Source of the DNA: Dehalococcoidia bacterium
Lineage (GTDB): Bacteria > Chloroflexota > Dehalococcoidia > SZUA-161 > SpSt-899
DNA length: 64,000 bases
Assembly (NCBI GenBank): GCA_048539495.1
Contig: JBLYPS010000003.1
Location: 31,486 to 95,485, forward strand
Direction: 5' to 3'
Below, piece by piece: positions 1-64,000 of the stretch; within the stretch, counting starts at the first letter, position 1; every line of letters begins with the position of its first letter. The notes under the pieces were generated by a model. It searched no databases. It worked only from the letters and a program-made list of their open reading frames with translations, and had not been told where the DNA came from. The position numbers and the translations under genes were made by a program.

Positions 1-171
1 TACTACTCTGGACGGGCTTACGCGGAGCGGCCGGATTCCTTCCTGTGGCAGAGGAAGGTTCAGGGGGTGATGAATGGTCGATAGTCAAGTGTGATACCTA
101 GTGGGAGGTTCCTGATAAGGCAACTATTTCATTTACCAGAGTAGCCTGGTCCTTGGTCAAGGAGGTGATCC

Positions 172-855
172 ATGCCTGGTTTTGAAGGAGTCTACGAACT
201 AGCTGAGGCCAGCCGATATCTCCATGCCACAGCTCCGCAAAAGCCGCCCCATTACTCAACCTTCCGTCGGTGGGTCAGAAGCGGACTGACTGTTCCTGAG
301 GCTCCCCCTATCCCGGCAAAGGGGCTGTTCATCACATTTGAAGATCTGGTCTCACTTCGAATGGTAGTTGCTCTCAGGGTGGCCGGATTTAGCCTTCAGC
401 ACATCCGTCGGGTTCACCGATGGCTTAAAGACACTACAGGTTATCCGCGACCTTTTGCCCTAAGGGATTTGTGGATTAGCGAGACCGATATTTTCATTGA
501 GATGGAAAACCTGCTCTCTGTGACACGAGGGGGCCAATACGCCATGGAATTCATAAAAGAGTGGCTCTCCCGCTTGCGCCGTCCATTAGCTGGCTCTCTT
601 GACCTTGCCTTCAGGAGAGTCGATGGGAAAGAGGTGGCATGCAGTTGGATGCCCCATTCCCACGTTTCGCTAAATCCCCTAATACATTTCGGGGCACCAT
701 GCATTGAGGGAACGCGTATACCCACCACGGCGGTGTGGGCTATGTTTTTGGGGGGCGATAAACCCGAAGCCATTGCCAGAGATTATGGTCTGCCACTTAT
801 CAAGGTGCAGTCTAGCTTGGAATGGGAGAAGAAGATTGCAAACCTCGTTTCTTGA
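172..855 (+). CDS. DUF433-domain protein with an N-terminal extension (antitoxin-like)
   Basis: The C-terminal 'HFGAPCIEGTRIPTTAVWAMFLGGDKPEAIARDYGLPLIKVQSSLEW' matches the DUF433 pattern. It is followed by a DUF5615-like ORF, as in known DUF433/DUF5615 pairs. Confidence 0.5.
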   Translation: MPGFEGVYELAEASRYLHATAPQKPPHYSTFRRWVRSGLTVPEAPPIPAKGLFITFEDLVSLRMVVALRVAGFSLQHIRRVHRWLKDTTGYPRPFALRDLWISETDIFIEMENLLSVTRGGQYAMEFIKEWLSRLRRPLAGSLDLAFRRVDGKEVACSWMPHSHVSLNPLIHFGAPCIEGTRIPTTAVWAMFLGGDKPEAIARDYGLPLIKVQSSLEWEKKIANLVS

Positions 856-901
856 GAATCAAAAACCTCTCCTCCTGATAGATGAAAGCCTCGCAGATTA
901 T

Positions 902-1252
902 ATGCTTGCTCAAGTGCTCAGGCTTGTTGATTGCAATGCTGTGGCGGTTAGGGAGCAATTTGGGGAAGGAGCCCAAGACCCTATTCTCATTCGATGGCTC
1001 GGATTGCAGAGGGGAGTATGGATTACAAGCGATGAAAGAGCGAAATGGGAACACTCTCACGAGATCAAGGATGCCGGTATTCACATTCTGTGGGTTCGAC
1101 GCCCGAAAAACCTCCGTTTCGGCAAGAAAGCTCAACTCCTGCTTATTCTCTGGGTTATTGACCCTGTCTTGCAGGAGATAGTTAACGCCAGGGGACCAGC
1201 ACAATTTCGGGCCCGCTACAGTGGCGAAAGGCCAAGGTGGGAGCGACTCTAG
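902..1252 (+). CDS. DUF5615-like (PIN-like) protein, putative partner of DUF433
   Basis: The '(LLLIDESL)ADYMLAQVLRLVDCNAVAVREQFGEGAQDPILIRWL...VWITSDERAKW' segment resembles DUF5615. The true start may lie upstream of the ATG at 902, because the motif begins around 866 without a canonical start. Confidence 0.4.
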   Translation: MLAQVLRLVDCNAVAVREQFGEGAQDPILIRWLGLQRGVWITSDERAKWEHSHEIKDAGIHILWVRRPKNLRFGKKAQLLLILWVIDPVLQEIVNARGPAQFRARYSGERPRWERL

Positions 1253-1344
1253 AGAATAGAGAGGATAAATGCACTCTCACTTGGCCTGCGTCCTCCTTCG
1301 CAGGGCTTCCTTGCCCCCCTATTTTGCGGTATAATCAAAGAGCA

Positions 1345-3834
1345 ATGACCGAGAAATATAATCCTCCAGAAATCGAAAAGAAATGGCAATCAAGGTGGGA
1401 AAAGACCCGACTCTACGCCACAAGCGAAGATAGCGACCGCCCCAAGCTCTACGAGCTGACCATGTTCCCCTATACCTCTGGTGACCTCCACATCGGACAC
1501 TGGTACGCTATGGCCCCGGCAGATGTCCATGCCAGATTCATGCGGATGAAAGGCTATAACGTGCTGCACCCGATGGGCTTCGATGCCTTCGGCCTCCCCG
1601 CGGAGAATGCGGCCATCGATCGGGATATCCATCCGCATACCTGGACGATGAAAAACGTAGAGAACATGCGTCGCCAGTTTCACACTATGGGAGCGGTCTA
1701 CGATTGGGATCGGGAGGTGGTTACCTGCTCACCGGACTACTACCGCTGGACGCAGTGGCTGTTTCTCAAGTTACATGAAGCGGGTCTGACCTATCGGGCT
1801 AAAGCCCCGGCCAACTGGTGCTCCAGATGCCAGACGGTGCTTGCCAATGAGCAAGTCACCGCCGAAGGCCGATGTGAGCGCTGCGGCACGGCGGTGATCA
1901 GGAAGGACTTAGAGCAATGGTTCTTCCGCATCACCAGGTATGCCGATGAGCTTATGCAGCATGAGGGTCTCGATTGGCCGGAGCAGGTCAAGACGATGCA
2001 GCGCAACTGGGTCGGACGGAGTGAGGGGGCTGAGATTTCCTTCAGCATCGAGGAATACGGTCTCGATGAAAAAGAGATTCGGGTATTCACCACCCGACCC
2101 GACACCACCTACGGTGTTACCTTCATGGTCCTGGCCCCGGAGCATCCCCTGGTGGAAAAACTCACCTCGCCCGAATATAAGGACCGGGTCGATGACTATG
2201 TGAACCGGGCTCGCCGCCAGTCGGAGATCGAGAGGCTCTCCACGGAGCGGGAGAGAACCGGACTCTTCATTGGTGCTTACGCCACCAACAGGCTGAATGG
2301 AGAGAAGGTGCCCATCTGGATCGCCGACTATGCGCTCTTAAGCTATGGCACCGGGGCGGTCATGGGCGTGCCGGCTCATGACCAGCGAGATTTCGAGCTG
2401 GCTAAGGAGTTTGGCATTCCGATAAAAGTAGTCGTTGCGCCTGATAGATGGAGTGGTGAGGAACTGGAGGAGGCCTACGAAGAGCCGGGCACAATGGTCA
2501 ATTCCGGCCCCTTTGATGGTCAGCCCAGCGAAGAGGGCAAGGATGCGATTGTCGCTTTCATGGAGGAAAACGGCTATGGCAAGAAGGCTGTAAGTTACCG
2601 GCTGCGCGACTGGCTCATCTCTCGTCAGCGTTACTGGGGTGCGCCGATCCCGATGGTTCATTGTCCCCGGTGCGGCATCGTGCCGGTGCCGGAGAAGGAT
2701 CTGCCGGTGCTCCTCCCCGAGGATGCCGAGTTTAAACCCACCGGAGAATCACCGCTCAAGTATTGCGAGCCCTTCGTCAATACCACCTGCCCCCGTTGCG
2801 GCAAGCCGGCACAGCGCGAGACCGATACCATGGATACCTTCGTGTGTTCTAGTTGGTACTTCCTGCGCTACTGCAGCCCGCAGCATGATGATGGGCCCTT
2901 CGATCCCCAGAGGCTGAAATACTGGCTCCCCGTAGATCTATACACCGGAGGCGTGGAGCATGCCACCATGCATCTGCTCTATGCCCGCTTCTTCATCAAG
3001 GCGCTGCGCGATATGGGGATAGTTGACTTCGGAGAATCCTTCATCAAACTTTTCAATCAAGGGAAGATTATCCGAGGGAGACAGAAGATGAGTAAGTCCC
3101 GCGGCAACGTCGTCAACCCCGATGAATACGTGGCCGAATCGGGGGCCGATGCCATGCGCGCTTATCTGATGTTCATCGGACCCTGGGAGCAGGGGGGAGA
3201 GTGGAACGATAATGGTCTGATCGGCATCACGCGATGGCTCAATAGAATCTGGAATCTGGTACTGGCTGAAACCGAAATCGTGTCCGTGGGCCGTGGCCCG
3301 TGTCCGGACACGGGGGAGGGACACGGGGGACGGACACGGGGGACGGACAAGGAGCTACGGCGCGTGACCCATCAAACCATCAAGAAGGTAAATCAAGACC
3401 TGGAGAGATTCCACTTCAACACCATGCTGGCGGCGCTGATGGAGTTTACCAATTACCTCGCCAGGCTTAAGGAAATATGTGCGGTCAAAGATAGCCCGGC
3501 CTGGAAGGAAGCCATTGATGCCTTGCTTCTGTTGCTGGCGCCGGCTGTCCCTCACCTGGCGGAGGAGCTCTGGGAGCGGACCGGCCACCCCTACAGCATA
3601 CACCATCAGCCATTTCCTGTCTGGCAGGAGGAACTGGTAGCCGAAGAGGAGTTCACCCTGGTGATCCAGATAAACGGGAAAGTTCGCGATAAGGTGTCTG
3701 TCCCGGTTTCTATCTCCGAGGCTGAGGTCAGGGAATTAGTCCTGAGCCGGGAGCGAATTAAGGCTCAAGTAAGGCACCCGATTGTCAGGGTGATATATGT
3801 GACGGGACGTTTGGTGAACATTGTGGTGAAGTAA
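1345..3834 (+). CDS. leuS: Leucyl-tRNA synthetase
   Basis: HIGH-type 'TSGDLHIGH' and 'KMSKS' motifs and a class I LeuS architecture. The start is set at the ATG encoding MTEKYNPPEIEKKWQ. A TATAAT box sits at 1330-1335. Confidence 0.95.
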   Translation: MTEKYNPPEIEKKWQSRWEKTRLYATSEDSDRPKLYELTMFPYTSGDLHIGHWYAMAPADVHARFMRMKGYNVLHPMGFDAFGLPAENAAIDRDIHPHTWTMKNVENMRRQFHTMGAVYDWDREVVTCSPDYYRWTQWLFLKLHEAGLTYRAKAPANWCSRCQTVLANEQVTAEGRCERCGTAVIRKDLEQWFFRITRYADELMQHEGLDWPEQVKTMQRNWVGRSEGAEISFSIEEYGLDEKEIRVFTTRPDTTYGVTFMVLAPEHPLVEKLTSPEYKDRVDDYVNRARRQSEIERLSTERERTGLFIGAYATNRLNGEKVPIWIADYALLSYGTGAVMGVPAHDQRDFELAKEFGIPIKVVVAPDRWSGEELEEAYEEPGTMVNSGPFDGQPSEEGKDAIVAFMEENGYGKKAVSYRLRDWLISRQRYWGAPIPMVHCPRCGIVPVPEKDLPVLLPEDAEFKPTGESPLKYCEPFVNTTCPRCGKPAQRETDTMDTFVCSSWYFLRYCSPQHDDGPFDPQRLKYWLPVDLYTGGVEHATMHLLYARFFIKALRDMGIVDFGESFIKLFNQGKIIRGRQKMSKSRGNVVNPDEYVAESGADAMRAYLMFIGPWEQGGEWNDNGLIGITRWLNRIWNLVLAETEIVSVGRGPCPDTGEGHGGRTRGTDKELRRVTHQTIKKVNQDLERFHFNTMLAALMEFTNYLARLKEICAVKDSPAWKEAIDALLLLLAPAVPHLAEELWERTGHPYSIHHQPFPVWQEELVAEEEFTLVIQINGKVRDKVSVPVSISEAEVRELVLSRERIKAQVRHPIVRVIYVTGRLVNIVVK
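3279..3352. repeat. In-frame intragenic tandem-unit palindromic insertion in leuS
   Basis: The sequence 'gtgtccgtgggccgtggcccgtgtccggacacgggggagggacacgggggacggacacgggggacggacaagg' encodes VSVGRGPCPDTGEGHGGRTRGTDKE. It lies between conserved LeuS segments and has the G-rich-core-plus-repeated-unit architecture. Confidence 0.6.
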
Positions 3835-3837
3835 CTT

Positions 3838-4101
3838 GACATTGTCACATTTCAATGTCATTGCGAGGAGCGTAAGCGACGAAGCAATCTCCAATGAAGA
3901 GATTGCTTTGCTTCGCTCGCAATGACAGAAAGAAGGTGATTGGTTACACTTTATCGGATGTTCCATTTTTAAGGGCTTGCTAGATTCGGAAATAAATGCC
4001 TACACAGTGAATTTTATAAGGGTTGAAAAGGCAAATTCGTATCTGTTTTTAGTGATTTTCACGGATAACGGGTGGAACATCCGCTTTAATGTGACAATGT
4101 C
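3838..4101. mobile_element. MITE-like element with 14-bp terminal inverted repeats and a central ~30-bp hairpin
   Basis: The terminal inverted repeats are 'gacattgtcacatt' (3838-3851) and 'aatgtgacaatgtc' (4088-4101). The internal hairpin pairs 'gtcattgcgaggagcgtaagcgacgaagcaatctc' with 'gagattgctttgcttcgctcgcaatgac'. A related copy is at 58921-59040. Confidence 0.55.
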
Positions 4102-4120
4102 AGGGTAATAAGGAGGTTTG

Positions 4121-4372
4121 ATGCGTTCTGACCTGATTGGTAAGATTGAGAAGGCTCATCGCTACGCCGGGGAGCGAGATCGAATCACCATCCGGGATTT
4201 CAATGTGGATTTCCGAGGGGAGCATGGCACCTACATAACCGGTTATAACGGCGAGAAATGGCATTGTGCCTGTAACTTCTTCGCCAAATGGGAGACCTGC
4301 AGCCACGTCATGGCATTGCAGAAGATCCTCGGAATTATGCTCCCCGAGGAAGCTCGCTCCTCGTTTGAGTAG
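4121..4372 (+). CDS. Small SWIM-type zinc-finger protein (hypothetical)
   Basis: A CxC...CxH pattern 'WHCACNFFAKWETCSHV' is present. An AGGAGG ribosome-binding site sits 4 nt upstream of the ATG. Confidence 0.5.
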   Translation: MRSDLIGKIEKAHRYAGERDRITIRDFNVDFRGEHGTYITGYNGEKWHCACNFFAKWETCSHVMALQKILGIMLPEEARSSFE

Positions 4373-4417
4373 GGTCATAGGGATACAAACAGTACGTAGA
4401 GGGCGCTTGCATAGAAA

Positions 4418-4470
4418 GGCGGGGGACAAGCCCCCGCGCTGCGTAGCGCCGAGGTTTGTCCTCGGCAACC
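4418..4470. repeat. Double-hairpin REP-like element (family G) between convergent genes
   Basis: It contains the palindromes 'gggggacaagccccc' and 'gccgaggtttgtcctcggc'. An inverted copy is at 33235-33300. It may act as a bidirectional terminator. Confidence 0.5.
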
Positions 4471-4484
4471 TGAAAGGCGCTTAC

Positions 4485-5729
4485 TTAAAACCTCCGGAAA
4501 ACCAGACAGGCGTTCTGCCCCCCAAACCCAAAGCTATTGGAAAGTACTACCCTAACATCCCTCTTGCTAGCCACATTAGGCACGTAATCGAGGTCGCATT
4601 CCGGGTCAGGGGTTTCGTAGTTGATGGTTGGATGGACAATTCCCTCGTTGAGCGTCTTCACACAGGCAATGGCCTCCACTCCCCCGGCAGCCCCCAGGAG
4701 ATGCCCGATCATAGACTTGGTGGAACTGATGGATACTTTATAGGCATGGTCCCCAAAGAGTCTCTTTATTGCCCGAGTCTCGGAGACATCATTTAGAGGA
4801 GTTGATGTTCCGTGAGCATTGATGTAATCAATATCGCTGGGGGCCAGCCCGGCATCTTCAATCGCCGATCGCATGGCTCTCATGGCCCCATCGGAGTCGA
4901 TAGCCACCGCATGATAGGCATCGGAGGAGATGCCGAAACCTGCTAGCTCAGCCAGAATCGGAGCGCCGCGACTGGTGGCGTGTTCAAGGCTTTCTAAGAC
5001 AAGAACCCCTGCCCCCTCGGCAGGAACGAACCCATCCCGGTTGGCATCGAAGGGACAGCTGGCTTTAGTGGGTTCTTCGTTGCGGCTGGTCAGCGCCTTC
5101 ATCACGGCAAAACCGGCGATACCGATCGCCGTTATTCCCGCCTCGGTGCCTCCGGCGACCATCACCTCAGCGCTGCCCCGTCGAATTACCTCCGCGGCCT
5201 CGCCGATGGCCTGAGTAGCGGCAGCACACGCCGTTGACACCGTAGAGGTGTATCCCTTAAGTCCGAATGCAATGCTTACGTGACCGGCAGCCAGGTTGGT
5301 CAGAATTATAGGCATGAAGAAGGGGTTGAGCCGCATCCCGCCTCTGGTAGTCAATGTCCGGCAGCCATCTTCGATCTCAGGTAGCCCTCCGATACCGTTG
5401 CCCAGGTACACGCCCAGCCGTTCCGGGTCCTCCTTTAGCAGATTGAGCTCGGCATCCTCTACAGCCATCCCCACAGCGGCTATTGCAAACTGACTGAACC
5501 GACCCATGTGTCGTGCCTCTTTACGCTCCATGAAATTCACCGGGTCGAAGCCTTTCACCTCGCCAGCGACCTTGCAGGAGAGGTTAGAAGGGTCGAAATG
5601 GGTGATTCGCCCGATACCAGACCTTCCCTCTACCAGGCCCTGCCAGTATTGGTCAACGTTGAGTCCCAGAGGCGTTATTGCCCCGAGTCCGGTGACGACA
5701 ACGCGATTGCGATTCCTTGCATCCTTCAT
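4485..5729 (-). CDS. fabF: 3-oxoacyl-ACP synthase II
   Basis: The 414-aa product has a KAS II N-terminus 'RVVVTGLGAITPLG' and the C-terminal 'GHLLGAAG...NSFGFGGQNA' motifs. Confidence 0.9.
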   Translation of the reverse strand: MKDARNRNRVVVTGLGAITPLGLNVDQYWQGLVEGRSGIGRITHFDPSNLSCKVAGEVKGFDPVNFMERKEARHMGRFSQFAIAAVGMAVEDAELNLLKEDPERLGVYLGNGIGGLPEIEDGCRTLTTRGGMRLNPFFMPIILTNLAAGHVSIAFGLKGYTSTVSTACAAATQAIGEAAEVIRRGSAEVMVAGGTEAGITAIGIAGFAVMKALTSRNEEPTKASCPFDANRDGFVPAEGAGVLVLESLEHATSRGAPILAELAGFGISSDAYHAVAIDSDGAMRAMRSAIEDAGLAPSDIDYINAHGTSTPLNDVSETRAIKRLFGDHAYKVSISSTKSMIGHLLGAAGGVEAIACVKTLNEGIVHPTINYETPDPECDLDYVPNVASKRDVRVVLSNSFGFGGQNACLVFRRF

Positions 5730-5743
5730 TGAATCCCCCTTTT

Positions 5744-5822
5744 TAGGCTGAAGCCTGTTAGGCTATTAGTAGGCTATTAGGCTCCTTCAGCCTTCAGCCT
5801 AATAACCTTCAGCCTAATACTG
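5744..5822. repeat. Family B palindromic repeat (GGCTGAAGG...TTAGGCTATTAGGC...CCTTCAGCC)
   Basis: The sequence is 'aggctgaagcctgttaggctattagtaggctattaggctccttcagccttcagcctaataaccttcagcc'. It overlaps the folC stop codon. Confidence 0.5.
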
Positions 5823-7182
5823 TTGGCTGTATGCTAAACTTGGGATAGCGCTCACCGGATATACCTCGGGCCTTTTCGATGACTTCGGCAACGACGAAGA
5901 GCGATCCGGTGGCGCAGATAAGGTCTCGCTTCCCGGCCTGCGCCAGCGCCGCGGAGACCGCCTGGGCGACGTTTTCCACTGCTTGAGCTTCCACTCCCTG
6001 TCGCTCAAATTCCTGGGCCAGTGCCTTTGCGGCAACGGCGCGAGGGTGCTGGGCGGCGGTAGTTATTACCTTATCGAAGAACGGCGCCAACTCGGCTATT
6101 ATCGCCGAGCAATCCTTGTCGCCAGAAATCCCGATGATCAGAATCGCCCGATCAAAGCGGAAGTATCGCTGGAGCGCCTCTCTGAGCCTCCTGGCCGAGT
6201 CGTCATTATGGGCGCCGTCGGCGATCAGGAGAGGTTCACGCTGTAGAATTTCGATTCTCCCCGGCCAGCGAACATTGGCCAGCCCGGAGATAATGTGGTG
6301 TTTCTCGATATCAAGAGTTTCCAATGCAGCGACGGCGGTGGCCGCATTCTCGAGCTGGTGCTCACCAAGTAATGGGATGGTGAGGTCGTACTGACTTTTT
6401 CGCCCTCTTATATTCACTGTTTGGGACTCTAAACTGAAGTCTTTTCCCTGCCAGGTTATCTCCTCTCCCACCATGATGAGTTTGGCCTCTTTCTTGAGGC
6501 AAATCTCGCGGATTACATCTGCTGCTTCGTCAACCTGGGGAGAGCTGATCACCGTGACACCGGGCTTTATGATTCCGGCCTCTTCGGCTGCTATCTGCGG
6601 GATGGTATCGCCGAGAACAGCGGTGTGGTCCCGGCTTATCGAGGTGACAACACACACCTCTGTGCGTGCCACGTTGGTAGCATCGAGTCGCCCTCCAAGG
6701 CCCGCCTCCACCACCAGAAAGGCCGCCTCTTGCTTCTGGAAATAGTGGAAGGCCATGGCGGTAAGAATCTCAAAGGTGCTCAGTTCCTCTGACTGGCCTC
6801 TATTTGTTGCCTCGATCTCAGGCTTTATCTCAGAGAGAAGCTCGGCAAACTCGTGCTCCGCGATGAGCTGCCCATCGATTCTTATCCGCTCGCGCATAGT
6901 GTGCAGATGTGGGGAGGTGTAGAATCCGGTGCGGAACCCCGCAACGCTGAGAGTTGAAGCGATCATCGCCGCCGTGCTGCCCTTTCCCTTTGACCCGGCG
7001 ATATGGACCGTCCTTGTTCTTAGATGGGGGGAACCCAATCGCCGAAGCAGATCCTCCATGCGCCGCAGGTCGAACCGGGCAGCATACCCAAATCCAGGCC
7101 AGCGCTCATAATCGGTAAAGCTCAAGATATAATCGAGGGCTGCTTGATAATTCATTGGACTCTTAAACCACCATAAACTCAA
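5809..7182 (-). CDS. folC: Folylpolyglutamate synthase / dihydrofolate synthase
   Basis: Mur-ligase P-loop 'GSKGKGSTAAMIASTL' and a FolC-like domain order. The start could be M1 or M10. Confidence 0.85.
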   Translation of the reverse strand: MSLWWFKSPMNYQAALDYILSFTDYERWPGFGYAARFDLRRMEDLLRRLGSPHLRTRTVHIAGSKGKGSTAAMIASTLSVAGFRTGFYTSPHLHTMRERIRIDGQLIAEHEFAELLSEIKPEIEATNRGQSEELSTFEILTAMAFHYFQKQEAAFLVVEAGLGGRLDATNVARTEVCVVTSISRDHTAVLGDTIPQIAAEEAGIIKPGVTVISSPQVDEAADVIREICLKKEAKLIMVGEEITWQGKDFSLESQTVNIRGRKSQYDLTIPLLGEHQLENAATAVAALETLDIEKHHIISGLANVRWPGRIEILQREPLLIADGAHNDDSARRLREALQRYFRFDRAILIIGISGDKDCSAIIAELAPFFDKVITTAAQHPRAVAAKALAQEFERQGVEAQAVENVAQAVSAALAQAGKRDLICATGSLFVVAEVIEKARGISGERYPKFSIQPTVLG

Positions 7183-7235
7183 CTTTCTATCTACGGGAGA
7201 TCACTTTTAATTTCCCGTTAACTGCCGGGCGTCAA

Positions 7236-7802
7236 TTATGCTGTTTCCGCTTCGTTCGTTAACCGTTTCCATAATGATTCAATGTCTAATGTCTTTACCC
7301 AATGTTTCAAGTAATCTATATCTAATTGCCCATACTGCACTTCATAAACTCGTAGGGCATCGGTAAATTGCTTTTCACTTCCACCAGAAAGTTTTGCCCA
7401 TCTCAATTTGGCTAAAATTGTGTCCTCTGGGGTTGAAACTTGCATTTCTACGCCCATAAATTGTTCACTAATCTTGCGTGAAAAACGTACCTGGTCAAAA
7501 GGTTCGTCGGTTAATATCCAAAAATCAACTTTATCTCCGGCGGTTACATCAATTAGATTAAACATACTCTGCTTGTTGATTGCCTCAAAAATACTATCTT
7601 CATCTAAATAAAAAACGGGTGCTGGAAAAGCTTCGATCAATTTCTTTACTGCTGATATTTGAATAGCAATGACCATATCTATATCATGGGTAGACCGCGG
7701 TTCACCTTGTAAGCTTGAGACAATAGAACCGGTTATCATATATTGGATTCCAGCTTGATCGAGTGCTTGAATGACCTTTTTTAATAATTCCTGTTGTGAC
7801 AT
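7236..7802 (-). CDS. Nucleotidyltransferase-fold protein (MNT-like), low GC
   Basis: The minimal nucleotidyltransferase motif 'ITGSIVSSLQGEPRSTHDIDMVIAI' is present. The region is AT-rich relative to its flanks and overlaps the upstream HEPN-like ORF. Confidence 0.45.
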   Translation of the reverse strand: MSQQELLKKVIQALDQAGIQYMITGSIVSSLQGEPRSTHDIDMVIAIQISAVKKLIEAFPAPVFYLDEDSIFEAINKQSMFNLIDVTAGDKVDFWILTDEPFDQVRFSRKISEQFMGVEMQVSTPEDTILAKLRWAKLSGGSEKQFTDALRVYEVQYGQLDIDYLKHWVKTLDIESLWKRLTNEAETA

Positions 7803-8107
7803 TTATCCAGACGCTTCAAAAGTATTTTTTGGAATTCTTCATCTTGAAGATTCGGAAATCTCTCGTGTAATCCATGAATAAAAAGTTGCCTGGCAAATTC
7901 AGATAACTCAAATGCCTTAAGCAACCTTTTTTCAGGCGACATTTGACGAAGTACTTGAAGGTATATCTTATGATTGGGACGGTTTTTAATATTCATAAAT
8001 CCCTCACAATTCTCATTGAATGTGTTATATACGATTTTAAGATTCCTATTCTTCATTATATCATATTGCAGCCAGAGCAAGACCACTATTGCCATATGGG
8101 ATTCCAA
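7781..8107 (-). CDS. HEPN-like small protein (putative toxin partner of the nucleotidyltransferase)
   Basis: An Rx4H motif 'ARQLFIH' is present. The 108-aa product overlaps the nucleotidyltransferase gene by 22 nt, and the region is AT-rich. Confidence 0.4.
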   Translation of the reverse strand: MESHMAIVVLLWLQYDIMKNRNLKIVYNTFNENCEGFMNIKNRPNHKIYLQVLRQMSPEKRLLKAFELSEFARQLFIHGLHERFPNLQDEEFQKILLKRLDKCHNRNY

Positions 8108-8127
8108 TGGTTTATACTAAAGGCAAT

Positions 8128-9048
8128 ATGAAAAGTAAGGATTTACTCTCCGTAGCCGACCTCAGCGGCGGTGATCTCCAGCGCATCCTGGATAGTGCAC
8201 TGGCCATGAAGCGAAAGGGCACTGAGCCCTTATTGGCAGGTCAAACCCTGGCGATGATCTTCGAGAAACCGTCGCTACGCACAAGGGTTAGCTTTGATGT
8301 GGCGATGTATCAACTTGGCGGCCATGCCATCTACCTCGCCGGGGGGGAAGTCGGTTTGGGCACAAGGGAGCCCATGAAGGATATCGCTCAGGTGCTCAGC
8401 CGCTATGCCAACTTGATTCTGGCGCGGACCTTTGCCCACAGCACTGTCGAGTCCCTGGCACACTACTCCACCGTGCCGGTAATCAATGGCCTCTCCGATC
8501 GCGAGCATCCCTGTCAGGCCATCTCCGATCTCCTGACGATCTATGAGAAGAAAGGCGAACTTGAGGGCCTGATGGTGGCCTATATCGGGGATGGCAACAA
8601 TGTGGCGGCAAGCCTTCTCTTAGCCTGCGCTCTGGCCGGAAGCAATTTTAAATTCGCCTCTCCCAGGGGTTATGAGATTGAGAACGAGATCATGGGCGCT
8701 GCGAGGCAAATCGCTGCCACGAGCAAAGCTGAAGTGGTCGTTGCCAAAAGTCCGCAGGCTGCCGCTAGAGGGGCTGATGTGGTCTACACCGATGTCTGGA
8801 CCAGCATGGGGCAGGAGGCCGAGCGCGAGAAGCGCCGCCGGGATTTCGCCGCTTACCAGGTCACCGCCGAGCTTCTGGCTCAGGCGAAGCCCGACGCCAT
8901 CCTGATGCACCCCATGCCGGTGCATCACGGCGAGGAGTTGGCTGAGAGACTCATCGACTGCCCCCAGTCGGTGCTCATTGACCAGGCGGAGAATCGTCTG
9001 CATGCCCAGAAGGCGATTCTGGTGGAGATGGCGCGCAAGGGGGAATAA
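8128..9048 (+). CDS. argF: Ornithine carbamoyltransferase
   Basis: Motifs 'STRTRVSF', 'HPCQ' and the 'DVWTSMGQE' region match ornithine carbamoyltransferase. The start is at MKSKDLL. Confidence 0.9.
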   Translation: MKSKDLLSVADLSGGDLQRILDSALAMKRKGTEPLLAGQTLAMIFEKPSLRTRVSFDVAMYQLGGHAIYLAGGEVGLGTREPMKDIAQVLSRYANLILARTFAHSTVESLAHYSTVPVINGLSDREHPCQAISDLLTIYEKKGELEGLMVAYIGDGNNVAASLLLACALAGSNFKFASPRGYEIENEIMGAARQIAATSKAEVVVAKSPQAAARGADVVYTDVWTSMGQEAEREKRRRDFAAYQVTAELLAQAKPDAILMHPMPVHHGEELAERLIDCPQSVLIDQAENRLHAQKAILVEMARKGE

Positions 9049-9065
9049 GGCAAAGAGTGTAAGGG

Positions 9066-9398
9066 TTGCCCATAAAACCGGATATACTGCTAAATGATGG
9101 CGATACGATATCATTCGGGAATATAGAACTCCATGTCTTGCACACACCGGGACACACCCCCGGCAGCGTATGTTTCCTGACGGGGAATCACCTGATATCA
9201 GGGGACACCATCTTCCCCAGTGGGCCCGGGAGGACGGGCTCGCCCGATCAACTGCGGCAAATAATCGAATCCATCACCAGCAAGATATTAGTGCTCCCCG
9301 ATGACACCCGAGTTTATCCCGGACACGGCGATTCTACAATGGTGGAGAAGTCGGCTATGTTTGCCCAGTTGAATCTGGCTACCGATCCCCGAATGTAG
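9066..9398 (+). pseudogene. C-terminal fragment of an MBL-fold metallo-hydrolase (glyoxalase II-like)
   Basis: It retains 'HTPGHTPGS' and the distal 'GHGDST' motifs but lacks the N-terminal HxHxDH zinc-binding motif. It starts immediately after argF. Confidence 0.5.
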
Positions 9399-9657
9399 CC
9401 GGCGGGCCTTATGCCGTTGTTCTGACTTGAAAACAGCCTGGCTATCGTATCTGCCAGGATTTGGGGAGCGTTGCCGGCAACTACGTAGCCCGTCTCGCCG
9501 TGCCGTATCACCCTCTCTTTCTGGTGCAATTACGAAGTCCGCATAATCGCAGGTATCCGGGCTGCCGATAAAGGAAGCCCTGTTCCAGAGACATAACTCC
9601 CTCCATGCCGGGGCAAGACTGACAAAGGTCTCCCGGGTAAGGCTATAGCTCATGGGC

Positions 9658-11262
9658 TCAGAGATTGATGTTGGAGTATTTTCTCCAGACCTTCCAGGGG
9701 CAGGTTCCCGGTGTAACGAACTTATTCACCAGCAGGTCGAGAGCCCGATTGATATATTTCCGGGTATCGTGGGGCATGATTATATCGTCGATATACCCTC
9801 GCTCCGCCCCCACGTAGGGGTTTTCGTAAATCTCGCTATACTCTCGAACCCTTCTCGACTTCGTCTCTTCAGGGTTTTCGGCCTCTCTGATTTCCCGGGC
9901 GAAGATAACACTGGCCGCGGTGTCGGCCCCCACGATAGTGACACGCGCCGTGGGCCAGGCGAAGACGAAGTCAGCACCGATGCTCTTGTCCAACATCCCA
10001 TAGTGGGCCCCAGCGTAGGATTTCCTCAGGATGATGGAGACCAGCGGCACCGTGGCGTCCGACCAGGCAAAAAGCATCTTGGCACCGTGGCGCAAGATGC
10101 CGGCCCAATCTGACTGAGAGCCGATCACGAAACCGGGGCAATCCACCAGGGTCACCAGGGGAATATTAAAGAGGTCGCAGAACCGAATAAATCGCGCCCC
10201 TTTGTCCGAAGAATCGATATCCAGTATCCCGGCAGCCCATGTTGGCTGATTGGCCACTATGCCCACGGGGCGGCCGTTAAAGCGAGCAAACCCGGTAATC
10301 AGATTCTTGGCATAAAGTCCCAGCGTTTCCACGAAATGGCCGTCGTCTACCAGCACTTTGATCACCTTTTTCATATCGAAAGGTTTGAAGGGCTCTGCCG
10401 GGACAACGTCATCCAGCTCCGCCACAATGCGCTCGGGCGGGTCATCTGTCTTCGTCTGCGGGGGCCTCTCCCGATTACTTGCGGGGAAGAAATCCAGGAG
10501 CTCCCTGGCCTTATCTATGGCATCCTTGTCGTCTTCAGCCACGATGTGAGTCTGTCCGGACTTAACCGCGTGCGCCCGCCAGCCACTGAGCTCCGGAAGG
10601 CTGATATCTTCGCCTATTTGAGTCTTGACGAAGGCCGGCCCGGCGATGCCCATGAAGCCGGTCTCACGGGTCTGAATGAGGAAGTCCTGCATTATGGGGT
10701 GATATGCCTGCCCACCCAGGCAGGGTCCCAGCAGCAGAGCTATCTGAGGAATCACTCCTGAGGCCAGGTCCTGCATCCGGAATAGCCAGCCATAAGCCTC
10801 CAGAGTGTCCATCCCCTCCTGCAGTCTGGCCCCTCCAGAATCGTTAATGCCAATGACCGGCCATCCCCTTTCCATGGCGAACTGAATGGCGTAGGTCTCT
10901 TTTTTGCCATGGTATTCGCCGAATGACCCGGCCATGGCAGAGAAGTCTTCCGAGAAAGAGACCACCCAGCGACCGTTTACCTTGCCATAGGCAGTAATAA
11001 CCCCCTCGGCCGGAATCCAGGCCTTATCCATCCCGAAATGGACCGTTCTGTTTCTAATGTGCATTCCGATCTCGGTGTAATCCCCCTCGTCGAAGAGGTA
11101 TGCCAGCCTTTCCCGCGCATCGAGCTGCCCCGCCTGGCGACGTCTATCGAGTACCTTTGGGTCGCCCAGTTGCATTATCCGCCGACGTTTCTCTTCCAGC
11201 TCCTGGTATAAATCCTCCCTCGATTTGTATACCCCGCCGGGGTATTCATGCCATTCTGACAT
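9658..11262 (-). CDS. Acyl-CoA carboxylase carboxyltransferase subunit (propionyl-CoA carboxylase beta-like)
   Basis: The 534-aa product has a carboxyltransferase N/C-domain architecture, including 'SGGARLQEG' and 'GGAYSPALTDF-like' regions. Confidence 0.85.
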   Translation of the reverse strand: MSEWHEYPGGVYKSREDLYQELEEKRRRIMQLGDPKVLDRRRQAGQLDARERLAYLFDEGDYTEIGMHIRNRTVHFGMDKAWIPAEGVITAYGKVNGRWVVSFSEDFSAMAGSFGEYHGKKETYAIQFAMERGWPVIGINDSGGARLQEGMDTLEAYGWLFRMQDLASGVIPQIALLLGPCLGGQAYHPIMQDFLIQTRETGFMGIAGPAFVKTQIGEDISLPELSGWRAHAVKSGQTHIVAEDDKDAIDKARELLDFFPASNRERPPQTKTDDPPERIVAELDDVVPAEPFKPFDMKKVIKVLVDDGHFVETLGLYAKNLITGFARFNGRPVGIVANQPTWAAGILDIDSSDKGARFIRFCDLFNIPLVTLVDCPGFVIGSQSDWAGILRHGAKMLFAWSDATVPLVSIILRKSYAGAHYGMLDKSIGADFVFAWPTARVTIVGADTAASVIFAREIREAENPEETKSRRVREYSEIYENPYVGAERGYIDDIIMPHDTRKYINRALDLLVNKFVTPGTCPWKVWRKYSNINL

Positions 11263-11290
11263 CTTGGACTTCCTCCTTTAGTAACTATTC

Positions 11291-11340
11291 AGGGCTATTA
11301 GGCTGTAGGCTATTAGGCTAACAGCCTTCAGCCTAAAAGG
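11291..11340. repeat. Family B palindromic repeat
   Basis: The sequence is 'gggctattaggctgtaggctattaggctaacagccttcagcctaaaagg'. It overlaps the tyrS stop codon. Confidence 0.45.
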
Positions 11341-12602
11341 CTACTTACGGCGTTAACAATCCTCGCCCAGCGGCGCTTGCCTACCCGAATCACACTGCCA
11401 CTACGGAAGATCAACTCCCCTTCCCCTTCTCCGCTTGCAATAAGCATATCATCTCGCTGAACTACTTTCATGTCGCGGGATATTCGCATTCCATCGACCT
11501 CGACCGCCCCTTGAGAAATCAGCCGTTTTGCTTCGCTCTTGCTGCCGGCTAGCTTCAGCTCGCAAATCATCCCTGAAACGGTGGCCGACTCCGACAACCT
11601 TTCAAATGATATCACGTACTCAGGGATTTCATCGGGCTGCTCTTTCAGTTGGACTTGCTTTTCAAAACGAAGTTCCGCTTCCCCTGCCGCCTCTTGCCCG
11701 TGGAACTGGCACACGATCTCACTGGCCAGGCGCTTCTTGAGGGTCATTGGATTCACCAGGCCCGATGCCAGTTGCTGCCTGAATCCCGCTATCTCCTCAT
11801 CGGGAACGTCGGTTATCATCTCAAAATAGTCCATAATCAGATGGTCCGCGACTGACATCAGCTTGCCGAACATTTCGTTGGGGGGATCTTCGACGGTGAT
11901 GTAGTTCCCCAGGCTCTTGGACATCTTCATCCGGCCATCGGTACCCACCAGGAGCGGTGTCATAAAAACCTGCTGGGGACGCTGACCGACTGTCTGCTGG
12001 AGCTCCCGCCCCATGAGGAAGTTGAATTTCTGGTCGGCACCACCGAGCTCGACATCAGCTTCGATCATGACCGAATCATAAGCTTGGAGCAGGGGATACA
12101 GGAGCTCGGTGAGGGCAATGGGGCGTCCCGCTGCCTGCCTGCTGGAGAAGTCCTCCCGTGCCATGATTTGAGCGACGGTGAATTTGCTGGTGAGACGGAT
12201 GACATCAGCCAGGCCGAATTTCCCGAACCATTCGCTCTGCCACTTTACCTCTGTCCTATCGCGGTCAACCACCTTGAAGAACTGCTTCATGTAGGTCTCG
12301 GCATTGGCCCGCACCTCATCTGCGGTAAGCATGGGACGAGTCTGAGATTGACCGCTGGGATCGCCGATCTGAGCTGTCCAGTCACCGACTATGAGAATCA
12401 CCTTATGCCCCAGCTCTTGAAACTGACGCAGTTTTCGGAGTCCAACCACATGGCCGAGATGAATATCGGGACGGCTGGGGTCGAAGCCTTCCTTTAGTCG
12501 CAGCGGTTTGCCCGACTCCAGCATGCGACGGAGTTCCTCCTCGATGATGATCTCGGCGACACCGCGTCTCAACAGGCGATCAAGGTCTTTACTCATGGAC
12601 AT
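11328..12602 (-). CDS. tyrS: Tyrosyl-tRNA synthetase
   Basis: The 'HLGH' region, 'KMSKSLGN' motif and C-terminal S4 domain match TyrS. Confidence 0.9.
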   Translation of the reverse strand: MSMSKDLDRLLRRGVAEIIIEEELRRMLESGKPLRLKEGFDPSRPDIHLGHVVGLRKLRQFQELGHKVILIVGDWTAQIGDPSGQSQTRPMLTADEVRANAETYMKQFFKVVDRDRTEVKWQSEWFGKFGLADVIRLTSKFTVAQIMAREDFSSRQAAGRPIALTELLYPLLQAYDSVMIEADVELGGADQKFNFLMGRELQQTVGQRPQQVFMTPLLVGTDGRMKMSKSLGNYITVEDPPNEMFGKLMSVADHLIMDYFEMITDVPDEEIAGFRQQLASGLVNPMTLKKRLASEIVCQFHGQEAAGEAELRFEKQVQLKEQPDEIPEYVISFERLSESATVSGMICELKLAGSKSEAKRLISQGAVEVDGMRISRDMKVVQRDDMLIASGEGEGELIFRSGSVIRVGKRRWARIVNAVSSLLG

Positions 12603-12613
12603 ACCTTCCTATT

Positions 12614-13537
12614 CTATTCGATTGGCAATGCCCTTGCAATAGTGACATCGCTTTCCATCTGCGCTTTCAGCGCATCTGGTGTCTCAAACTTCATCTCGTC
12701 ACGCAATCTGCTGACGAATTCAATAGTGAGCTCACGCCCATATAGATCGCCATTGAAATCCAGGATGTATGTTTCTATGGTACGCTCTCCAGGATCGAAG
12801 GTGGGCCTAACTCCGATGCTGGTCACTGCTCGGTAGACGGCATTGTTGAGATGAGCTAGGGTGAAGTAGATGCTATCAGCCGGCCGGACGTGACTCTTGG
12901 GTACGCTCAGGTTAGCGGTGGGAAAGCCCAATAGTTTGCCACCGCGATGATTACCAGGCACCACGGTGCCACTCAACCGGAAGCGTCTGCCCAGCATCCT
13001 GGGTATATTCTCTACATCACCCTCAGCCAGGCCCTGGCGAATGGCAGTGCTGCTTACCACTTGCTCCCCAATCATCATCGGAGGAATTACATCTACGGCG
13101 AAGTCAAACTCCTGCCCCAGGGAGCGAAGTACGTCGGCATTTCCCTCCCGACGCTGGCCGAGGGCAAAATCCGGGCCGATTACCAGCCGGCGCATTCCCA
13201 GATATTCCTTGAGCAACCTCACAAACTCCCGGGCGGTAAGCTGAGCTAGCTCGTTGGTGAAGGAAAGAACGACAACGTGATCCACCCCGAGGTCCTGGAT
13301 CAATTCGATTCGCTCCTCCATGCTGGTCAGGTAAGGCAACTCGGCATGTGGAGCGAGCAGGGCTTTGGGATGCCAGTTGAAGGTAACCACCCCGCTGAGG
13401 AGTCCTGCCTCTCTTGATTTCTCTTTCAGCTTGCTCATGAGATGCTGATGACCGAGATGTACCCCATCAAATACCCCGATAGTCAGCACCGTCTCCCGTG
13501 CCGGCAGCGTTTTAGTCAGCTCGTCTCTTATACTCAT
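12614..13537 (-). CDS. ribF: Bifunctional riboflavin kinase / FAD synthetase
   Basis: The FAD-synthetase N-terminus 'LTIGVFDGVHLGHQHL' plus a riboflavin-kinase C-terminus are present. The start is set at MSIRDEL. Confidence 0.85.
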   Translation of the reverse strand: MSIRDELTKTLPARETVLTIGVFDGVHLGHQHLMSKLKEKSREAGLLSGVVTFNWHPKALLAPHAELPYLTSMEERIELIQDLGVDHVVVLSFTNELAQLTAREFVRLLKEYLGMRRLVIGPDFALGQRREGNADVLRSLGQEFDFAVDVIPPMMIGEQVVSSTAIRQGLAEGDVENIPRMLGRRFRLSGTVVPGNHRGGKLLGFPTANLSVPKSHVRPADSIYFTLAHLNNAVYRAVTSIGVRPTFDPGERTIETYILDFNGDLYGRELTIEFVSRLRDEMKFETPDALKAQMESDVTIARALPIE

Positions 13538-13539
13538 CT

Positions 13540-14625
13540 TCAATGGTCCAGCGCTTTCTCTATCTCCTCCCGCCATATCTCCACGCGCCGGGCGAAGGCT
13601 CGCACCAGGCCGAAGCAGCCGGTGAGCATCATGTCCCCATAGGGCACAGCGAAATACGGCTTGAGCTTTGAGCCCACCATTAGATTGCGCTGTGGACCAG
13701 TTACGGTAACGAAGGGCACCTCGCTGCTCTTTTCGATGATGAGGCAGCCATGCCCATCATCGTTATACACCTCTTCGTTGGTGAGCTCTCCTCTGACCAG
13801 CTTCAGGATCAGGTTATCCATCTTTTCCCTGTCGAGGAAGCGGGTGTGGTGCTCAAAGAACCCCATGATCACGTCCTGGTGACAGTGAAAGGCGAGGGTG
13901 TGGAAATTGCCCACATTGACCATCACCCGGTGTGAGTGTCGGGCGACCTCCCGGTCCTCCCCGGCGCCAATGGCAGCAGCCACGGGGGTATCCAGCAAGA
14001 GCAAGGGCAAATCGCGATCCAGTCTCTGGACCACTGCCTTCATTCGAGTAAGGTGAGGCGGAATCTCCTCAGCGAGGTAGGCGAAAGCAATCAGCCCTTT
14101 TCTCTTCTCTGCCACCTGGCGCAGGCAGTGAAACCGAAACCGTCGGTCGCTCATGCCGGGGGGAGCCACCCCGTGGTCCAGGACAGCGACCGCTATGGCA
14201 TCGAGTCTGGCTTCGACATTAAAGGCCTTGAGAGCCTTCTCCACCGCGGCGAGGTCAAGGTCCTTAGTCTCAATTCTCTCGACCTCTTTGCCTTCTGGAG
14301 CCTTATCCTCAGGCACGATGCTCACCCCCCATCTGGCTACCTCTTCGAGGTCGTCATCGAAGGTTGTCGCCGCCTCGGGGGTGGCATAGGCCTCAAGTCC
14401 AGCCTTGAGATGTTCGGCAAGAGCCCTCTTTGAGGGACCACCGCCGGCGTTCACGCCGCTGAAGAAGACAGCGCGTCTTGCTCTCGTTACCGCCCTGATC
14501 TTCTGAGCCAGGATGGAGGTTGGCGACGGCATTATCATCTTGACGCAATTCTCCATCGTCTGCGTGCTATCGAAGAGCAGGATGTCCTGAGTCAGTCCGC
14601 CGATGTCTAAAGCTAAGATTCGCAT
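13540..14625 (-). CDS. ASKHA-superfamily (DUF1786/hydantoinase-like) protein
   Basis: The N-terminus 'MRILALDIGGLTQD' is typical of acetate/sugar kinase-fold proteins. The exact family is uncertain. Confidence 0.4.
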   Translation of the reverse strand: MRILALDIGGLTQDILLFDSTQTMENCVKMIMPSPTSILAQKIRAVTRARRAVFFSGVNAGGGPSKRALAEHLKAGLEAYATPEAATTFDDDLEEVARWGVSIVPEDKAPEGKEVERIETKDLDLAAVEKALKAFNVEARLDAIAVAVLDHGVAPPGMSDRRFRFHCLRQVAEKRKGLIAFAYLAEEIPPHLTRMKAVVQRLDRDLPLLLLDTPVAAAIGAGEDREVARHSHRVMVNVGNFHTLAFHCHQDVIMGFFEHHTRFLDREKMDNLILKLVRGELTNEEVYNDDGHGCLIIEKSSEVPFVTVTGPQRNLMVGSKLKPYFAVPYGDMMLTGCFGLVRAFARRVEIWREEIEKALDH

Positions 14626-14640
14626 TTAAAGAAGACCGAA

Positions 14641-14700
14641 GGCTAAAGGCTGAAGGAGGCTAATAGGCACTTCAGCCTTCAGCCTAACAGCCTAACAAAT
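14641..14700. repeat. Family B palindromic repeat
   Basis: The sequence is 'ggctaaaggctgaaggaggctaataggcacttcagccttcagcctaacagcctaac'. It overlaps the serS stop codon. Confidence 0.45.
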
Positions 14701-15951
14701 TGCATCCACGCCCATGTATGTTCGCAGCACCTCGGGCACCGTTATGCTGCCATCACCCTGCTGATAGTTTTCCAGAACAGCGATGAGGATGCGAGGCAAG
14801 GCCAGCCCGGAGCCGTTCAGGGTGTGGGCAAACTGTGGTTTGGCGCCCACATCGGGGCGATAGCGTACATTGGCCCGTCGTGCCTGGAAATCGGTGCAGT
14901 TGGAGCAGGAGCTTACCTCCAGCCACTCGCCGCACCCAGGGGCCCAGACCTCAATGTCGTAGGATTTCGCGGAGGCAAAGCCGAGGTCAGCGGCGCACAA
15001 CTGCACTATCCGATACGCCAGCCCCAGTTTACCACACACCACTGCGGCATCTTCCACCATTTTCTCCAACTCCTCATCGGAGGTATCTGCTTCGACGAAC
15101 TTGTAGAGTTCAACCTTATCGAACTGATGACCTCGCTTGATCCCGCGGGTGTCTTTCCCGGCCGACATCTTCTCCCGGCGGAAGCAGGCGGTAAAGGCCA
15201 CGTGGTAGATCGGCAGGGTGCCCGGTGGCAGAATCTCACCGCGGTAGAGGTTGGTCAGGGGAACCTCGGCGGTGGGGACGAACCAGAAGTCATCCTGCTG
15301 ATCGTGGTAGAGGTTATCGGCAAACTTGGGCAGATTCCCTGATCCCACCATGCACTCCCGCTTGACCATAAAAGGGGGATATATCTCGGTGTACCCGTGT
15401 TCCTTGATATGCAGATCAAGCATGAAATCGATCAGCGCTCGTTGCAGTCGGGCTCCCAATCCTTTGAGCACATAGAAGCGAGAGCCGGAGAGCTTAACTC
15501 CTCTCTCAAAGTCAATGATTCCCAAAGCCTCACCCAGCTCCCAGTGGGGACGCGGCTTAAAATCGAACTGGCGGCGCTCGCCCCGGGAGCGCACCACTAC
15601 GTTGTCGGCTTCGCCTTCGCCAGGGGGGACGCTGGGATGGGGGATGTTGGGGATGCGCAGGAGGATGTCGGTAAGCTGCTCCGATAGCCTAGTCTCTTCC
15701 TGCTCCAGCGTTTTGATGCGTTCGCCCACCTGCCGCATATCGGCAATGAGGTCAGAGGGCTTCTCTTTCATTCGGCCCAGTTCTCTGCTCACTTCGTTGC
15801 GCCGCGCTCGGAGGGCCTCAATCTCCTGCAAGAGCTTGCGATGCTCCCCATCCAGACGAATAATCTCATCGAGAGGGGCATCATCATGGCGCCTGGCTAA
15901 CGCCTCTCGGAGGATGTCAGGGTTTTGGCGAATGAACTGTATGCTAAGCAT
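14692..15951 (-). CDS. serS: Seryl-tRNA synthetase
   Basis: An N-terminal coiled-coil and a class II catalytic core are present in a 419-aa product. Confidence 0.9.
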   Translation of the reverse strand: MLSIQFIRQNPDILREALARRHDDAPLDEIIRLDGEHRKLLQEIEALRARRNEVSRELGRMKEKPSDLIADMRQVGERIKTLEQEETRLSEQLTDILLRIPNIPHPSVPPGEGEADNVVVRSRGERRQFDFKPRPHWELGEALGIIDFERGVKLSGSRFYVLKGLGARLQRALIDFMLDLHIKEHGYTEIYPPFMVKRECMVGSGNLPKFADNLYHDQQDDFWFVPTAEVPLTNLYRGEILPPGTLPIYHVAFTACFRREKMSAGKDTRGIKRGHQFDKVELYKFVEADTSDEELEKMVEDAAVVCGKLGLAYRIVQLCAADLGFASAKSYDIEVWAPGCGEWLEVSSCSNCTDFQARRANVRYRPDVGAKPQFAHTLNGSGLALPRILIAVLENYQQGDGSITVPEVLRTYMGVDAIC

Positions 15952-15992
15952 GGGTGCGTTTACTCCTTTGTTCTCCTTTGGGACATACCCTG

Positions 15993-18560
15993 CTATATAG
16001 TAGAGATTAATTCTTTAACGCTTTTGAATCTGTACTTTTCAAACTCTTCCTGGTCAACTCTTATGAATGACCACTTATTCCCTGACAAGCCCGTAGCATC
16101 CTTGCACCATTTCTTCATCCTGTTGTCTTTATGCTCAACATCAACATCTTCTCTTCCTTTTGTTTCAATAATTATCTGTTCGCTGTTATCAGTTACTGCT
16201 ACAAAATCAGGGTAGTACAATCTAAGGTTACCCTTCGAGTCTCTATATTCTACAAAGAATCCTATTTTCGGAACGATTTTGCTGAAAGCCGTTACATCAT
16301 CAGCTCTATCCAAAAATTTGGCAAAATCTGCCTCAAAATCATTATCGCAAGGGACGTAGTTAAAGGGGCATCTGTTGGCTGGATAAACCAATTTTGACCA
16401 TACAAACGGTCTTGTATCCGAGACTTTTATGGTGTCCCTCTTTTCGGGTTCTCTTTCGATGAAGGTCATCTCTTTGAACGCATTCACAAATAACTTCATC
16501 AACTGTTCCTGAACATCTGGGGAACTCAATTTGTAAAGTACTTTTGGGTCTTCAAGGTCAATTTGCTGAGTAAACAATTTTTCCACAACATATTTTTTCA
16601 CCAGCGGATAAAAACTCGTAAAAGCACCACCTATCTTCAACCGCTTAAGTATCTGATCGGTATAATAGGCAATTACGCTTTTAGAATCCTGAGGCACAGG
16701 TAAATCCCATTTTCTTTTTATAACTTCCATACCTCTGAGCATATCCACAGCAACATATTCCATTTCTAAGACCTTATTCTCCAGAGGGATGTTCATAGGA
16801 GGCAAGTTATTAACATCCACCTCACTTAAATGAAATTCTCTTATGAAAATTCTTGGACTCAAGATAGGTATTTCAATGTCCCTATCCAATTTATTTTCAT
16901 CTACGAATATGGTGGTTAAATTAAGCGACTTTCCGGTGTCAAACTCAGCAAACTTTATCCCCTCCTGTTTTTCTAATTTTTCAAGAATATCTGTTAACCC
17001 TGGGGGGCCAATCACCTCAAGAACATTTACTGATTTGTCTATTGATGTATCTTCTCCTGGAAACATTTTCCTTAAACCCCGCCCAATGACCTGTTCCGGG
17101 AGCACCTCTCTTTTTGATCCATAGGACCTTAATCCCACAATGACGTTAACATTTCTCACGTCCCAACCCTCGTTTAGCATCATCGTACTGACTATTGCCT
17201 CTACACCATGAGGGAATAACTTTTCCAGCTCTTGATCCAGTGATATCTTCTCAGGGTCATCAATAAGCTTCGCCACCTTTCTCGCCTTGGGCAAGTCTGC
17301 TTTTTTAACCTCTCCGGTGCTATCTGTGTGTATCAGCAATACCTTACCCTTAAGGTCAGGAACAGCAGAAATATATTCAAATACCTCGTCTGCCTCCTCG
17401 TTCTCAGGGCATTGAAAGAACAGCACCGGCTTTTTTGATAATGGTTGTAGTGCCTTTTTGTATTCCCGCCATCTCCTTATCCCGGCATCAATCCATGCCC
17501 TATATCTCTCGACTACATTAGTTGATGCAATCTCTTCAGCATTCTTGACCATCCCCTTCAATGGTAACTTTACGATATTCATTTCAATTGCTTCCTTGAG
17601 CGAGAAGTCCACGATAATCCAGGGGAACAAAGCCCCGGCCTCGGTTTTAGGCGTAGCCGAGAAGTCCAGCTCCATATTTATGCCTTTACCGTGTTCAGAC
17701 ACCAGATTCTTGTTAAGATCAAGAAGTATCTTCTTCCATGCCTTTTCAAAACTGTAGATATGATGTGCTTCATCTTTCAAAATCATTATATTGGGACAGG
17801 AAGTTAAGACCTCCTTTATTCTGTTCTCCTGATAAATATCAGAAACATTATAAACCTCGGGCAATTCCATAACTTTATCTACATATTGTTCTACTTCTTC
17901 CTTTTTGCTCTGTCTTTGTTCCAACTGCTGGATATTGGTCACAAACAGCACACCCTCAGGAATAACATGAATCGGGTCTTCCTTAAGAATTACTTTGAGG
18001 TTAAATTCTTCCTGCCACTCTGGTGGAATAAGTGGCAATTCTCTGAATATTTTCCCATCCTCAAAATCTCTTGTAAGCCTGTCATAAATGATGTTTTTGT
18101 CACCCGCAATAACCAGAAATTTGGGGGTATAACCATCACTGTTTTCTTTTTTGTGATTGAAGTACTGCCATATAATGCTTATTGCCATGACGAAGGTTTT
18201 GCCGGAGCCTGTTGCCATTTTAAAGGCGTAAAGCGGATATTGATCATAAGAAGGGTCATACGCCTGTATAGCTCCTGCTCCGAAATCCCTTGCCATGTCT
18301 ATAAAGTTGCGTTTTTTCATCACTTCATAAACGTAAACCAATGTTTCAATCGCTTCCCTCTGGCAGAACCAGAACTCAAAAGGCTCACCATCTACAATAT
18401 GGTCTTCACTAAACCAGAATTGCAGCAGGCGGCGGGTGGTGTCGGTTGTCTTGGGATAGCCCTGTTCTCGCCAGGCGAAAACTGCCTTGCGAAGCTCATT
18501 GACTAAATAGGCTTCGCTTGTGCGTCTTTGTTGTGGATACAAAAGTTCGGCCGGTTTCAT
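15993..18560 (-). CDS. res: Type III restriction endonuclease Res subunit (SF2 helicase plus C-terminal PD-(D/E)xK nuclease)
   Basis: Motif I 'MATGSGKTFVMA', a DEAH box 'LKDEAHHIY', and a C-terminal 'YYPDFVAV...IIIETKG' nuclease motif. The gene lies in a low-GC region. Confidence 0.85.
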   Translation of the reverse strand: MKPAELLYPQQRRTSEAYLVNELRKAVFAWREQGYPKTTDTTRRLLQFWFSEDHIVDGEPFEFWFCQREAIETLVYVYEVMKKRNFIDMARDFGAGAIQAYDPSYDQYPLYAFKMATGSGKTFVMAISIIWQYFNHKKENSDGYTPKFLVIAGDKNIIYDRLTRDFEDGKIFRELPLIPPEWQEEFNLKVILKEDPIHVIPEGVLFVTNIQQLEQRQSKKEEVEQYVDKVMELPEVYNVSDIYQENRIKEVLTSCPNIMILKDEAHHIYSFEKAWKKILLDLNKNLVSEHGKGINMELDFSATPKTEAGALFPWIIVDFSLKEAIEMNIVKLPLKGMVKNAEEIASTNVVERYRAWIDAGIRRWREYKKALQPLSKKPVLFFQCPENEEADEVFEYISAVPDLKGKVLLIHTDSTGEVKKADLPKARKVAKLIDDPEKISLDQELEKLFPHGVEAIVSTMMLNEGWDVRNVNVIVGLRSYGSKREVLPEQVIGRGLRKMFPGEDTSIDKSVNVLEVIGPPGLTDILEKLEKQEGIKFAEFDTGKSLNLTTIFVDENKLDRDIEIPILSPRIFIREFHLSEVDVNNLPPMNIPLENKVLEMEYVAVDMLRGMEVIKRKWDLPVPQDSKSVIAYYTDQILKRLKIGGAFTSFYPLVKKYVVEKLFTQQIDLEDPKVLYKLSSPDVQEQLMKLFVNAFKEMTFIEREPEKRDTIKVSDTRPFVWSKLVYPANRCPFNYVPCDNDFEADFAKFLDRADDVTAFSKIVPKIGFFVEYRDSKGNLRLYYPDFVAVTDNSEQIIIETKGREDVDVEHKDNRMKKWCKDATGLSGNKWSFIRVDQEEFEKYRFKSVKELISTI

Positions 18561-18562
18561 AG

Positions 18563-18943
18563 CTATACCGCCGCTATTTGTTGTAGTTTTTCTAAAGTCC
18601 TTTTGGATAAATCAAGTGCAGTTTTTGCTCTCTGGGCATCAATACTCGCCTCACCTTCGTAATCAGCATCTTTTCTTTCCTTCCATAAGCGACGCAGGTT
18701 CTTGGCTATCTTCTTCTCCACATTACGTGATAATCCTTGGTATCTCTCCCTTACAAACTTGTGAGTGTCAACCCTTGGAATGGGTATGTTTTTAGCAATA
18801 AGATGATTCCTTGCAATACAAAATATGCCGTAATAAGAGCGACTCATTGCCGAACGCAGATAGGCTTCTCGCAAATCTACTTTTTCTTGGCAGGATATAA
18901 GTTCGTCAGCCAATTGGATATACAACTCCCAATTAAAACTCAT
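18563..18943 (-). CDS. Hypothetical protein in the restriction-modification operon
   Basis: The 126-aa ORF shows the usual operon coupling, with 3 nt between its stop and the res start. It is low GC. 'SRSYYGIFCIARNHL' is vaguely HEPN-like. Confidence 0.4.
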   Translation of the reverse strand: MSFNWELYIQLADELISCQEKVDLREAYLRSAMSRSYYGIFCIARNHLIAKNIPIPRVDTHKFVRERYQGLSRNVEKKIAKNLRRLWKERKDADYEGEASIDAQRAKTALDLSKRTLEKLQQIAAV

Positions 18944-19353
18944 CTTGGTCTCACCATTATTTCAAGTATATTACTAATATCGTCATCTACATAAAGCCAC
19001 CACTCCTCATCCAATCTATCTAAAAGATTCAGGGAGTCTTCAGGTGATAAGTTAGTTTTTATGATAATAAAAAGTCCTTCGAAATCTTCCTCGTGGTCGT
19101 GGTGAAGTTCTAACTCAAGAACAATATCATTACCAAACACACGTCTAATTTGCCAAAAGGCCTCTAACAAGACAGCCAATAATTCATGCTCTATAATGAA
19201 ACTTATAATTTCTGCTTCAGGATTGATAAAACTATATAATTGAAAGAGAGAGCTGACATTATCGGGCATAAAAAGTTCATTTTCTGTCAATGCTTCCGGG
19301 AAAGTCAAGGTTGTCATTTCTTTTCCTCTCCCTACCGCATTCTCACTACTCAT
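18940..19353 (-). CDS. Hypothetical acidic protein in the restriction-modification operon
   Basis: The 137-aa ORF has 4-nt overlaps with both neighbours and is low GC. Confidence 0.4.
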   Translation of the reverse strand: MSSENAVGRGKEMTTLTFPEALTENELFMPDNVSSLFQLYSFINPEAEIISFIIEHELLAVLLEAFWQIRRVFGNDIVLELELHHDHEEDFEGLFIIIKTNLSPEDSLNLLDRLDEEWWLYVDDDISNILEIMVRPR

Positions 19354-19356
19354 ACC

Positions 19357-20160
19357 TCACACCTCTATTTTTATTATCTTATTCGTATCGTTCCCAAATA
19401 CATCCACTACTTTAACCATTAGCTGATATTCCCCTGCCTCATCGTATGTGTGCATGGCTTCATAATCTACTTTCGGATTCTTTTTCACCCTGAAACTCTG
19501 CCACTGATTGTGGAAGGTGTCGCCTTTATAATCCCAATCAACCGCCCAGTAATCTATGAGTTCCCTTGAATCCTTTACCCTGCTGGCAATCTCTGCAAGC
19601 TCTGCGGTTGGTGCAAGTTGAAAGTCGGTGATTTTTAACGTTACTTCATTATCTTTAACTTTAGTTTCAATCTCCAGATAGGCAACCTCCGGGAATTTTA
19701 CATATTTCGAGAGTTCCTTTGCAACAACGTCATCCCTTATTTTCAGTAGTTGCAGGTCTAAACCTACTAAAGAGGATTTGATTTCATTCACGGATGGTAT
19801 CTGGATGAGTTTCAAATCAACGCTGTTCTTCTTTGCCAGGTCTTTCGCCAGTTCATTGACGTCATAACTCCACTCCCAGCCCAATATATCTGCTTTGTTG
19901 AAGTTATTTGCCCGGCACTCAATTACTACTTTTTCAACTTCGCCCATCGTCACAGGGGCATTCAACGGGCCAACATGAACCGCCCTGTTCCCCATCCTGC
20001 CATGCAGATATCTGAAGTCTCTTAATGGTTGCGCTTGATAGAGTTTAAGCATAAAGGCAAGGTATTCATCCTCTCTTTCCTGCCAGTAAACCGTTTCATA
20101 ATTGCCGATATTCCAGAGCTCAAAGGGTCTTGCGGGTTTATCATACTTTCTAGCGCTCAT
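19357..20160 (-). CDS. Hypothetical protein with an Ig-like C-terminus in the restriction-modification operon
   Basis: The 267-aa ORF has a 4-nt overlap with the upstream small ORF. Its C-terminus 'YQLMVKVVDVFGNDTNKIIKIEV' looks beta-sandwich-like. Confidence 0.45.
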   Translation of the reverse strand: MSARKYDKPARPFELWNIGNYETVYWQEREDEYLAFMLKLYQAQPLRDFRYLHGRMGNRAVHVGPLNAPVTMGEVEKVVIECRANNFNKADILGWEWSYDVNELAKDLAKKNSVDLKLIQIPSVNEIKSSLVGLDLQLLKIRDDVVAKELSKYVKFPEVAYLEIETKVKDNEVTLKITDFQLAPTAELAEIASRVKDSRELIDYWAVDWDYKGDTFHNQWQSFRVKKNPKVDYEAMHTYDEAGEYQLMVKVVDVFGNDTNKIIKIEV

Positions 20161-20372
20161 GGTTCATTTTTCCTACTATGTTCTTTATGTGATTGGCTCA
20201 AAAAATCTTCCATACCTATCCCAAATTTATTTTCAAAGCCCTTCTTTGCAATATCTTCATATTCACTGAAATTGGCAATAAACAAATCTAATAGGCTGGA
20301 AACACAATATTTACAACCACCGTCACACTCAAAAATTATCTCAATTACTTTTTGAGCTTCATCTTTTCTCAT
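20157..20372 (-). CDS. Small Cys-containing hypothetical protein
   Basis: The 71-aa ORF has the motif 'CDGGCKYC' and is translationally coupled to mod and the next ORF. Confidence 0.3.
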   Translation of the reverse strand: MRKDEAQKVIEIIFECDGGCKYCVSSLLDLFIANFSEYEDIAKKGFENKFGIGMEDFLSQSHKEHSRKNEP

Positions 20373-21483
20373 TTTCCGTCAAATCCTTTGAATTATGAAT
20401 GTCTAAAAGCCTTTTTCTGGTAACCTGAATGGCAAACTTGGATAAATCAGAGCCTATCCATTTTCTGCCTAATTTCTCTGCTGTTGCTAAGGTTGTGCCT
20501 GAGCCACAGAAGAAATCTGCAACGATGTCGCCGGGGTCCGTTGTAGCCATTAATAAAACTTGCAAAAGTCCCTCGGATTTTTGGGTCAGAAAGTTTAGAC
20601 ACTCAGCAGAAACATTTATGACAGGTTTTACATTAACTGTTAGTAGTTTGCTGTTATTCAAAACTAATGTGATTTTGTCCTGTAGCACATCTCGCAAAAG
20701 CACATCCGCATAATATCTTCCACTTGCATCCCTAAGAGAAGTAAAAAACGGTTTTTCGTAATAAACTCTTTCTTTTAGTTTATTAAATTTAGGGTTTGCA
20801 TTTTTAGAATAGAATAAAATAATATCATGCTTCTTAGGAAAATCGGCTTCTTTACTCGGGGCGCCCCCTGTTCTATAACACCATGATATCTCATTTCTAA
20901 AACCTAGCTTATTTTCTCCACCCGGTCCGAAAACTTCGTCCATCATCACCTTAACATAATGTCCCGCATGCCAGTCAAGGTGCACATAGATAGAACCATT
21001 TTCAGCCAATAATTCCCTCATCAAAACCAACCGCTCATACATATATTCGAGATAAGAAGCAATCCCACCGCTCCAGGTATCCTTATAAGCCCGCTCTTCT
21101 ATGATAGATGGCTCCTTTTCTATTGCTTCGTCTCCAATTTTTGTTCTTATCGTAAAATCTGAACCTGTGAAAAACGGCGGGTCAATGTAAATCAGATTTA
21201 TCTTCCCAACCCAGCCCTGTTTAATCAGAGAACTCATCACTAATTTGTTATCGCCCCAGATAAGAAGATTCTTCCAGTCCTTTGAATAATTGGCGGGATA
21301 CTCGTCTTCGGGGAAAAATGAAATCGTATATCCACCCTTAATTCTGGGCTTGTTTACTGTTTCAACAACCTGAAATGGGAGATTGGGTTTTTCTATCGGT
21401 TTCTTCTCCCCTTTTTCGTATCGGTCGTATTTTTCTGCCCAGAGCAGCTCTACGTACTTCTTGTTATCAGGCATCTTTATCAC
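20359..21483 (-). CDS. mod: Beta-class N6-adenine/N4-cytosine DNA methyltransferase (Type III Mod-like, compact)
   Basis: Motif IV 'IYIDPPFFTG' comes before motif I 'DFFCGSGTTLATAEKLGRKWIGSDL', which is the beta-class order. At 374 aa it is short for a Type III Mod. Confidence 0.8.
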   Translation of the reverse strand: MIKMPDNKKYVELLWAEKYDRYEKGEKKPIEKPNLPFQVVETVNKPRIKGGYTISFFPEDEYPANYSKDWKNLLIWGDNKLVMSSLIKQGWVGKINLIYIDPPFFTGSDFTIRTKIGDEAIEKEPSIIEERAYKDTWSGGIASYLEYMYERLVLMRELLAENGSIYVHLDWHAGHYVKVMMDEVFGPGGENKLGFRNEISWCYRTGGAPSKEADFPKKHDIILFYSKNANPKFNKLKERVYYEKPFFTSLRDASGRYYADVLLRDVLQDKITLVLNNSKLLTVNVKPVINVSAECLNFLTQKSEGLLQVLLMATTDPGDIVADFFCGSGTTLATAEKLGRKWIGSDLSKFAIQVTRKRLLDIHNSKDLTENEKR

Positions 21484-21611
21484 CCCTTAGCCTACCTGCA
21501 AAGATTATTGCACAATTCCTCCTGTTATTGCGAGCAAAGTGAAGCAAGATCATCAGGGGGATTCTCGCCCTGAAACCCCCTAAAGCGGTTGACGGTTCTG
21601 TTCGTTTGTGC

Positions 21612-21640
21612 TTGACATAGGGTTTCCCCTTCCTTATAAT
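21612..21640 (+). promoter_or_regulatory. Consensus sigma70 promoter (TTGACA-17-TATAAT)
   Basis: 'ttgaca' at 21612-21617 and 'tataat' at 21635-21640 are separated by a 17-nt spacer. The promoter sits upstream of the HNH gene start at 21667. Confidence 0.5.
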
Positions 21641-21666
21641 TACAGTAAATAGGTTGGGGGTGAAAG

Positions 21667-21906
21667 ATGGGACAATTTCCTGAGTCAGTTAAGGATGATG
21701 CTTTCAAACGAAGTCGTGGCCGATGCGAATGTTGGCGTAAAACTCATAAGTGGCATAAAGGTAGATGTAAAACTATTATTAAGCGTAATAAGAATATGCA
21801 TTACCATCATATTCGTTCCAAAGGCCCTGATACTCTTGCAAATTGTGAGGTCCTTTGTATTGAGTGTCATGAGAAAACTCGCTCCTATGGTCGCTCAGAA
21901 TTCTAA
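21667..21906 (+). CDS. HNH endonuclease-domain small protein
   Basis: The 'CECW...HKGRC...HYHHIRSKGPDTLANCEVLCIECH' pattern matches an HNH/zinc-finger nuclease motif. Confidence 0.6.
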   Translation: MGQFPESVKDDAFKRSRGRCECWRKTHKWHKGRCKTIIKRNKNMHYHHIRSKGPDTLANCEVLCIECHEKTRSYGRSEF

Positions 21907-21974
21907 AAACTAAACCCGTTTGACTGCTTTATGCCCTGGAGTCATAAAGGGGCTTCGCTTCCGTCAATCCTGGC

Positions 21975-23492
21975 TTAGCCGGGGACTGTCCTTAACTGTG
22001 GAAACAGGATCACCTCCCGAATGGACTGGTGTCCAGTGAGGAGCATCACCAGCCGGTCGACCCCCATCCCCAACCCGCCCGTCGGGGGCATGCCGTGTTC
22101 TAAGGCCAGAAGGAAGTCCTCATCGATCCTCTCTGCCTCTTCATCGCCGAAGAGAGCTCTCACTCTTTCCTGTTCCTCGAAGCGCTCTCGCTGTTCCAGA
22201 GGGTCGTTGAGCTCACTGAAGGCATTGGCGATTTCCATTCCTCCGGCGAAGGCTTCGAATCGCTCCACCAGGTGGTCGCATCCCGGCTTTCTCTTGGCCA
22301 GGGGCGATAGCTTCACCGGGTAATCCATGAGGAATGTCGGCTGGATCAGGTTGGGCTCGACCGTATGGGAAAGTAAGTAATCAACGAGCTTGCCCCAACT
22401 CATTCCTTCCTCGACGCGGAGGCCGGTTTTCCTTATCTCTGCCTCGAGCGAGCGTGCGTCGGGGAAAGCCTCGAAATCGACCCCGCTTCCTTCTTTGATC
22501 GCCTCGCGCAGGGTGAGGCGCTGCCAGGGTGGAGAGAGGTCCACTGTCAGCTCGCCAAAGCTGATTCTCATCGTCCCCAAAACCTCCTTGGCGATGAAGG
22601 AGACCATTTGCTCGACCATCTCCATCACATCGTGGTAATCGGCATAGGCCTGGTAGCTCTCCAGAGTAGTGAATTCGGGATTATGTTTGGTAGAGATGCC
22701 TTCGTTGCGGAATATCCGCCCGATCTCGTAGACCCTGTCGAAGCCCCCGATAATGAGCCGTTTCAGATGAAGTTCGGTGGCGATGCGCAGATAGAGGTCG
22801 CTATCGAGGGCATGATGATGGGTAGCAAAAGGCCTGGCTAAAGCCCCGGCGGCAAGCGACTGCAACACCGGCGTTTCCACTTCGATGAATCCGCGCTTCT
22901 CAAGGAAACGTCGCATGGCCGAAATCGCCTGACTGCGCACCTCAAATGTGCGCCTTACCTGCTCGTTAGAGAGGAGATCGAGATATCGTTGGCGGTAGCG
23001 CTTCTCGACATCGGCAAGCCCATGCCACTTCTCGGGCAGAGGCTGCAGTGACTTCGACAGCATCGTGAAGTCGGATACCTTAACGGTGATCTCCCCGGCC
23101 CGAGTCTCGAAGAGCTCTCCTTCAACACCGATGAAATCGCCGATGTCGAAGTCTTGAAGCAGGCTATACTTCTCTTCGCCTATGGCATCCCGCTGGAGAT
23201 AGGCCTGAACCTTGCCCGATCCATCCCTGATATCCAGAAAGATAGCCTTGCCCATGGAGCGCATGGCTGTAATACGACCGGCGAGCTTCAGAGTCTGGAG
23301 ACGCTTCGCTCTGGAGACGATTTGCTCTGGAATCCCACTCCCCTCGACTCTCGACTCTCGATAGAGAGTGATGGCTTCCTGCGTAGTATGGCTACATAAG
23401 TATCGGGCAGGGTATGGATTGACACCGCGACTGCGGATTCTCTGGAGCTTGTCCAAGCGGCTTTGGATTAACTCTGCTTTTCTTTGTGCCAT
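21975..23492 (-). CDS. lysS: Lysyl-tRNA synthetase (class II)
   Basis: An OB-fold N-domain 'GRITAMRSMGKAIFLDIRDGSGKVQ' and a class II core are present. The gene lies downstream of greA, as in many bacteria. Confidence 0.9.
   Translation of the reverse strand: MAQRKAELIQSRLDKLQRIRSRGVNPYPARYLCSHTTQEAITLYRESRVEGSGIPEQIVSRAKRLQTLKLAGRITAMRSMGKAIFLDIRDGSGKVQAYLQRDAIGEEKYSLLQDFDIGDFIGVEGELFETRAGEITVKVSDFTMLSKSLQPLPEKWHGLADVEKRYRQRYLDLLSNEQVRRTFEVRSQAISAMRRFLEKRGFIEVETPVLQSLAAGALARPFATHHHALDSDLYLRIATELHLKRLIIGGFDRVYEIGRIFRNEGISTKHNPEFTTLESYQAYADYHDVMEMVEQMVSFIAKEVLGTMRISFGELTVDLSPPWQRLTLREAIKEGSGVDFEAFPDARSLEAEIRKTGLRVEEGMSWGKLVDYLLSHTVEPNLIQPTFLMDYPVKLSPLAKRKPGCDHLVERFEAFAGGMEIANAFSELNDPLEQRERFEEQERVRALFGDEEAERIDEDFLLALEHGMPPTGGLGMGVDRLVMLLTGHQSIREVILFPQLRTVPG
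23288..23372. repeat. Tandem-unit repeat inside the lysS N-terminal region
   Basis: The sequence 'ctggagacgcttcgctctggagacgatttgctctggaatcccactcccctcgactctcgactctcgatagagagtg' contains repeated ctctggagacg and actctcg units around a 'cccactcccctcg' core. Confidence 0.4.
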
Positions 23493-23496
23493 GAGT

Positions 23497-23973
23497 TCAT
23501 TCCCAAGAAATGGCTGATATCTTCAGCCTTATGAGTCCCTTTGGAGCCTGTATCTCAACTTCCTCACCCACATGTTTGCCCAGCAGGGCCTTCCCCACAG
23601 GGGATTCGTTGGATATTTTCCCTTCAGTGGGATTGCTCTCCGTGCCTCCCACAATGACGTATGTTCTTTCCCCTCCATCGGAGTCCCGCACCTTGACTCT
23701 GGACCCGAACCTAACATACGCCGGACGCGACTTCTCCACCGGAATGACTTCGGCATGTTTGATCATCCTCTCCAGGGTCATGATGCGGCCCTCGACAAAT
23801 GCCTGCTCATTCTTCGCCTCATCGTATTCGGCGTTATCAACGGTATCGCTCAGTTCCTTTGCTCGCTGAAGCCTCTCCAGAACTTCGGGGCGATGCACTT
23901 CGCGCAGATGTTCCAATTCACTCTTGAGTTTCTCTAATCCCTCGGTTGTTAGCAAGACCTTCTCTTCAGCCAT
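23497..23973 (-). CDS. greA: Transcription elongation factor GreA
   Basis: An N-terminal coiled-coil and a C-terminal FKBP-like domain are present. The start is set at MAEEKVLLT. Confidence 0.85.
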   Translation of the reverse strand: MAEEKVLLTTEGLEKLKSELEHLREVHRPEVLERLQRAKELSDTVDNAEYDEAKNEQAFVEGRIMTLERMIKHAEVIPVEKSRPAYVRFGSRVKVRDSDGGERTYVIVGGTESNPTEGKISNESPVGKALLGKHVGEEVEIQAPKGLIRLKISAISWE

Positions 23974-24197
23974 AGTCCCTTCCTCCCCTAAAATAATCAA
24001 AAAACTGAGAGTCCCCGACTCTCAGTCAGACACTGTTTTTCTCTGAGCACTCAGCCCCGTGTACTGATCCGGGCTGAGCGCAATTCGAGTTCTACTTTGC
24101 AGCGAGGGAAATCCGAAGCTCGAGGCTTCCTTAATTCTATATTATACTACGGAACGGTTAACTGTTCAACGTTGAACCTCGAACTTTGAACCTTTCC

Positions 24198-27101
24198 TTA
24201 CTCCATTTCGCCCCAATTCTGGCCCAGTTTGGTCTCCACCTTAAGAGACACGCTAAGCTCCATTGCCGCTGACATGATCTCCTGTACTAGTCGTTTCATC
24301 AACTCGATCTCTGCCTGCGGCACCTCAAAAAGAAGCTCGTCATGCACCTGAAGGATCATCTTGCTCTTGAGACTCCTAATATCTATCTCGTTCTGGATGT
24401 TGATCATCGCCAGCTTTATGATGTCGGCAGCGGTGCCCTGGACCGGCATGTTTATGGCCATCCGCTCCGCCGCTTGCCGCACTTGATAATTGGAGGAATT
24501 AATCTCCGGGATATACCGCCTTCTTCCCATCACCGTTTGAACGTATCCTTTTTCAACCGCGTGCTGCTTGGTCAAGTTAACATAATCCCTGACGCCGCGG
24601 TATCTTTCGAAGTAGGCGTTAATAAAATCGGTCGCTTTCTGGCGGGAGAGCCCGGTGGCCTGTTCCAGGCCATAATCGCCCATACCGTAGATCACACCGA
24701 AATTCACCACCTTGGCTATTCGTCTCATCTCTGAGGTCACCTCGTATGTCTCCACGCCGAAGACCTGCGAGGCGGTGGCGGCATGGATATCCTCGTCGTG
24801 GGCGAAAGCGGCCAGGAGCCCGGGATCCTGCGATAGATGCGCCATAACGCGGAGCTCGATCTGGGAGTAATCCGCACTCAACAGCCAAGAGTCGAGAGTC
24901 GAGAGTCGAGAGTCGAGAGTCCCCCTCGCCCCCCGACTCCAGACTCCAGACTCCCGACTCCAGACTCCCTTTGGGGCGACGAAAGCCTGTCTGATCCGAT
25001 TTCCTATCTCAGTACGCACGGGGATATTCTGCAGATTGGGATCGCTCGATGATAAACGCCCGGTAGCGGTGACGGTCTGATTGAAATTGGTATGCACCCT
25101 TCCGGTCTCCGGATCGATGAGGGCTGGGAGGGCATCAACATAGGTTGATTTGAGCTTGGCGAGCTGGCGATACTCGATGATGTGCTCAATAGCGGGGTGC
25201 TCGCCCCGTAGCCCCTCCAGGACTGAGATATCCGTGGAGTAACCGCTCTTGGTCTTGCGCCCCGGGGTCAGCTTAAGCTCATCGAAAAGAATCCTCCCCA
25301 GTTGTTGGGTGGAGTTTATATTGAACTTATACCCCACCGACTCGTAAATCTCACCCTCGATCCTGGCCATCTCCATAAACATGACCTGCGACATATCCCG
25401 AAGCAAGCTAGTATCCAGAGCTATCCCATTCCTCTCCATCCGATATAAGACCGGAACCAGCGGCATCTCAACCTCGACGAAAAGATCCCACAACCCCTCT
25501 CTCTTCAGTTCTGCCTCCAGAAGTTGGCTTAGTCTACCCGTCATATCGGCATCGGCGCAGGCGTAATCGGCGGCTAGTGCAATGCTGACATCGGCCATAG
25601 AACCCTGTTTCGGTCCCGACCCGATGAGGGCGCTTATGGGGGTCATCTCAATGCCCAGTTTGCCGAAAGTGAGCTGCTTCAACCCTAGAGACTTCTCCCC
25701 CAGAAGATGCGCCGCGATCATGGTATCGAAGTTGATATGCTGCAATTCCAACCCGTGTTGCCAGAGAACGGTCATATCATACTTGGCATTGTGGGCTATC
25801 TTCGAAATAGCGGGGTCTATCATGATAGGCTTGAGTCTGGTAGTGATCTCGGATAGAGAGAGTTGACTAGTTGATAGTTGATAGTTGATAGTCGCTGGTC
25901 CCTCCCCACCCCAGACTGCCGACTGCTGACTGCTGACTGCCGACTGCCTGTGCCCGACGGGGATATACCAGGCCTTCGCCGGAGTCATCGAAAGAGAGAT
26001 GCCTACCAATGTCGTGTGTCTTGCCTCTTTGCCGGAGGTCTCCGTATCCACCACTAATGCCCCGGCTGTGGAGAGTTCCTCCACCAGTTCATTAAGGGCT
26101 TCGGAGGTAGCCACTATTTCATAAAAAGTCGAGAGTTCAGAAGGACGGGTATCTTGCCCGTCATCTCCAGTCAAGGGGAGGGGGACTCCAGACTCCAGAC
26201 TCCAAACTCCAGACTCGGATGTTGTCCCCGGCAGTTTGTCCAGGAGACTGAAGAACTCCAGCTCTCGAAACAGCGCGGTAACCGTGTCCCGCTTATAGCT
26301 GCTCACGCGGCAGGATGAGAGGTCGAGGCTTACCGGGACATCGGTGACGATGGTGGCTAACTTTTTGCTCTGTCGTGCCACTTCTTCATTGGACCGTAGG
26401 ATCTTTTGAATCCTGAGCGGGCTCACCTCGTCGATTCGTCGGTAGATTCCTTCCAGGCTGTCAAATTGCTGGATAAGCTTGACGGCGATCTTCTCTCCGA
26501 TACCGGCTACTCCAGGGATATTATCCGTCTGATCGCCTTTGAGGCCCTTCAGGTCGGCAAGCTGCTGTGGTCGGAGGCTGTATCGCTGCTGTACCGCTGC
26601 TTCATCGTAAAGTTGAGTGTCACTGAACGGGCGCCGGGGCCGGGGAAGAAGCACCTCGACACCGGGGGAGACAAGCTGCAGGGTATCGGTATCGCCGGTT
26701 ACGATGATAGAATAGATCCCCTGTGCGCTGGCCTGCTGGCTGAGAGCACCAAGAATATCGTCGGCCTCGTAGCCTTCCACCTCAAAGGCGAGGACGCCGA
26801 GGGCCTGGACCAGTTGGCGAACGACGGCGAATTGTGAGATGAGCTCGTCAGGCGCTTTGGGACGGTGCGCCTTATAATCCTGAAACTGAATATGCCTGAA
26901 GGTGGGAGCGGCGGTGTCGAAGGCGATTGCCCAGTGTGAGGGCTTAAACTCTTCGAGTGTCTTCAGGAGCATGCTTGCGAAGCCATAAACAGCCCCCGTT
27001 GGTTTTCCCTCCTTGGTCGAAAGTGCCGGCAGGGCATGGAAGGCGCGATGGATAAGGGCATGTCCGTCGAATAGGAGAAGCAGCGGTCTTTCTGTTGACA
27101 T
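24198..27101 (-). CDS. polA: DNA polymerase I
   Basis: A 5'-nuclease N-terminus, a 3'-5' exonuclease region and polymerase motifs ('DYSQIELR', 'QVHDEL') are present. At 967 aa it is enlarged by three in-frame repeat insertions. Confidence 0.9.
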   Translation of the reverse strand: MSTERPLLLLFDGHALIHRAFHALPALSTKEGKPTGAVYGFASMLLKTLEEFKPSHWAIAFDTAAPTFRHIQFQDYKAHRPKAPDELISQFAVVRQLVQALGVLAFEVEGYEADDILGALSQQASAQGIYSIIVTGDTDTLQLVSPGVEVLLPRPRRPFSDTQLYDEAAVQQRYSLRPQQLADLKGLKGDQTDNIPGVAGIGEKIAVKLIQQFDSLEGIYRRIDEVSPLRIQKILRSNEEVARQSKKLATIVTDVPVSLDLSSCRVSSYKRDTVTALFRELEFFSLLDKLPGTTSESGVWSLESGVPLPLTGDDGQDTRPSELSTFYEIVATSEALNELVEELSTAGALVVDTETSGKEARHTTLVGISLSMTPAKAWYIPVGHRQSAVSSQQSAVWGGEGPATINYQLSTSQLSLSEITTRLKPIMIDPAISKIAHNAKYDMTVLWQHGLELQHINFDTMIAAHLLGEKSLGLKQLTFGKLGIEMTPISALIGSGPKQGSMADVSIALAADYACADADMTGRLSQLLEAELKREGLWDLFVEVEMPLVPVLYRMERNGIALDTSLLRDMSQVMFMEMARIEGEIYESVGYKFNINSTQQLGRILFDELKLTPGRKTKSGYSTDISVLEGLRGEHPAIEHIIEYRQLAKLKSTYVDALPALIDPETGRVHTNFNQTVTATGRLSSSDPNLQNIPVRTEIGNRIRQAFVAPKGVWSRESGVWSRGARGTLDSRLSTLDSWLLSADYSQIELRVMAHLSQDPGLLAAFAHDEDIHAATASQVFGVETYEVTSEMRRIAKVVNFGVIYGMGDYGLEQATGLSRQKATDFINAYFERYRGVRDYVNLTKQHAVEKGYVQTVMGRRRYIPEINSSNYQVRQAAERMAINMPVQGTAADIIKLAMINIQNEIDIRSLKSKMILQVHDELLFEVPQAEIELMKRLVQEIMSAAMELSVSLKVETKLGQNWGEME
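24889..24970. repeat. In-frame heptamer-array palindromic insertion in polA (immediately before motif A)
   Basis: '(gagtcga)n' and 'ccccctcgcccccc' and '(gactcca)n' encode SRESGVWSRESGVWSRGARG just upstream of LLSADYSQIELR. Confidence 0.65.
25856..25950. repeat. In-frame tandem-heptamer insertion in the polA 3'-5' exonuclease region
   Basis: '(agttgat)n' and 'gctggtccctccccacccca' and '(gactgcc/gactgct)n' encode SAVSSQQSAVWGGEGPATINYQLSTSQLSL. Confidence 0.6.
26165..26217. repeat. In-frame repeat in the polA inter-domain linker
   Basis: 'ggggagggggactccagactccagactccaaactccagactc' encodes SGVWSLESGVPLPLTG. Confidence 0.55.
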
Positions 27102-27146
27102 AGATTATCCTTCCTGATTTTGAGTGTCCGTAACTATGAAATCTGC

Positions 27147-27410
27147 TCATCCGCCGGCGGTGGGGAGGAAAACGTGGAGGATGTCCCCCTCTTTCAGCCT
27201 GGTCTGCTTCAGGTTTCGAAGGTTGAGGCCATTAAGTAAAAAAAGGCAGGACTCCCTCATCTTTTCGTTGGCACCGAACTCCTGTCGAAATTGATGGCCG
27301 AATTTCTGCTCCAGGTGCTCAATCACTTCCATTACATCGGTCGCCTCTACATGCAAAGGGTCTGTAGACAGTCTGAGGCGCAGAAGTGCATAAAACCGGA
27401 CAGTAACCAA
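27147..27410 (-). CDS. MoaD/ThiS-family sulfur-carrier-like protein
   Basis: The C-terminus '...EGDILHVFLPTAGG' ends in Gly-Gly. The start is uncertain and may be a GTG near VTVRFYALLR. Confidence 0.45.
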   Translation of the reverse strand: MVTVRFYALLRLRLSTDPLHVEATDVMEVIEHLEQKFGHQFRQEFGANEKMRESCLFLLNGLNLRNLKQTRLKEGDILHVFLPTAGG

Positions 27411-27631
27411 TGCCACGCGTTCCTCTAACCACACACATTGATCCAGCAAGGTGGGGATAATCAAGTTGTATCATGATCAGGCCGAGATGTCAACACTTCG
27501 CTTCGGCTCGACGCGGTCGATTAGGGCAACTGGTCGGTTCAATTATCATTCGTGTTTGTAGCCCATCAGTGCGAGATTGACACGGGAGGGCACGCACTAT
27601 ATACTATATACAATGCGAGAAGAGGAAGTAG

Positions 27632-28222
27632 ATGATTCCTGAAGAGCGTGTTCCACCGGGCCAGCACCTCACTGATCATCTGCCGGTGCTGCACGAAGGT
27701 CCCGTTCCCAGCTTTGATCCAGCGACTTGGAGCCTGAGGCTCTTTGGGCTGGTGGAGGAAAAAGTCGTCTTTAGCTATGAACAAATCACGTCCTTGCCGC
27801 GGGTAAGGGTCGTGGCCGACATCCACTGTGTCACCACCTGGAGTAAATTAGACACGGTATGGGAGGGGGTATCGTTTCGCCAGTTGATGAACCACGTTCG
27901 CCTTTTGCCTCAGGCCAGGTACGTGCTGGTTCATTGTGAGCACGGATATACCACTAACCTGCCTCTGGAAGCGCTGATGGACGATGATGTGCTGCTGGCT
28001 TATCGCTACGACGAGGTGCCCCTGACCCCCGAACACGGCTATCCCTTGCGCCTGGTGGTGCCAAAACGATATTTCTGGAAGAGCGCCAAGTGGGTGCGAG
28101 GTTTGGAATTCATGTCTGGGGACCGGCCGGGTTTCTGGGAGCAACGCGGCTATCATAACGAGGGCGACCCCTGGAGGGAAGAGCGGTACAGCCGCTCATT
28201 GCCGACTGCGAGGCCAAAATGA
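27632..28222 (+). CDS. Molybdopterin-binding oxidoreductase domain protein (sulfite oxidase/YedY-like)
   Basis: The segments '[12 protein letters not shown]', '[10 protein letters not shown]' and '[26 protein letters not shown]' are typical of the SUOX-fold Mo domain. A promoter-like TTGACA...TATACT lies at 27578-27606. Confidence 0.6.
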
Positions 28223-28476
28223 AGCAATACGAGTACGCTATCACAGTCCATAAAGCGGGTGAAATACTTGCCAGGGTTCCAGACCTCCTGGCAGAGGAGA
28301 CACCGCCCCTGGTATATTGCGATTACCAGGGTAAGTGTTTCTTTGATGATGCTCCCAGTCCCTATATGACAGCCATCGTCGAAATACTCAACGCCCAGGG
28401 CGAACAAGGTTGGGTATTGGCTCAAATCGTGCTGCGCCAGCAGGACATGATCTGCTTCTGGCGGCGCAACCGATAA
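28219..28476 (+). CDS. DUF4177-like small protein
   Basis: The '[10 protein letters not shown]...[15 protein letters not shown]' pattern is present. Its start overlaps the stop of the upstream gene by 4 nt. Confidence 0.5.
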
Positions 28477-28549
28477 GGGGATTGGGAAGTGTGAAATCAT
28501 CCTGTTTGAGAGGGGAGAGCACATTTCTTTTGCGAACTGTGTATTGCCC

Positions 28550-28750
28550 TAACCCGGACGAGCCGGAACCAACAAGGCATATTGTCGTTTAAATTCGAAA
28601 TTCGAAGCACGAAATACTAAACAAATCCCAAAGTTCAAATGTTCAAAACTGCCCCATATTTGGAATTTTCCTATTTGGATTTGTTTAGTGCTTAGAAATT
28701 AGGATTTAGGATTTTTCCATTTTGCGCAAGACTTTAGACTTAAGGGACTA
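28550..28750 (+). repeat. ~200-bp direct repeat, copy 1 (island boundary or noncoding element)
   Basis: It is about 93% identical to 44690-44889 in the same orientation. It contains the internal inverted repeat 'cgaagcacgaaatactaaacaaatcc' / 'ggatttgtttagtgcttag'. Confidence 0.7.
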
Positions 28751-28765
28751 TTATATCGGGGAGGT

Positions 28766-29068
28766 GTGGGTGGCGCACCCATAGACTATGAAATGGCTTC
28801 CCCGGTGCACGGACATCTCCGGGAAAAGGGTGTTGAATTGCACCTCGGTGATGGTATAGAAGCGATACACCATGACCGGAAATATTCGACGGTTGACTTA
28901 AGTAGCGGTGAGAGAATTGAAACAGATATGATTGTGCTCGGTATTGGGGTGCGTCCTGAAAAGGAAATGGCCGAAGATGCCGGGTTGGAATTGGGCGAAC
29001 GCGGTGTTCATTTATCCTATTGGAACCGCGATGGCTTTGGCACACGTGCTACGCCGCGCAATGGATAA
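28766..29068 (+). pseudogene. Internal fragment of an FAD/NAD(P)-dependent pyridine nucleotide-disulfide oxidoreductase
   Basis: 'GERIETDMIVLGIGVRPEKEMAEDAGLELGERG' is the typical second NAD-binding segment. There is no N-terminal FAD fold and no proper start. Confidence 0.45.
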
Positions 29069-29641
29069 TATCCATGTCTATGAGATGGAGAACCTGCCCG
29101 CAACAAGCGCATAACACGCCGTTGACGGCTGATGCCCAAACCCGCCGCTTGCCATCTAAGTCCGCAGGTGTTATACTCGTTGTGTAAACACAATTTTTGT
29201 GTCATAACGCCAGTATTGCCCAAGCAAAACTGTATATGGAACTGAATATTGCGCTCTTCACCACTCAAACACTTCTCACCCAATTCTGCCAATTCCGTTC
29301 CATAGGTATTGCATGCCTCGCCCCCCCTCGGGGTCGCCAGCACCTGGCAATCCTTTCGTTGAGAAGGCAGCCACCCGCTCTCAGGAAAAATCGACCTGCG
29401 CGAGATTTAAAAGAGTTGGGGGTGATCGACCGCTCAACCCTCAGTGGCAAAAAATGCCGTTATAGGGGGGCAGGGTGAGTTTGGGGCATCTAATCCAACG
29501 GACTGCGCACTGCCAGCCTTCCGCGATTGAGCAAGTCTTGGTCGCCAAGTAGCAGGTCAGCAAGCCATGTCTTCCTAGCCCCGCGTGGGCGACTGAGTCG
29601 CAACCCGTTGGGCCAGTAACACTATCGGCAAAGAATAGCTA

Positions 29642-30130
29642 ATGAAAACGACGAATTACTTCACAACCAGCGTCACGGTGCGTCGTCCTTATCTCAAGAT
29701 GAAATGGATCGAATATGTGCTCAATAGTCCTATCTGCACAGAGGTGCAAGCTAATGGACGTATTCGTCATTGGGCACTGATAGTAGAAACTGGTAAGTAC
29801 CTGCGAGTGGTTACAGAACCAGACGGAAAAACAATACATAATGCTTTTTTGATCGCCGTTTTAAGCCCTAAAAGAGGAGGAGGTAGGAAAAAGATGGTTT
29901 TTCAATACCACCCGGATACTGATATGCTTTACCTAAAACTTGTCGAGGGGGTAAGTACGGAGTCTGAAGAAGTTACGCCTGGCATTGTGCTTGACTTCGA
30001 CGAACACAATCGGGTTATCGGCATTGAGATTGAGGACGCCAGCAACTTTGTTGATTTATCTCGTTTAGAAGTCTTAGCCTTGCCTGTCGCTAACCTGATA
30101 CTCAGTGAGCGAGTGTCTGCAAAGGTGTAG
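29642..30130 (+). CDS. DUF4258-DUF2283 fusion protein (normally a two-gene toxin-antitoxin-like pair)
   Basis: The C-terminal half 'MVFQYHPDTDMLYLKLVEG...GIVLDFDEHNRVIGIEIEDAS' resembles DUF2283. The N-terminal half resembles DUF4258. No stop codon separates them. Confidence 0.45.
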   Translation: MKTTNYFTTSVTVRRPYLKMKWIEYVLNSPICTEVQANGRIRHWALIVETGKYLRVVTEPDGKTIHNAFLIAVLSPKRGGGRKKMVFQYHPDTDMLYLKLVEGVSTESEEVTPGIVLDFDEHNRVIGIEIEDASNFVDLSRLEVLALPVANLILSERVSAKV

Positions 30131-30382
30131 TATAGTCAGTATTATCAACAGCGGTGGCCTAACAAGCGATTGCAGCCGACCGCCCTCGGCCCGGGTAGGC
30201 GTGGCGTGTCTTGCCATCAATCCTTCTGGTTATTAGAGCGAGTCTTGCCAGAGTCGGCGGCGGCTGAACCGCGTGCCGTTAGGCTTTCTTCTACAGACAG
30301 GGATATGTCTGAAATAGTTCAGGTATATTCCCCAAAACGGCGGGATATGCGAACTTGGCTCCGATAGGAACGAGAGAAGTTA

Positions 30383-30469
30383 ATGAGTCAAAAAGCTTTC
30401 TTAGCAAGGCTCGTAGCAAAGTTGGAGCATTCTGGGATTCCCTATATGATTTCAGGGTCATTAGGCTGA
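30383..30469 (+). pseudogene. N-terminal remnant of a nucleotidyltransferase, paralogous to the 7236-7802 gene
   Basis: It encodes 'MSQKAFLARLVAKLEHSGIPYMISGSLG*', which parallels 'MSQQELLKKVIQALDQAGIQYMITGSIVSS' in the 7236-7802 gene. Confidence 0.4.
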
Positions 30470-30628
30470 GAAATTACAGCTTCCTGAATAAAGTGGAAGA
30501 ATCGTGACGGCAGATAACCCATGGTTCACGGCTCCGCTTCGCACCGCCCAACTCAGCTTTGCTGAGTTCGTGAACCCCGAAACCGTTAGACGACGTGCAC
30601 GGTTCCGCACTAAACAAAAAGGAGGGAT

Positions 30629-30949
30629 TTGTCAATGTCGTTAGTTAAAACCGGATACGAGCACGTCACCATTGATGAAGTTGGCGTGCCAATTATTACA
30701 GGCACTACGATGAAGGTGGTCGAACTTGTGATTGAGAGAACAGCATACGGCTGGAGTCCGGAAGAACTCCACTTCCAACACCCATATTTGACCTTGGGGC
30801 AAATCCATTCAGCCCTGGCATACTATTGGGACCATGTGGAGGAACTAGGGCAGGACATTGAACGTCGCCTGCACCACGTCGAACAGGTATGCCAAAAAGT
30901 CGGGCCCTCGCCGTTGGTGGCCCGACTGAAAGCCAAAGGATTGCTATAA
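30629..30949 (+). CDS. DUF433 protein (antitoxin-like)
   Basis: The 'VPIITGTTMKVVELVIERTAYGWSPEEL...LTLGQIHSALAYY' segment resembles DUF433. Its stop overlaps the partner gene's start as TAATG. Confidence 0.6.
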   Translation: MSMSLVKTGYEHVTIDEVGVPIITGTTMKVVELVIERTAYGWSPEELHFQHPYLTLGQIHSALAYYWDHVEELGQDIERRLHHVEQVCQKVGPSPLVARLKAKGLL

Positions 30950-31296
30950 TGGCGATTGCCTTTTATATGGACACCCATATTCCCAGGGTCATTACGATTG
31001 GGTTGCGCCTCCGTGGAGTTGAGGTCATCACAGCGCAAGAGGACAATGCAACCGATCTGTCTGATCCTGGGCTACTTGATCGGGCCACGGGTCTGCGACG
31101 GGTGCTGTTTACCTTTGACGACGACTTGTTGGCTGAGGCCACACGACGCCAATTAGAGGGTATTCCTTTTGCAGGTGTGATTTATGCTCATCCCTTACGC
31201 GTGTCAATTGGAACTTGTGTCAACGATCTAGAACTTATTGCTAGAGTGGGAGAACCTGAAGATCTAGCGAATCGAACGGAGTTCTTGCCGTTTTGA
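30949..31296 (+). CDS. DUF5615 protein (PIN-like toxin-like partner)
   Basis: The 'MAIAFYMDTHIPRVITIGLRLRGVEVITAQE' segment resembles DUF5615. It has a 1-nt overlap with the DUF433 gene. Confidence 0.55.
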   Translation: MAIAFYMDTHIPRVITIGLRLRGVEVITAQEDNATDLSDPGLLDRATGLRRVLFTFDDDLLAEATRRQLEGIPFAGVIYAHPLRVSIGTCVNDLELIARVGEPEDLANRTEFLPF

Positions 31297-31343
31297 GAAC
31301 CCCGTGACGTTTTCGATTGACCAGGCACGTCACCTAACATAGC

Positions 31344-32012
31344 ATGAAAAGGTCGCTAATGTACTTTAAAGCCGTAGTCTTCGATCTCGACGGAACGCTT
31401 CTTGACACGCTGGAAGATATTGCCCACTCCGCAAATACTGTGCTGGCAAGACGCGGCTTCCCCACACACAGCCTGGACGACTACCGTTATTTCGTGGGCG
31501 AAGGGGTGACTACGCTTATTACCCGCGTGCTGCCCGACGAGAAACGGAACGATGACACCATAGCGGAGTGCGTAAGGGCATTTCGGGAAGAGTATGGTCG
31601 TAACTGGAATGTGAAGACGACGCCATATGACGGTGTGCCGCAGATGCTCGATGAGCTGGCGTCGCGCCATCTAAAACTGGCAGTGCTCTCCAACAAGCCG
31701 GATGATTTCACCAAAAAATGTGTCACGGAACTCCTGCCAGACTGGACATTCGAGATAGTTTTGGGCCTCCACAGTGGAATTCCGCCCAAGCCGGACCCAA
31801 CAGGTGCCTCTCAGGTAGCTGAGTACTTGAGTGTCCCGCCGTCACGCATCCTCTACGTGGGGGATTCCGGCATAGATATGAAGACAGCCATCGCTGCCGG
31901 CATGTTCCCGCTAGGGGTACTCTGGGGATTCAGGTCACAAGAGGAGCTCCAGGATAACGGGGCGCAGGCACTGATCTCACGACCACAGGAGATTTTGGCT
32001 GTCTTGTATTAG
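31344..32012 (+). CDS. HAD-superfamily phosphatase (phosphoglycolate phosphatase-like)
   Basis: Motif I 'VVFDLDGTLLDT', 'LSNKP' and 'VGDSGIDMKTA' are present. The 5' 138 bp of this gene are duplicated at 34962-35100. Confidence 0.7.
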   Translation: MKRSLMYFKAVVFDLDGTLLDTLEDIAHSANTVLARRGFPTHSLDDYRYFVGEGVTTLITRVLPDEKRNDDTIAECVRAFREEYGRNWNVKTTPYDGVPQMLDELASRHLKLAVLSNKPDDFTKKCVTELLPDWTFEIVLGLHSGIPPKPDPTGASQVAEYLSVPPSRILYVGDSGIDMKTAIAAGMFPLGVLWGFRSQEELQDNGAQALISRPQEILAVLY

Positions 32013-33061
32013 CTATCAGCTTTCAGAAGGGGAGGGGGACCCCTGACTCTTGACTCTTGACTAAAAGACAGCAGGTCGCACTTGTTGCCCACCACCAGCA
32101 CCGCTCTGCTATCCAGGAGCTCGATGACCTCGAAATCGGCGGCATTAAGCGGTTCGCTGATATCAGTCACCAGCAGGACAAGCGCCGCCTGCTCAATGGC
32201 CTTACGGCTCCGCTCCACGCCCAGGGTCTCGATCACATCTTCGCTGTGAGTGATCCCCGCGGTGTCGATCAGAACGAAAGTCACTCCTTCTAAGTTCACT
32301 ACCTCTTCCAGAGTATCGCGGGTGGTGCCGGGGATGGGGATCACGATGGCCCGATTCTCCCGTAACAACCGATTCAACAAGCTCGACTTCCCCACATTCG
32401 GCCGTCCCACGATGGCCGTCCGCACGCCCTGACGATAGACGATACCGACATCGGCGCCGGCGATGAGTTCATCCAGCTCGAAGTGTGCTTTCTTGATTGG
32501 CTCCAGGGCATCCTGTTCCTCGACCTCGTCCTCGGGGAAATCAATTCTCGCAGTGAGGTAGGCCAGCACGGATAGTAAGTCGTTCCGTATCAACCTAATT
32601 TGCCCGGAGAGCCTTCCCCCCAATCCCTGCACCGCCAGGCGGAGGCTGGCCTGCGTCCTGGCCTGCACGATGTCCAGGACCGACTCCGCCTGCGAGAGGT
32701 CAATCCTGCCGTTCAGGAATGCCCTCAGCGTGAATTCGCCCGGCTCAGCCAGCCGGGCTCCGAGCTTAAGTGTAAGTCCCAGTATATGCTGCAGAGGCAC
32801 AATGCCACCGTGACAGTTGATCTCTACGATGTCCTCCCGGGTATAGGTGTGGGGAGCAGCCATATAGGCCACCAGCACCTCATCAACCACCTCGCAGGTT
32901 CCGGGATCGATTATGTGCCCGTAGCTCAGTCGGCGGTCCGAGAGCCTCTTATCAAAAAGTTTTGTCGCAATCGAGCAGGCGTCCTGCCCGCTGAGACGGA
33001 CGATCCTGATCCCGCCCTCGCCAATGGGGGTAGAGATAGCTGCGATGGTATCTTGATACAT
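32009..33061 (-). pseudogene. mnmE: tRNA modification GTPase MnmE, 3'-truncated
   Basis: The N-domain 'IAAISTPIGEGGIRIVRLSG', 'GEFTLRAFLNGRIDLSQAE', and G-domain motifs G1 to G4 ('GRPNVGKSS', 'DTAG', 'NKCDL') are present. The ORF ends in a repeat-derived tail 'SQESRVRGPPPLLKADS'. It lacks the C-terminal helical domain and the CxGK motif. The 3' end abuts the convergent HAD gene. Confidence 0.55.
32013..32065. repeat. G-rich core plus heptamer array at the mnmE truncation point
   Basis: The sequence is 'ttcagaaggggagggggacccctgactcttgactcttgactaaaag'. Confidence 0.5.
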
Positions 33062-33234
33062 AGCTATCTTACGAGTTTCGAGTTTTGGGTTTAGAGATCT
33101 CCCCCTCTCCCCGCCTCAACACTCAATATTCTATGCTCAACACTTACAGTATAGCTTTTCTAGCGATGGCAAACAAGAAGACGCTATTTGAGTTTCAAAA
33201 ATCGTCTTTTTGGGATAGAATATAAATAAGCGTT

Positions 33235-33300
33235 TGCCGAGGATAAACCTCGGCACTACGTTTTGCTGCGTAGCGCGGGGGCTTGTCCCCCGCCGGTGCC
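33235..33300. repeat. Double-hairpin REP-like element (family G), inverted copy
   Basis: It contains 'gccgaggataaacctcggc' and 'gcgggggcttgtcccccgc', matching the copy at 4418-4470. Confidence 0.5.
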
Positions 33301-33327
33301 CTTGCAGAGGGAATCGAGGTACTGACT

Positions 33328-33891
33328 TTGGATAGGAGATGTATCCTTATACTAGGGGGAGCGCGCAGCGGGAAGAGCCGCTTTGCCGAGAATCTGGCGG
33401 GCACTATCAGCGGCAAGGTTCTCTTCATTGCCACTGCCGAGGCCCTCGATGAGGAAATGAAGACACGGATCGCGGAACACCAGCGCCAGCGTCCAAGCTC
33501 CTGGCAGACTCTGGAGGCACCCACCGATGTGACCAAGGGAATTGCCGCGCGGATCGGCGATGCTGAGATCGTGCTCATCGATTGTCTCACTTTGCTGGTC
33601 TCGAATCTCATGCTGGGCGAAGAACGAGGGCTCTCGGAATCGGGCGGGCTCGACACCAAGGATGCCGAGAATCGCGTCGTGGCGGAAATAGAAACACTGG
33701 CTGAATTCATCCAAAAGACAAGTGCAACCTTCATCATCGTCTCCAACGAGGTCGGACTCGGCCTCGTGTCGGAGAACAGGCTGGGGCGGGTGTATTGTGA
33801 CCTTCTGGGAAGAGCCAACCAACTGATCGCCCGATATGCCAATGAAGTCTATTTCATGGTCGCCGGCATTCCAATGAAGGTGAAAGGATAA
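33328..33891 (+). CDS. cobU: Adenosylcobinamide kinase / adenosylcobinamide-phosphate guanylyltransferase
   Basis: A P-loop '[16 protein letters not shown]' is present. The start is probably the TTG at 33328, because the upstream part of the predicted ORF is occupied by the family G repeat. Confidence 0.7.
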
Positions 33892-33893
33892 CC

Positions 33894-34808
33894 ATGACCG
33901 CCAAAACGCTGATGATCCAGGGTACCGGCTCCTCGGTCGGCAAGAGCATCATTGTTACCGCCCTGTGTCGTATCATGCATCAGGATGGTTTCAACGCAGC
34001 ACCATTCAAGTCGCAAAACATGTCGCTGAACTCCTTTGTGACCCGAGACGGCCTGGAGATGGCACGAGCCCAGGCGGTGCAGGCTGAAGCCGCGGGCATT
34101 GAGCCGTGCGTGGATATGAATCCGGTGCTGCTCAAGCCCGAGGCCGATGCCCGGTCACAGGTGGTGGTTATGGGGAAGCCATGGATGACCATCAGCGCCC
34201 GTGACTACTACCGGCACACGCCCGATCTTTTTCCCATAATCGAAGGGTCCCTGGATCGACTGCGTTCCCGGTACGACATCGTAATAATCGAAGGTGCCGG
34301 GAGCCCGGCGGAGATAAACCTCCGCCGCTTCGAGATGGTGAATATGAGCATCGCCAGGCTGGCTCAGTCACCGGTTCTGCTCGTGGGAGACATTGATAAA
34401 GGCGGGGTTTTCGCCTCCCTCGTAGGAACCATCGTCCTCCTCCAGGACGAGGAAAGGGAGAGAATCAAGGGTTTCATCATCAATAAATTCCGTGGTGATG
34501 TCTCCATTCTCCAACCGGGGCTCGATTACCTGGAGGACCACACCGGCATTGCGGTTCTCGGCGTGGTGCCCTACTATCACAACATCATGATCGATGAAGA
34601 GGACTCCATACATCAACCCTACCTCCACGGGCTCTTCGACAACGAACGCTTTCGACGTGGCTTGCTGCACAATATAAAGCCTGACTGCCCGCTCGAAATG
34701 AAAAGCGAGATGCCTTTCAGAGAGGAGCAATATGATAAACTCGCCATGATCGTGCGGCAGAGTCTTGATATGGAGCGTATCTACACTTTACTATCTCACT
34801 CTCTCTAG
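33894..34808 (+). pseudogene. cobQ: Cobyric acid synthase CobQ/CbiP, N-terminal ATPase half only
   Basis: The CobQ N-domain '[11 protein letters not shown]' and the '[16 protein letters not shown]' junction are present. The ORF stops before the glutamine amidotransferase domain. It is followed by a duplicated fragment of the HAD gene. Confidence 0.5.
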
Positions 34809-34961
34809 CCTGTGATGTAGCAGCGTCATTGCCTTTGATTCAAGCAAACCTAACACTAGGGGTGCTAGTAAGCCGCGGCATGGGACGAGAGATAATTTGT
34901 CCAATCCTTTTCGCTACTGGGTTAATCTATATGCCAAGAAGTTGTGCTTGGCATTACCAGG

Positions 34962-35100
34962 GATCGCTAATGTACTTTAAAGTCGTAGTCTTCGATCTCG
35001 ACGGAACGCTTCTTGACACGCTGGAAGATATTGCCAACTCCGTAAATACTGTCCTGGCAAGACGCGGCTTCCCCACACACAGCCTGGACGACTACCGCTC
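34962..35100 (+). repeat. Segmental duplicate of the 5' end of the HAD phosphatase gene
   Basis: It is about 95% identical to 31352-31490 and encodes 'MYFKVVVFDLDGTLLDTLEDIANSVNTVLARRGFPTHSLDDYR'. It is then interrupted by the family F repeat. Confidence 0.7.
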
Positions 35101-35103
35101 CAA

Positions 35104-35157
35104 AGGGTAGGGGCAAATTTATTCGCCCTGTCGGGGGAGGCTTTAGCCTCCCCTACC
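35104..35157. repeat. Nested-hairpin REP-like element (family F)
   Basis: 'gggtagggg' and 'gggcaaatttattcgccc' and 'gggaggctttagcctccc' and 'ctaccc' form the nested structure. An inverted copy is at 36604-36658. Confidence 0.55.
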
Positions 35158-35794
35158 TGTTTTCGCTGACTGCTGACCGCTGCAGATGGCAGGTGTCATT
35201 CAGCACGATGAACGCCGCTCCATAGGGTGAGGTCTCCATGATGGTGACCGAGGCGCTGCCGAGGCGCACCTGCCACCAGTGCTCCAGGCCAATTCCCAGC
35301 AGCAGGCAGATAAGCACTTGCAGCGAGCCCCCGTGAGCCACCACTAACACCGTTTCCTCGGGTTCATATCCCTTCAGCTCCTCGGCGAACTGGGCCACCC
35401 TGGCGCCAAGTTGAGCTATGCTCTCACCGTTAGGGAGACGAATTTCCGGACTTCTGGTTCGCCAGGCTTGAAGATCGCCGGCGATCCGGGGGTAGTTCTC
35501 CTTGATCTCGTCGAAGGTCATTCCTTCAGCCTGGCCGAAGTCCATCTCCCTCAATAACGCTGTTTGACGGATCTCCGCCATGCCGTGCATCGAGGCGATG
35601 CTCCGAGCAGTTTCACACGCCCGGGAGAGGTCGCTGGAGTAGATAACATCTATCCTCTCACCGGCAAGTCGATCCCTCACCCTTGCCGCCTGTTCGATCC
35701 CATTGTCGTTCAAGTGGATATCGCTGTGGCCCTGATACCGAAACGACTTGTTCCACTCCGTCTCGCCGTGCCTTACAAGTATAAGCCTAGCCAA
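35153..35794 (-). CDS. cobC: Alpha-ribazole phosphatase (histidine phosphatase family)
   Basis: The 'LVRHGETEWN' RHG motif is present. The gene is adjacent to cobS and cobT. Confidence 0.75.
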   Translation of the reverse strand: MARLILVRHGETEWNKSFRYQGHSDIHLNDNGIEQAARVRDRLAGERIDVIYSSDLSRACETARSIASMHGMAEIRQTALLREMDFGQAEGMTFDEIKENYPRIAGDLQAWRTRSPEIRLPNGESIAQLGARVAQFAEELKGYEPEETVLVVAHGGSLQVLICLLLGIGLEHWWQVRLGSASVTIMETSPYGAAFIVLNDTCHLQRSAVSENR

Positions 35795-36567
35795 CTTGTT
35801 CCTCCTAGTTTACCGATTATGATGATCAGAATCAGCGTCGCTACCTCGGAAAGCTCGATTATAGCACCATAGGTATCGCCCGTAAGTCCGCCGAGGCGTG
35901 AGCTGAGAGTTCTCGCCAGCAGAAAGCTGGTAACCCAAACCACAACCACCATCGCTACCCCGGCGTAACTCAGAAAAGCCGCTGCTGCAGCTACGGCGAT
36001 CACCGTTGCCATGCCCATCTTCAGCCAGCTCGCCTGCTTCTTGAACACCTGGCCCAGTCCCTCCTTCTTAGCGGAGGGGAAGGCAGTGATAGCGTAGGTA
36101 GCACTCCATCTACTCAGGGTAGGCATCAGCAGGAGCGCTGCCGCTCTCAACCCCACCGGCATGGTTATCAGCGAGATAACTTTAAGCAGGATGAGGCAGC
36201 ATGCCCCCACCACCCCGAACCCCCCCACCCGGCTATCGGCCATCACCCTGAGCCTTTCGGCCGCGGAGCTCCTCAAGGCAAACCCATCGCAGGTGTCCAT
36301 CAATCCATCGAGATGGAGCGCACCAGTGAAGAGAATAAGCGAAACGACCAGTAAGGCGCTCACGAGCAGCGGAGGCAGGAAGAGTCCCAGTAGCTGGTCG
36401 AGCCCCAACAGGATCGCCCCCAATATAAGCCCCACCAGCGAGAAGTAGCTTATCGAGCGGCCAATCCCGCTCTCACTGAAGCCTCGGCCTCCTGGGGCAG
36501 GGAATACGGTGAGAAACTGCCAGGCAGTCCAGAAACCCAAATCGTCTCCTCTCCGTTCAAGGTTCAA
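35773..36567 (-). CDS. cobS: Adenosylcobinamide-GDP ribazoletransferase (cobalamin synthase)
   Basis: The 264-aa polytopic membrane protein has a CobS-like profile 'LLVSLILFTGALHLDGLMDTCDG'. Confidence 0.8.
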   Translation of the reverse strand: MNLERRGDDLGFWTAWQFLTVFPAPGGRGFSESGIGRSISYFSLVGLILGAILLGLDQLLGLFLPPLLVSALLVVSLILFTGALHLDGLMDTCDGFALRSSAAERLRVMADSRVGGFGVVGACCLILLKVISLITMPVGLRAAALLLMPTLSRWSATYAITAFPSAKKEGLGQVFKKQASWLKMGMATVIAVAAAAAFLSYAGVAMVVVVWVTSFLLARTLSSRLGGLTGDTYGAIIELSEVATLILIIIIGKLGGTSWLGLYL

Positions 36568-36603
36568 GGTTCAAAGTTGCGGCTTGTTCCGAGCGCGGGC
36601 TCT

Positions 36604-36658
36604 AGGGTAGGGGCGAATAAATTCGCCCTGTGGCGGGAGGCTAAAGCCTCCCCTACCC
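36604..36658. repeat. Nested-hairpin REP-like element (family F), inverted copy
   Basis: The sequence is 'gggtaggggcgaataaattcgccctgtggcgggaggctaaagcctcccctaccc'. It lies between cobT and cobS. Confidence 0.55.
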
Positions 36659-37720
36659 AACCTCTTCCGATTCGGAGACCCCGGCCTCCTCAAAGGTGGC
36701 CATCTCGTCCAGGACCTTCGTTGCAGCCTCAGCAATGCTTATTGCTAAGGCTGCCCCAGTGCCTTCCCCAAGGCGCATCCTGAGGTTGAGCAGCGCGGTG
36801 AGCCCCAGGTGCTCCAGTGCCACCCGGTGCCCGGCTTCCACCGATAGATGGGCGGCGATGAAATATTCTCTGGCAGTCGGCGAGAGCCCCGCAGCGATGA
36901 GCGCCGCTGCCCCGGAGATGAAACCATCAATGACCACCGGGATGCGGTTTGCTGCTGCTCCCAGCATAACGCCGGCGAGCCCGCCGATTTCAAATCCCCC
37001 TACCCTGGCCAGCACATCGAGGGGATCATCAGGATTGGGTTGGTTCACCTGGAGCGCTTTTTCAATTACCGCCACTTTGTGGGTCAGTTGCTCATCCCGC
37101 AGACCGGTACCGCGGCCGGTGACCTCGACCACCGGCTTGCCGGTCATCACGGCACAGACGGCACTTGATGCGGTGGTGTTGCCAATCCCCATATCGCCGG
37201 TGCCCACTATATCCAATCCTTTGGCGATCTCCGACTCAAGCACCTCGATCCCCGCCTCAATGGCATCCAGCGCCTGCTGCCGGCTCATAGCCGGTTCGCG
37301 GGCGATGTTTTTGGTGCCGAAATCAATCATCTTACAGAGAAGCCCGGAATGGGGTTCGCATCCACCGATAACGCCCATATCCACCACCACAACCCTTGCC
37401 CCCACATGGCGGGCGAGGACATTGATACCCGCCCCTCCTCCCAGAAAGTTGAGCACCATCTGCCCGGTTACCTCCTGGGGATAGAGGCTTATCCCCTCGG
37501 CTGCCACGCCGTGATCAGCAGCCATAGTGATGATGGCCTTGTGCCGAATCTTCGGCCGGGGATTCCCCGTTATCCCGGCGATAAGGATGGCAAGGTCTTC
37601 AAGCTGTCCCAGGCTGCCCTGAGGCTTGGTGAGTGTATCCTGGCGCCTTCTGGCGGTCTCCATTGCCTCCAAATTCAGAGGCTTTATTGCCCCAAGTGTT
37701 TCGGTTAGGGATTTGGTCAT
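36653..37720 (-). CDS. cobT: Nicotinate-nucleotide--dimethylbenzimidazole phosphoribosyltransferase
   Basis: 'GDMGIGNTT', 'GGGAGINV' and the overall CobT fold are present in a 355-aa product. Confidence 0.85.
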   Translation of the reverse strand: MTKSLTETLGAIKPLNLEAMETARRRQDTLTKPQGSLGQLEDLAILIAGITGNPRPKIRHKAIITMAADHGVAAEGISLYPQEVTGQMVLNFLGGGAGINVLARHVGARVVVVDMGVIGGCEPHSGLLCKMIDFGTKNIAREPAMSRQQALDAIEAGIEVLESEIAKGLDIVGTGDMGIGNTTASSAVCAVMTGKPVVEVTGRGTGLRDEQLTHKVAVIEKALQVNQPNPDDPLDVLARVGGFEIGGLAGVMLGAAANRIPVVIDGFISGAAALIAAGLSPTAREYFIAAHLSVEAGHRVALEHLGLTALLNLRMRLGEGTGAALAISIAEAATKVLDEMATFEEAGVSESEEVG

Positions 37721-37882
37721 CGCATTATCCTCCTAATATATACAGTCTTACCGCAACTGCGCAAGTCCTGCCTATCTGAAACCAGAGTAAATTTCTCCGG
37801 CCGAGCGTATCCTTTAAGACAAGTCCTGTTCTCAAAGACGCTCAAATCGGATCTCGTCCAAAAGGTACCGCCAGTTCCTAAA

Positions 37883-37971
<89 letters not shown>

Positions 37972-38022
37972 CATGTATCCTGCTCGGCAATTGTATCCAG
38001 GGATATACTCAGCCGCTCGAAA

Positions 38023-38108
38023 GCGGAGGGGGTGGGATTCGAACCCACGGTCACCAGAGATGACACCGCTTTTCGAGAGCGGCACCTTAAGCCACTCGGT
38101 CACCCCTC
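38023..38108 (-). tRNA. tRNA-Ser (anticodon CGA)
   Basis: The reverse complement reads GGAGGGGTGACCGAGTGGCTTAAGGTGCCGCTCTCGAAAAGCGGTGTCATCTCTGGTGACCGTGGGTTCGAATCCCACCCCCTCCG. It has a CCGCT/AGCGG anticodon stem with the loop CTCGAAA, a long variable arm, and no encoded CCA. Confidence 0.85.
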
Positions 38109-38813
38109 CGGGCCTGTTCTTGAAGCTAAATTAGCGATTGTAAGCACTTACCCCATTAGACATAACAAGGTTTTGCTGATAATTTGCTAATAATGATTTT
38201 GAACGGCTTCTTTTTCACACCTGCCATTAAGCAGTTTATCAAAACTCTGGGCTGCCTCCTCTTGAAGTCCAGGAGCAACGTGGGAGTAGGTGTCGAAGGT
38301 TATCTGAATAACTGGCATAGCCTAACCGATCCTGGACTATCTTGGGGTGTACTCCCTACTTCAGCATTAGTGAGACGCGGGTGCGGATTTCGCTCAAAGC
38401 CACCCGGTTCGCCAAACCGGCCACCTTCTCGGTCGAAACCGGCCACCTGCCCTAGAAGTAGCCGGGGGTCGGAGCGACACTAGGCTTATTTCAGTTTAGC
38501 TCAAGTTGGTGTCAATTGCAAATCCCTCCTTTCGCTCGTTTTTCTGATTTGCCACCGGGGTGGGGGGGGTGAGGGAAAAGCGTCAGATTGACATTGCGAT
38601 GGCTGCGTAGCTCATTATGAGGATTCTAGGGCTTTCTTGTTGCCCAGCTCTACTCCAGCTCCTCTCCGAGTCCTCTTCGACTAATTGGGCTCCATCTAGA
38701 AGTGGCCGATTTGCTCCGTGAAGGTGGCCGATTAACTCCGAAAAACGCACGCTGCACGCACACTCGGACGAACCGGAACCAGATTTTCATTCTCCACATT
38801 AGCTTTAGTAGAA

Positions 38814-40097
38814 TCAAGGGCTTCTTCTCGGGTCATTTCCACTTCCGCCAGTACTAGCTGGTTTCAACAACGAGGTCAATATAATAGTTATGACACTGAT
38901 TGTTGCACAGATTAAGAAAGCTAGTTGATAGCTACCAGTCATATCAAATATACTACCAGCCACGACCGGACCAATAGCTCCCCCAATTGCAAAGCCAAAC
39001 GCAAGAATCCCCATGATTGCACCGAGTGAACTTAGTCCAAATAACTCAGCGGTTACTGGTGACTCTAGCGCTGCTATACCACCATAGGCAAACCCAAAGA
39101 TAAGGGCAAACAGATACAACATCCACACCTCTCTGGCTGCTAACAGCCACAATAAAGCAACTGATATCAGAATAAAGTTAATAATAAGAGCTGACTTATT
39201 ACCAATTCGATCACCACCGCTACCCATTGTAATCCTCCCGGCTATACTTAGCCCACCAATAATAGGTAGAATATTGGCAGCACCGGTGGCTGAAATTCCA
39301 AGCTCAGTGGCGTGGGGGACAATATGCACCATGATAATATTTAAGAATATACCGAAACAGAACATCATAGCAAAAAACATCCAGAATTGGCTCATATGAA
39401 CTGCTTCCTTAAGAGAAAACCCCCTAGCCTGTAAACCTAAACCTTTCTCCTCTAACCCATTCTCACCATATGGCAACCGCGCCATCTGACCGGGGTCACG
39501 CTTTAAAAACTGCGCTACCGGTACAAGCAATACTAAAGTTATGATACCTACAATAATATAAGAGGTTCTCCAGCCATAGCTAGCGATGAGCCAACTAGTT
39601 ATCGGGGGTATAGTCATTATGCCTACACCTATGCCAGCTACAACAATACCGGTCATTATTCCCCTTCTCTTGGCAAACCACCTAGCTACTGTAGATACCA
39701 GCGGGACGAATCCGCCACTCATCCCAATACCCATCATCACCCCATAGAACAGATATAGCTGCCAAATAGCACCAATCTGAGACATCAATAGATGGCCCAA
39801 TCCTAAAATGAAGCCACAAGCTGTCACAACAATCTTCGGACCAAACCTATCACTTAATCTCCCGGTGATAATGCTCAGAAAACCGAATAAGAGCAAACAC
39901 AATGAGAAGGCACCTGATGTGATTGCTCTAGTCCAGCCAAACTCTGCTGACAACGGCTTAAAAAAGATACCAAAGCTATAAAATGTGCCGAACATTACCA
40001 CCAAGATAAGGAAGGTAACCCCAACCACAATATAACCATAGAACAACTTAGGTTTTCTATGTCCAGCTAAGTGAAAATCACCTGTCTCCTTAATCAA
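38814..40097 (-). CDS. MFS transporter (oxalate/formate antiporter-like)
   Basis: The product has 12 predicted transmembrane segments and the 'GRLSDRFGPK' loop motif. Confidence 0.8.
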   Translation of the reverse strand: MIKETGDFHLAGHRKPKLFYGYIVVGVTFLILVVMFGTFYSFGIFFKPLSAEFGWTRAITSGAFSLCLLLFGFLSIITGRLSDRFGPKIVVTACGFILGLGHLLMSQIGAIWQLYLFYGVMMGIGMSGGFVPLVSTVARWFAKRRGIMTGIVVAGIGVGIMTIPPITSWLIASYGWRTSYIIVGIITLVLLVPVAQFLKRDPGQMARLPYGENGLEEKGLGLQARGFSLKEAVHMSQFWMFFAMMFCFGIFLNIIMVHIVPHATELGISATGAANILPIIGGLSIAGRITMGSGGDRIGNKSALIINFILISVALLWLLAAREVWMLYLFALIFGFAYGGIAALESPVTAELFGLSSLGAIMGILAFGFAIGGAIGPVVAGSIFDMTGSYQLAFLICATISVITIILTSLLKPASTGGSGNDPRRSP

Positions 40098-40253
40098 AAT
40101 AACAAAACCCCCTTCAAACTACCCATACATAGCGCGGCCTCCTGCCGCAACCAAAATATTCGCGGTGGGCATAGTTTTTTCAGAGTAATATGCGCTAAAT
40201 CTGACCTAGCCGACTTGTCTCACAGCAACAAAGACTCCCGCTTCGACTTGTCA

Positions 40254-41093
40254 TCAAGATTTAGTCTCTTCCAAAGACATGCAGGGAGCTACAAGCTTGT
40301 TAAGCATACCTTGTAACTCGTCGAGCACCTCCTCAAGAGGCAGCAATGATTCAACTTGCTGCTTCAAATCCTTTTCCCAGTAGCTCTTCAGTACCCCTGG
40401 GTCTCCCGGAAGAAAATCGCTCATAGATCGGAGGCAAAGGCCCTTATGTGCAAGCTTCTCGGCCAGCACTGCCCCCAGAAGCTCGAAGTTAAGCTGGGAA
40501 GAGTGCTCCCTTAATACTCTCCATACGTCGTAATAATCTCTGGATTTACCGCGTTCAAGCAAGCTTCGCATCTTCTCAGCAAGCAACTCTTCCAGTGGGT
40601 AGACCAGTACCTCTCGTTGCTGATCAGTAAAGGGGTCAGTTAACACTCTCCGATATTCAGGCTCAAGGCATAATGGTTCGTCAAAGCTCAAGTCCATATA
40701 AATCATACCCGGGTAGGACAAGGGGCCCAGGAACTGACTTCGGATGCGAGCATAACCATCTGTCTTATGAAGCATCTTAGTCGTAAGCTGTATCTGGGAC
40801 TCCTGTTCTACCTGGCGATACCATCCGTCAAGAGATTGCCTTAGCTCTTCTTTAGCCATGTCATGTCTCACCGTAAAGTCCAGGTCTTCCGAGTAACGCC
40901 AGTGCGAGAAATAGACTTTACGTAGGGCAGTACCTCCCTTGAATACCATCACCTCATTCAGCACTGGCACCTGTGATAGAGTTTTAAGCACCTCTGTAAG
41001 CACGTAGTCTTTTTCCAATATGCCTAAAGCTACTTTTTCGTGTTGGGCCATCCTCTGCAATTCGGCCTTGGATAACACTACTGCTCCTTCCAC
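40254..41093 (-). CDS. abiEii: AbiEii-family nucleotidyltransferase toxin (type IV toxin-antitoxin)
   Basis: The 'VFKGGTALRKVYFSHWRYSEDLDF' nucleotidyltransferase motif (DUF1814) is present. Confidence 0.75.
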   Translation of the reverse strand: MEGAVVLSKAELQRMAQHEKVALGILEKDYVLTEVLKTLSQVPVLNEVMVFKGGTALRKVYFSHWRYSEDLDFTVRHDMAKEELRQSLDGWYRQVEQESQIQLTTKMLHKTDGYARIRSQFLGPLSYPGMIYMDLSFDEPLCLEPEYRRVLTDPFTDQQREVLVYPLEELLAEKMRSLLERGKSRDYYDVWRVLREHSSQLNFELLGAVLAEKLAHKGLCLRSMSDFLPGDPGVLKSYWEKDLKQQVESLLPLEEVLDELQGMLNKLVAPCMSLEETKS

Positions 41094-41899
41094 TGTAAGA
41101 GTTCATTCTCCGAAACATTTACGATGATTTTCCATCGGTCAAGATATCTACCCTCGGTATTTGCCAGGGTATCAAGCGGGGCATATCCACTACTCATGCC
41201 ATCACGGAGAATGACAATAGCCTCATCTCTATCGGGGCTTAGCGTCTCCAGAAGGTAGCCTAACCGCTGGCTTACAGCTCTGTTTCCGCTCTTCCGTGCA
41301 TACTCAGCCAATTTCACAAAATCAAGCTCGTCGCGCCCATACCACAGTGCCTTAGCTACTTCTGCTACGCCGCCACAGTACCGTAATCGGTCAAGGCAAT
41401 CTACTATTGTTTTTTCAGGTTCGGAGATGTTAACCCCATGTTTATCCAAAATCACTTCGGTTTCTCCAAAGAATTTATGCTCAGACATATACACAAAGCG
41501 GTATGTTACTCCGGAAATCTCCAGAGCTGGCTTTGACTTGCGACGAGTTGAAGCTATGAAGACAGTCCGACTAACTTGTTCCGTATAGCCATAGTAATTG
41601 AGGGCACTGCGGAATCCAATATAGTAGGGGTTGATAAGATAGGAGGCAATTATGAATTCATGTTCAGTCCACTCACCTTCGCGTCCGGCTTCAAAGGGTA
41701 ATATGAGATATTTACCCCGCTCCATGCGTTGAAGCCAGCGTCGCTTAACCAGTCTGGATAACAGTCCGTGCAGTCCACTATTGCTAGTACCGTAGATTTT
41801 AGCAGCATCATCGAAGGTGAAAAGGCGCTTACCTTGACGGGTCAGCTCTGTCAAGAGATTGCTCCCTGTATCGCCAAGAGTTCTTATGTTTTGTGCCAT
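41078..41899 (-). CDS. abiEi: AbiEi-family antitoxin/transcriptional regulator
   Basis: The N-terminal wHTH region '...RLVKRRWLQRMERGKYLI' is typical of AbiEi. It overlaps abiEii by 16 nt. The start is probably MAQNIRTLG. Confidence 0.65.
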   Translation of the reverse strand: MAQNIRTLGDTGSNLLTELTRQGKRLFTFDDAAKIYGTSNSGLHGLLSRLVKRRWLQRMERGKYLILPFEAGREGEWTEHEFIIASYLINPYYIGFRSALNYYGYTEQVSRTVFIASTRRKSKPALEISGVTYRFVYMSEHKFFGETEVILDKHGVNISEPEKTIVDCLDRLRYCGGVAEVAKALWYGRDELDFVKLAEYARKSGNRAVSQRLGYLLETLSPDRDEAIVILRDGMSSGYAPLDTLANTEGRYLDRWKIIVNVSENELLQWKEQ

Positions 41900-42164
41900 A
41901 ATAGTTACCTCCGCCGTCATTATTATAGCACAAAACATCAACCATCATGGATGCTAAATGGGAGAAAGCTTAAACTAGCCCCTTGTCAGGGTGAACAATC
42001 CGTCATTTTGTTACCCCACCGAGTGCATTTGCTGCCTTGCAAGCCAAACGCTTTGATGCTAGAATCATTTTTGATAGTGACAGTTGCGTTAGATAGTTAG
42101 ACTAGAGGCCATTTTAAAAGTTCTACCTATTATAACCCCAACTCCAGAGGGAAGGAAGTTAAGC

Positions 42165-44621
42165 CTATTTCTTTTCCTCTCCCGGGGCATAGAATTGTTT
42201 TAACTTTGCCGCCATTTCCTTTAATTTTTGGTCCACTTTATAGTTGACCGTCCCTTCGGGATAGGTGCCGTCTTCCCCTCTCTTAGCGGCCTCAACCCCG
42301 GTAAGGATTTCGATGCCCTCATCAATGGTATTAACAGCATAGATGTGGAACTTCCCTTGCCGCACAGCTTCAACCACTTCCTGGCGCAGCATCAGGTTGC
42401 TAAGATTATGGTGCGGCATTAGTATCCCTTGGTCTGCGGTAAGCCCATTAGCCTGACAAACCTTGAAGAAACCCTCGACTTTCTCGTTTATGCCACCTAC
42501 CGGCTGGAGTTCTCCCTTCTGATTCACCGAGCCAGTAACGGCGATATTCTGTTTTATCCCCAAGCCCGATAGGCTAGAGAGCAAGGCATAGAGCTCGGCT
42601 GAAGAGGCGCTATCCCCCTCCACACCTTCATAGGACTGCTCAAAACATAGACTAGCCGACAAAGAGAGGGGATTATCCTGGGCATACTTCCAGCCCATAT
42701 AGCCACTAAGGATGAGAACGCCTTTATCATGGATTCGACCACTGAGCTGGGACTCCCTCTCAATATTAATAACGCCTCCCCGCCCCAAGAAGGTTTTGCA
42801 GGTGATGCGGGATGGCTTGCCAAAGGTGATGTCCCCCAGATTGTAGGTGCTGAGTCCATTCACTTGCCCCACTACCTCCCCTTGGGTATCTATCATGATA
42901 GTGCCCCGATTAATCAACTCCCTGATTCGCTCATCAGGCAGGTTATGGCGGAAGTGCCTTTCCTCAATGGCTCTTTCTACATGCTGTGCCGATACCACTG
43001 AAGCCCCGTCCTGGCAAGCCCAGTATTCTGCCTCCTCCACCAGCTCCTTAACCTGGGCAAACCTGGAGGATAGCTTTTCCTGGTTAGCCACCATTCGTGC
43101 CGCAAACTCGGCTACCCTGGCGACCCCAGTAGTATCGAAATGGTGTAGCTCACCTTCCTCACAACAGCCAGCAATGAAGGCTGCAAAAGCCATCAGGTTA
43201 TCCTGGCTCCTTTCCACCTGAAAGTCAAAGTCAGCCTTTACCCTAAAGGTCTCCCAGAAGTCTTCATCACGGATTGATAATAGTTGATAAAGCAGGCTAT
43301 CACCAATAAGGATTACCTTGACAGAGATAGGTATTGGTTGTGGCCTTAACCCCTGTGGTGCTATGTGGCCAAACTGTTCTAAAAGGTCTTCAATACGAGC
43401 TTCCTTAGTCTTAATCGCTCGCTTTAAGGCTTGCCAAACGCCAGGGTTGCTCAATACCTCATTGGTGCTGAGCAGGAGATAGCCCCCGTTAGCTAAGTGA
43501 AGAGCCCCCGGTTTCAACATGGTGTGGTCGCTGAGATATCCCCCCAGCAGGAAGCGCCGCTCAATCTTGCCCAACAGATTGGAGTAGGTAGGATTGGACT
43601 CGATGATTATCGGTGGTCCTTCAGTGGTGCTATTGTCAACAAAGACATTAACCTGGAAGGGGAGGAAAGGATCCCGCCAGTGCGTCGCATAGCTAATGGG
43701 GACACCCATGGCTGGGGGTGCTGGCTCCTCGCTTTCCTTGAAAATGCTTAAATTGCTCAGGGTATAGTTCTTAAGGTCGGCCAGATACTGGATAACCTTT
43801 GGCAGGTCTTTATATTCCCGCAGAAGGTAGTCCAGGAAGCGGGAAACAGTAAAATCAGCTATAGCTTTGTCGGTACTCTGTAATTTTTCCCCAGTTTGCT
43901 TCTCTATCTCATGCACCCGTTCTAGAACTGCTTTCAGCTTTTTTAGCAGGTCAGAGCGTTTTGCCTCCAATTCTTTCTGTTCTGTCTCCGCTAAAGCCAA
44001 GTAATCCGCCTGAGATAGGGGTTTCCCATCAGCCAAAGGATATAGCATTACTCCTGTGGTTGCCATCTCAAAGAGGAAACCTTGGCGTTGGGCTTCCTCA
44101 TTTATTTCTTGGAGAAGCTTCTGCTGGGCAGCGCGGCTTTCCTCTACGGTCCTTTTCCTTTGGGCTTTGTATTCTTCGCTGGAGAAGGCTTTAGCTAGCT
44201 CTTCTTTAAGCCCCAGTAAGAGGTTACTTATTTGGTCTTTGAACACTTTACCCATTCCGTGAGGCAGGTTCAGGACTTGCGGGTGGTCGGGGTCGGCATA
44301 GTTGTAGAGATAACACCAATCTTCGGGGTGATACTGTAGCTCTGTCTTTCTCTTCTCCGCCAGCTTTTTAATATAACTCTTCACCACTGAAGTCTTGCCG
44401 GTTCCGGTTAGCCCGGCGACGTAGATGTTATAGCCATCACGGTTCATGGACAGTCCAAACTCAATTGCCCGTATAGCTCGGTCTTGCCCGATAAACTCCC
44501 CCAACGGCGCCAAATCTTTAGTGGTGTTGAAGTCAAAAATAGACGGGTCGCAGTGCCAGTATAATCTATCTGCCGGAACTTCATATTTGGTGATGTCCAT
44601 AGTTCCTCCCTTCAGGGTCAT
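42165..44621 (-). CDS. Lon-like AAA+ ATP-dependent protease (LonB/BrxL-like family)
   Basis: A Walker A 'VAGLTGTGKTS', a central coiled-coil, and a C-terminal Lon S16 domain are present. The S16 domain contains a catalytic Ser in 'EGDSASSAELYALLSSL' and a Lys in 'GGINEKVEG'. Confidence 0.7.
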   Translation of the reverse strand: MTLKGGTMDITKYEVPADRLYWHCDPSIFDFNTTKDLAPLGEFIGQDRAIRAIEFGLSMNRDGYNIYVAGLTGTGKTSVVKSYIKKLAEKRKTELQYHPEDWCYLYNYADPDHPQVLNLPHGMGKVFKDQISNLLLGLKEELAKAFSSEEYKAQRKRTVEESRAAQQKLLQEINEEAQRQGFLFEMATTGVMLYPLADGKPLSQADYLALAETEQKELEAKRSDLLKKLKAVLERVHEIEKQTGEKLQSTDKAIADFTVSRFLDYLLREYKDLPKVIQYLADLKNYTLSNLSIFKESEEPAPPAMGVPISYATHWRDPFLPFQVNVFVDNSTTEGPPIIIESNPTYSNLLGKIERRFLLGGYLSDHTMLKPGALHLANGGYLLLSTNEVLSNPGVWQALKRAIKTKEARIEDLLEQFGHIAPQGLRPQPIPISVKVILIGDSLLYQLLSIRDEDFWETFRVKADFDFQVERSQDNLMAFAAFIAGCCEEGELHHFDTTGVARVAEFAARMVANQEKLSSRFAQVKELVEEAEYWACQDGASVVSAQHVERAIEERHFRHNLPDERIRELINRGTIMIDTQGEVVGQVNGLSTYNLGDITFGKPSRITCKTFLGRGGVINIERESQLSGRIHDKGVLILSGYMGWKYAQDNPLSLSASLCFEQSYEGVEGDSASSAELYALLSSLSGLGIKQNIAVTGSVNQKGELQPVGGINEKVEGFFKVCQANGLTADQGILMPHHNLSNLMLRQEVVEAVRQGKFHIYAVNTIDEGIEILTGVEAAKRGEDGTYPEGTVNYKVDQKLKEMAAKLKQFYAPGEEKK

Positions 44622-44689
44622 CCTATCTTTATTTATATACTAATTCGTTATATGGTTCAAGCTAAACATCTGTGAGGCTTTATTTACGC

Positions 44690-44889
44690 CAACCCAGACA
44701 AGCCGGAACCAACAAGGCATATTGTCGTTTAAATTCGAAATCCGAAGCACGAAATACTAAACAAATCCCAAATCCCAATGTTCAAATGTTCAAAACTGCC
44801 TCATATTTGGAATTTTGCTATTTGGATTTGTTTAGTGCTTAGAAATTAGGATTTAGGATTTTCCATTTTACGCAAGACTTTAGATTTAA
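44690..44889 (+). repeat. ~200-bp direct repeat, copy 2
   Basis: It matches 28550-28750. It lies between the mutL 3' end and the Lon-like gene's 5' end, and it may carry that gene's promoter. Confidence 0.7.
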
Positions 44890-44921
44890 GGGACTAACCT
44901 GTCTTGTTCTATTCCCGAACT

Positions 44922-46619
44922 TCAACGCCTCCCAAATTCCCGGTCTAACTGGGAAGCACTCAGATGAATCATGGTTGGCCTACCGTGCGGACAGGTGCGG
45001 GGGGACTGCGTCTGTTCTAGTTGATGCACCAGCTCCTCCATCTCCTGAAGGCTTAGAGACTGCCCTGTTGGAATCGCACCGTGGCAGGCTAAGGAAACAG
45101 CAATGCTTTCCTGCCACTCGCCTTTTTGCAGCCCTCCCAGCGAATCGAGTATCTCCGCAAGCACCCTGGTTATATCCTGCTTCCTGAGCACAGCAGGCAC
45201 CGAACGCAGTAGATATGTTCGTTCCCCAAATTGCTCCAGATAGAAGCCGCTTCCATAGAGAACCTCCTGCTGGGATTCCAGAAGTTCCTGCTGCTGCGCC
45301 GTGAGATCGATCGCCATTGGCTCGAGCAATCCTTGAACCTCTATCGCTCGACTTAGCTGTTGCTCTCGCGCCCTCTCAAAAATGACCCTCTCATGTGCTG
45401 CATGCTGCTCGATGAGGTACATGCCGTCAGGACCCTCGGCAACGATGTAGGCGTTCTGGAGCTGACCTACAACCCGCAGAATCGGCAATTGCGAGCGGGG
45501 CTCCGGGCCCTCACGCTCCTCGGTGACCAGAGAGGTCGACTTGTCGCCAGGTGGCGTGGCGAAGAGTGGTGATGTGAAAGCACTTGGTGGAAGGGGTGAT
45601 ATCCTCATGCTGGGCAGCGGCGCAGAACCAACCAGGGCATTTCTGACCGCCTTCTGCACCGCAACGAAGACATGGCGCTCATGGAGAAACTTAATCTCAT
45701 TCTTGGTGGGATGTACATTGACGTCTATCTCCTGCGGAGGTAAGGAGATGTTGATCACCACTATCGGGTGTCTGCCGGTCATCAACATCCCTTGATAGGC
45801 TTCTTGAACAGCATAAGTCAACATCCGACTCTGCACACAGCGGCGATTGACGAAGAAGCTGAGGTAGTTACGATTAGAGCGGAAGAGGGAAGAGGGGCTG
45901 ACAAAGCCATGAATGCAAAGGACTGCCCCCTCGACACCCTCATTTGCCCCCAGTTCCAACATCGCTTGCGCTGTCTCCAGACCATAAACCTCGACAAGTA
46001 CGTCTCTCAGGCTGCCGTTGCCTGGCGAACGAAAACTGGTTCGACCATTGATGATGAGATTGAATTTCACTTCCGGGAAAGCCAAGCTGAACTGGGTCAC
46101 CAGATGGCTGATATGGCCATTCTCGGTAGAGGGTGATTTCAGAAACTTGAGGCGAGCCGGGACATTGCGGAACAGGTCTCGAATGGTGACAGTGGTTCCC
46201 CGGGGACACCCTTGCTTACCCTTGCTGGTGATAGCTCCATTCTTCAGCTTGATAGCCGTACCGACGACATCATCCCGATATCGGGTGACCATCGACACCT
46301 CGGCGACGGCGGCAATCGAGGGCAGAGCCTCCCCACGGAAGCCGAGGGTCGAGACGGCCTCAAGGTCAATCTCCGAGGTGATCTTTCCGGTGGCGTGCCT
46401 CTCGAAGGCAAGCTCCACTTCATCAGCAGGAATGCCCACCCCATTATCGGTTACGCGGATGATATCTATCCCACCCCCGCTGGCCTCCACGGTGATCTGG
46501 GTGGCCCCGGCATCCAGTGAGTTTTCCACTAGTTCCTTCACCACTGAGGCCGGCCTTTCGACTATCTCACCGGCAGCAATCTTGGAGATGACATCGGGGC
46601 AGAGAACTTTGATCGACAT
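44922..46619 (-). CDS. mutL: DNA mismatch repair protein MutL
   Basis: A GHKL ATPase N-terminus 'IAAGEIVERPASVVKELVENSLDAG' and a C-terminal dimerization domain are present. Confidence 0.9.
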   Translation of the reverse strand: MSIKVLCPDVISKIAAGEIVERPASVVKELVENSLDAGATQITVEASGGGIDIIRVTDNGVGIPADEVELAFERHATGKITSEIDLEAVSTLGFRGEALPSIAAVAEVSMVTRYRDDVVGTAIKLKNGAITSKGKQGCPRGTTVTIRDLFRNVPARLKFLKSPSTENGHISHLVTQFSLAFPEVKFNLIINGRTSFRSPGNGSLRDVLVEVYGLETAQAMLELGANEGVEGAVLCIHGFVSPSSLFRSNRNYLSFFVNRRCVQSRMLTYAVQEAYQGMLMTGRHPIVVINISLPPQEIDVNVHPTKNEIKFLHERHVFVAVQKAVRNALVGSAPLPSMRISPLPPSAFTSPLFATPPGDKSTSLVTEEREGPEPRSQLPILRVVGQLQNAYIVAEGPDGMYLIEQHAAHERVIFERAREQQLSRAIEVQGLLEPMAIDLTAQQQELLESQQEVLYGSGFYLEQFGERTYLLRSVPAVLRKQDITRVLAEILDSLGGLQKGEWQESIAVSLACHGAIPTGQSLSLQEMEELVHQLEQTQSPRTCPHGRPTMIHLSASQLDREFGRR

Positions 46620-46853
46620 TGTCCCACCTCGAAGACTATTGTACCAGATTGCCCTGCCGCTCTACAAAGCAGGCTGGACAAATCCAACGTTTTCTGCTAA
46701 TATCATTGAGGGTAACTACTAAGACTCAAAGTTCCAAGGTTCACGGTTCAAGGTTAGAGAGCGATGAAGATTGAAATATGGAGAGCGCAAAGCAGACAAT
46801 CGTGAACCCGACAGCCTAAAATAGTTATTGGGTAAGAACAATGACCACGACAC

Positions 46854-46882
46854 TTGACAATGCCGGCTAGAAATGCTTTAAT
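46854..46882 (+). promoter_or_regulatory. Putative sigma70 promoter of the str operon (TTGACA-17-TTTAAT)
   Basis: 'ttgaca' at 46854-46859 and 'tttaat' at 46877-46882 sit about 45 nt upstream of the rpsL ATG. Confidence 0.45.
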
Positions 46883-46926
46883 AGAAAGTTGTTGCCCATT
46901 AGTGGTGCGAGAAGGAGGAAAAGGCT

Positions 46927-47349
46927 TTGCCGACCGTAAGTCAGTTGGTGCGTAAGGGGCGCCGGGAAATAAAAAAGAAGTCAAAGGTACCAGCTTTGCG
47001 GGTTTCCTATAGCTCCCTGAAGGGCAGGGTGACGCGGGGTAAGGGATCCCCACAAAAGCGCGGGGTGTGCGTTCAGGTTAAAACGGTAACGCCCAAGAAG
47101 CCCAATTCGGCACTGCGCAAGGTAGCGCGGGTTCGACTGACCAATGGTATAGAGGTGACGGCCTACATCCCCGGTGAAGGACATAACCTGCAGGAACACT
47201 CGGTAGTGCTGATTCGCGGGGGACGGGTGAAGGACTTACCCGGTGTCCGCTACCATATTGTTCGTGGCACCCTGGATACCGAAGGCGTGGTTGATCGGAA
47301 GAGTAGCCGGAGCAAGTACGGGGCAAAAAAACCTAAGGCTCGAAGCTAG
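46927..47349 (+). CDS. rpsL: 30S ribosomal protein S12
   Basis: '[11 protein letters not shown]...[11 protein letters not shown]' matches S12. Confidence 0.95.
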
Positions 47350-47413
47350 GTCCAACGGTTCAAGGTTCAACGGTTCAACAGTTACAAGTCCCAACCGTGA
47401 ACCATGAACCGTC
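47350..47413. repeat. Family D palindromic repeat (GGTTCAA-type units vs GAACCGT)
   Basis: The sequence is 'ggtccaacggttcaaggttcaacggttcaacagttacaagtcccaaccgtgaaccatgaaccgtc'. It lies between rpsL and rpsG. Confidence 0.55.
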
Positions 47414-47462
47414 TTTATGATAGAAGCGGTTGAAATTAAGTTTTCGGATAGGGTACAGAAAA

Positions 47463-47933
47463 ATGCCAAGACGAGGTAAAGTAGTCAAGAGAATAGCACC
47501 GCCGGATGTGAGATATCACAGCGAGAAGATAACCCGGCTTGTCAATCGGATCATGATCGATGGCAAGAAGAGCAAGGCCGAGCGGATTGTCTACACGGCA
47601 CTGGACATAATAAAGGAGCGAGTCGAGAGGGATCCTCTGGAGGTCTTCGAGGAGGCGATCAAGAATACCACACCGCTCCTGGCAGTTAAGCCGCGCCGCA
47701 TCGGGGGAGCCACCTATCAGGTTCCGGTTGAGGTACCTCCGGAGCGAGGTCTGTTTCTCGCGATGCGCTGGCTGGTGACCACCGCCAGGGCACATAAAGG
47801 CAAGCCAATGGCAGAGAGGCTGGCAGCGGAGATAATGGATGCCTCTCGCAGTGAGGGCATCACTGTTAAGAAGCGTATAGATACCCACAAGATGGCGGAG
47901 GCGAACCGGGCTTTTGCTCACTATCGATGGTAA
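47463..47933 (+). CDS. rpsG: 30S ribosomal protein S7
   Basis: '[10 protein letters not shown]...' matches S7. The start is at the internal ATG of the predicted ORF. Confidence 0.95.
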
Positions 47934-48011
47934 CGAGTATTGAGTATCGAGGAGGGGAGAGGGGGGAGGTGGGTGGCCTCAGAACTCAGAACTCGAAACA
48001 CTGAGGAAGGA

Positions 48012-50093
48012 ATGATGTCACGCACAATCCCCCTGGAACGCATTCGTGATATCGGGATCATCGCTCATATCGATGCGGGGAAGACCACCATAACTGAGAT
48101 GATCCTTCATCACAGCGGGCGAACCTACAAGATCGGCCGGGTGGATGATGGGACCGCAGAGATGGATTGGATGGATCAGGAACGAGAGCGAGGGATTACC
48201 ATTACTGCTGCGGCAACCAGTTGCGACTGGCAAGACCATCGGATCAACATTATCGACACCCCCGGCCATGTGGACTTCACCGCCGAGGTGGAGCGAAGCC
48301 TCCGTGTCCTCGACGGTGGGGTGATGATCTTCGATGGCGTAGCCGGCGTTGAATCTCAATCGGAGATGGTGTGGCGTCAGGCAAACAAGTACAGGGTTCC
48401 AAGAATTTGCTTCGTGAATAAGATGGACCGAATGGGTGCCGACCTCTGGCGCACCGTTGACATGATGAAAAAGCGGTTGAATGCTAACGTTGGGCTTACT
48501 CAATTACCACTTGGGGAAGAATCTTCATTAACCGGGGTCATCGATATCATTGAGGAAAAGGCTTATAAGTTCTCGGGGGAATTGAATTCGGAGCTAACAG
48601 AGATCCCCATTCCCGATGAATACCGGGATAACGCAGCCCGGTATCGGCGGGCACTGATCGAGAATCTGGCTGAGGCCGACGATGAGATCATGCTTGCCTA
48701 TGTCGCCGATGAGAAGATCGACGTTGCGGCTATCAAAGCGGGCCTGCGCCGGGCCACCATCTCTGCCAGGATTGTTCCGGTCCTGTGCGGCAGTGCCCTG
48801 AGGAACATCGGCATTCAGCCAGTCCTCAACGCCATTGTAGATTATTTGCCTTCCCCCCTGGATATGCCCCCAATTCGGGGGTCAGGGGTCATAGAAGAGT
48901 TGCGTTACCCCGATGATGACGCCCCATTCTCTGCTTTAGCCTTCAAGATAGTCACCGACCCGTTCATCGGCCGCCTGGTATATCTCAGGGTATATTCCGG
49001 GAGGATCAAGTCCGGGGCGGTAGTTTATAACGCTGTTACGGGAAAAAAGGAACGGATCGGGCGTCTGTACCAGATGCACGCCAACAATCGGGTGGAAATC
49101 CCAGAAATTGACAGCGGCAGCATCGCGGCCGCTGTCGGGTTGAGGAATACCTCCACCGGTGATACGATTTGCGACGCCGAACATCCGATCATTTTGGAAT
49201 CAATTACCTTCCCTGAGCCGGTAATCTCGGTTGCCATCGAGCCCATGTCCAGAGGTGATCAGGACCGGATAGTGGATGCCCTTACAAAGCTCGCTGAAGA
49301 AGACCCGACATTCAAGGTGCAGTATAATCAGGAAACCGGACAAACACTCATCTCCGGCATGGGAGAACTTCAGTTAGAGGTTATCGTAGTTCGCTTATTG
49401 CGCGAGTTCAGGGTGAAAGCAAAGGTAAGCAGACCCCGTGTGGCTTACAAGGAAACCATAACTATCCCTGCCAGGGCTGAGGGTCGCTTCGTTCGCCAGA
49501 CCGGCGGGAGGGGTCAATACGGGCACGTGTGGCTCGAGATCGAGCCAATGGAGCCCGGCACGGGATTCGAATTTGTGAATCGCATCCAGGGCGGGGTTGT
49601 ACCCCGCGAATATATCCCGGCGGTGCAGACTGGGATCAAGCAAACCTTCGCCGAAGGGGTTATCGCCGGCTATCCGGTGGTTGACGTCCGGGCGACCATT
49701 GTGGACGGCAGCTATCATGAGGTGGACTCCTCCGAGCCAGCCTTCAAGATGGCCGGTGCCATAGCAGCGAGGGAATGTGTGCGGAAGGCCGCACCGGTCA
49801 TCCTTGAGCCCATCATGAAACTAGAGGTAGTCACACCCCAGGAATTCCTCGGCGATGTGATCGGCGGCCTCAATGCGAGGAGGGGAAACATCGATGGGAT
49901 TGAGCCACGTGAGGCGCTCACCGTAATCCAGTGTTTTCTTCCATTGGCGGAGAGCTTTGGTTATGCCACTGACTTGAGGTCGATAAGTCAGGGCCGGGCG
50001 AGTTTTTTCATGGGGTTTGATCGCTACCAGGCGGTTTCTAAGGAACTGGCTGATAGCATTATCGGAAAATACCGGTCTGGAAATAGCGGATAA
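48012..50093 (+). CDS. fusA: Elongation factor G
   Basis: 'IRDIGIIAHIDAGKTT' and 'DTPGHVDF' motifs are present. The 694-aa product starts at MMSRTIPL. Confidence 0.95.
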   Translation: MMSRTIPLERIRDIGIIAHIDAGKTTITEMILHHSGRTYKIGRVDDGTAEMDWMDQERERGITITAAATSCDWQDHRINIIDTPGHVDFTAEVERSLRVLDGGVMIFDGVAGVESQSEMVWRQANKYRVPRICFVNKMDRMGADLWRTVDMMKKRLNANVGLTQLPLGEESSLTGVIDIIEEKAYKFSGELNSELTEIPIPDEYRDNAARYRRALIENLAEADDEIMLAYVADEKIDVAAIKAGLRRATISARIVPVLCGSALRNIGIQPVLNAIVDYLPSPLDMPPIRGSGVIEELRYPDDDAPFSALAFKIVTDPFIGRLVYLRVYSGRIKSGAVVYNAVTGKKERIGRLYQMHANNRVEIPEIDSGSIAAAVGLRNTSTGDTICDAEHPIILESITFPEPVISVAIEPMSRGDQDRIVDALTKLAEEDPTFKVQYNQETGQTLISGMGELQLEVIVVRLLREFRVKAKVSRPRVAYKETITIPARAEGRFVRQTGGRGQYGHVWLEIEPMEPGTGFEFVNRIQGGVVPREYIPAVQTGIKQTFAEGVIAGYPVVDVRATIVDGSYHEVDSSEPAFKMAGAIAARECVRKAAPVILEPIMKLEVVTPQEFLGDVIGGLNARRGNIDGIEPREALTVIQCFLPLAESFGYATDLRSISQGRASFFMGFDRYQAVSKELADSIIGKYRSGNSG

Positions 50094-50128
50094 GGTCGCC
50101 CCCACGCGGGGACGTGGATTGAAAAAAG

Positions 50129-50437
50129 ATGCCAAAACAAAAAATCAGGATCAAACTAAGGTCTTACGATTATCGGGCACTGGATCAATCGGCGGCTCAT
50201 ATAGTTGAGGCGGCGGAAAGCACCGGGGCTGCGGTGGTGGGGCCTGTGCCTCTACCCACCCATATCAAGAAGTTCTGCGTTATCCGCTCGCCGGTGATTG
50301 ATAAGGACTCTCGGGAGGAGTTCGAGATCCGCACTCATAAGCGATTGATAGATATACTCGATCCGACATCGAAGACGGTCGATTCCCTCACCCGCCTCAA
50401 TCTGCCCGCCGGCGTGAGCATCGAGATAAAGGTCTAA
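50129..50437 (+). CDS. rpsJ: 30S ribosomal protein S10
   Basis: '[18 protein letters not shown]' matches S10. It follows fusA directly, with no tuf in between. Confidence 0.95.
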
Positions 50438-50512
50438 TGGGTAGTGGGTAATGGGTAATGGGGGCTACGGGGTACCCCTATAACCTATGACCTATCACCT
50501 ATTACCCAGGAT
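50438..50512. repeat. Family C palindromic repeat ((GGGTAAT)n - GGGGTACCCC - (CTATNACC)n)
   Basis: The sequence is 'tgggtagtgggtaatgggtaatgggggctacggggtacccctataacctatgacctatcacctattaccc'. The rpsJ TAA stop lies in the adjacent 'ctaatggg'. Confidence 0.6.
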
Positions 50513-50516
50513 TAAT

Positions 50517-51146
50517 ATGTTCTCTGGAATTTTAGGTAAAAAGATAGGCATGACCCAAATCTTTGCCGAGGACGGCACCGTGGTGCCGGTTACGGCCATC
50601 GAAGCGGGTCCCTGTATGGTGACGCAGGTCAAGAGCATGGATACCGACGGATATAATGCCGTCCAGCTTGGATTTGGAGAGTCCAGGCGATTGAACAGAC
50701 CTGAGATGGGACATCTCAAAAAGTTGGGGGCATTCCGGCACCTGCGTGAATTCAGATTCGAGGATATCTCCGCAATCGCGCCTGGACAGAAGGTAAATGC
50801 CGATATATTCCAGTCCGGCGACATCGTTGATGTAATCGGCACTTCGAAGGGAAGGGGATTTGCCGGGGTAGTAAAACGACATCATTTCAGCGGCGGGCCG
50901 AAAACGCACGGACAGTCCGATCGACACCGTGCCCCTGGATCCGTCGGGAGTGGTACCGATCCCGGTAAGGTATGGAAAGGACAGCGCATGGCCGGACATA
51001 TGGGCAATGCCTGGGTCACAGTCAGAAACCTTAAGGTGATAATGGCCGACCCCGACCGAAATCTGCTTCTCGTTCGAGGGGCAGTGCCCGGGGCCAGAAA
51101 TGGTTTGTTGATTATCAAGAAATCAACGAGAGGCAGATCAACATGA
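50517..51146 (+). CDS. rplC: 50S ribosomal protein L3
   Basis: 'MFSGILGKKIGMTQIF' matches L3. Confidence 0.95.
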   Translation: MFSGILGKKIGMTQIFAEDGTVVPVTAIEAGPCMVTQVKSMDTDGYNAVQLGFGESRRLNRPEMGHLKKLGAFRHLREFRFEDISAIAPGQKVNADIFQSGDIVDVIGTSKGRGFAGVVKRHHFSGGPKTHGQSDRHRAPGSVGSGTDPGKVWKGQRMAGHMGNAWVTVRNLKVIMADPDRNLLLVRGAVPGARNGLLIIKKSTRGRST

Positions 51147-51188
51147 CCAAAGCGGCCAATTATCTTGTCTTAGGCGTGGGGTGACATA

Positions 51189-51851
51189 ATGCAAGTTTCA
51201 GTGTATAATACTCAAGGGGCAGTAGTAGGACAGCTTGATCTAGATGAGAGGGTCTTTGCCGTGCCCATGAATGAGGCCATCGTTCACCAGGCACTGGTGA
51301 GACAGCAAGCTAACGCACGCGTGGGCACTGCCAGCACTAAGACGCGCAGCAACGTGTCCGGAAGTGGTCGCAAGCTGTATCGCCAGAAGCATACTGGCCG
51401 GGCGCGAGCGGGGGACTTAAGGTCGCCACTGCGTCGTCATGGAGGCATAACATTTGGACCCCACCCCCGGAGTTACCGGCAACAAATGCCCAAGAAGATG
51501 CGTCGCCTGGCGATAAGGTGCCTGCTCTCAGCAAAGGTATCGGACGGGGAACTGAAGGTGATAGATAAACTGGAGATGAGCGAACCCAAAACCAGGGACA
51601 TGATCAGCATGTTGCAAACATTAGGGATTGACCGCTCGGCGCTCATCGCTTTATCCTCACCGAATGCCAGCGTGGTCAGGTCGGCGAGCAATGTCAAGGG
51701 AGCCAAGATAATTCAAGCTCGACTACTAAACGTGCTTGACCTGCTAACGTATGGCGGTCTAATAATCACCGCCGATGCCGTGCGTGTGGTGGAAGGACTT
51801 TGGGGAGGTGAATCGAGATGCATATCTACGAAGTGCTCCGCCGACCGGTGA
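51189..51851 (+). CDS. rplD: 50S ribosomal protein L4
   Basis: The L4 pattern is present. The 3' end overlaps the rplW start by 34 nt. Confidence 0.9.
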
Positions 51852-52096
51852 TCACCGAGAAGAACACCGACCTGATGACCCGGAACAAGTACGTTTTTGA
51901 GGTTATGAAAAGTGCTAATAAGGATCAGGTCAAAGCCGCAGTGGAGAAAGCCTTCAAGGTCACGGTTGTCTCGGTAAACACGGTCATGGTTCACAGCAAG
52001 CCCAGGGGCTACGGGAGGCTTAAAGGACACCGTCCATCCTGGAAGAAGGCCATTGTCACCCTTATGGAGGGAGATAAGATCGAGATATTTGGGTAA
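51818..52096 (+). CDS. rplW: 50S ribosomal protein L23
   Basis: '[14 protein letters not shown]' matches L23. The terminal Gly and TAA stop are encoded by the first GGGTAA unit of the downstream repeat. Confidence 0.95.
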   Translation: MHIYEVLRRPVITEKNTDLMTRNKYVFEVMKSANKDQVKAAVEKAFKVTVVSVNTVMVHSKPRGYGRLKGHRPSWKKAIVTLMEGDKIEIFG

Positions 52097-52172
52097 TGGG
52101 CAATGGGTAATGGGGTGTTACGCGGTACCCCTATAACCTATGACCTATAACCTATAACCTCGGATAAACATG
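52090..52172. repeat. Family C palindromic repeat
   Basis: The sequence is 'gggtaatgggcaatgggtaatggggtgttacgcggtacccctataacctatgacctataacctataacctcgg'. Confidence 0.6.
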
Positions 52173-52997
52173 GGAGTCAAGATATATAAGCCAACATCGC
52201 CAGGCAGAAGGGACATGACTGGCCAAAGCTTCAGTGAGCTGACTAGAAAGAAGCCAGAGAAATCGCTCGTGGTGCCCATGCGCAAGAAAGGCGGCCGCAA
52301 TAACCAGGGGCGGATAACGGTACGGCACCGCGGTGGGGGTGCGAAGAGAAACTACCGCATTATTGATTTCAAGCGAGATAAATTTGACATTCCCGGCAAA
52401 GTGGCTGCCATAGAGTATGATCCCAACCGCTCGGCGCACATCGCCCTTATCCACTATGTTGATGGCGAAAAGCGATATATCCTCGCTCCACTGAAGCTCA
52501 AGGTCGGAGCGGAGATTATGTCAGGCAGAAATGCGGAGATCATGGTGGGAAATGCCTTGCCGCTCCGACTCATTCCCGCAGGCACCCCGATCCATAATAT
52601 TGAACTTCAACCGGGCCGGGGGGGACAACTGGTGCGAAGCGCGGGAACATCAGCACAGCTCATGGCAAAGGAGAATGACTATGCCCTGGTACGACTCCCT
52701 TCGAAGGAGATTCATCGTATTCGAGTGGAGTGCATGGCAACCGTTGGGCAAGTGGGAAGCGTTGACCATGATAGCATCAGCCTGGGCAAAGCGGGCAGGA
52801 AGCGACTCATGGGTTGGCGCCCGACCGTGCGGGGTTCGGCCATGTCACCACGTGACCACCCCCATGGTGGTGGTGAGGGAAGAGTAGGGGTAGGTCTCCC
52901 TGGCCCCAAGACCCCCTGGGGTAAGCCCGCCCGCGGTGTCAAGACCAGAAAGAACAAACGTAGCGACAATATGATCGTTAAGAAGTCGAGAGTCTAG
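52170..52997 (+). CDS. rplB: 50S ribosomal protein L2
   Basis: '[16 protein letters not shown]' and 'HGGGEG' motifs match L2. Confidence 0.95.
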
Positions 52998-53031
52998 ACT
53001 CCAGATCAGAGCTAATACGGAGGAAGTTAAC

Positions 53032-53325
53032 TTGGGAAGATCCACGAAAAAAGGCCCATTCGTCGATGTCAAGTTGATGAAGAAGGTGAATGCCCTCAGA
53101 GAGAGCGGGCAGAAAGCGGTGATCAAGACCTGGGCTCGGAGTTCAATGGTCATACCCCAAATGGTTGGGATTACTATGGCCGTTCATGACGGCAGGAGAC
53201 ACGTTCCTATTTTTATCACCGAAAATATGGTAGGGCACAAACTCGGAGAATTCGTCCCCACACGGACTTATCGCGGACACAGCTCCAAGGCAGAGCGAAT
53301 GTCTCGTGGGGGCAAGGGAAAATAG
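53032..53325 (+). CDS. rpsS: 30S ribosomal protein S19
   Basis: 'STKKGPFVD' and '[24 protein letters not shown]' match S19. The gene uses a TTG start. Confidence 0.9.
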
Positions 53326-53370
53326 AGCAAGGGATAAGGGATAGGGGATAACCCCTAACCCATAGCTATG
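53326..53370. repeat. Family C' repeat ((GGGATAA/GGGATAG)n ... CCCCTAACCC)
   Basis: The sequence is 'gcaagggataagggataggggataacccctaacccatagctatgg'. The rplV ATG lies inside its last unit. Confidence 0.5.
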
Positions 53371-53700
53371 GAAGTAAGAGCAACAGCAAAGGGAGTGCGG
53401 GTTTCGCCACAGAAAGCGCGGCGTATTGTCAATTCGGTGCGGGGAAAGATGCCCGATGAGGCTCTGGCTATTCTGAGATTCATGCCTAGCCCGACGGCTC
53501 GCATCGTGGCGCGGGTGGTGAAATCGGCCGCTGCCAATGCAGAGAACAACTTCAAGATGTTGCCGTCAGAGATTAGAATCGTAAGAGCGTTTGTCGACGA
53601 AGGGTTGAGGATGAAGAGAATCCGTTTTAAGGCCCGCGGAAGGGTAAACCCGATTCTCAAACGCCTCAGCCATATTACCATCGTGGTTGAGGAGAGATAG
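53368..53700 (+). CDS. rplV: 50S ribosomal protein L22
   Basis: 'VRVSPQKARRIVNSVRGK' matches L22. Confidence 0.95.
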   Translation: MEVRATAKGVRVSPQKARRIVNSVRGKMPDEALAILRFMPSPTARIVARVVKSAAANAENNFKMLPSEIRIVRAFVDEGLRMKRIRFKARGRVNPILKRLSHITIVVEER

Positions 53701-54381
53701 ATGGGGCAGAAGGTTCATCCTGTGGGATTCCGACTCGGTTCCTATAAGACCTGGCTATCCAGGTGGCACGACGAAGGGAACTATGCTGACCTATTGCACC
53801 AGGATCTGACCATTCGCAGTACTATTGAATCTCAATATCAAAGGGCCGGCATCTCCCGAGTGGAGATCGAGCGCGGCACCGGTGAAATCACCGTCATCAT
53901 CAATACCTCCAGGCCAGGGATAGTCATCGGACGTGGTGGGCAGAGGGTTGACGAGATGAGAGGGCTCTTGCAAAAACTGACTATGAAGAAGATTCATCTG
54001 AATATTCAAGAGATTCGAGAGCCAGACCTCGATGCTTACCTGGTAGCCAGAAATATCGCCGACCAACTTGAGAGAAGAATCTCTTATCGCCGGGCGGTAA
54101 AGCGGGCTATCTCCCAAACTATGGAGGCTGGGGCCAGGGGAATAAAAGTCAGGATCGGCGGGAGGCTTGGGGGGCATGAGATCGCTCGACGCGTAACGGA
54201 GCACCAGGGCAGCGTTCCGCTTCACACCCTGTGCGCCAACATTGACTACGGTCTTGCAGAGGCGCTCACTAATACGGGCAAGATTGGGGTGAAGGTCTGG
54301 ATTTATAAAGGCAATTTTATCCCCGAGTCCCGCCGCGTAGCCGAGGTAGGAGTATTGGAACCCGCCCAAGAAGGCAGTTAG
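53701..54381 (+). CDS. rpsC: 30S ribosomal protein S3
   Basis: 'GQKVHPVGFRLG' and KH/S3-C domains are present. Confidence 0.95.
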   Translation: MGQKVHPVGFRLGSYKTWLSRWHDEGNYADLLHQDLTIRSTIESQYQRAGISRVEIERGTGEITVIINTSRPGIVIGRGGQRVDEMRGLLQKLTMKKIHLNIQEIREPDLDAYLVARNIADQLERRISYRRAVKRAISQTMEAGARGIKVRIGGRLGGHEIARRVTEHQGSVPLHTLCANIDYGLAEALTNTGKIGVKVWIYKGNFIPESRRVAEVGVLEPAQEGS

Positions 54382-54416
54382 ACTGAAGGCTGAAGACTGT
54401 TAGATTACTTCAGCCC
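54381..54416. repeat. Family B palindromic repeat
   Basis: The sequence is 'gactgaaggctgaagactgttagattacttcagccc'. The rpsC stop is embedded. Confidence 0.45.
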
Positions 54417-54426
54417 ATCTAGAAAA

Positions 54427-54903
54427 ATGTTGCAGCCAAAGAGAGTAAAATTTCGTAAGAGCCAGCGTGGCCGTCGCAGGGGCAAGGCATACTCGGGCAA
54501 CATGGTGGACTTCGGCGAGTTCGGATTGCAGGCTCTCGAGCCAGCCTGGATCACCAGTCGCCAGATCGAGGCCGCCAGGCGGGCCATCGTGCACCATATC
54601 AAGCGCGGAGGTCAGGTTTGGATTCGTATCTTCCCGGACAAACCGGTCAGCGCCCGGCCGCCAGAGACTAGAATGGGCAAGGGTAAGGGGCCGGTGGATC
54701 ACTGGGTGGCAGTGGTGAAACCGGGCAGAGTGCTATTTGAGATCGCCGGCATTCGCGAGGACACGGCACGAGAGGCGCTGCGCCTAGCCTCACATAAACT
54801 TCCTATTTCTACCCGGATGATTACAAAAGAACAAAGGATAGCCACAGAGGTCACAGAGAAAATGAATCAAAAGAATCTCTCTGTGTGCTCTGTGGCTGAA
54901 TAA
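54427..54903 (+). CDS. rplP: 50S ribosomal protein L16 with a repeat-encoded C-terminal tail
   Basis: '[16 protein letters not shown]' matches L16. The last ~20 residues '[21 protein letters not shown]' are encoded by the family E hairpin. Confidence 0.9.
54836..54903. repeat. Family E hairpin (GGATAGCCACAGAG ... CTCTGTGTGCTCTGTGGCTGAATAA)
   Basis: The sequence is 'ggatagccacagaggtcacagagaaaatgaatcaaaagaatctctctgtgtgctctgtggctgaataa'. A copy is at 62943-63017. Each sits immediately upstream of a small r-protein gene start. Confidence 0.6.
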
Positions 54904-54907
54904 AAGA

Positions 54908-55105
54908 GTGCGAATAAGCGAGATTCGGAAACTGAGTTACCAAGAGTTGACGCGAGAGCTTGAGAGCTCCCACCGGGAGCTTTTTAATCTGCGATTCAGG
55001 GCAGCTACCAGGCAATTGACAAACTATCGTGAGATCAATAAGGTGAAGAAGGATATCGCCAGACTCAAGACGGTGATCCGGGAAACGGAGCTATCGGGGA
55101 GTTAG
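54908..55105 (+). CDS. rpmC: 50S ribosomal protein L29
   Basis: '[25 protein letters not shown]' matches L29. The gene uses a GTG start. Confidence 0.9.
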
Positions 55106-55110
55106 ATGTT

Positions 55111-55368
55111 ATGGGGAACAGACGAACCCTTGTGGGCAACGTGGTGAGCAATAAGATGGATAAGACCGTCGTGGTGATGGTTACCAGACGCCATCAACAC
55201 CCCCACTATAAGAAGTACATTGAGGAGAGCAAGAAATTCAAGGCCCATGACGAGACTAACGCCTGCAATGTCGGTGATAGGGTAAAAATCATCGAAACGC
55301 GACCCCTATCCCGGGAAAAGCGTTGGAGAGTGGCCGAGGTCCTGGCTAAAAAGGCTGAAGGAGGCTAA
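55111..55368 (+). CDS. rpsQ: 30S ribosomal protein S17
   Basis: '[16 protein letters not shown]' matches S17. The C-terminal 'AEGG' and the stop are encoded by the family B repeat. Confidence 0.95.
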
Positions 55369-55391
55369 TAGCCTAACAGTCTTCAGCCTAT
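55352..55391. repeat. Family B palindromic repeat
   Basis: The sequence is 'aggctgaaggaggctaatagcctaacagtcttcagcct'. Confidence 0.5.
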
Positions 55392-55412
55392 CCGCCTACG
55401 AAATGAGGAATC

Positions 55413-55781
55413 ATGATTCAGATATACACCAGACTTAAAGTTGCGGACAACACCGGCGCGCGGGAAATCATGTGTTTCAACATCCCCGGAGGTACGAAGA
55501 GAAGATATGCGACGGTGGGGGATTTGATCGTGGCCTCAGTTAAGGAGACCGTACCCGGTTCTGCAGTCAAGAAAGGGGAGGTAGTGCGAGCGGTGGTGGT
55601 CCGCGTGGTGAAGACATATGGCCGTCGCGATGGCTCGCATATCCGGTTCGACGAGAATGCCGCGGTTATCTTAGACGAAAGAGGAAATCCCAAAGGTAGC
55701 CGCATATTTGGTCCCGTAGCGCGAGAGCTTCGGGAGAAGAATTTCATGAAGATTGTCTCGCTGGCCCCCGAGGTACTGTGA
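55413..55781 (+). CDS. rplN: 50S ribosomal protein L14
   Basis: '[17 protein letters not shown]' matches L14. Confidence 0.95.
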
Positions 55782-55806
55782 CGGGCAAGATGCCCGTCCT
55801 ACGAAG

Positions 55807-56121
55807 ATGAGAAAAATACGAAAGAATGACGAGGTGGTGGTAATCTTGGGAAGGGATCGGGGAAAGAAAGGGAAGGTTCTGATCTCTACCCCGGACGCCG
55901 ATCGTCTGATAGTCGAAGGGGTCAACATGATCAAGCGCCATACGAAACCCGGGCGTACCATGAGACAAGCCGGAATCATCGAGCGAGAAGCGACGCTGCA
56001 CATCTCCGATGTGAAGTTGATCTGCAAGAAGTGTAACCAGCCTAGCCGGGTTGGGTTTCGTCTCCTGGAAGACAGGAGCAAGGTCAGATTTTGCAAGAAA
56101 TGCCATGAGGTGATCGATTAA
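55807..56121 (+). CDS. rplX: 50S ribosomal protein L24
   Basis: '[24 protein letters not shown]' matches the KOW motif of L24. The start is at the internal ATG. Confidence 0.9.
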
Positions 56122-56669
56122 TGGCTCAGATGCCACGACTTAGGCAGAGGTACCTCCAGGAAATAGCCCCTCAGATGATGAAGGAGCAGGGATACCGAAG
56201 CATAATGAGAGTGCCACGTCTGGAGAAGATCGTGCTCAACATAGGTCTGGGCGAAGCTATCCAGAACCCTAAAGCTCTGGAAGCAGCCTCTAACGACCTG
56301 GCGACAATCTCGGGACAACGCCCGGTGACTACCCGCGCCAGGAAGTCGATAGCTGGCTTCAAGCTGCGCCAGGGCATGGCTATCGGACTGTCCGTGACCC
56401 TAAGGAATAGGAGGATGTACGATTTCCTGGATCGGTTGGTTAATGCAGTCCTCCCTCGTATAAGGGACTTTCATGGCGTCTCCCAAGATTCCTTCGACGG
56501 CCGAGGTAACTACTCTTTAGGAATAAAGGAGCAGATTATCTTCCCCGAGATAAACTATGCTAAAATAGATAAGATTCGAGGTTTACAGGTTTCTATCGTG
56601 ACTACGGCACGCACCGATGAGGAAGGGAGGCGTCTTCTGGAGCTCATGGGCATGCCCTTTGCTAGATAA
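56121..56669 (+). CDS. rplE: 50S ribosomal protein L5
   Basis: '[15 protein letters not shown]' matches L5. Confidence 0.95.
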
Positions 56670-56743
56670 ACAAGTACTCTGGGTCGTCTCTGACCCAGAG
56701 TACCATCTTCGAGGTCAGGAACGACCTCGAATACGGAGATAAT

Positions 56744-56929
56744 GTGGCGAAGACTTCTCAAATAGTAAAATCACAGAAAACCCCCAAATATGCGGTGAGG
56801 CATAGGAATCGCTGCCGCCTCTGTGGCCGACCCCGGGCCTACCTGCGCTATTTTGAGCTCTGCCGCATTTGCTTCCGAAAGCTGGCCAACGAGGGACTCC
56901 TCCCCGGGGTGAGGAAGTCCAGTTGGTAA
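56744..56929 (+). CDS. rpsN: 30S ribosomal protein S14 type Z (zinc-binding)
   Basis: The 61-aa product has 'CRLCGR...CRICFR' motifs. Confidence 0.95.
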
Positions 56930-56944
56930 TCCAGGAGAGCAACC

Positions 56945-57346
56945 ATGAGTACAACTGATGTTATAGCCGATATGTTAACCAGAGTAAGGAACGCCAATAT
57001 GGTTGGCGCTGATTTCACCCTGGTTCCTTCCTCTAAGATCAAGATCGCCATCGCCGAGGTGATCAAGGATCAGGGATTCATCAAAAATTACGAGATATTG
57101 ATGAGCAATACACCACAGCGGGTCATAAAGATACACCTTAAGTATACTGCGGAAAAGAAGCCGATACTGAAAGGCCTTAAGCGTGTAAGTAAACCCGGTA
57201 TGAGGGTGTATGCAGGAAAAGGGGAAATCCCGCGAGTATATGGCGGATTAGGGATCGCCATTCTCTCTACTCCCCAGGGGATAATGGTGGGAAAAGAGGC
57301 ATGGAGGAAAGGCATTGGCGGGGAGATTCTATGCTATGTATGGTAA
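56945..57346 (+). CDS. rpsH: 30S ribosomal protein S8
   Basis: 'TDVIADMLTRVRNA' matches S8. Confidence 0.95.
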   Translation: MSTTDVIADMLTRVRNANMVGADFTLVPSSKIKIAIAEVIKDQGFIKNYEILMSNTPQRVIKIHLKYTAEKKPILKGLKRVSKPGMRVYAGKGEIPRVYGGLGIAILSTPQGIMVGKEAWRKGIGGEILCYVW

Positions 57347-57352
57347 GAGACG

Positions 57353-57898
57353 ATGTCGAGAGTAGGTAGAAAGCCGATACCAGTACCTGAAGGGGTTGAG
57401 GTGAACTTTAAGAGAGGCGAGATTTTCGCCAGAGGACCCCGGGGAACGCTCAGCCGTTCCATACCCCCCGATATGTTGATTGAACTTAGTAATGGGGTTC
57501 TCACAGTATCAAGGCCTACAGACAATAAGATCCACCGCTCCCTTCACGGCCTCACCAGGACGCTTATCGCCAACATGGTTCAAGGGGTAAGCGAGGGATT
57601 TCAAAAGGGTCTGGAGGTCATGGGAGTGGGATACCGAGTCCAGATTTCGGGAGAGAAACTGATCTTCCAACTGGGTTATTCCCGTCCTGTCGAGATCTCG
57701 GCTCCAGCAGGTATATCATTTAGTGTCGAAGGAACCAATAAAGTGATAGTCTCAGGGATCGATAAGGAGCTGGTGGGTAAGGCATCAGCGCAGATTAGAG
57801 CGCTGAGATCACCCGACCATTACAAAGGTAAGGGCATACGTTATTCCGGCGAGCGAGTGCGTCTCAAGGCAGGCAAATCAGGGAAGGCGAGAGAATAG
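57353..57898 (+). CDS. rplF: 50S ribosomal protein L6
   Basis: 'MSRVGRKPIPVPEGVEV' matches L6. Confidence 0.95.
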   Translation: MSRVGRKPIPVPEGVEVNFKRGEIFARGPRGTLSRSIPPDMLIELSNGVLTVSRPTDNKIHRSLHGLTRTLIANMVQGVSEGFQKGLEVMGVGYRVQISGEKLIFQLGYSRPVEISAPAGISFSVEGTNKVIVSGIDKELVGKASAQIRALRSPDHYKGKGIRYSGERVRLKAGKSGKARE

Positions 57899-57976
57899 GC
57901 ATTCAGCCATCAGTCAGTAGGTCGATTTTCCAAAGCGACGTTTTTGTCGAGATATGAACCTCGACCCAACAATATT

Positions 57977-58345
57977 ATGACAAGTGCGATAGACACCAGA
58001 GCTAACCGAAGGAAGCGGCATCTGCGGACTCGAAGGAAGGTCCGGGGTACGGCTATCAGGCCTCGTCTTTGCGTTTTCCGCAGCCTGAAGTATGTCTATG
58101 CCCAGCTTCTGGATGATACATCGGGGCAGACACTGACGTCAGCTTCCTCGATTGATCCCGAGTTGAGGGCACATACTCAATCTAAGACCAAGACCGAGGA
58201 TGCTAGACTCGTGGGCGCATTATTGGGCCGGCGAGCCCAGGATAAGGGAATTGAGCAGGTTGCCTTCGACCGTGGGGGATACAAGTATCACGGCCGGGTT
58301 AAAGTACTGGCAGAGGCAGTTAGAGAAACGGGACTAAAATTCTAG
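57977..58345 (+). CDS. rplR: 50S ribosomal protein L18
   Basis: '[26 protein letters not shown]' matches L18. A TTG at 57944 is an alternative start. Confidence 0.9.
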
Positions 58346-58395
58346 GGATAAGGGATAGGGGATAACCCATAACACTTAACCCCTAGCGGATTGAA
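58346..58395. repeat. Family C' repeat (GGGATAA units)
   Basis: The sequence is 'gggataagggataggggataacccataacacttaacccctagcgg'. The rplR TAG stop lies in the leading 'ctaggg'. Confidence 0.5.
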
Positions 58396-58401
58396 ACAAA
58401 G

Positions 58402-58938
58402 ATGAATGAAAGAATTGATCCAGAGGGACTAAGCCTGACTGAGACGTTGGTTCATGTCAGACGAGTGGCCAAGACGGTGGGCGGAGGGCGAAAACTTTCC
58501 TTCAGTGCCCTGGTAGTGGTTGGCGATAATCAGGGTCATGTAGGCTCCGGCCTTGGCAAGGGCAAAGAAATTCCGGTGGCCATCGGAAAGGGGACAGCCG
58601 CAGCCAAGAAGAACCTTATTCGGGTGCCGATGAATGGGAGCACTATTACTCACGAGATAACTGCCAAGTTTGGCGCTGCTAAGGTCTTGCTCAAACCAGC
58701 AGCCCCTGGAACCGGAGTGATTGCCGGCAAGGCAGTCCGATCCGTGATTGAGTCCGCCGGGATAAAGGATATCCTGAGTAAATCGCTGGGCAGCACTAAT
58801 CCTATCAATGTAGTTCAGGCGACTATACGCGCGCTGAGCGAGCTAAAGGATCCGAAACGAGAGTCAAGAGTCCAGACTCCAGAGTCGAGAGTCAAGGAGG
58901 GAGGGGAACTCCAGAATCCACTTGACATTGTCAGATGA
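58402..58938 (+). CDS. rpsE: 30S ribosomal protein S5 with a repeat-derived C-terminal extension
   Basis: An S5 dsRBD and C-terminal domain are present. The tail '[28 protein letters not shown]' is encoded by a heptamer array (58858-58900) and the end of the MITE-like element. Confidence 0.9.
58858..58900. repeat. Heptamer array with G-rich core inside the rpsE 3' end
   Basis: The sequence is 'gagtcaagagtccagactccagagtcgagagtcaaggagggagggg'. Confidence 0.55.
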
Positions 58939-59040
58939 GGTGGTAACGATGAATTTCTTTCTGTCATTGCGAGCGAAGCGAAGCAATCTCGGTGGCAGGG
59001 AGGAGATTGCTTCGTCGCCTTCGGCTCCTCGCAATGACAT
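58921..59040. mobile_element. Partial copy of the MITE-like element (family A hairpin plus one terminal inverted repeat)
   Basis: 'cttgacattgtcag' matches the left terminal repeat of the 3838-4101 element. The hairpin pairs 'gtcattgcgagcgaagcgaagcaatctc' with 'gattgcttcgtcgccttcggctcctcgcaatgac'. It supplies the rpsE stop codon. Confidence 0.55.
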
Positions 59041-59060
59041 GGGAATGGGGCAAGAGAAGA

Positions 59061-59264
59061 ATGGAGATATCTAAACTGCGCATTACCTGGAAGAGGAGCG
59101 CTATCGGTTATCCCAGCAATCAAAGGAGGGTGGTCAAGGCCCTAGGATTTCGCTTGTTGAACGACGTAGTTGAGCATAATGATTCGGCACAAATTCGCGG
59201 CATGATCAGGAAGATCCGGCATCTGGTCGAGGTGGAAGAAATCGGACGGGAAGGTGAGGCTTGA
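59061..59264 (+). CDS. rpmD: 50S ribosomal protein L30
   Basis: 'LRITWKRSAIGYPSNQRRVVKALGFRLLND' matches L30. The start is at the ATG at 59061, immediately after the hairpin. Confidence 0.9.
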   Translation: MEISKLRITWKRSAIGYPSNQRRVVKALGFRLLNDVVEHNDSAQIRGMIRKIRHLVEVEEIGREGEA

Positions 59265-59707
59265 AACAGAACGAGTTGCGTCCCGCGGCAGGGTCCAAAC
59301 ATAAACGGAAGAGGGTGGGCCGTGGCCCCGGCAGCGGCCACGGCACCTATTCCTGCCGTGGCATCAAGGGACAGAAGTCTCGATCTGGGGGCGGGGTTCG
59401 CCCACTCTTTGAAGGGGGACAGAATCCCCTGGCTAAGCGATTGCCCTACAAGAGAGGTTTTACCAATATCTTCCGTACGGAATATGCCATCGTTAATGTA
59501 GAGCGATTAAATGTCTTTCCTGAGGGTGCGGAGGTAACCCCACAGGAGCTGGTATCCGCCGGGATCCTCAAAGGGCTCAGTGACCCAATCAAGATTCTGG
59601 GGCAGGGTGAGCTCACTCACCAGTTAGTGGTCAAGGCCAACAAGTTCTCACAGGCGGCTAAGAATAAGATAGAGGGTGCTGGGGGAAGAGTGGAGGTGAT
59701 CACCTGA
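59261..59707 (+). CDS. rplO: 50S ribosomal protein L15
   Basis: 'KRVGRGPGSGHGTYSCRGIKGQKSRSGGG' matches L15. Confidence 0.95.
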   Translation: MKQNELRPAAGSKHKRKRVGRGPGSGHGTYSCRGIKGQKSRSGGGVRPLFEGGQNPLAKRLPYKRGFTNIFRTEYAIVNVERLNVFPEGAEVTPQELVSAGILKGLSDPIKILGQGELTHQLVVKANKFSQAAKNKIEGAGGRVEVIT

Positions 59708-59733
59708 TGCAACGTTCAGGAGGAGGGGGCGGG

Positions 59734-61056
59734 ATGCCCAAATTACTGCAGGCCGTGATGGACTCCCTCCGTCACCCCGAATTGAGGCGGAAGCTACTTT
59801 TCACCTTCGGCATTCTGGTGATTTTTCGCTTTATGGCCCATATTCCGCTGCCGGGGGTGGATGCAGTGGCACTCCGTAAGCTTTTCGATGCGGGGGATAT
59901 GCCACTCTTAGGTATGCTCGACCTCTTCACAGGGGGGGCATTACGGAACTTCAGCATAGTCGCCGTGGGGATTTTCCCCTACATAACTGCCTCGATCATA
60001 ATGCAGCTTCTGGTGCCGGTGATTCCCCAACTTCAGGCGCTGTCTAAAGAAGGAGAGGGCGGGAAAAACAAACTGAAGCAGTATACTCTCTGGCTGACTG
60101 TCCCCCTGGCTATGCTTTCGGGGTATGGGCAATTGGTCCTCTTCAGTCGGCCCCTGGTGGCGGGGATAGAGCCTGCCATCAGAGACGTCGGCTTCCAACT
60201 CCCCACGATATCAATGGTGCTTTCTCTCACGGCGGGCACGATGCTGCTCGTATGGCTCGGGGAACGCATCACCGAGAGCGGCATCGGTAATGGCATCTCG
60301 ATAATCATTTTCGGCGGGATCGTGGCCGGGATGCCCGAGCAAATGATGCTCACACACGAGGTTGCTCGGATCGGCGGCCTGCTGAGCCTGATTATATTGA
60401 TGGTTGTCATTGCCCTGTTGATAGTGTTTGTGACTGAGGCCAGCCGGCGCGTTCCGGTTCAGTATTCACGAAGCACCTTCCGTGGCGGAAGGGTTTATCG
60501 TCAGAGCGGGGGGACGCACATTCCCCTTAAGGTAAACTCCACCGGCATGATCCCCATCATCTTTGCTTTCGCCATAATAATGTTTCCCCCAACGATAGCC
60601 AGCTACTTTGCTAATCCCGTGGGGCAAGATCCCAACCTTGCTAATTGGATTCAAGATGCCTTCAACCCCGCAGGAGACTATTGGTGGGCTTACTATGGAT
60701 TTCTTTTCCTCCTTGTCGTTGGCTTTACCTTCTTCTACACGATAGTTACCTTCGAGCAGCAGAATATCCCCGAGACTTTACAGAAACAAGGGGGTTTTAT
60801 TCCGGGTATTCGCCCCGGGAGGTCAACGGCAGAGTACGTTAATGGAGTTCTTATGCGAATAACCTGGGGCGGGGCGATATTTCTGGGGTTCATAGCGATC
60901 TCGCCGGTGGTTGCCCAGTGGGCTGCCGGTGTCGACGTCCCCGTTATGATTATCGGGGGGGTGGGATTGCTCATTGCGGTCGGGGTGATTCTCGATACCA
61001 TGAGGCAAATGGAGGCGCAGCTCCTGATGCGTCATTACGAAGGATTCATTAAGTGA
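59734..61056 (+). CDS. secY: Preprotein translocase subunit SecY
   Basis: A 10-transmembrane SecY profile is present. The start is probably MPKLLQAV, preceded by an AGGAGG site. The ORF in the track extends to 59707. Confidence 0.9.
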   Translation: MPKLLQAVMDSLRHPELRRKLLFTFGILVIFRFMAHIPLPGVDAVALRKLFDAGDMPLLGMLDLFTGGALRNFSIVAVGIFPYITASIIMQLLVPVIPQLQALSKEGEGGKNKLKQYTLWLTVPLAMLSGYGQLVLFSRPLVAGIEPAIRDVGFQLPTISMVLSLTAGTMLLVWLGERITESGIGNGISIIIFGGIVAGMPEQMMLTHEVARIGGLLSLIILMVVIALLIVFVTEASRRVPVQYSRSTFRGGRVYRQSGGTHIPLKVNSTGMIPIIFAFAIIMFPPTIASYFANPVGQDPNLANWIQDAFNPAGDYWWAYYGFLFLLVVGFTFFYTIVTFEQQNIPETLQKQGGFIPGIRPGRSTAEYVNGVLMRITWGGAIFLGFIAISPVVAQWAAGVDVPVMIIGGVGLLIAVGVILDTMRQMEAQLLMRHYEGFIK

Positions 61057-61127
61057 ACGGGTTCAAGGCTCAGAGTTCAAGGTTCAAGGTTGAACCGTGA
61101 ACCGTGAACCGTAAACCGTGAACCGCA
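61054..61127. repeat. Family D palindromic repeat ((GGTTCAA)n / (TGAACCG)n)
   Basis: The sequence is 'tgaacgggttcaaggctcagagttcaaggttcaaggttgaaccgtgaaccgtgaaccgtaaaccgtgaaccg'. The secY TGA stop is its first unit. Confidence 0.6.
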
Positions 61128-61151
61128 ATAATTATTATGGAGGCTGAATAA

Positions 61152-61802
61152 ATGAACATCATTCTTCTTGGTGCCCCCGGGGCAGGCAAGGGAACTCAAG
61201 CAGAGATAATCTCTAAAGGCTTGGGGCTGGCTCATATCGCATCCGGTGATCTTTTTCGACAGGCACAGAACAGTGGAACGGAGCTGGGGAATATCGCCAG
61301 GTCTTATATGGAGAGAGGCCTCCTGGTTCCCGATGAGGTGACGGTTAAAATGGTTCTGGAACGTATCGCCGCACCCGATTGTGGCCAAGGTTTCATTCTG
61401 GATGGCTTCCCTAGAACCCTGCAGCAGGCTGAGGCGCTGGAGGCAGCCTTGAGAGCGGAGAATAAGGGCATAGACAGAGTGCTTTACGTCAAGGTGTCGA
61501 GGGAGGAGCTGGTCCGGCGACTCTCCGGACGCTGGATTTGCCGCGATTGCCAGGCGCCGTATCATGCAATCGCTAAGCCCCCGAAAGTGGCGGGCAAGTG
61601 CGACCACTGCGGAGGAGAGCTTTACCAGCGTCCTGACGACGCCGAGGAGACCGTACAAAAACGCATAGAGGTCTATCTCTCTCAGACCGCTCCCCTGATC
61701 GGCTATTATGCTGAGAAGGGGAAGCTCCTGGAGGTAGAGGGTGCTCAGAGTGTGGAGAGGGTGAGCCAGGAGGTACTCGCTGCCCTCAGTATGCAGCGTT
61801 AG
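61152..61802 (+). CDS. adk: Adenylate kinase (with a Cys4 LID zinc motif)
   Basis: 'ILLGAPGAGKGTQA' and 'CRDCQAPYH...CDHCGG' motifs are present. Confidence 0.95.
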   Translation: MNIILLGAPGAGKGTQAEIISKGLGLAHIASGDLFRQAQNSGTELGNIARSYMERGLLVPDEVTVKMVLERIAAPDCGQGFILDGFPRTLQQAEALEAALRAENKGIDRVLYVKVSREELVRRLSGRWICRDCQAPYHAIAKPPKVAGKCDHCGGELYQRPDDAEETVQKRIEVYLSQTAPLIGYYAEKGKLLEVEGAQSVERVSQEVLAALSMQR

Positions 61803-61889
61803 GAATTTAGGCTTTAGCCTTTCACTGAGCCGAGTGAAACCCTGAAGGGTTAATTCCAGAGCATAAAGCTGAAGTAGCCCCGACTAACA

Positions 61890-62636
61890 ATGGGTATCAT
61901 AATTAAGTCGCCAAACGAAATAAATATAATGCGCCAGGCAGGACGGATCGTAGCAACTATTCTCGCTGCCTTGAAAAGCGAGGTGAGGTCGGGCATAAGC
62001 ACCGGGATGCTGGATGCTATTGCCACACGGATGTTTCAAGAGTACGGGGCACGGGCGTCGTTCAATGGGTACCGAGGTTTTCCGGCCTCTATCTGCACAT
62101 CAGTGAACGAAGAGGTGGTTCATGGCCGGCCGGGGGGGAGAGTCCTTCAAGAAGGCGATCTGATTGCCATCGATGTGGGAGCGATATATAATGGTTTTCA
62201 GGGAGATGCGGCGATAACCGTGGGAGTGGGCCAGATAAGCCCCGAGGCGGAAAGTCTCATTGATACCACTCGCCGGTCTCTGGAAGCGGGTATCGCGGCA
62301 GCCCGCGAAGGGGCTCGTCTGAGCGACATTTCAGCGGCGATCCAGTTATGTGCCGAGTCCAATGGTTTCTCGCCGGTAAGACAATATGTGGGGCACGGGA
62401 TCGGTCGACAGATGCACGAAAAACCGGAGATTCCCAATTTCGGGCCGCCAGGCAAAGGGCCGATATTGAAACGAGGCATGACTCTGGCCCTGGAACCAAT
62501 GATCAACGCCGGCGGCTGGGCCACCAAGGTGCTCCCCGATCGCTGGACGGTGGTCACGGCCGATGGCAGCCTTTCGGCACATTTCGAGCATACCATCGCT
62601 ATCACCAATGGTGCAGCGGAGATACTGACTGTGTGA
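61890..62636 (+). CDS. map: Methionine aminopeptidase type I
   Basis: 'CTSVNEEVVHG' and 'DIGAIYNGFQGD' match metal-binding motifs of the enzyme. Confidence 0.9.
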   Translation: MGIIIKSPNEINIMRQAGRIVATILAALKSEVRSGISTGMLDAIATRMFQEYGARASFNGYRGFPASICTSVNEEVVHGRPGGRVLQEGDLIAIDVGAIYNGFQGDAAITVGVGQISPEAESLIDTTRRSLEAGIAAAREGARLSDISAAIQLCAESNGFSPVRQYVGHGIGRQMHEKPEIPNFGPPGKGPILKRGMTLALEPMINAGGWATKVLPDRWTVVTADGSLSAHFEHTIAITNGAAEILTV

Positions 62637-62716
62637 TGGGTGATGGGTAATAGGTAATGGGTGATGGGGGTTACGGGGTGCCCCTATAACCTATAACCTA
62701 TGACCTATAACAAGGA
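62634..62716. repeat. Family C palindromic repeat
   Basis: The sequence is 'tgatgggtgatgggtaataggtaatgggtgatgggggttacggggtgcccctataacctataacctatgacctataacaagg'. The map TGA stop is its first unit. Confidence 0.6.
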
Positions 62717-62719
62717 TTT

Positions 62720-62938
62720 ATGGCGAAAAAGGAAGCTATTGAGGTTGAGGGCACGGTGGTCGAACCCTTGCCCAATGGCATGTTCCGCGTGGAGTTGCCC
62801 AACGGGCACCTGGTATTAGCCCATGCATCGGGGAAAATGAGGCGCTATTTCATCAAGGTCGTGCGGGGGGATCGGGTTTTGGTGGAACTCTCGCCTTACG
62901 ATCTCTCACGAGGACGCATTACCTACCGTTTTAAGTAA
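62720..62938 (+). CDS. infA: Translation initiation factor IF-1
   Basis: '[21 protein letters not shown]' matches the S1-like IF-1 fold. Confidence 0.95.
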
Positions 62939-62942
62939 CAGA

Positions 62943-63017
62943 GGATAGCCACAGAGATCACGAATCAGAAGTAGGCAATCTTTAAGGAGTCGCTCTGTGT
63001 GCTCTGTGGCTGAATAA
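62943..63017. repeat. Family E hairpin, second copy (upstream of rpmJ)
   Basis: The sequence is 'ggatagccacagagatcacgaatcagaagtaggcaatctttaaggagtcgctctgtgtgctctgtggctgaataa'. Confidence 0.6.
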
Positions 63018-63022
63018 ATGAA

Positions 63023-63136
63023 ATGAAAGTCCGAGCTTCGGTTAAGCCCCGCTGTAACAAATGCAAGATTGTGAAACGTAAGGGCGTGGTGCGGGTTATT
63101 TGCTCTAATCCCAGGCATAAGCAGAGCCAAGGATGA
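63023..63136 (+). CDS. rpmJ: 50S ribosomal protein L36
   Basis: It encodes [37 protein letters not shown] (37 aa). It is not in the ORF track because it is under 60 aa. Confidence 0.9.
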
Positions 63137-63235
63137 TAGGTGATAGGTGATAGGTGATGGGTGATGGGTGATGGGGGTTACGCCGTACCCCTATTACCTA
63201 TTACCTATGACTTCTGGGGTAATGGGTAAAAGGAG
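63134..63235. repeat. Family C palindromic repeat ((GGTGATA)n/(GGTGATG)n ... GGGGTTACGCCGTACCCC ... (CTATTACC)n)
   Basis: The sequence is 'tgataggtgataggtgataggtgatgggtgatgggtgatgggggttacgccgtacccctattacctattacctatgac'. The rpmJ TGA stop is its first unit. Confidence 0.6.
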
Positions 63236-63240
63236 TAGAA

Positions 63241-63630
63241 ATGGCACGTATTGCAGGCGTTGACATTCCAGCGAACAAACAAGTCGAGATATCCCTTCGC
63301 TATATCTATGGAATTGGGCCTACGTTGAGCAAGAGGATACTAACCCAGACCGGCATTAATGCCAGCACCAGGGTTAGAGACCTTAGCGACGAGGAACTCA
63401 ATCGCCTCCGTGAAGTCATCAATAAACAATACAAGGTCGAGGGTGACTTAAGGAAAGAAGTCACCTTCAATATCAAGCGCTTCATTGAAATGGGGAGTTA
63501 CCGGGGGTTAAGACACCGGAGAGGACTTCCCGTTCGTGGTCAGAGGACCAAGACCAATGCTCGAACCAAGCGCGGGCCGGCCAAGACCGTGGCTGGCAGA
63601 GGTCGGCGACGGGGCATGACGAAGAAATAA
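63241..63630 (+). CDS. rpsM: 30S ribosomal protein S13
   Basis: '[18 protein letters not shown]' matches S13. Confidence 0.95.
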
Positions 63631-63700
63631 GGAGGTGATTGGTGATTAGTGATTGGTGATTGGGGTTACGAGGCTCTAATTACCAATCACTAATTACCTT
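63631..63700. repeat. Family C-like palindromic repeat ((GGTGATT)n ... (TAATTACC)n)
   Basis: The sequence is 'aggaggtgattggtgattagtgattggtgattggggttacgaggctctaattaccaatcactaattacc'. Confidence 0.55.
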
Positions 63701-63706
63701 GTAACG

Positions 63707-64000
63707 ATGGCAGTAAAAAAGAAGAGCGCAGGGATCAGAAAACGTGAGCGCAAGGGGGTAGTGAAAGGTCGCGCTTACATACAGTCAACCTTCAACAATA
63801 CCATGATCACCCTGACTGATGAGAGCGGAAATGTAATCACCTGGGGCAGCTCGGGCACCGTTGGATTTAAGGGATCACGCAAAGGAACCGCCTTCGCCGC
63901 GCAAAGAGCTGCCACCGAGGTGGCACGGCGAGGGATAGAGCACGGTTTACGCCAGATTGACGTGTACTTAAAGGGTCCCGGTAGCGGGCGTGAGGCTGCT
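63707..64000 (+). CDS. rpsK: 30S ribosomal protein S11 (partial, continues beyond the window)
   Basis: '[28 protein letters not shown]' matches S11. Confidence 0.9.

Follow-up and report, generated by a model that had tools for sequence, protein, structure and literature searches.

The DNA analysed here, a window of 64 kb that comprises the data used on the source genome, carries three neighbouring minus-strand genes that an earlier note had described as a Lon-like protease and an AbiEi/AbiEii pair. The corresponding open reading frames are all present (Table 1), and the Pfam and PADLOC profiles confirm that a genuine AbiEi/AbiEii pair adjoins the protease gene, here termed lonC. No BREX genes reside in the 64-kb window, in which every open reading frame of at least 450 amino acids is accounted for, and thus the absence of BREX partners reported earlier holds within this stretch.

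Table 1. Features of the lonC-abiE region, given as positions in the 64-kb window.
Feature	Position	Strand	Remarks
Dispersed repeat, copy 1	28544..28755	.	Same orientation as copy 2, 16.1 kb away
Mobile abiE cassette (promoter/operator, abiEi, abiEii)	40236..42012	-	95.8% DNA identity to the L087/L088 locus
abiEii, DUF1814 nucleotidyltransferase toxin	40254..41093	-	Pfam and PADLOC
abiEi, antitoxin/repressor	41078..41899	-	273 aa from ATG 41899; longest ORF from TTG 41941
Inverted repeat, candidate AbiEi operator	41886..41938	.	23-nt arms, 7-nt spacer, 87% complementarity; spans abiEi start codon
lonC, LonC-type Lon-like protease gene	42165..44600	-	811 aa from ATG at 44600
Promoter-like TTGAAC-N17-TATAAA	44632..44660	-	32 nt upstream of lonC start; consensus resemblance only
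Dispersed repeat, copy 2	44684..44900	.	mutL-lonC intergenic spacer, 84-300 bp upstream of lonC start codon

The longest open reading frame of lonC (42165-44621) encodes 818 amino acids. However, translation probably begins with the ATG at 44600, because a GGGAGG Shine-Dalgarno sequence precedes it and because it agrees with where homologues and the deposited protein (P0001) start. In the numbering of the 818-aa frame, a Walker A motif (GLTGTGKT, residues 70-77) is followed by a helical hairpin insert (approximately residues 120-295, where Pfam places LonC_helical), a Walker-B-like strand (GGYLLLSTNE, 379-388), a LID domain (494-558) and a protease domain (578-775) that includes D670-S671 and K714. 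The helices of the insert are modelled by AlphaFold with pLDDT values above 80, although the model is poor beyond this insert (mean pLDDT 54.7). The catalytic Ser and Lys are invariant in an alignment of 76 homologues, and no transmembrane segment is evident in the protein (19-residue hydropathy maximum of 1.6). The P-loop, helical insert and Ser-Lys dyad noted earlier are therefore borne out by Pfam, the AlphaFold helices and the alignment.

Several lines of evidence point to the subfamily to which this protein belongs. The lonC product matches the Pfam families LonC_helical (1.7e-13), AAA_32 (4e-47) and LonB_AAA-LID (5e-23), as well as Lon_C. Its best solved relative is Meiothermus MtaLonC (PDB 4fwd), with E=3e-96 over residues 322-777, whereas the N-terminal 320 residues yield only a weak match (19.6 bits) at the P-loop region. 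Two conserved segments, C722-A729 (CQANGLTA) and V749-V753 (VVEAV), represent the LonC-specific insertions as defined in PMC3391209, and Asp-Ser precedes the dyad, as in LonB and LonC. The earlier note had framed the choice as one between BrxL and LonB profiles, but none of the BrxL models of PADLOC and NCBIfam gives a match at E<=0.01, and the LonB model TIGR00764 scores 112.8 against a cutoff of 516.6; the LonC subfamily is what fits. The large gene is an ordinary member of this known and already described family, and the hedge toward a quality-control module pointed in the right direction.

The family is widespread. Searches with the lonC product return 2784 matches at E<=1e-10, and relatives are encoded in at least 591 species-level genomes. 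The best 120 of these 2784 homologues are all approximately 817 aa long and at least 67% identical, and are mostly from Dehalococcoidia or Chloroflexota where named. In one genome pair (L049), the divergence of LonC (53%) resembles that of EF-G (59%) and S7 (56%). The family is rare both on plasmids (49 of 72,556 records, 44 of the 49 being non-mobilizable) and in phages (3 of 50,697). The family is conserved in Dehalococcoidia as well as in other bacteria. The gene is orthologous to a lineage-wide, LonB-like (LonC) protease, which the earlier note had named as the outcome that would speak against a defence role, but the syntenic position the note had coupled to such orthology is not conserved.

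A survey of 80 homologous lonC loci in other species, covering 10 kb around each gene, likewise yields no defence module of the kind proposed. No neighbour family recurs, the top neighbour cluster is found in at most 16 of the 80 loci, and the immediate neighbours are metabolic genes. Each flanking Pfam family occurs in at most 7 of 145 neighbour proteins, with functions chiefly in redox chemistry, transport or sensing. Matches to defence models among the 145 proteins comprise one GajA-type protein and three mad2 proteins, with no match to AbiE. Single matches to AriA, NsnB and HEC-01A were also recorded among these neighbours, and may come from the GajA-type protein itself.

The adjacent abiE genes have a different history. 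AbiEi carries an N-terminal winged-HTH domain (AbiEi_4) and a C-terminal AbiEi_1 domain by Pfam, and the PADLOC profiles match AbiEi and AbiEii over nearly their full length (E=3e-82 and 1.6e-65, respectively). AbiEii retains all four nucleotidyltransferase motifs as well as the phospho-acceptor position: motif I (G53-G54 and R66), S68 at the phospho-acceptor position, motif II (D70-L-D72), the K/R of motif III within LAEKMRSLLER, and motif IV (R-D-Y-Y-D). The inverted repeat at the start of abiEi is a candidate operator for AbiEi by analogy to S. agalactiae abiE, which carries 23-bp inverted repeats (PMC3985639). The entire 1.78-kb cassette has a counterpart of 95.8% DNA identity in another Dehalococcoidia MAG, where its surroundings are unrelated. 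The match breaks off sharply 18 bp past the abiEii stop codon and 153 bp short of the lonC stop codon. More distant AbiE homologues are found in a Bathyarchaeota MAG (78% identity) and an Omnitrophica MAG (71%). The cassette has a GC content of 0.47, compared with 0.56-0.60 for the flanking core genes. These observations indicate that abiEi-abiEii is a self-contained, bicistronic cassette that spreads by horizontal transfer. Because lonC (0.496) and an MFS gene (0.436) also fall somewhat under the GC content of the flanking core genes, everything from 38.1 to 44.9 kb may have been rearranged or acquired.

The region had also been viewed as a repeat-bounded block. The two copies of the approximately 210-bp repeat are about 86-93% identical and internally palindromic, but the same assemblies contain the element at no fewer than three other, unrelated sites and also at the ends of contigs, and the 16 kb between the copies carries core genes, namely MnmE, genes for cobalamin salvage and two for tRNA-Ser. 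Rather than marking the boundary of a block, the repeat is dispersed in multiple copies. Taken as single-stranded RNA, copy 2 shows no folding advantage over shuffled sequence (z = -0.62). Copy 2 had been placed at the lonC promoter; it is indeed located upstream of lonC, but the best -35/-10-like match falls outside the repeat, between it and the lonC start. This match was read off the sequence, and is not recovered by a stricter promoter scan that required T at position 6 of the hexamer.

The proximity of lonC and abiE on the same strand, with a gap of 265 bp, invites the hypothesis that they constitute one defence module in which the protease degrades AbiEi upon infection or stress, thereby freeing the AbiEii toxin. 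LonC-type enzymes degrade unstructured proteins, and Lon-dependent degradation of the antitoxin has been proposed as the activation step of SanaTA, a DUF1814 TA system. However, neither AbiEi nor AbiEii is encoded within 10 kb of lonC homologues at any of the 80 loci, no Lon gene occurs in the six contexts examined for the closest AbiE homologues, and a related MAG that has both lonC and AbiE genes carries them on different contigs (L020 and L102). Furthermore, the cassette boundary excludes lonC, abiE owns an operator-like inverted repeat, and AbiEii is neutralised without a protease in the current AbiE model. We consider this joint arrangement very improbable. As AbiE is an independently mobile cassette that came to lie beside lonC in this species only, they do not make up a new defence module, and their adjacency is best read as the result of an accidental insertion peculiar to this species. 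Since lonC synteny is not conserved, no AbiE-less 'empty site' is demonstrable. Even less credible, to the point of being negligible, is the proposal that lonC encodes an orphan BREX component, a DNA-binding defence ATPase of the BrxL kind that stands alone. The order of domains is superficially alike, and PADLOC returns a weak match to mad8 (E=8.8e-6, 23 bits) that is confined to the P-loop and helical region. Yet BrxL has a working Walker B motif (E280) and a C-terminal domain without a protease motif, and is restricted to BREX of types 1 and 4 (PMC10164562). The lonC product reverses these traits, with no Walker B acid and an intact dyad, the window is devoid of BREX and MADS genes, and the neighbours across 80 genomes are not defence genes; BrxL identity was therefore rejected. 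In all likelihood, lonC and AbiE are two known, unrelated elements that are adjacent by chance.

How the lonC product might use nucleotide is a separate question. The Walker A sequence GxTGTGK[TA] is kept in most of the 76 homologues, whereas all members of the clade have S, N, Q, Y or G in place of the canonical Walker B Asp, and an acidic residue (D/E388) is conserved at +3 from this position. The P-loop is intact and under selection in a clade that lacks the Walker B aspartate, and therefore nucleotide would be bound and used in assembling the ring or in activation, and would not be hydrolysed to drive translocation. This use would parallel the behaviour of MtaLonC, which binds ATP-gamma-S and closes into hexamers on it but has no ATPase activity. 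Alternatively, given a canonical Walker A unlike that of characterised LonCs, hydrolysis might proceed via a non-canonical catalytic residue, perhaps D/E388, and the protein could be an ATP-dependent, LonB-like housekeeping protease that is driven to translocate substrates. Strong scores for the AAA_32 and LonB LID domains agree with this possibility, but the clade-wide loss of the Walker B Asp, the low TIGR00764 score, the inactivity of the nearest characterised relatives as ATPases and the presence of both LonC-specific insertions where ATPase and protease meet make it unlikely. We favour the non-hydrolytic LonC-type enzyme. By homology to M. taiwanensis LonC, this protein would form a ring-shaped, self-compartmentalised oligomer whose Ser671-Lys714 dyad degrades unfolded or unstructured proteins without ATP-powered unfolding, and it may double as a holdase-type chaperone. 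In this reading, lonC is inherited vertically, stands alone, serves general protein quality control and is transcribed from its own promoter. Independently of lonC, AbiEii would act as a nucleotidyltransferase toxin with a presumed role in phage defence, and AbiEi would repress its own operon through the inverted repeat and neutralise AbiEii, probably by inducing auto-phosphorylation at Ser68.

Among known systems, the lonC product most closely resembles the LonC subfamily (MEROPS S16.007), which includes MtaLonC (PDB 4fwd, 7euy, 8k8v) and Thermus thermophilus TTC1975. Common to all are an AAA-like alpha/beta subdomain split by a helical hairpin, a LID and then an S16 protease, the D-S...K dyad, the insertions CX3GLX and phi-X2-A-phi, and a soluble protein that lacks a transmembrane segment, a LonA N-domain and a catalytic Walker B Glu. 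In contrast to the degenerate Walker A of the Meiothermus and Thermus proteins (GPPSLGKH), the motif here is canonical, and the Walker B segment has lost the Asp that MtaLonC retains (GYLLLST against GYLILDA). The protein is also approximately 90 residues longer, mainly in the helical insert, with weak N-terminal similarity; insertion 1 ends in Ala in this species rather than Gly/Glu; and the host belongs to an uncultured lineage of Dehalococcoidia and not to the thermophiles of Thermus and Meiothermus. Archaeal LonB (Thermococcus onnurineus TonLonB, PDB 3k1j; E=3e-22) shares the AAA_32 and LID domains, the D-S type protease site and an insertion at the same place within the alpha/beta subdomain. 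However, this insertion is a membrane anchor in LonB and a soluble helical hairpin in the lonC product, and LonB has a functional Walker B. BrxL shares the succession of a P-loop ATPase-like module and a Lon-fold C-terminal domain, as well as ring oligomers, but is a DNA-dependent ATPase encoded inside BREX operons. The cassette, in turn, compares with AbiE of Lactococcus lactis and Streptococcus agalactiae and with MenAT of Mycobacterium tuberculosis. All are bicistronic and horizontally mobile, with overlapping genes and the antitoxin first. They share a 23-nt inverted repeat where the operon starts, a winged-HTH AbiEi of the COG5340 type, and DUF1814 motifs I-IV with Ser/Thr two residues before DxD. 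The cassette, which is known from its sequence, differs in that its proteins are distant enough to be recognised by profile only, and in that its inverted repeat spans the start codon.

The large ORF encodes, by its sequence, a LonC-type Lon-like protease and thus belongs to a known subfamily. Its product carries the Pfam domains LonC_helical (residues 101-134 in the 818-aa numbering), AAA_32 ('LonB-like AAA', 335-466, E=4e-47), LonB_AAA-LID (494-558) and Lon_C. No Pfam match to the LonA N-domain is found in this protein, and no transmembrane segment is predicted (highest 19-residue hydropathy 1.6). The closest solved structure is that of Meiothermus taiwanensis LonC (MtaLonC; PDB 4fwd and related entries), which matches residues 322-777 with E=3e-96, and a second, weak match to MtaLonC covers the P-loop region; archaeal LonB (3k1j) comes next among the solved relatives (E=3e-22). 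The segments EGDSASS and NEKVEG align with S582 and K625 of MtaLonC. An earlier reading of this DNA as encoding a Lon S16 domain with a Ser-Lys dyad is confirmed by the Pfam Lon_C match and by Ser671 and Lys714, which are invariant across 76 homologues.

Additional features place the protein within the LonC group. An Asp rather than a Pro before the catalytic Ser is a signature of LonB and LonC (PMC9569914), and here an Asp directly precedes this Ser. Two insertions are unique to the LonC subfamily, namely CX3GLX(G/E) after the catalytic-Lys helix and phi-X2-A-phi in helix alpha5 (PMC3391209, the paper defining LonC). Both are present and are conserved in the 76 homologues: the former as CQANGLTA (C722-A729), which ends with Ala in this species and not G/E (clade consensus C-x-A-K-G-L-T-G), and the latter as VVEAV (V749-V753), which aligns with VLEAV of MtaLonC. 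An AlphaFold model built from a low-diversity alignment of 19 sequences has a mean pLDDT of 54.7, and its sole confident region, residues ~120-295, is a long hairpin of helices that includes a small beta element (helices 123-289 at pLDDT 80-87). As modelled, this hairpin corresponds to the LonC helical hairpin extension in the AAA-like alpha/beta subdomain.

The most likely translation start of lonC is the second ATG (44600), which yields 811 aa: GGGAGG precedes this codon, and it agrees with the N-terminus of the deposited protein and with those of all close homologues. Scans for promoter and terminator consensus sites across 40-45 kb yielded sites no more commonly than in shuffled sequence; a TTGAAC-N17-TATAAA sequence between a ~210-bp repeat and the lonC start bears a resemblance to consensus only. 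No HrcA/CIRCE heat-shock operator upstream of lonC was found in the window, even when three mismatches were allowed.

Coordinates of lonC, the abiE cassette and other features, in window numbering
Feature	Coordinates	Strand	Remarks
Lon-like ORF (longest)	42165-44621	-	818 aa
abiEi ORF (longest)	41078-41941	-	287 aa
abiEii ORF	40254-41093	-	279 aa
abiE cassette	40236-42012	-	
Inverted repeat at abiEi start	41886-41908 / 41916-41938		23 nt
MFS transporter gene	38814-40097	-	flanking
Two tRNA-Ser genes	37884-38109	-	flanking
mutL	44922-46619	-	flanking
S12/S7/EF-G operon	start 46927	+	strand opposite lonC
~210-bp repeat, copy 1	28544-28755		
~210-bp repeat, copy 2	44684-44900		
Low-GC island	15993-21483		
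Two mod ORFs	20359-21483, 19357-20160		
~72-nt repeats	50427-50498, 52080-52151, 62633-62704, 63126-63211		
134-nt duplication	31353-31486, 34964-35097		97% identity
HAD-hydrolase gene	31344-32012		
MnmE/TrmE ORF	32009-33061	-	350 aa
60-nt inverted repeat pair	3899-3958 / 58931-58990		82% complementary
DUF2283 and DUF5615 ORFs	29642-30130, 30889-31296		

The earlier note had called the protease BrxL-like, a view that the data contradict. BrxL, a DNA-dependent ATPase whose Walker B Glu (E280) is catalytic, occurs solely in BREX types 1 and 4 and has a C-terminal Lon-fold domain without the protease motif (PMC10164562). In contrast, the window protein lacks the Walker B acid and possesses the Ser-Lys dyad. 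BrxL models of PADLOC and NCBIfam yield no match to it at E<=0.01. Furthermore, no BREX genes (PglX, PglZ, BrxC, others) are present among the window ORFs of at least 450 aa, which encode LeuRS, a Mur-ligase-type protein, a carboxyltransferase, type III Res, a class II tRNA synthetase, Pol I, LonC, MutL and EF-G. The lack of BREX partners remarked on previously therefore stands, these ORFs being housekeeping genes, lonC or type III Res. Assignment to MADS or another defence family was also rejected, as the single PADLOC match, to mad8, is partial and limited to the P-loop and the helical region (E=8.8e-6, 23 bits). Archaeal LonB is likewise set aside: the protein scores 112.8 bits against the cutoff of 516.6 for the NCBIfam equivalog TIGR00764, and the membrane anchor is absent. 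A profile comparison posed as BrxL versus LonB thus supports neither of these names, and it is the LonC family that is matched.

The distribution of LonC relatives was used to evaluate the proposal that Lon and AbiE form a defence module. There are 2784 matches at E<=1e-10, and a scan with one genome per species finds a relative in at least 591 genomes. The best 120 of the 2784 are all ~817 aa in length with at least 67% identity and the same four Pfam domains; those among them with a named source come mostly from Dehalococcoidia/Chloroflexota. We compared the neighbourhoods of 80 LonC loci, with up to 10 kb of flanking DNA at either end, drawn from Dehalococcoidia, Syntrophales, Nitrospirota, Atribacterota, Bacillota and others. 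When the window proteins were used as tblastn queries, AbiEi and AbiEii were found at none of the 80 loci. When the flanking ORFs were all clustered, the most frequent neighbour cluster was present at only 16 of the 80. Immediate neighbours (145 proteins) are mainly flavoproteins, oxidoreductases, transporters and sensor kinases, with no Pfam family occurring more than seven times, and PADLOC hits among them are sporadic (one protein with GajA-type models, three mad2-like). Conserved operon partners were therefore rejected, as none recurs past clade-local synteny, and the proposed Lon-AbiE module finds no counterpart at these loci.

Mobile replicons rarely carry the family, which appears in 49 of 72,556 plasmid records, mostly large non-mobilizable replicons, and in three phage records. 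A comparison with a distant Dehalococcoidia MAG (L049) yields identities of 53% for LonC, 56% for S7 and 59% for EF-G, and its lonC gene again lies ~4 kb from the S12 operon. These values fit vertical descent of LonC at a housekeeping-like rate. Together, the neighbour, plasmid and phage, and divergence results indicate that lonC is a solitary, conserved, chromosomal gene whose genomic position is not conserved. Thus, of the possibility that it is a housekeeping orthologue kept in synteny, the orthology holds, as seen in the best 120 relatives, but the positional conservation does not.

Two further observations were made during these comparisons. A LonC-clade protein is encoded, unannotated in the collection, on a 21.8-kb Klebsiella pneumoniae plasmid (NZ_CP061967.1, 14025-16397), and its 47% identity to the window LonC is above that of most proteobacterial matches. 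In five MAGs of a Dehalococcoidia subclade (L028, L031, L032, L033, L036), an MFS gene and a gene of ~250 aa precede lonC on the same strand. The MFS proteins of these MAGs are 32-35% identical to that of the window, which is encoded on the opposite side of lonC, past AbiE, rather than upstream.

The identification of an AbiEi/AbiEii pair next to the protease proved correct. AbiEi carries Pfam AbiEi_4 (N-terminal winged-HTH) and AbiEi_1 (C-terminal antitoxin domain) and matches its PADLOC profile almost end to end (22-285, E=3e-82); AbiEii matches Pfam AbiEii (E=7e-34) and, almost end to end, its PADLOC profile (E=1.6e-65). The genes overlap, with abiEi upstream, in a bicistronic operon. DUF1814 nucleotidyltransferases are defined by motifs I (hG[GS]), II (DhD), III (K/R) and IV (+DxxD) (Dy et al., PMC3985639), and the AbiEii translation contains all four as KGG-x15-DLD, EKMRSLLER (motif III K/R) and RDYYD. 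In Streptococcus agalactiae AbiEii a phospho-acceptor is reported at T65, a position occupied here by Ser68. An inverted repeat spans the abiEi start codon and is similar to the 23-bp repeats that serve as operator in S. agalactiae abiE (PMC3985639), which makes it a candidate AbiEi operator.

The boundaries of the pair can be delimited at the DNA level. The cassette is 95.8% identical to DNA of another Dehalococcoidia MAG (L087/L088), where it is flanked by an isochorismatase gene on one side and a HicB/thiolase pair on the other. This similarity ends 18 bp past the abiEii stop codon and ~110 bp upstream of abiEi, such that 153 bp separate the cassette edge from the stop codon of lonC. Beyond the lineage, close AbiEii homologues are encoded by one MAG each of Bathyarchaeota (78%) and Omnitrophica (71%). 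Six distinct contexts of the closest AbiE homologues are all free of Lon-like genes over a distance of 6-7 kb, and in several of them the homologue is situated among other toxin-antitoxin or restriction-modification genes. One Dehalococcoidales MAG has its LonC and AbiE homologues on different contigs. Judging from these sequence comparisons, the two abiE genes form a mobile cassette that is self-contained and sharply bounded. An apparent disruption of abiEii in another MAG (L004) is a run of N and hence an assembly gap. The tRNA-Ser genes were set aside as an integration site for the low-GC stretch next to them, which lies on their 5' side; an integrase is absent.

The earlier note had placed both elements within a repeat-bounded block. 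The two repeat copies are real and contain a long imperfect internal palindrome. However, this element recurs elsewhere in the same metagenome assemblies, at no fewer than three additional unrelated sites and at several contig ends, and is accordingly a dispersed intergenic repeat and not a block boundary. The 16 kb between the copies contains core genes, and consequently the copies were rejected as mobile-block ends and the block itself is dismissed. A structured RNA was also considered and rejected, as the fold z-score (-0.62) is no better than that of shuffles. The repeat occurs in the loci L091/L092, L096 and L097 and at the contig ends of loci L090, L094 and L095; several assemblies break or collapse at this MITE- or REP-like element.

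Several other features of the window were recorded. The real defence island of the window is a low-GC region (0.37-0.43 versus ~0.55 in the flanks) between SerRS and a class II aminoacyl-tRNA synthetase (PF00152, D/K/N type) that encodes type III restriction-modification. Its Res protein is 855 aa (ResIII plus endonuclease domain), Mod is apparently split into two ORFs whose matches follow one another along a single PADLOC MTase_III profile, and a HEPN protein with a 137-aa partner lies between mod and res. A second repeat family of ~72 nt is spread through the ribosomal-protein gene region, with GGGTAAT/GGTGAT-type heptamer runs on either side of a GC-rich palindrome (ACGGGGTACCCC). Copy 1 of a 134-nt duplication forms the 5' end of the HAD-hydrolase gene, and copy 2 is an isolated fragment, probably a gene remnant, between a CbiA-like gene and a cobC-like phosphatase gene. 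Of the 211 positions in the MnmE helical-domain profile, the MnmE/TrmE ORF covers just the first 97; it ends at the end of the convergent HAD gene and may be truncated. Inverted 60-nt repeats 55 kb apart contain GCTTCGCTCGCAATGACAGAAAGAA and may be another dispersed element. Shortly past copy 1 of the ~210-bp repeat are two small ORFs, one with a DUF2283 and the other with a DUF5615 domain, neither of which has a PADLOC match.

LonC and AbiE each belong to already known kinds, and the best explanation for the adjacency of their genes is a chance insertion that took place in a single species. An undescribed defence module, as previously suggested, is not supported given that both elements are known, AbiE is lacking at all 80 LonC loci, and the cassette edge excludes lonC. 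One could imagine that the insertion, immediately downstream of lonC, was co-opted in this single lineage, with a nucleotide- or stress-gated LonC removing AbiEi and thereby triggering AbiEii. We consider this very improbable, though if it were true, LonC enzymes would gain their first physiological substrate and a role in defence. Under the favored explanation of accidental insertion, AbiE would simply work as described for AbiE/MenAT systems. This negative result demonstrates that a Lon-like gene adjoining a defence module is not itself evidence of a new defence system, and the neighbourhoods of homologues of both partners combined with the DNA-level boundary of the mobile cassette constitute a reusable check. 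The 1.78-kb abiE cassette, with its sharp edges, also illustrates how small toxin-antitoxin modules move between Dehalococcoidia genomes.

By analogy with the characterised LonCs, the window protein would form a ring oligomer that closes and becomes active upon nucleotide binding, and its Ser-Lys dyad would degrade unfolded substrates without ATP-driven unfolding. The clade conserves a Walker A motif of canonical form, which reads GLTGTGKT in the window protein. At the Walker B site (GGYLLLSTNE) another residue stands in place of the aspartate, and relatives have S, N, Q, Y or G there; three positions past this site the clade has a conserved acidic residue. Because the P-loop is conserved and the Walker B aspartate is missing, the most economical inference is that this LonC binds but does not hydrolyse nucleotide. 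The pattern could be used to test nucleotide binding alone as the gate of Lon-like protease assembly. MtaLonC has a degenerate Walker A and retains the aspartate, whereas the window clade has a canonical Walker A and has lost the aspartate. By sequence alignment, this combination characterizes a large Dehalococcoidia-centred LonC branch and is unlike that of the two biochemically studied LonCs, MtaLonC and TTC1975 of Thermus thermophilus.

Follow-up and report, generated by a model that had tools for sequence, protein, structure and literature searches.

Several distinct families of tandem heptanucleotides (STRR) are reportedly dispersed about 100 times in cyanobacteria, also inside operons (Mazel et al., 1990, as cited in PMC4692102). 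In the STRR literature, as far as found, there is no description of systematically inverted pairs, of overlap with stop codons or of in-frame insertions. GTAG- or CGTC-tagged REP and BIME elements (REPINs) are short repeats that form imperfect palindromes and are scattered in many copies (Di Nocera et al., 2013, PMC3733652). They are located between unidirectional or convergent ORFs, within ~20 bp of the 3' end of the upstream ORF, and their termini often provide a stop codon (TAG). In-frame intragenic copies are found in DNA polymerase I, tRNA synthetase and repair genes, and the distribution varies between strains and species (PMC3733652). The G-rich heptameric SSRs GGGAATC of Xanthomonas and GGGGAYT of Nostoc vary in length and sequence between close species; in Xanthomonas, they are on average 28 nt away from the upstream and 160 nt from the downstream ORF and often form inverted pairs, with 70-75 sites able to fold into stem-loops (Rehm et al., 2015, PMC4692102). 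Heptanucleotide SSRs are over-represented (Mrazek et al., 2007, as cited in PMC4692102). TAACTGA direct repeats in marine Beggiatoaceae and cyanobacteria contain stops in three frames and, in some sets, overlap with the upstream gene's stop codon; their patchy phylogenetic distribution suggests horizontal spread (MacGregor, 2015, PMC4679880). The palindromic elements of Rickettsia (RPE) are inserted in frame into many housekeeping genes, where the added peptide segments are tolerated by the protein (Ogata et al., 2000, as summarised in PMC10969869).

We analysed a 64-kb window, i.e. the entire 64,000-nt stretch of DNA from an uncultured Dehalococcoidia bacterium, which includes the ribosomal protein (r-protein) operon. 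Its elements resemble REP/BIMEs in all respects listed above except the tag. Unlike REP/BIMEs, they have arms composed of tandem heptamers whose copy number varies and is often unequal, with a single mismatch at regular intervals, fall into many unit families and carry no conserved GTAG or CGTC tag in the heptamer families. In addition, no transposase or RAYT gene was seen in the ~64-kb window and a few further loci of the genome, nor were target-site duplications found. A distinct family of GTAG-type hairpins is present at 35104-35157 and 36604-36657. With the Xanthomonas and Nostoc SSRs, the elements share the 7-nt tandem unit, the proximity to the upstream ORF, the variability between close species and G3N4 units (GGGTAAT, GGGATAA) matching the G-quadruplex pattern. 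They differ from these SSRs by many unrelated units instead of one consensus, by the pairing of nearly all copies as hairpins with a family-specific core, by stop-codon overlap, C-terminus rewriting and in-frame ORF insertion, and by the host phylum, Chloroflexota. TAACTGA repeats are similar as heptamers that close three frames and overlap stops, but are direct only, mostly point toward downstream start codons, use one unit sequence only and are not arranged as hairpins. Like STRR, the elements comprise several dispersed tandem heptanucleotide families, operons included; units and host phylum are different. RPE, as far as summarised in PMC10969869, are also palindromic and in frame, but ~100-150 bp long with a conserved family consensus, devoid of tandem heptamers and confined to Rickettsia.

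An array detector yielded 27 tandem arrays with a period of 7 nt in the 64-kb window and 0-1 for each other period from 3 to 13, and TRF gave a concordant result. The repeats described in the original prediction are present and their pattern is far above chance; the unit is, however, always 7 nt instead of 6-8 nt, and the right arm, for example, reads CCTATAA, not CTATAACC. Between rpsJ and rpsK, 18 of 27 junctions contain a hairpin-forming insertion (Table 1). Palindromes of tandem units had been described for almost every gap: heptamer arrays build 11 of the 18 insertions, but in several gaps the hairpin is non-tandem and belongs to another family (rplP tail and infA-rpmJ; rplE-rpsN; rplN-rplX; rpsE-rpmD). 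The remaining nine junctions are overlapping, very tight or without obvious hairpin (rplC-rplD, 42 nt). Elements are also found beyond the operon across the rest of the window. The hairpins are predicted to be stable: for 14 folded elements of the region, MFE values range from -11.7 to -46.1 kcal/mol and z-scores, computed against dinucleotide shuffles, from -1.5 to -10.2.

Table 1. Elements in the 64-kb window (MFE in kcal/mol)
Position	Strand	Locus	Element	Folding
50438..50508	+	rpsJ-rplC	Family A heptamer hairpin, (TGGGTAA)3, core GGGGGCTACGGGGTACCCC, (CCTATNA)4; begins at first base past rpsJ stop; shorter orthologous copy in L006	MFE -36.9, z -3.3
52090..52160	+	rplW	Family A hairpin over stop (52094-52096)	
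52988..53001	+	rplB	Mini palindrome GAGAGTC-TAG-ACTC (D-type unit) across stop	
53329..53361	+	rpsS-rplV	Family G hairpin (GGGATAA/GGGATAG, GGGGATAACCCC, TAACCCA)	
54382..54415	+	rpsC	Family C hairpin (ACTGAAGGCTGAAG ... CTTCAGCC), immediately 3' of stop TAG	
54839..54898	+	rplP	Family H hairpin (AGCCACAGAG ... CTCTGTGGCT), not heptameric, encodes tail	MFE -32.6, z -6.3
55352..55389	+	rpsQ	Family C hairpin over stop (55366-55368)	z -4.0
55780..55798	+	rplN-rplX	Insertion, small hairpin GACGGGCAAGATGCCCGTC; TGATGA overlap in relatives; near-identical copy inside polA insertion 1	
56674..56731	+	rplE-rpsN	65-nt insertion, two simple hairpins; absent in L006, L007, L008	MFE -37.2, z -6.5
57891..57967	+	rplF-rplR	77-nt insertion with weak hairpins; absent in L006-L008	
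58343..58385	+	rplR	Family G hairpin, begins within stop	
58858..58938	+	rpsE	D-type heptamer element (AGAGTCN units, G-rich core), new 3' end	
58962..59038	+	rpsE-rpmD	Family J long hairpin (GTCATTGCGAGCGAAGCGAAGCAATCTC ...), not heptameric	MFE -46.1
61060..61124	+	secY	Family B hairpin (GGTTCAA)n/(TGAACCG)n, 3 nt past stop; absent in L008	z -3.8
61813..61880	+	adk-map	C-like small hairpins	
62637..62711	+	map	Family A hairpin, begins at base following stop	MFE -37.4, z -4.9
62946..63012	+	infA-rpmJ	Family H, second copy	
63137..63213	+	rpmJ	Family A hairpin, 6 left + 3 right units, begins at base following stop	MFE -42.7, z -6.1
63634..63698	+	rpsM-rpsK	Family A2 hairpin (GGTGATT)4/(AATYACC)3, perfect 27-bp stem; between GGAGG Shine-Dalgarno (63631-63635) and rpsK ATG (63707)	MFE -38.4, z -10.2
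47355..47412	+	rpsL-rpsG	Family B hairpin, outside the range of the original prediction; 7-nt steps vs L003	
47934..47995	+	rpsG	Heptamer hairpin (GAGTATY ... CTCAGAA), G-rich core, immediately 3' of stop	
24886..24971	-	polA	In-frame insertion 3: (GGAGTCT)5, GGGGGGCGAGGGGG, (ACTCTCG)4	
25866..25948	-	polA	In-frame insertion 2, 3'-5' exonuclease domain: (GGCAGTC)5, G-rich core, (ATCAACT)3	
26130..26219	-	polA	In-frame insertion 1, linker: (GGAGTCT)4, C-rich core, small GACGGGCAAGATACCCGTC hairpin	
23302..23365	-	lysS	D-type element, in frame, N-terminal region	
5735..5811	-	Mur-ligase gene (5809-7182)	Family C element; TAG of its TTAGGCTGAAGG end is the stop	
11285..11357	-	tyrS	Family C element, new tail (VNAVSSLLG) and TGA stop; 73-nt insertion vs L091	
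14628..14694	-	serS	Family C element at stop	

The preference for gene 3' ends is pronounced. The distance from the upstream stop to the start of an element is 0-5 nt, and this applies even to a 427-nt spacer (pyrG, 1 nt past the stop); at pcm, the element is located at the stop. In 16 of 16 measurable junctions the distance from stop to array is shorter than that from array to start (p = 3e-5). As predicted, stops adjoin or fall within the first unit. All three sense frames are closed by 11 of 15 intergenic elements, compared to ~0.3 expected, whereas the D family, which resides in ORFs, is almost stop-free on both strands.

The proposal that the repeats donate stop codons and C-terminal residues holds for part of the genes: rplW, rplB, rplR, rpsQ, rpsC, rplP, rpsE, map and tyrS are altered compared to repeat-free relatives. 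By contrast, the C-terminus and the position of the stop codon in rpsJ, rpsS, secY, rpmJ and rpsM match those of these relatives, so that donation has to be rejected for these five. RplW is 2 aa shorter, ending with EIFG instead of EIFGGV or EIFEGV, and RplB ends with KKSRV compared to KKR in L006. The rplR stop is TAG in the carriers (window, L006) and TGA in seven of eight non-carriers. In rpsQ, the residues of the tail AEGG are supplied by the family C hairpin, and the rplP tail extension comprises ~20 new residues (net gain ~17). The new 3' end of rpsE does not add 28 aa: ~25 new residues replace ~9, a net gain of ~16. Altered ends are also found in relatives, namely at rpmC and rpsQ in L006 and rplC in L007. 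The rplV ATG, thought to lie within a unit, is 2-3 nt past the last one.

In-frame elements inside genes are found in polA (three), lysS and fusA. PolA comprises 967 aa, compared to ~905 aa in homologues, and its three insertions are polymorphic among relatives that are 88-92% identical. Insertion 3 is located ~5 residues N-terminal of the motif A Asp and places 27 residues where the Klenow fragment has two. It is not a simple insertion, as ~14 resident bases are replaced. Its sequence is better conserved than the surrounding gene, with one difference in ~87 nt vs 7.5% divergence overall.

Among 80 Dehalococcoidia r-protein loci, arrays were found only in the species' own contigs and the three nearest relatives, and the same operon lacks the elements in 77 other Dehalococcoidia. 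In metagenome contigs, the family A pattern is restricted to the BBPD/E/F/G assemblies. Between the window and L006, ~26 indel segments of at least 9 nt are present, nearly all of them hairpins at gene junctions; pairs of non-carriers with similar divergence have 4-9 such indels, none hairpin-like. Almost all of the length variation among close relatives is due to the elements. The set of occupied junctions is not the same in the window, L006, L007 and L008, and the rpsS-rplV gap contains three different unit families across the window, L006 and L007. Orthologous copies differ by whole units (7 nt between genes, 21 nt in polA insertion 2), which indicates slipped-strand gain or loss.

Dispersed families, too, were borne out. 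Besides four window loci with a common GGGGKYTACGNGGTRCCCC, family A has a fifth copy in another part of the genome (L087-L089) and one in L006. Two loci of family G share 22 identical bases, and families B, C, D and the non-heptameric H (two window copies) are multi-copy as well. Since non-repetitive cores and an identical order of unit variants recur at separate, unlinked loci, whole hairpins have been copied to new places. Identical units and the same stop-abutting architecture are found in the unrelated viral contigs L224 and L222, which a purely lineage-internal origin leaves unexplained. The family J arm motif (GTCATTGCGAGCGAAGCGAAGCAATCTC) is widespread in viral contigs, and the major tail gene of a phage late operon is flanked by the same stop-abutting hairpin architecture.

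With moderate confidence, we place the elements in a lineage-specific superfamily: they are small palindromes, imperfect and non-coding, that arose by REP-like dispersal and 7-nt slippage, filtered by selection. Their behaviour is, with the same confidence, REP/BIME-like, but both arms are tandem 7-nt arrays around a short family-specific core. Copying could be due to a RAYT-like Y1 transposase or to microhomology-mediated template switching. New copies would persist only at sites where they do no harm: in the gap from a stop codon to the ribosome-binding site of the next gene, overlapping the last codons of a gene or, provided the unit is stop-free, in frame in tolerant protein parts. A 7-nt unit shows each triplet in three frames per 21 nt, so a stop-containing unit (GGGTAAT, GGTGATA, GGGATAA or GGCTGAA) would re-terminate a clipped ORF within a few codons, which would yield the 'donated' stops and short new tails. 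Against this reading count the negative results for a transposase or RAYT gene in the loci covered, for target-site duplications and for a GTAG or CGTC tag in the heptamer families, the replacement of resident bases at polA insertion 3, the very dense occupation of an operon that is essential and highly expressed, naively unexpected for purely deleterious selfish DNA, the family A strand asymmetry (see below), the conservation of polA insertion 3 and the viral-contig copies.

Less probably, the hairpins are selected RNA elements that serve as processing sites, block 3' exonucleases or modulate translational coupling, and in this way tune single genes in the polycistronic mRNA. The stable folds throughout are consistent with this, and transcription should read through hairpins devoid of terminator U-tracts. 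Elements at rpsJ-rplC and rplR-rpsE are common to the window and L006, folding of the rpsM-rpsK hairpin may be required to restore the spacing between Shine-Dalgarno sequence and ATG, the same architecture surrounds the phage major tail gene, and cyanobacterial phycobilisome operons contain STRR and G-rich heptamers (PMC4692102). Furthermore, all eight family A copies fold better in the sense (-25 to -43 kcal/mol) than in the antisense strand (-17 to -29 kcal/mol), because G.U pairs form in the sense strand only. This could reflect selection at the RNA level; C-to-T deamination of the non-template strand could equally generate the asymmetry. However, a sense-strand advantage is not general (20 vs 16 of 36 elements, p = 0.6), and the antisense strand gives the better fold in family B and in the phage copies. 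The operon manages without elements in the 77 other Dehalococcoidia, most junctions vary in occupancy among relatives with ~85-95% protein identity, and in-frame copies in polA, lysS and fusA make RNA punctuation implausible. The predicted role in RNA processing or stability is therefore not favoured as the reason for the existence of the elements.

Even more doubtful is a purely local origin, in which a resident, often stop-containing 7-mer expands by slippage and fold-back or template switching adds the inverted arm, with no copying between loci. The strict period, the copy-number shifts in unit steps and stops in phase with the arrays (TGGGTAA in rplW; TGTGTGA before (TGGGTGA)n at map) would fit, as would the one-armed arrays at 36555-36578 and in fusA ((GGGGTCA)2, expanded in L001). 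Resident sequences at empty polA sites partly resemble units or cores, and an excess of heptanucleotide SSRs has been attributed to polymerase slippage (Mrazek, 2007, as cited in PMC4679880 and PMC4692102). Slippage alone does not, however, account for the cores and unit-variant successions that recur at unlinked loci, the identical 33-nt arm at two junctions of L006, the presence of one family twice within polA of L090, at a distance of ~20 codons, or the same unit families in unrelated contigs. Misassembly of low-complexity DNA can practically be dismissed as an explanation, and so can a CRISPR-like array or intrinsic terminators: Although the same-species assembly L001 has a scaffold gap within the fusA heptamer array, identical elements recur in five independent assemblies or read sets (L001-L005) and related ones are present in MAGs and single-cell genomes of sister species, no T-tails were found on them, a terminator scan gave 15 sites vs 16.2 expected with none at sense-strand heptamer hairpins, an Rfam search of the window returned only two tRNAs, and a regular spacer structure is absent.

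Taken as dispersed palindromes filtered by selection, the elements behave like known selfish palindromic repeats more than like a demonstrated regulatory device. In the transcript, they would form stable stem-loops without U-tracts, which may incidentally alter decay or translational coupling, as REPs do elsewhere, as a consequence rather than a demonstrated cause of their presence.

The repeats of the ribosomal-protein region are hairpins with arms of tandem 7-nt units around a short, family-specific core. An array detector with a threshold found 27 tandem arrays of period 7 in the window and none or one of each other period from 3 to 13; TRF was in agreement. The original prediction described tandem-unit arrays correctly, whereas its unit size of 6-8 nt has to be replaced by a period of exactly 7 nt. 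RNA structure prediction bore out the proposed hairpins: The arrays are inverted pairs flanking the core, with MFEs of -12 to -46 kcal/mol and z scores of -1.5 to -10 against dinucleotide shuffles, and a typical heptamer contributes six paired bases and one mismatch or wobble to the stem. At least 30 hairpin elements, members of multi-copy families, are present in 64 kb, and about 80% of the arrays lie within the non-coding 15% of the sequence. The occurrence of the elements elsewhere in the genome was confirmed, as members of the same families were found across the whole window and in further contigs from this organism. A metagenome scan with the core of family A (GGGTAAT-type) yielded only four loci, all from a single sample series. 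Array length changes in whole units: by 7-nt steps at rpsL-rpsG compared to the related strain L003, by 14 nt at rpsJ-rplC compared to L006, one of the three closest relatives (L006-L008), and by 21 nt inside polA insertion 2 compared to the relative L090. Other types of repeats also occur in the window. Two long intergenic regions have about 200-300 nt of repeated sequence in common (86-95% identity), which includes short period-7 and period-8 runs, a 134-nt direct repeat (97% identity) is found at the start of a HAD-hydrolase gene and in the gap past a cobalamin-related gene, and the leuS coding sequence contains 3.5 copies of a 13-nt tandem repeat, three units of which (39 nt) keep the frame.

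Hairpin insertions were found at 18 of the 27 junctions of the S10/spc/alpha cluster, 11 of them built from heptamers. The other nine junctions are overlapping, very tight or lack an obvious hairpin (rplC-rplD, 42 nt). Among the non-heptameric hairpins are family H, which encodes the rplP tail and has a second copy in infA-rpmJ, two simple hairpins in rplE-rpsN, a small one in rplN-rplX and a long one in rpsE-rpmD. Of 80 Dehalococcoidia species whose ribosomal-protein loci were compared, only the organism itself, on its own contigs, and L006-L008 have period-7 arrays there; the single exception among the other 77 is one isolated array. Over the ~14 kb compared between the window and these three relatives, nearly all indels of at least 9 nt are junction hairpins present or absent by genome, whereas control pairs of non-carriers that have diverged to a similar extent differ by 4-9 such indels without a hairpin-like one among them. 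Only the elements at rpsJ-rplC, rplR-rpsE and rplP are common to the window and L006, and at rpsS-rplV three genomes carry three different unit families. Comparison of filled with empty sites (rplE-rpsN, rplN-rplX, rpsM-rpsK, tyrS, polA insertions 1-3) revealed neither a convincing target-site duplication nor a convincing target consensus; in the case of polA insertion 3, the element took the place of about 14 resident bases. The contig, which stems from an uncultured Dehalococcoidia bacterium (Chloroflexota), is contained in three DDBJ assemblies as well as in two assemblies from read sets, and its RplF shares 85% identity with the nearest species representatives. The L003 assembly, whose identity to the window changes at an N-gap at rpsJ, is probably a scaffold of two joined strains.

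Location of the features discussed (window positions unless another contig is named)
Feature	Position	Strand	Description
S10/spc/alpha cluster	50129-63707	+	rpsJ-rplC-D-W-B-rpsS-rplV-rpsC-rplP-rpmC-rpsQ-rplN-X-E-rpsN-H-rplF-R-rpsE-rpmD-rplO-secY-adk-map-infA-rpmJ-rpsM-rpsK
rpsM-rpsK hairpin	63631-63707		span from the GGAGG to the rpsK start codon, with the perfect 27-bp hairpin in between
polA	24198-27101	-	967 aa vs ~905 aa in homologues; example of insert-encoded peptide: GVWSRESGVWSR
lysS element	23302-23365	-	in-frame, D-type, N-terminal region ahead of the OB fold
fusA (EF-G) array	48868-48884		in-frame (GGGGTCA)2
fusA array, same-species assembly L001	6455-6620		(GGGGTCA), at least 8 copies on the two sides of a scaffold gap
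polA-greA hairpin	24003-24030	-	single-unit, D-type: CTGAGAGTC-GGG-GACTCTCAG, then TTTTTT
GTAG-tagged double hairpin	35104-35157, 36604-36657		GGGTAGGGGCGAATAAATTCGCCC .. GGGAGGCTAAAGCCTCCCCTACC
Long hairpin	58962-59038, ~3862-3945		arms GTCATTGCGAG..GAAGCAATCTC
~200-300 nt repeat	28544-28750, 44684-44896		runs of TTAGGAT, CAAATCC, AATGTTCA
134-nt direct repeat	31353-31486, 34964-35097		HAD-hydrolase copy, copy past cobalamin-related gene
leuS tandem repeat	3305-3349		CGGACACGGGGGA
L003 segment	L003 1-5400, window 44926-50282		99.95% identity downstream of the N-gap, only 89-95% upstream
Hairpins of viral contig L224	1127-1270, 1726-1900, 3205-3330		very long, GGGTRAT/CCCTTCA heptamers

The predicted preference for gene 3' ends holds: In 16 of 16 junctions, the distance from stop to array is shorter than that from array to next start (p=3e-5). 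When 12 nt were allowed for a ribosome-binding site (subtracted by hand from the computed junction distances), 13 of 16 retained this proximity. Long spacers display the stop bias, too: The pyrG element is located 1 nt past the stop in a spacer of 427 nt, and a family A copy begins at the pcm stop although at least 290 nt further downstream are free. In 11 of 15 intergenic elements all three sense frames are closed by stops, while shuffles predict about 0.3. Family D (GGAGTCT/GACTCTC), the family found in ORFs, is nearly free of stops on either strand. Such a frame pattern would be expected if elements landed at random and then passed through a filter of selection. This filter would keep elements just past or over stop codons and at tolerant in-frame sites.

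The proposal that the repeats donate stop codons and C-terminal residues applies to rplW, rplB, rplR, rpsC, rpsQ, rplP, rpsE and map. Compared to repeat-free relatives, RplW ends with EIFG instead of EIFGGV or EIFEGV and RplB with KKSRV instead of KKR. RpsC has lost 1 aa, RpsQ has gained ~3-4 aa and RplP ~20 new residues, RpsE has exchanged ~9 residues for ~25 new ones, and Map is 0-2 aa shorter. The rplR stop is TAG in both carriers, but TGA in seven of eight non-carriers. For rpsJ, rpsS, secY, rpmJ and rpsM, C-termini and stop positions are the same in relatives without repeats, so that donation is unnecessary there; the original prediction had named this very finding as a sign of coincidence. 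Altered tails are likewise encoded in L006 (rpmC, ..IGNW; rpsQ, ..RIVGSG) and L007 (rplC), and tyrS of the window has a new tail compared to the relative L091. In all five copies of family C, the stop of the upstream gene lies within the repeat: In four of them TAG or TGA comes from TTAGGCTGAAGG, and at rpsQ GGCTAATAG provides TAA. On L089, another contig with family A, the convergent genes nadE and rho share a single (GGGGTTA)3 hairpin, one arm of which contains the nadE stop, while the other adjoins that of rho. Stop donation is best explained as a mechanical by-product of stop-containing heptamers.

Elements were also found inside genes. polA carries three in-frame heptamer-hairpin insertions that are polymorphic among relatives of 88-92% identity. 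One of them substitutes 27 residues for two of Klenow, five residues ahead of the motif A aspartate (SADYSQIELR). It was placed by alignment to the Klenow fragment, since an AlphaFold2 model of the polA product based on a 9-sequence alignment had a mean pLDDT of 44.9 and was unusable for this purpose. L090 polA has one more copy ~20 codons away. LysS comprises 505 aa in the window and 493 aa in L091. At the spot of the fusA array, which is much expanded in L001, L003 has an unrelated sequence; the difference may reflect population heterogeneity, or the array may have led to an assembly problem.

A function of the hairpins as intrinsic terminators was ruled out: They lack a U-tract, and a terminator/promoter scan of 46000-64000 flagged no sense-strand heptamer hairpin and found no enrichment. 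The hairpin between polA and greA, outside the scanned region and with a T-tract read by eye, looks like an intrinsic terminator derived from a D-type unit. An Rfam search of the window at gathering scores returned only two tRNAs and matched no element. In family A, the sense strand folds much better in eight of eight copies due to G.U pairs, an asymmetry that C-to-T conversion of the non-template strand could also account for. The antisense strand is favoured by family B (GGTTCAA/TGAACCG) and the phage copies, and a general sense-strand advantage was dropped (20 versus 16 over 36 elements, binomial p=0.6). The rpsM-rpsK hairpin is situated between the only Shine-Dalgarno-like GGAGG and the rpsK ATG, which are ~70 nt apart linearly. 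This ribosome-binding site may therefore be split, its spacing being restored only through folding.

In every distributional respect the elements are REP-like. As REPs and BIMEs, they are short imperfect palindromes that form stem-loops and occur in many dispersed copies, mostly outside genes, close to where the upstream ORF ends and with neighbouring ORFs that are unidirectional or convergent, and occasionally in frame. REPs are reported to be located <20 bp from upstream ORF ends, their termini often supply a TAG stop, and genes for DNA polymerase I, tRNA synthetases and DNA repair harbour in-frame copies (PMC3733652). However, tandem-heptamer arms set the elements apart, and families A, B, C, G (GGGATAA) and D have no common terminal GTAG/CGTC tag. 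Where the heptamer families contain GTAG, it is confined to the interior of certain units (GGGTAGT in the window, (GTAGCGN)n in L006). A separate non-heptameric, GTAG-tagged REP-like double hairpin is present at two window positions, and L006 has a similar GGGTTCGATAAATCGAACCCCTAC element past rpsC. In contrast to MITEs, the whole element is a palindrome, and clean filled/empty junctions lack target-site duplications. Head-to-tail 7-nt iteration, whole-unit copy changes and a mostly intergenic location near the upstream ORF are shared with heptanucleotide SSRs/STRRs. The GGGAATC SSRs of Xanthomonas form 70-75 inverted pairs, and the SSRs have mean distances of 28 nt to the upstream ORF and 160 nt to the downstream one (PMC4692102); heptamer unit and inverted pairing are in common, but the elements comprise many unit families and invade ORFs. 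TAACTGA heptamers provide three-frame stops and overlap stop codons (PMC4679880). Rickettsia palindromic elements are inserted in frame in many genes (PMC10969869) and likewise add peptide segments, but differ in architecture (RPE-1..10 consensus ~100-150 bp) and host. Literature searches on Dehalococcoidia or Chloroflexi found no description of such elements.

The best-supported interpretation is that of REP-like dispersed palindromes whose arms lengthen and shorten by 7-nt slippage and which selection filters to the stop-proximal and tolerant in-frame sites. A copying mechanism is postulated here, and any function in RNA would be hypothetical. Pfam revealed no transposase/RAYT (Y1/HUH) gene in about 45 ORFs from the window plus L089, and no IS element was seen when the window was tested for MITEs. 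As causes of slippage, loss of mismatch repair was dropped because mutL is present, and the polA insertions because array carriers with uninserted polA exist, namely the AH-958 SAG lineage (L007, L008, L091 with P0003).

Viral contigs carry such arrays, too. Exact (GGGTAAT)3 occurs in 15 and (GGAGTCT)~3 in 70 IMG/VR contigs (~0.1 expected by chance); most have a single array and a few are heptamer-rich. The siphovirus-type contig L224 encodes head closure, tail terminator, major tail and tape-measure proteins. Its hairpins match family A in unit type and architecture, and two of them begin 0-6 nt past the head-closure and tail-terminator stops, flanking the tail-terminator gene and lying close upstream of the major tail gene. 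In the viral contig L222 (42% GC), a GGGTAAT/CCTATTA hairpin directly follows a TAA stop. Due to these arrays the class is patchy across unrelated genomes, which would be compatible either with horizontal transmission or with one mechanism that generates such arrays in each of them. GGGTRAT, GGAGTCT and GGCTGAA units, stems with 6 bp and a single mismatch per unit and the abutment to stops, all of which recur in unrelated viral contigs, hint at a distinct, horizontally shared class of genetic punctuation. It would be copied by a dedicated process in 7-nt register, transposase-independent or with an unfamiliar enzyme, and be targeted to stop-codon-like sequences. Long operons (ribosomal-protein, phage tail, phycobilisome) would retain it since three-frame stop and hairpin together set segmental mRNA stability and translational coupling. 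We consider this quite improbable and favour REP-like palindromes with slipping arms. The long hairpin found twice in the window has an arm pattern that recurs in >120 IMG/VR viral contigs from many metagenomes, often several times per contig and in inverted pairs, and thus represents a very widely distributed palindromic repeat.

If the interpretation as REP-like palindromes is true, not even the most conserved operon of a bacterium is closed to small palindromic repeats, which in this lineage occupy two thirds of its junctions, replace stop codons, append 4-25 new residues to ribosomal proteins and add 16-29 residues within DNA polymerase I beside a catalytic motif. In practice, the elements break assemblies, as at the fusA gap of L001, and mislead gene callers on starts, stops and protein tails. 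The lineage connects two usually separate literatures, those on heptanucleotide SSRs and on REP-like palindromes. Its close carrier and non-carrier genomes together with the phage copies could be used to ask what makes 7 nt the preferred unit of slippage in bacteria.

Follow-up and report, generated by a model that had tools for sequence, protein, structure and literature searches.

Heptamer-array hairpins at two ribosomal protein gene junctions

The ribosomal protein gene cluster in the 64-kb stretch of Dehalococcoidia DNA analysed here (hereafter the window) contains two copies of a hairpin-forming repeat, one at the rplP-rpmC junction (copy A) and the other at the infA-rpmJ junction (copy B). 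The features at these junctions are as follows.

54834..54838, + strand: SD-like AAGGA abutting the 5' base of hairpin A (from the empty sites of L129-L131)
54835..54903, + strand: predicted C-terminal extension of uL16, 22 codons plus the TAA stop (from the ORF list and the uL16 lengths of relatives)
54839..54899, + strand: copy A, a CACAGAGnn-array hairpin within the 3' end of the rplP ORF (from pattern matches, fold and family pattern)
54908..55105, + strand: rpmC (bL29) (from the ORF list and Pfam Ribosomal_L29 on the identical locus L119)
62720..62938, + strand: infA (from the ORF list and Pfam eIF-1a on L119)
62941..62945, + strand: SD-like GAGGA abutting the 5' base of hairpin B (from the empty sites of L130 and L131 and the sister species L126)
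62946..63013, + strand: copy B, a CACAGAGnn-array hairpin that occupies the infA-rpmJ spacer (from pattern matches and fold)
63023..63136, + strand: rpmJ (bL36) (from the ORF list and alignment with rpmJ of L130, Pfam Ribosomal_L36)

A sequence-only reading of this DNA had drawn attention to a hairpin repeated in two copies, and pattern searches bear out that description: on the + strand GGATAGCCACAGAGRTCAC occurs at 54836 and 62943 and CTCTGTGTGCTCTGTGGCTGAATAA at 54879 and 62993, each exactly twice in the 64-kb window, as compared with 0.02 and 0.00 occurrences, respectively, expected from 100 shuffles. A scan of the window tolerating one mismatch per unit found no third copy. Other heptamer hairpins are also abundant in the window.

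The 5' arm of the element is built of 9-nt CACAGAGnn units and the 3' arm of their reverse complements, and the two window copies measure 61-68 nt. Copy A is laid out as TAGC-CACAGAG-gt-CACAGAG, a loop, and CTCTGTG-tg-CTCTGTG-GCTGA; in copy B, the inner left unit has decayed to CACGAAT. RNA structure modelling, which the sequence-only reading had suggested, folds both copies as hairpins, with energies of -32.6 kcal/mol for copy A (z -6.7) and -26.6 kcal/mol for copy B (z -3.0). In these predicted folds, which are retained with 146 nt of context, the outer stem of both copies is UAGCCACAGAG/CUCUGUGGCUG, the stem is AU/GC-mixed with 2x2 internal loops, and the start codons together with the 9-10 A-rich nt ahead of them are unpaired.

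A predicted uL16 tail and the two start sites

The rplP ORF (54427-54903) encodes 158 aa and ends in a TAA stop at 54901-54903. The uL16 proteins of relatives are mostly 135-142 aa long and end in ...ITK(E/A)Q, and a length of 158 aa is found only in the same species. Because the element's TAG (54839-54841) is out of frame, the rplP ORF reads through copy A, and a predicted tail of 22 aa is encoded by 54835-54900, which agrees with the initial proposal that this copy is read as the last ~20 aa of L16. The tail peptide matches the peptide of in-frame family copies found elsewhere, (S/I/L)ATE.TE...SV.SVA(K/N/E). At the level of the predicted reading frame, the odd 158-aa length of uL16 is explained by read-through into the repeat.

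The GTG of rpmC (54908), which aligns with the TTG start of relatives, lies 4 nt past the displaced rplP stop and about 8-9 nt past the 3' end of copy A. Translational coupling, one of the roles suggested for the hairpins, is plausible at this junction solely by way of the displaced stop, and as such would be independent of the hairpin. At the infA-rpmJ junction, the infA TAA (62936-62938) is 7 nt ahead of copy B, whose GGCTGA lies about 9-10 nt from the rpmJ ATG; the repeat as first delimited ends at 63017, 5 nt before this ATG (63023), which aligns with the start in relatives. By coordinates, the repeats so delimited do end 4-5 nt ahead of the two starts, as had been described.

The absence of an obvious Shine-Dalgarno (SD) sequence for rpmC and rpmJ was likewise confirmed: there is no SD-like tetramer in the 30 nt 5' of the rpmC GTG or the rpmJ ATG, and the same holds for ~10 of the 23 genes of the cluster. 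The SD-like motifs that abut the two hairpins lie farther upstream. In the more distant Dehalococcoidia L129-L131, the element is absent from both junctions, which have an ordinary SD-spacer-start arrangement instead; the empty rpmC sites carry GGAG, GAGGAG or AGGAG, then about 7-9 nt, then TTG, and the empty rpmJ sites of L130 and L131 read stop-ATATC/ACAAT-GAGG-8 nt-ATG. Judged against these empty sites, the hairpins sit exactly between the SD-like motif and the spacer. Alignment with the relatives suggests that AAGGA, 5' of hairpin A, is probably a remnant of the ancestral rpmC SD, and that GAGGA, 5' of hairpin B, is probably the ancestral rpmJ SD. The predicted folds have the geometry of a split ribosome-binding site (AAGGA/stem/9 nt/GUG and GAGGA/stem/10 nt/AUG), in which the 77 nt that separate GAGGA from the rpmJ ATG in the linear sequence are reduced to about 10 nt when hairpin B is folded out.

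In a sister species both copies are present. The interior of copy A has been swapped there for an unrelated hairpin, and the ortholog of copy B (L126) has two 3'-arm substitutions and keeps the GAGGA motif. The other hairpin spacers of this operon are for the most part present in just one of the two sister species, and the secY-adk spacer carries a different hairpin insertion with an 8-9 nt duplication. These comparisons show that the lineage gains and loses hairpins of this kind; copies A and B have both been kept since the sister species split, though other hairpins turned over. No target-site duplication is visible at copies A and B, where the empty sites are too diverged to define the junctions, or in the flank profile of the family.

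The hairpins belong to a dispersed family

The family pattern TAGCCACAGAGN{25,55}CTCTGTGGCTGA matches at least 118 foreign loci, as compared with ~0.5 expected by chance on our own estimate (1.2e12 positions x 31 gap lengths / 4^23). Among the matches listed, record titles span about ten phyla, including Pseudomonadota, Acidobacteriota, Chloroflexota, Planctomycetota, Nitrospirota, Armatimonadota and Verrucomicrobiota, and some of the contigs are 0.4-1 Mb long. In addition, 31 stretches on viral contigs match the pattern without fixed termini, and a consensus query matched a Gemmatirosa megaplasmid. Family members are 49-78 nt long. The window copies have common flanks, CA[A/G]AGGA ... AATAAA[A/T]GA, that are atypical for the family, and the base preceding the TAG is A in both, as opposed to T in 79% of foreign copies. 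We found no description of the CACAGAG repeat in the literature.

Among the matches listed, the flanking genes are arranged as (-,-) in 37 cases, (+,+) in 29, (+,-), or convergent, in 28 and (-,+), or divergent, in 18. The element's TAG is itself the stop of the upstream co-oriented gene in 13 of 50 listed cases, with 17 more stops lying <=30 nt away, and 32 of 49 listed downstream opposite-strand genes stop 1-24 nt past the element. In-frame locations inside genes account for 14 of 105 listed copies (~13%), and in six of the seven host ORFs that were scanned, Pfam domains (ABC transporter, Mur ligase, GT1, PanE, AcrB, MoeA) surround or border the insert. The neighbours of family copies are ordinary housekeeping genes: ABC ATPases, response regulators and biosynthetic enzymes form the top clusters among 822 ORFs from 118 neighbourhoods. 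No transposase family recurs in this set, although one RAYT gene per genome would be likely to escape such a survey. The sequence-only reading had named many copies at places unrelated to gene starts as the finding that would tell against a regulatory structure, and this is what the family displays elsewhere, across its at least 118 loci.

Conservation within the family does not follow base pairing. The heptamers are ~90% conserved per position (measured on the unforced second unit) and are far better conserved than the nn spacers, between orthologous copies as well. The nn spacers form 49 Watson-Crick pairs out of 150, as compared with 42.6 +/- 5.4 in shuffles, and show no pairing excess. For the unforced second unit, 611 pair cells are consensus, 12 G-U, 40 broken and only 2 compensatory; the covariation across copies that had been proposed as a check is absent, and the variation is non-compensatory. 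Searches of Rfam returned no family, only chance miRNA-type matches (E=0.05, 26 bits versus a gathering score of 99), and none of 18 foreign loci had an Rfam match. The constancy of the heptamers nevertheless points to constraint or homogenisation of some kind, beyond what would be expected of a purely neutral passenger.

Relationship to known repeats

In cyanobacteria, heptamer repeats (STRR) and also small dispersed repeats (SDR) were reportedly described by Elhai et al. in 2008. Direct repeats of TAACTGA occur in Beggiatoaceae, Cyanobacteria and Bacteroidetes (PMC4679880). The CACAGAG family resembles the STRR and TAACTGA repeats in its tandem 7-nt-based units, which lie in spacers, in r-protein operons and upstream of starts without a canonical ribosome-binding site, and in its spread over distant phyla without an evident transfer mechanism. 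TAACTGA repeats, however, are direct, contain stops and are enriched upstream of starts, whereas the CACAGAG family has a 9-nt period, nearly always forms a hairpin, has stop-free units and is enriched after stop codons.

REP/REPIN elements, which are mobilised by RAYT transposases (PMC3116915), offer a second parallel. Like REPINs, which measure about 60-110 nt, CACAGAG copies are short, numerous, interspersed elements that form a long hairpin, are retained at orthologous sites and undergo nested insertions. They also share with REPINs an extragenic location, chiefly past the ends of genes and in either orientation, apart from the ~13% of intragenic copies. A REPIN arm, by contrast, is a REP palindrome, whereas CACAGAG arms are direct arrays of a non-palindromic heptamer, and half of the element is not palindromic, the reverse complement being confined to the opposite arm. 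REPINs are lineage-specific and flank a RAYT gene; the CACAGAG heptamer is common to about ten phyla, occurs inside ORFs as well, and had no RAYT near any copy in the neighbourhoods examined.

The element has MITE-like terminal inverted repeats in the sense that it is an inverted repeat throughout, closed by an AGC/GCT stem or a variant of it, and there are otherwise no separate terminal repeats. Among the fetched loci, no longer element or parent IS with the same ends, and no such IS with a transposase, was seen. Rickettsia palindromic elements (RPEs) and ORF-invading MITEs such as the Coxiella QMITE (PMC10969869, PMC5896051) provide a counterpart of the rplP insertion: in RPEs, too, a palindromic repeat lies in-frame in unrelated housekeeping genes and adds a conserved peptide. 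RPEs are about 100-150 bp long, are restricted to one genus and lack tandem short units, in contrast to the 49-78 nt, many-phyla CACAGAG family, which differs in length and unit structure from the RPEs of about 150 bp described in PMC10969869.

Interpretation of the two insertions

The reading that we favour, with a probability of roughly 0.7, is that the two hairpins are old insertions of a REP/MITE/RPE-like, non-autonomous palindromic repeat that have been tolerated at two ribosome-binding sites, rather than structures built for that purpose. It is because the family is scattered over phyla, in both orientations and in-frame inside genes that we regard the hairpins as passengers. We infer how translation copes with both insertions as follows. 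The lineage comprising this species and its sister would have acquired the repeat at two r-protein cluster junctions with very short intercistronic spacers, in each case exactly between the SD and an 8-10 nt spacer. As the unit period equals three codons and no stop arises within the unit for any nn in five of six reading frames, rplP could read through copy A, gain its 22-aa tail and end only 4 nt short of the rpmC GTG, close enough to permit termination-reinitiation. Copy B would fold out and return GAGGA to about 10 nt from the rpmJ ATG, and neither copy should terminate transcription within the operon, since both lack a U-tract. The hairpins may still exert a local, secondary effect on rpmC and rpmJ translation. 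Several observations weigh on the other side of this passenger reading: both window copies, the only two in 64 kb, lie in the r-protein cluster at the same place relative to a start, their common flanks are atypical for the family, both were retained after the sister species split while other hairpins turned over, the heptamers are far better conserved than the spacers, and no mobilising enzyme or target-site duplication was found for the family in the neighbourhoods and flanks examined.

Alternatively, the copies could be domesticated split ribosome-binding sites, in which the hairpin is needed: by looping out 58-66 nt it would bring the SD to 9-10 nt from the start and so promote translation of rpmJ, and perhaps of rpmC as well. 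An SD-like motif abuts both stems on the 5' side with 9-10 unpaired A-rich nt leading to the start, the insertion point falls exactly between SD and spacer as defined by the empty sites (SD, about 7-9 nt, start), and the arrangement is kept in the sister species. There is also precedent in T4 genes 25 and 38, where SD and start are split by a hairpin whose folding restores a spacing of about 5-11 nt (22 nt to 5 in gene 38, 27 nt to 11 in gene 25; PMC3014915), much as the folded spacing is predicted to be functional here. The T4 hairpins, however, are about 16-17 nt long and mutation-tested, whereas the window inserts are members of a repeat family with a putative role at the two starts, and they bridge loops three to four times the T4 length. 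Ribosomes translating rplP would melt copy A each time the operon is expressed. With ~10 other cluster genes lacking an SD-like motif, initiation here often seems to be SD-independent, and in other genomes no SD precedes the element where it is tightly packed between a stop and a start. We consider such a requirement for the hairpins unlikely.

The placement of the family close to stop codons in both orientations, with mildly A-rich 5' and T-rich 3' flanks and a long near-perfect duplex predicted whichever strand is transcribed, could instead reflect an RNA 3'-end element. Such an element would terminate or attenuate transcription, be processed by RNase III, or block 3' exonucleases and thereby set how stable the operon segments are relative to one another, roles that have been shown for some REP and Correia elements. 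As in intrinsic (Rho-independent) terminators, a stable stem-loop directly follows a stop codon; the window copies differ in lying inside an operon and in having an AU/GC-mixed stem, 3' flanks without a U-tract (AATAAAAGA and AATAAATGAA) and no terminator-like call at 54899 or 63013. Runs of >=5 T in a 6-nt downstream window follow only 0-35% of the listed foreign copies, depending on context class, intra-ORF copies cannot be terminators, and termination within the S10-spc-alpha cluster would be harmful. This account is improbable.

A little less probable again is a host function at the DNA level, in which a conserved protein involved in organising, replicating or repairing the chromosome would bind the arrays, whose capacity to form hairpins would be incidental. 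Heptamers conserved in sequence (~90%) beside free, unpaired nn spacers, non-compensatory changes and an identical heptamer in many phyla are all in line with protein binding. The arrays, on the other hand, are nearly never without an inverted partner (two solitary arrays in about 1 Mb of fetched loci, the others being paired within <=130 nt), their orientation is unbiased with respect to local GC skew (50:44), their density here is very low (2 per 64 kb), and we know of no candidate protein for them.

Least probable is the dedicated regulatory structure that the sequence-only reading had entertained, a cis-acting RNA of r-protein synthesis that couples or gates rpmC and rpmJ, for example through r-protein binding or start occlusion: in its favour, two small r-protein genes are each preceded at an equivalent position by a nearly identical copy, and the sister species retains both, but the idea is largely contradicted by the unpaired starts and preceding 9-10 nt of the predicted folds, the element's absence at both junctions in distant Dehalococcoidia, the replaced interior of copy A in the sister species, the lack of covariation or an Rfam match, and the occurrence of the family in both orientations, at convergent gene ends, inside ORFs and beside unrelated genes.

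A bolder and still tentative proposal, to which we give less than even odds, is that CACAGAGnn hairpins are an undescribed, coding-compatible palindromic family of about ten phyla whose heptamers are held constant by a trans-acting recognition or mobilisation machinery rather than by RNA pairing, and of which two old copies have been built into Dehalococcoidia ribosome-binding sites, one encoding a uL16 tail and the other bridging a split SD and start.

Implications

Annotation of the two window hairpins as a riboregulator of r-protein synthesis would be unwarranted. The CACAGAG repeat, with a heptamer that is constant over distant phyla, a preference for sites beside stop codons and viability in-frame in essential genes, is a tractable case for asking how repeats of less than 100 nt spread without an obvious transposase, and how far protein termini and loops, as well as ribosome-binding sites, are reshaped by them. 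Comparison of the sister species shows that hairpins have come and gone rapidly at nearly all of the r-protein gene junctions, so that this lineage offers a natural experiment in the tolerance of highly expressed operons for insertions of this kind.

A repeated hairpin precedes rpmC and rpmJ

The sequence-only reading had proposed that one conserved hairpin lies ahead of both rpmC and rpmJ, and a search of the whole window bore this out. Each of the two conserved halves of the motif occurs exactly twice on the + strand (54836/54879 and 62943/62993), against 0.02 and 0.00 occurrences expected from 100 shuffles of the window, and both copies are predicted to fold (copy A, -32.6 kcal/mol, z -6.7; copy B, -26.6 kcal/mol, z -3.0), also when placed in 146-nt contexts.

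Features of the two junctions (window coordinates)
54427-54903, + strand: rplP ORF, which contains copy A and ends in a TAA at 54901-54903
54834-54838: SD-like motif AAGGA at copy A
54839-54899: copy A of the family E hairpin (rplP-rpmC)
54908: rpmC GTG, 4 nt past the rplP TAA
62941-62945: SD-like motif GAGGA at copy B
62946-63013, + strand: copy B, with the infA stop (62936-62938) on its 5' side and the rpmJ ATG (63023) on its 3' side

The two copies match each other over 19 nt on the left (one position being R) and over 25 nt on the right but differ in the interior, and both hairpins are closed by a predicted UAGCCACAGAG/CUCUGUGGCUG stem. Inspection of the arms revealed that CACAGAG units follow one another in direct orientation on the left, separated by 2-nt spacers so that the period is 9 nt, and that the right arm carries the inverse of this array, made of CTCTGTG units. 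The sequence of copy A is TAGC-CACAGAG-gt-CACAGAG, loop, CTCTGTG-tg-CTCTGTG-GCTGA; decay has affected the inner left unit of copy B. Both copies also have flanks that are atypical of the family, with GGA 5' of the TAG and ATAAA 3' of the TGA.

Two smaller features adjoin these sites. The 10-mer GGCTGAATAA, for which ~0.1 exact occurrences are expected on both strands, is found three times (61142-61151, 54894-54903 and 63008-63017), in every case ending 0-5 nt 5' of a start codon (adk, rpmC and rpmJ); the adk copy (GGAGGCTGAATAAATGAA) has 15 nt in common with the end of copy B, and the 10-mer may be the decayed remains of an element end, a favoured spacer or a chance match. A mini-ORF (ATG AAA TGA, 63018-63026), whose stop overlaps the rpmJ ATG (ATGA), is probably fortuitous, since it is absent from the sister species, which reads AATAAATTCAAATG.

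Insertion history at the two junctions

The window derives from a MAG of the Dehalococcoidia (Chloroflexota), and more distant Dehalococcoidia relatives have empty sites at these positions. In three loci (L129-L131), the rplP-rpmC junction consists of the rplP stop, a 15-23 nt spacer with GGAG, GAGGAG or AGGAG, ~7-9 nt and an rpmC TTG; in two (L130 and L131), the infA-rpmJ junction consists of the infA stop, GAGG, 8 nt and the rpmJ ATG. Each window hairpin has the SD-like motif immediately on its 5' side and, immediately on its 3' side, an A-rich spacer of 9-10 nt that leads to the start codon. For family E, the empty sites available are too diverged to place a target-site duplication. In rplP, AGG now occupies the position of the ancestral stop and the TAG of the element is one base out of frame, so that translation is predicted to continue across the element as far as the TAA immediately 3' of it. 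The 158-aa uL16 is identical in five NCBI assemblies; uL16 proteins of relatives are mostly 135-142 aa long.

Both copies are present in a sister species whose uL16 is 94% identical. Its infA-rpmJ copy carries a few substitutions, two of these in the 3' arm, and of its rplP-rpmC copy the termini alone remain (GGATAGtCACA ... CTGTGGCTGAATAA), around an unrelated heptamer hairpin, where uL16 ends at an internal TGA. The presence of both copies in the sister and of neither in the more distant relatives indicates that the insertions are older than the split of the two species, and the swapped interior indicates that they do not depend on their own interior sequence. In this sister locus (L125, 10229-10312), the hairpin within the CACAGAG termini is GTGATTGGTAATTAGCGATTAG...CTAGTTACTAATCAC, and the locus as a whole is predicted to form one continuous stem (-43.9 kcal/mol), a nested arrangement suggesting that new hairpins insert preferentially into existing ones.

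Family E is dispersed in other genomes

Scanning one genome per GTDB species with the strict pattern TAGCCACAGAGN{25,55}CTCTGTGGCTGA returned at least 118 loci, compared with a chance expectation that we estimate at ~0.5. The carriers, as labelled in their records, comprise Betaproteobacteria (Sulfuritalea, Gallionella, Sideroxydans and Methylophilus), one Gammaproteobacterium, Acidobacteriota, Anaerolineales and other Chloroflexota, Planctomycetota, Nitrospirota, Armatimonadota, Chthoniobacterales, a Syntrophaceae MAG, Heliobacteriaceae-labelled MAGs and a Streptomycetaceae-labelled MAG. Several copies lie on contigs of 0.4-1 Mb, and mis-binning therefore does not explain this breadth. A consensus query additionally matched a Gemmatirosa megaplasmid and a Bacteroides plasmid. 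Carriage by phage is not supported: the strict pattern had no match in viral contigs and the element none in the cultured phages searched, although a looser pattern with free termini does occur in 31 stretches of IMG/VR contigs. With that pattern, the closing base pairs differ between copies (TAGC/GCTA, TCAC/GTGA, TAAC/GTTA and TCT/AGA) and the heptamer arrays are constant. Window-specific flanks had no match in a metagenome collection that does not include the source species, Rfam gave no match on the element in the window region (E<=1) or in 18 foreign loci (gathering score), and a full-text literature search with the terminal decamers returned only unrelated primers.

The sequence properties of the family rest on 116 distinct copies, among the matches listed, from genomes outside the window species. 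These span 49-78 nt (median 72), with a unit period of 9 nt in 195 of 215 cases and arms that differ in their number of units; orthologous copies, such as those at the foreign loci L007 and L107, vary by whole 9-nt units, spacers and loops. The second unit of each arm, which the search pattern left unfixed, shows ~90% conservation at each of its positions. Sequence in the nn spacers is near random, and their pairing (49 of 150 Watson-Crick, versus 42.6 +/- 5.4 in shuffles) indicates that they are unpaired. Pair cells of the second units were consensus in 611 instances and G-U in 12, with 40 broken versus 2 compensatory. Together, these pairing and variation data indicate that the heptamers are conserved as sequence; in the second-unit pairs and spacers of these copies, covariation gives no sign of selection for an RNA structure. 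Arrays without an inverted partner are almost absent, as was also seen when long parent elements bearing the family ends were sought.

Among the matches listed, flanking genes are arranged (-,-) in 37 cases, (+,+) in 29, convergently in 28 and divergently in 18. Stop codons of neighbouring genes lie close to the element on both sides: the TAG of the element serves as the stop of the upstream co-oriented gene in 13 of 50 of these matches, and 17 more such genes stop within 30 nt; where the downstream gene is on the opposite strand, 32 of 49 stop 1-24 nt past the element. Clustering of 822 neighbouring ORFs all against all, followed by Pfam, identified generic housekeeping families and no linked mobilising gene or recurrent transposase. 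Local GC skew gave no replication-strand bias (50:44), which leaves an IS200/IS605-like single-strand mechanism without support, skew being a weak proxy.

Copies also lie in frame inside long ORFs (14 of 105 among the matches listed). Pfam analysis of seven such host ORFs placed domains around or flanking the insert in six (ABC exporter, Mur ligase, GT1 glycosyltransferase, PanE/ApbA, AcrB and MoeA); the seventh (L013) had a single match, an N-terminal DUF1156 far from the insert. The inserted peptides, (S/I/L)ATE.TE...SV.SVA(K/N/E), are the same as the uL16 tail (RIATEVTE...SVCSVAE). Read from the sequence, five of the six frames permit no stop within the 9-nt unit whatever the nn, the exception being one frame of the CTCTGTG arm, which gives TGA if the first spacer base is A. 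The terminal TAG and TGA fall outside the units, and these two properties explain how the element can sit inside ORFs.

Interpretation of the two insertions

The best-supported reading is that family E is a dispersed palindromic repeat, similar in behaviour to REP/REPIN, MITE and RPE elements, that was tolerated after landing in two ribosome-binding sites. The displacement of the rplP stop to within 4 nt of the GTG could allow termination-reinitiation to serve rpmC. At infA-rpmJ, the hairpin, if folded as modelled, would place GAGGA ~10 nt from the ATG. This putative arrangement would be of the same kind as the split ribosome-binding sites demonstrated for T4 genes 25 and 38 (PMC3014915), although the loop at rpmJ is much longer.

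Placement exactly before two start codons had instead raised the possibility of a dedicated riboregulator of ribosomal protein genes. The many family copies in other genomes at locations unrelated to gene starts, the relatives without the element, the swapped interior in the sister and the lack of covariation argue against such a role, and specificity for gene starts is not upheld. A terminator is likewise not supported, since neither copy has the U-tract that would make it terminator-like; U-tracts are also uncommon beside the foreign copies among the matches listed.

Other hairpins of the ribosomal protein cluster

With few exceptions, cluster spacers that exceed 40 nt contain a hairpin of tandem heptamers and their inverse.

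Heptamer-hairpin spacers (window coordinates)
52097-52169
53326-53367
54382-54426
56670-56743
58346-58401
61057-61151
62637-62719
63137-63240

The heptamers in the S10-spc-alpha spacers include GGGTAAT/ATTACCC, GGGATAG, CTGAAGG/CTTCAGC and TTCAAGG/GAACCGT. Most of these hairpins occur in just one of the two sister species, indicating that they were recently gained or lost and that insertion and loss are ongoing in the lineage; among its hairpins, family E is an older one with few copies. About 10 of the 23 cluster genes have no SD-like motif, and its absence is therefore not peculiar to rpmC and rpmJ.

At secY-adk, the sister genes overlap (ATGA; L126, about 6560-6570), and the window spacer (61057-61151) is a 95-nt hairpin insertion. 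Its flanks, ATTAAGTGA ... ATAAATGA, approximately duplicate 8-9 nt of the former junction, with ATG changed to GTG in the left copy; no other filled/empty pair of these hairpins gives a hint of target-site duplication. The 122-nt rpsE-rpmD spacer (58939-59060; 1 nt in the sister) holds a long hairpin of another repeat type (GTCATTGCGAGCGAAGCGAAGCAATCTC...GAGATTGCTTCGTCGCC...CTCGCAATGAC).

Additional features of the window

Just 5' of the rpsM start, and overlapping it, window positions 63193-63273 give a near-threshold match to Rfam RF00140, the alpha-operon ribosome-binding site (36.6 bits versus a gathering score of 38; E 2e-5), a candidate for the expected S4 autoregulatory site. In relatives, the rplC-rplD junction of the S10 operon looks like an insertion hotspot, with an Asp_protease_2-like ORF in the sister (L125, 6173-6571), two PaREP1 ORFs in L129 (6478-6863) and several ORFs in L131 (3964-6778). 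A 6-kb segment (16001-22000) combines a G+C of ~0.40 (surroundings, ~0.53-0.57) with a strongly negative GC skew and may be an acquired island. Two pairs of direct repeats of ~130-200 nt, 86-97% identical and unrelated to the hairpin families, lie 16 kb (28544-28750/44684-44896) and 3.6 kb (31353-31486/34964-35097) apart.
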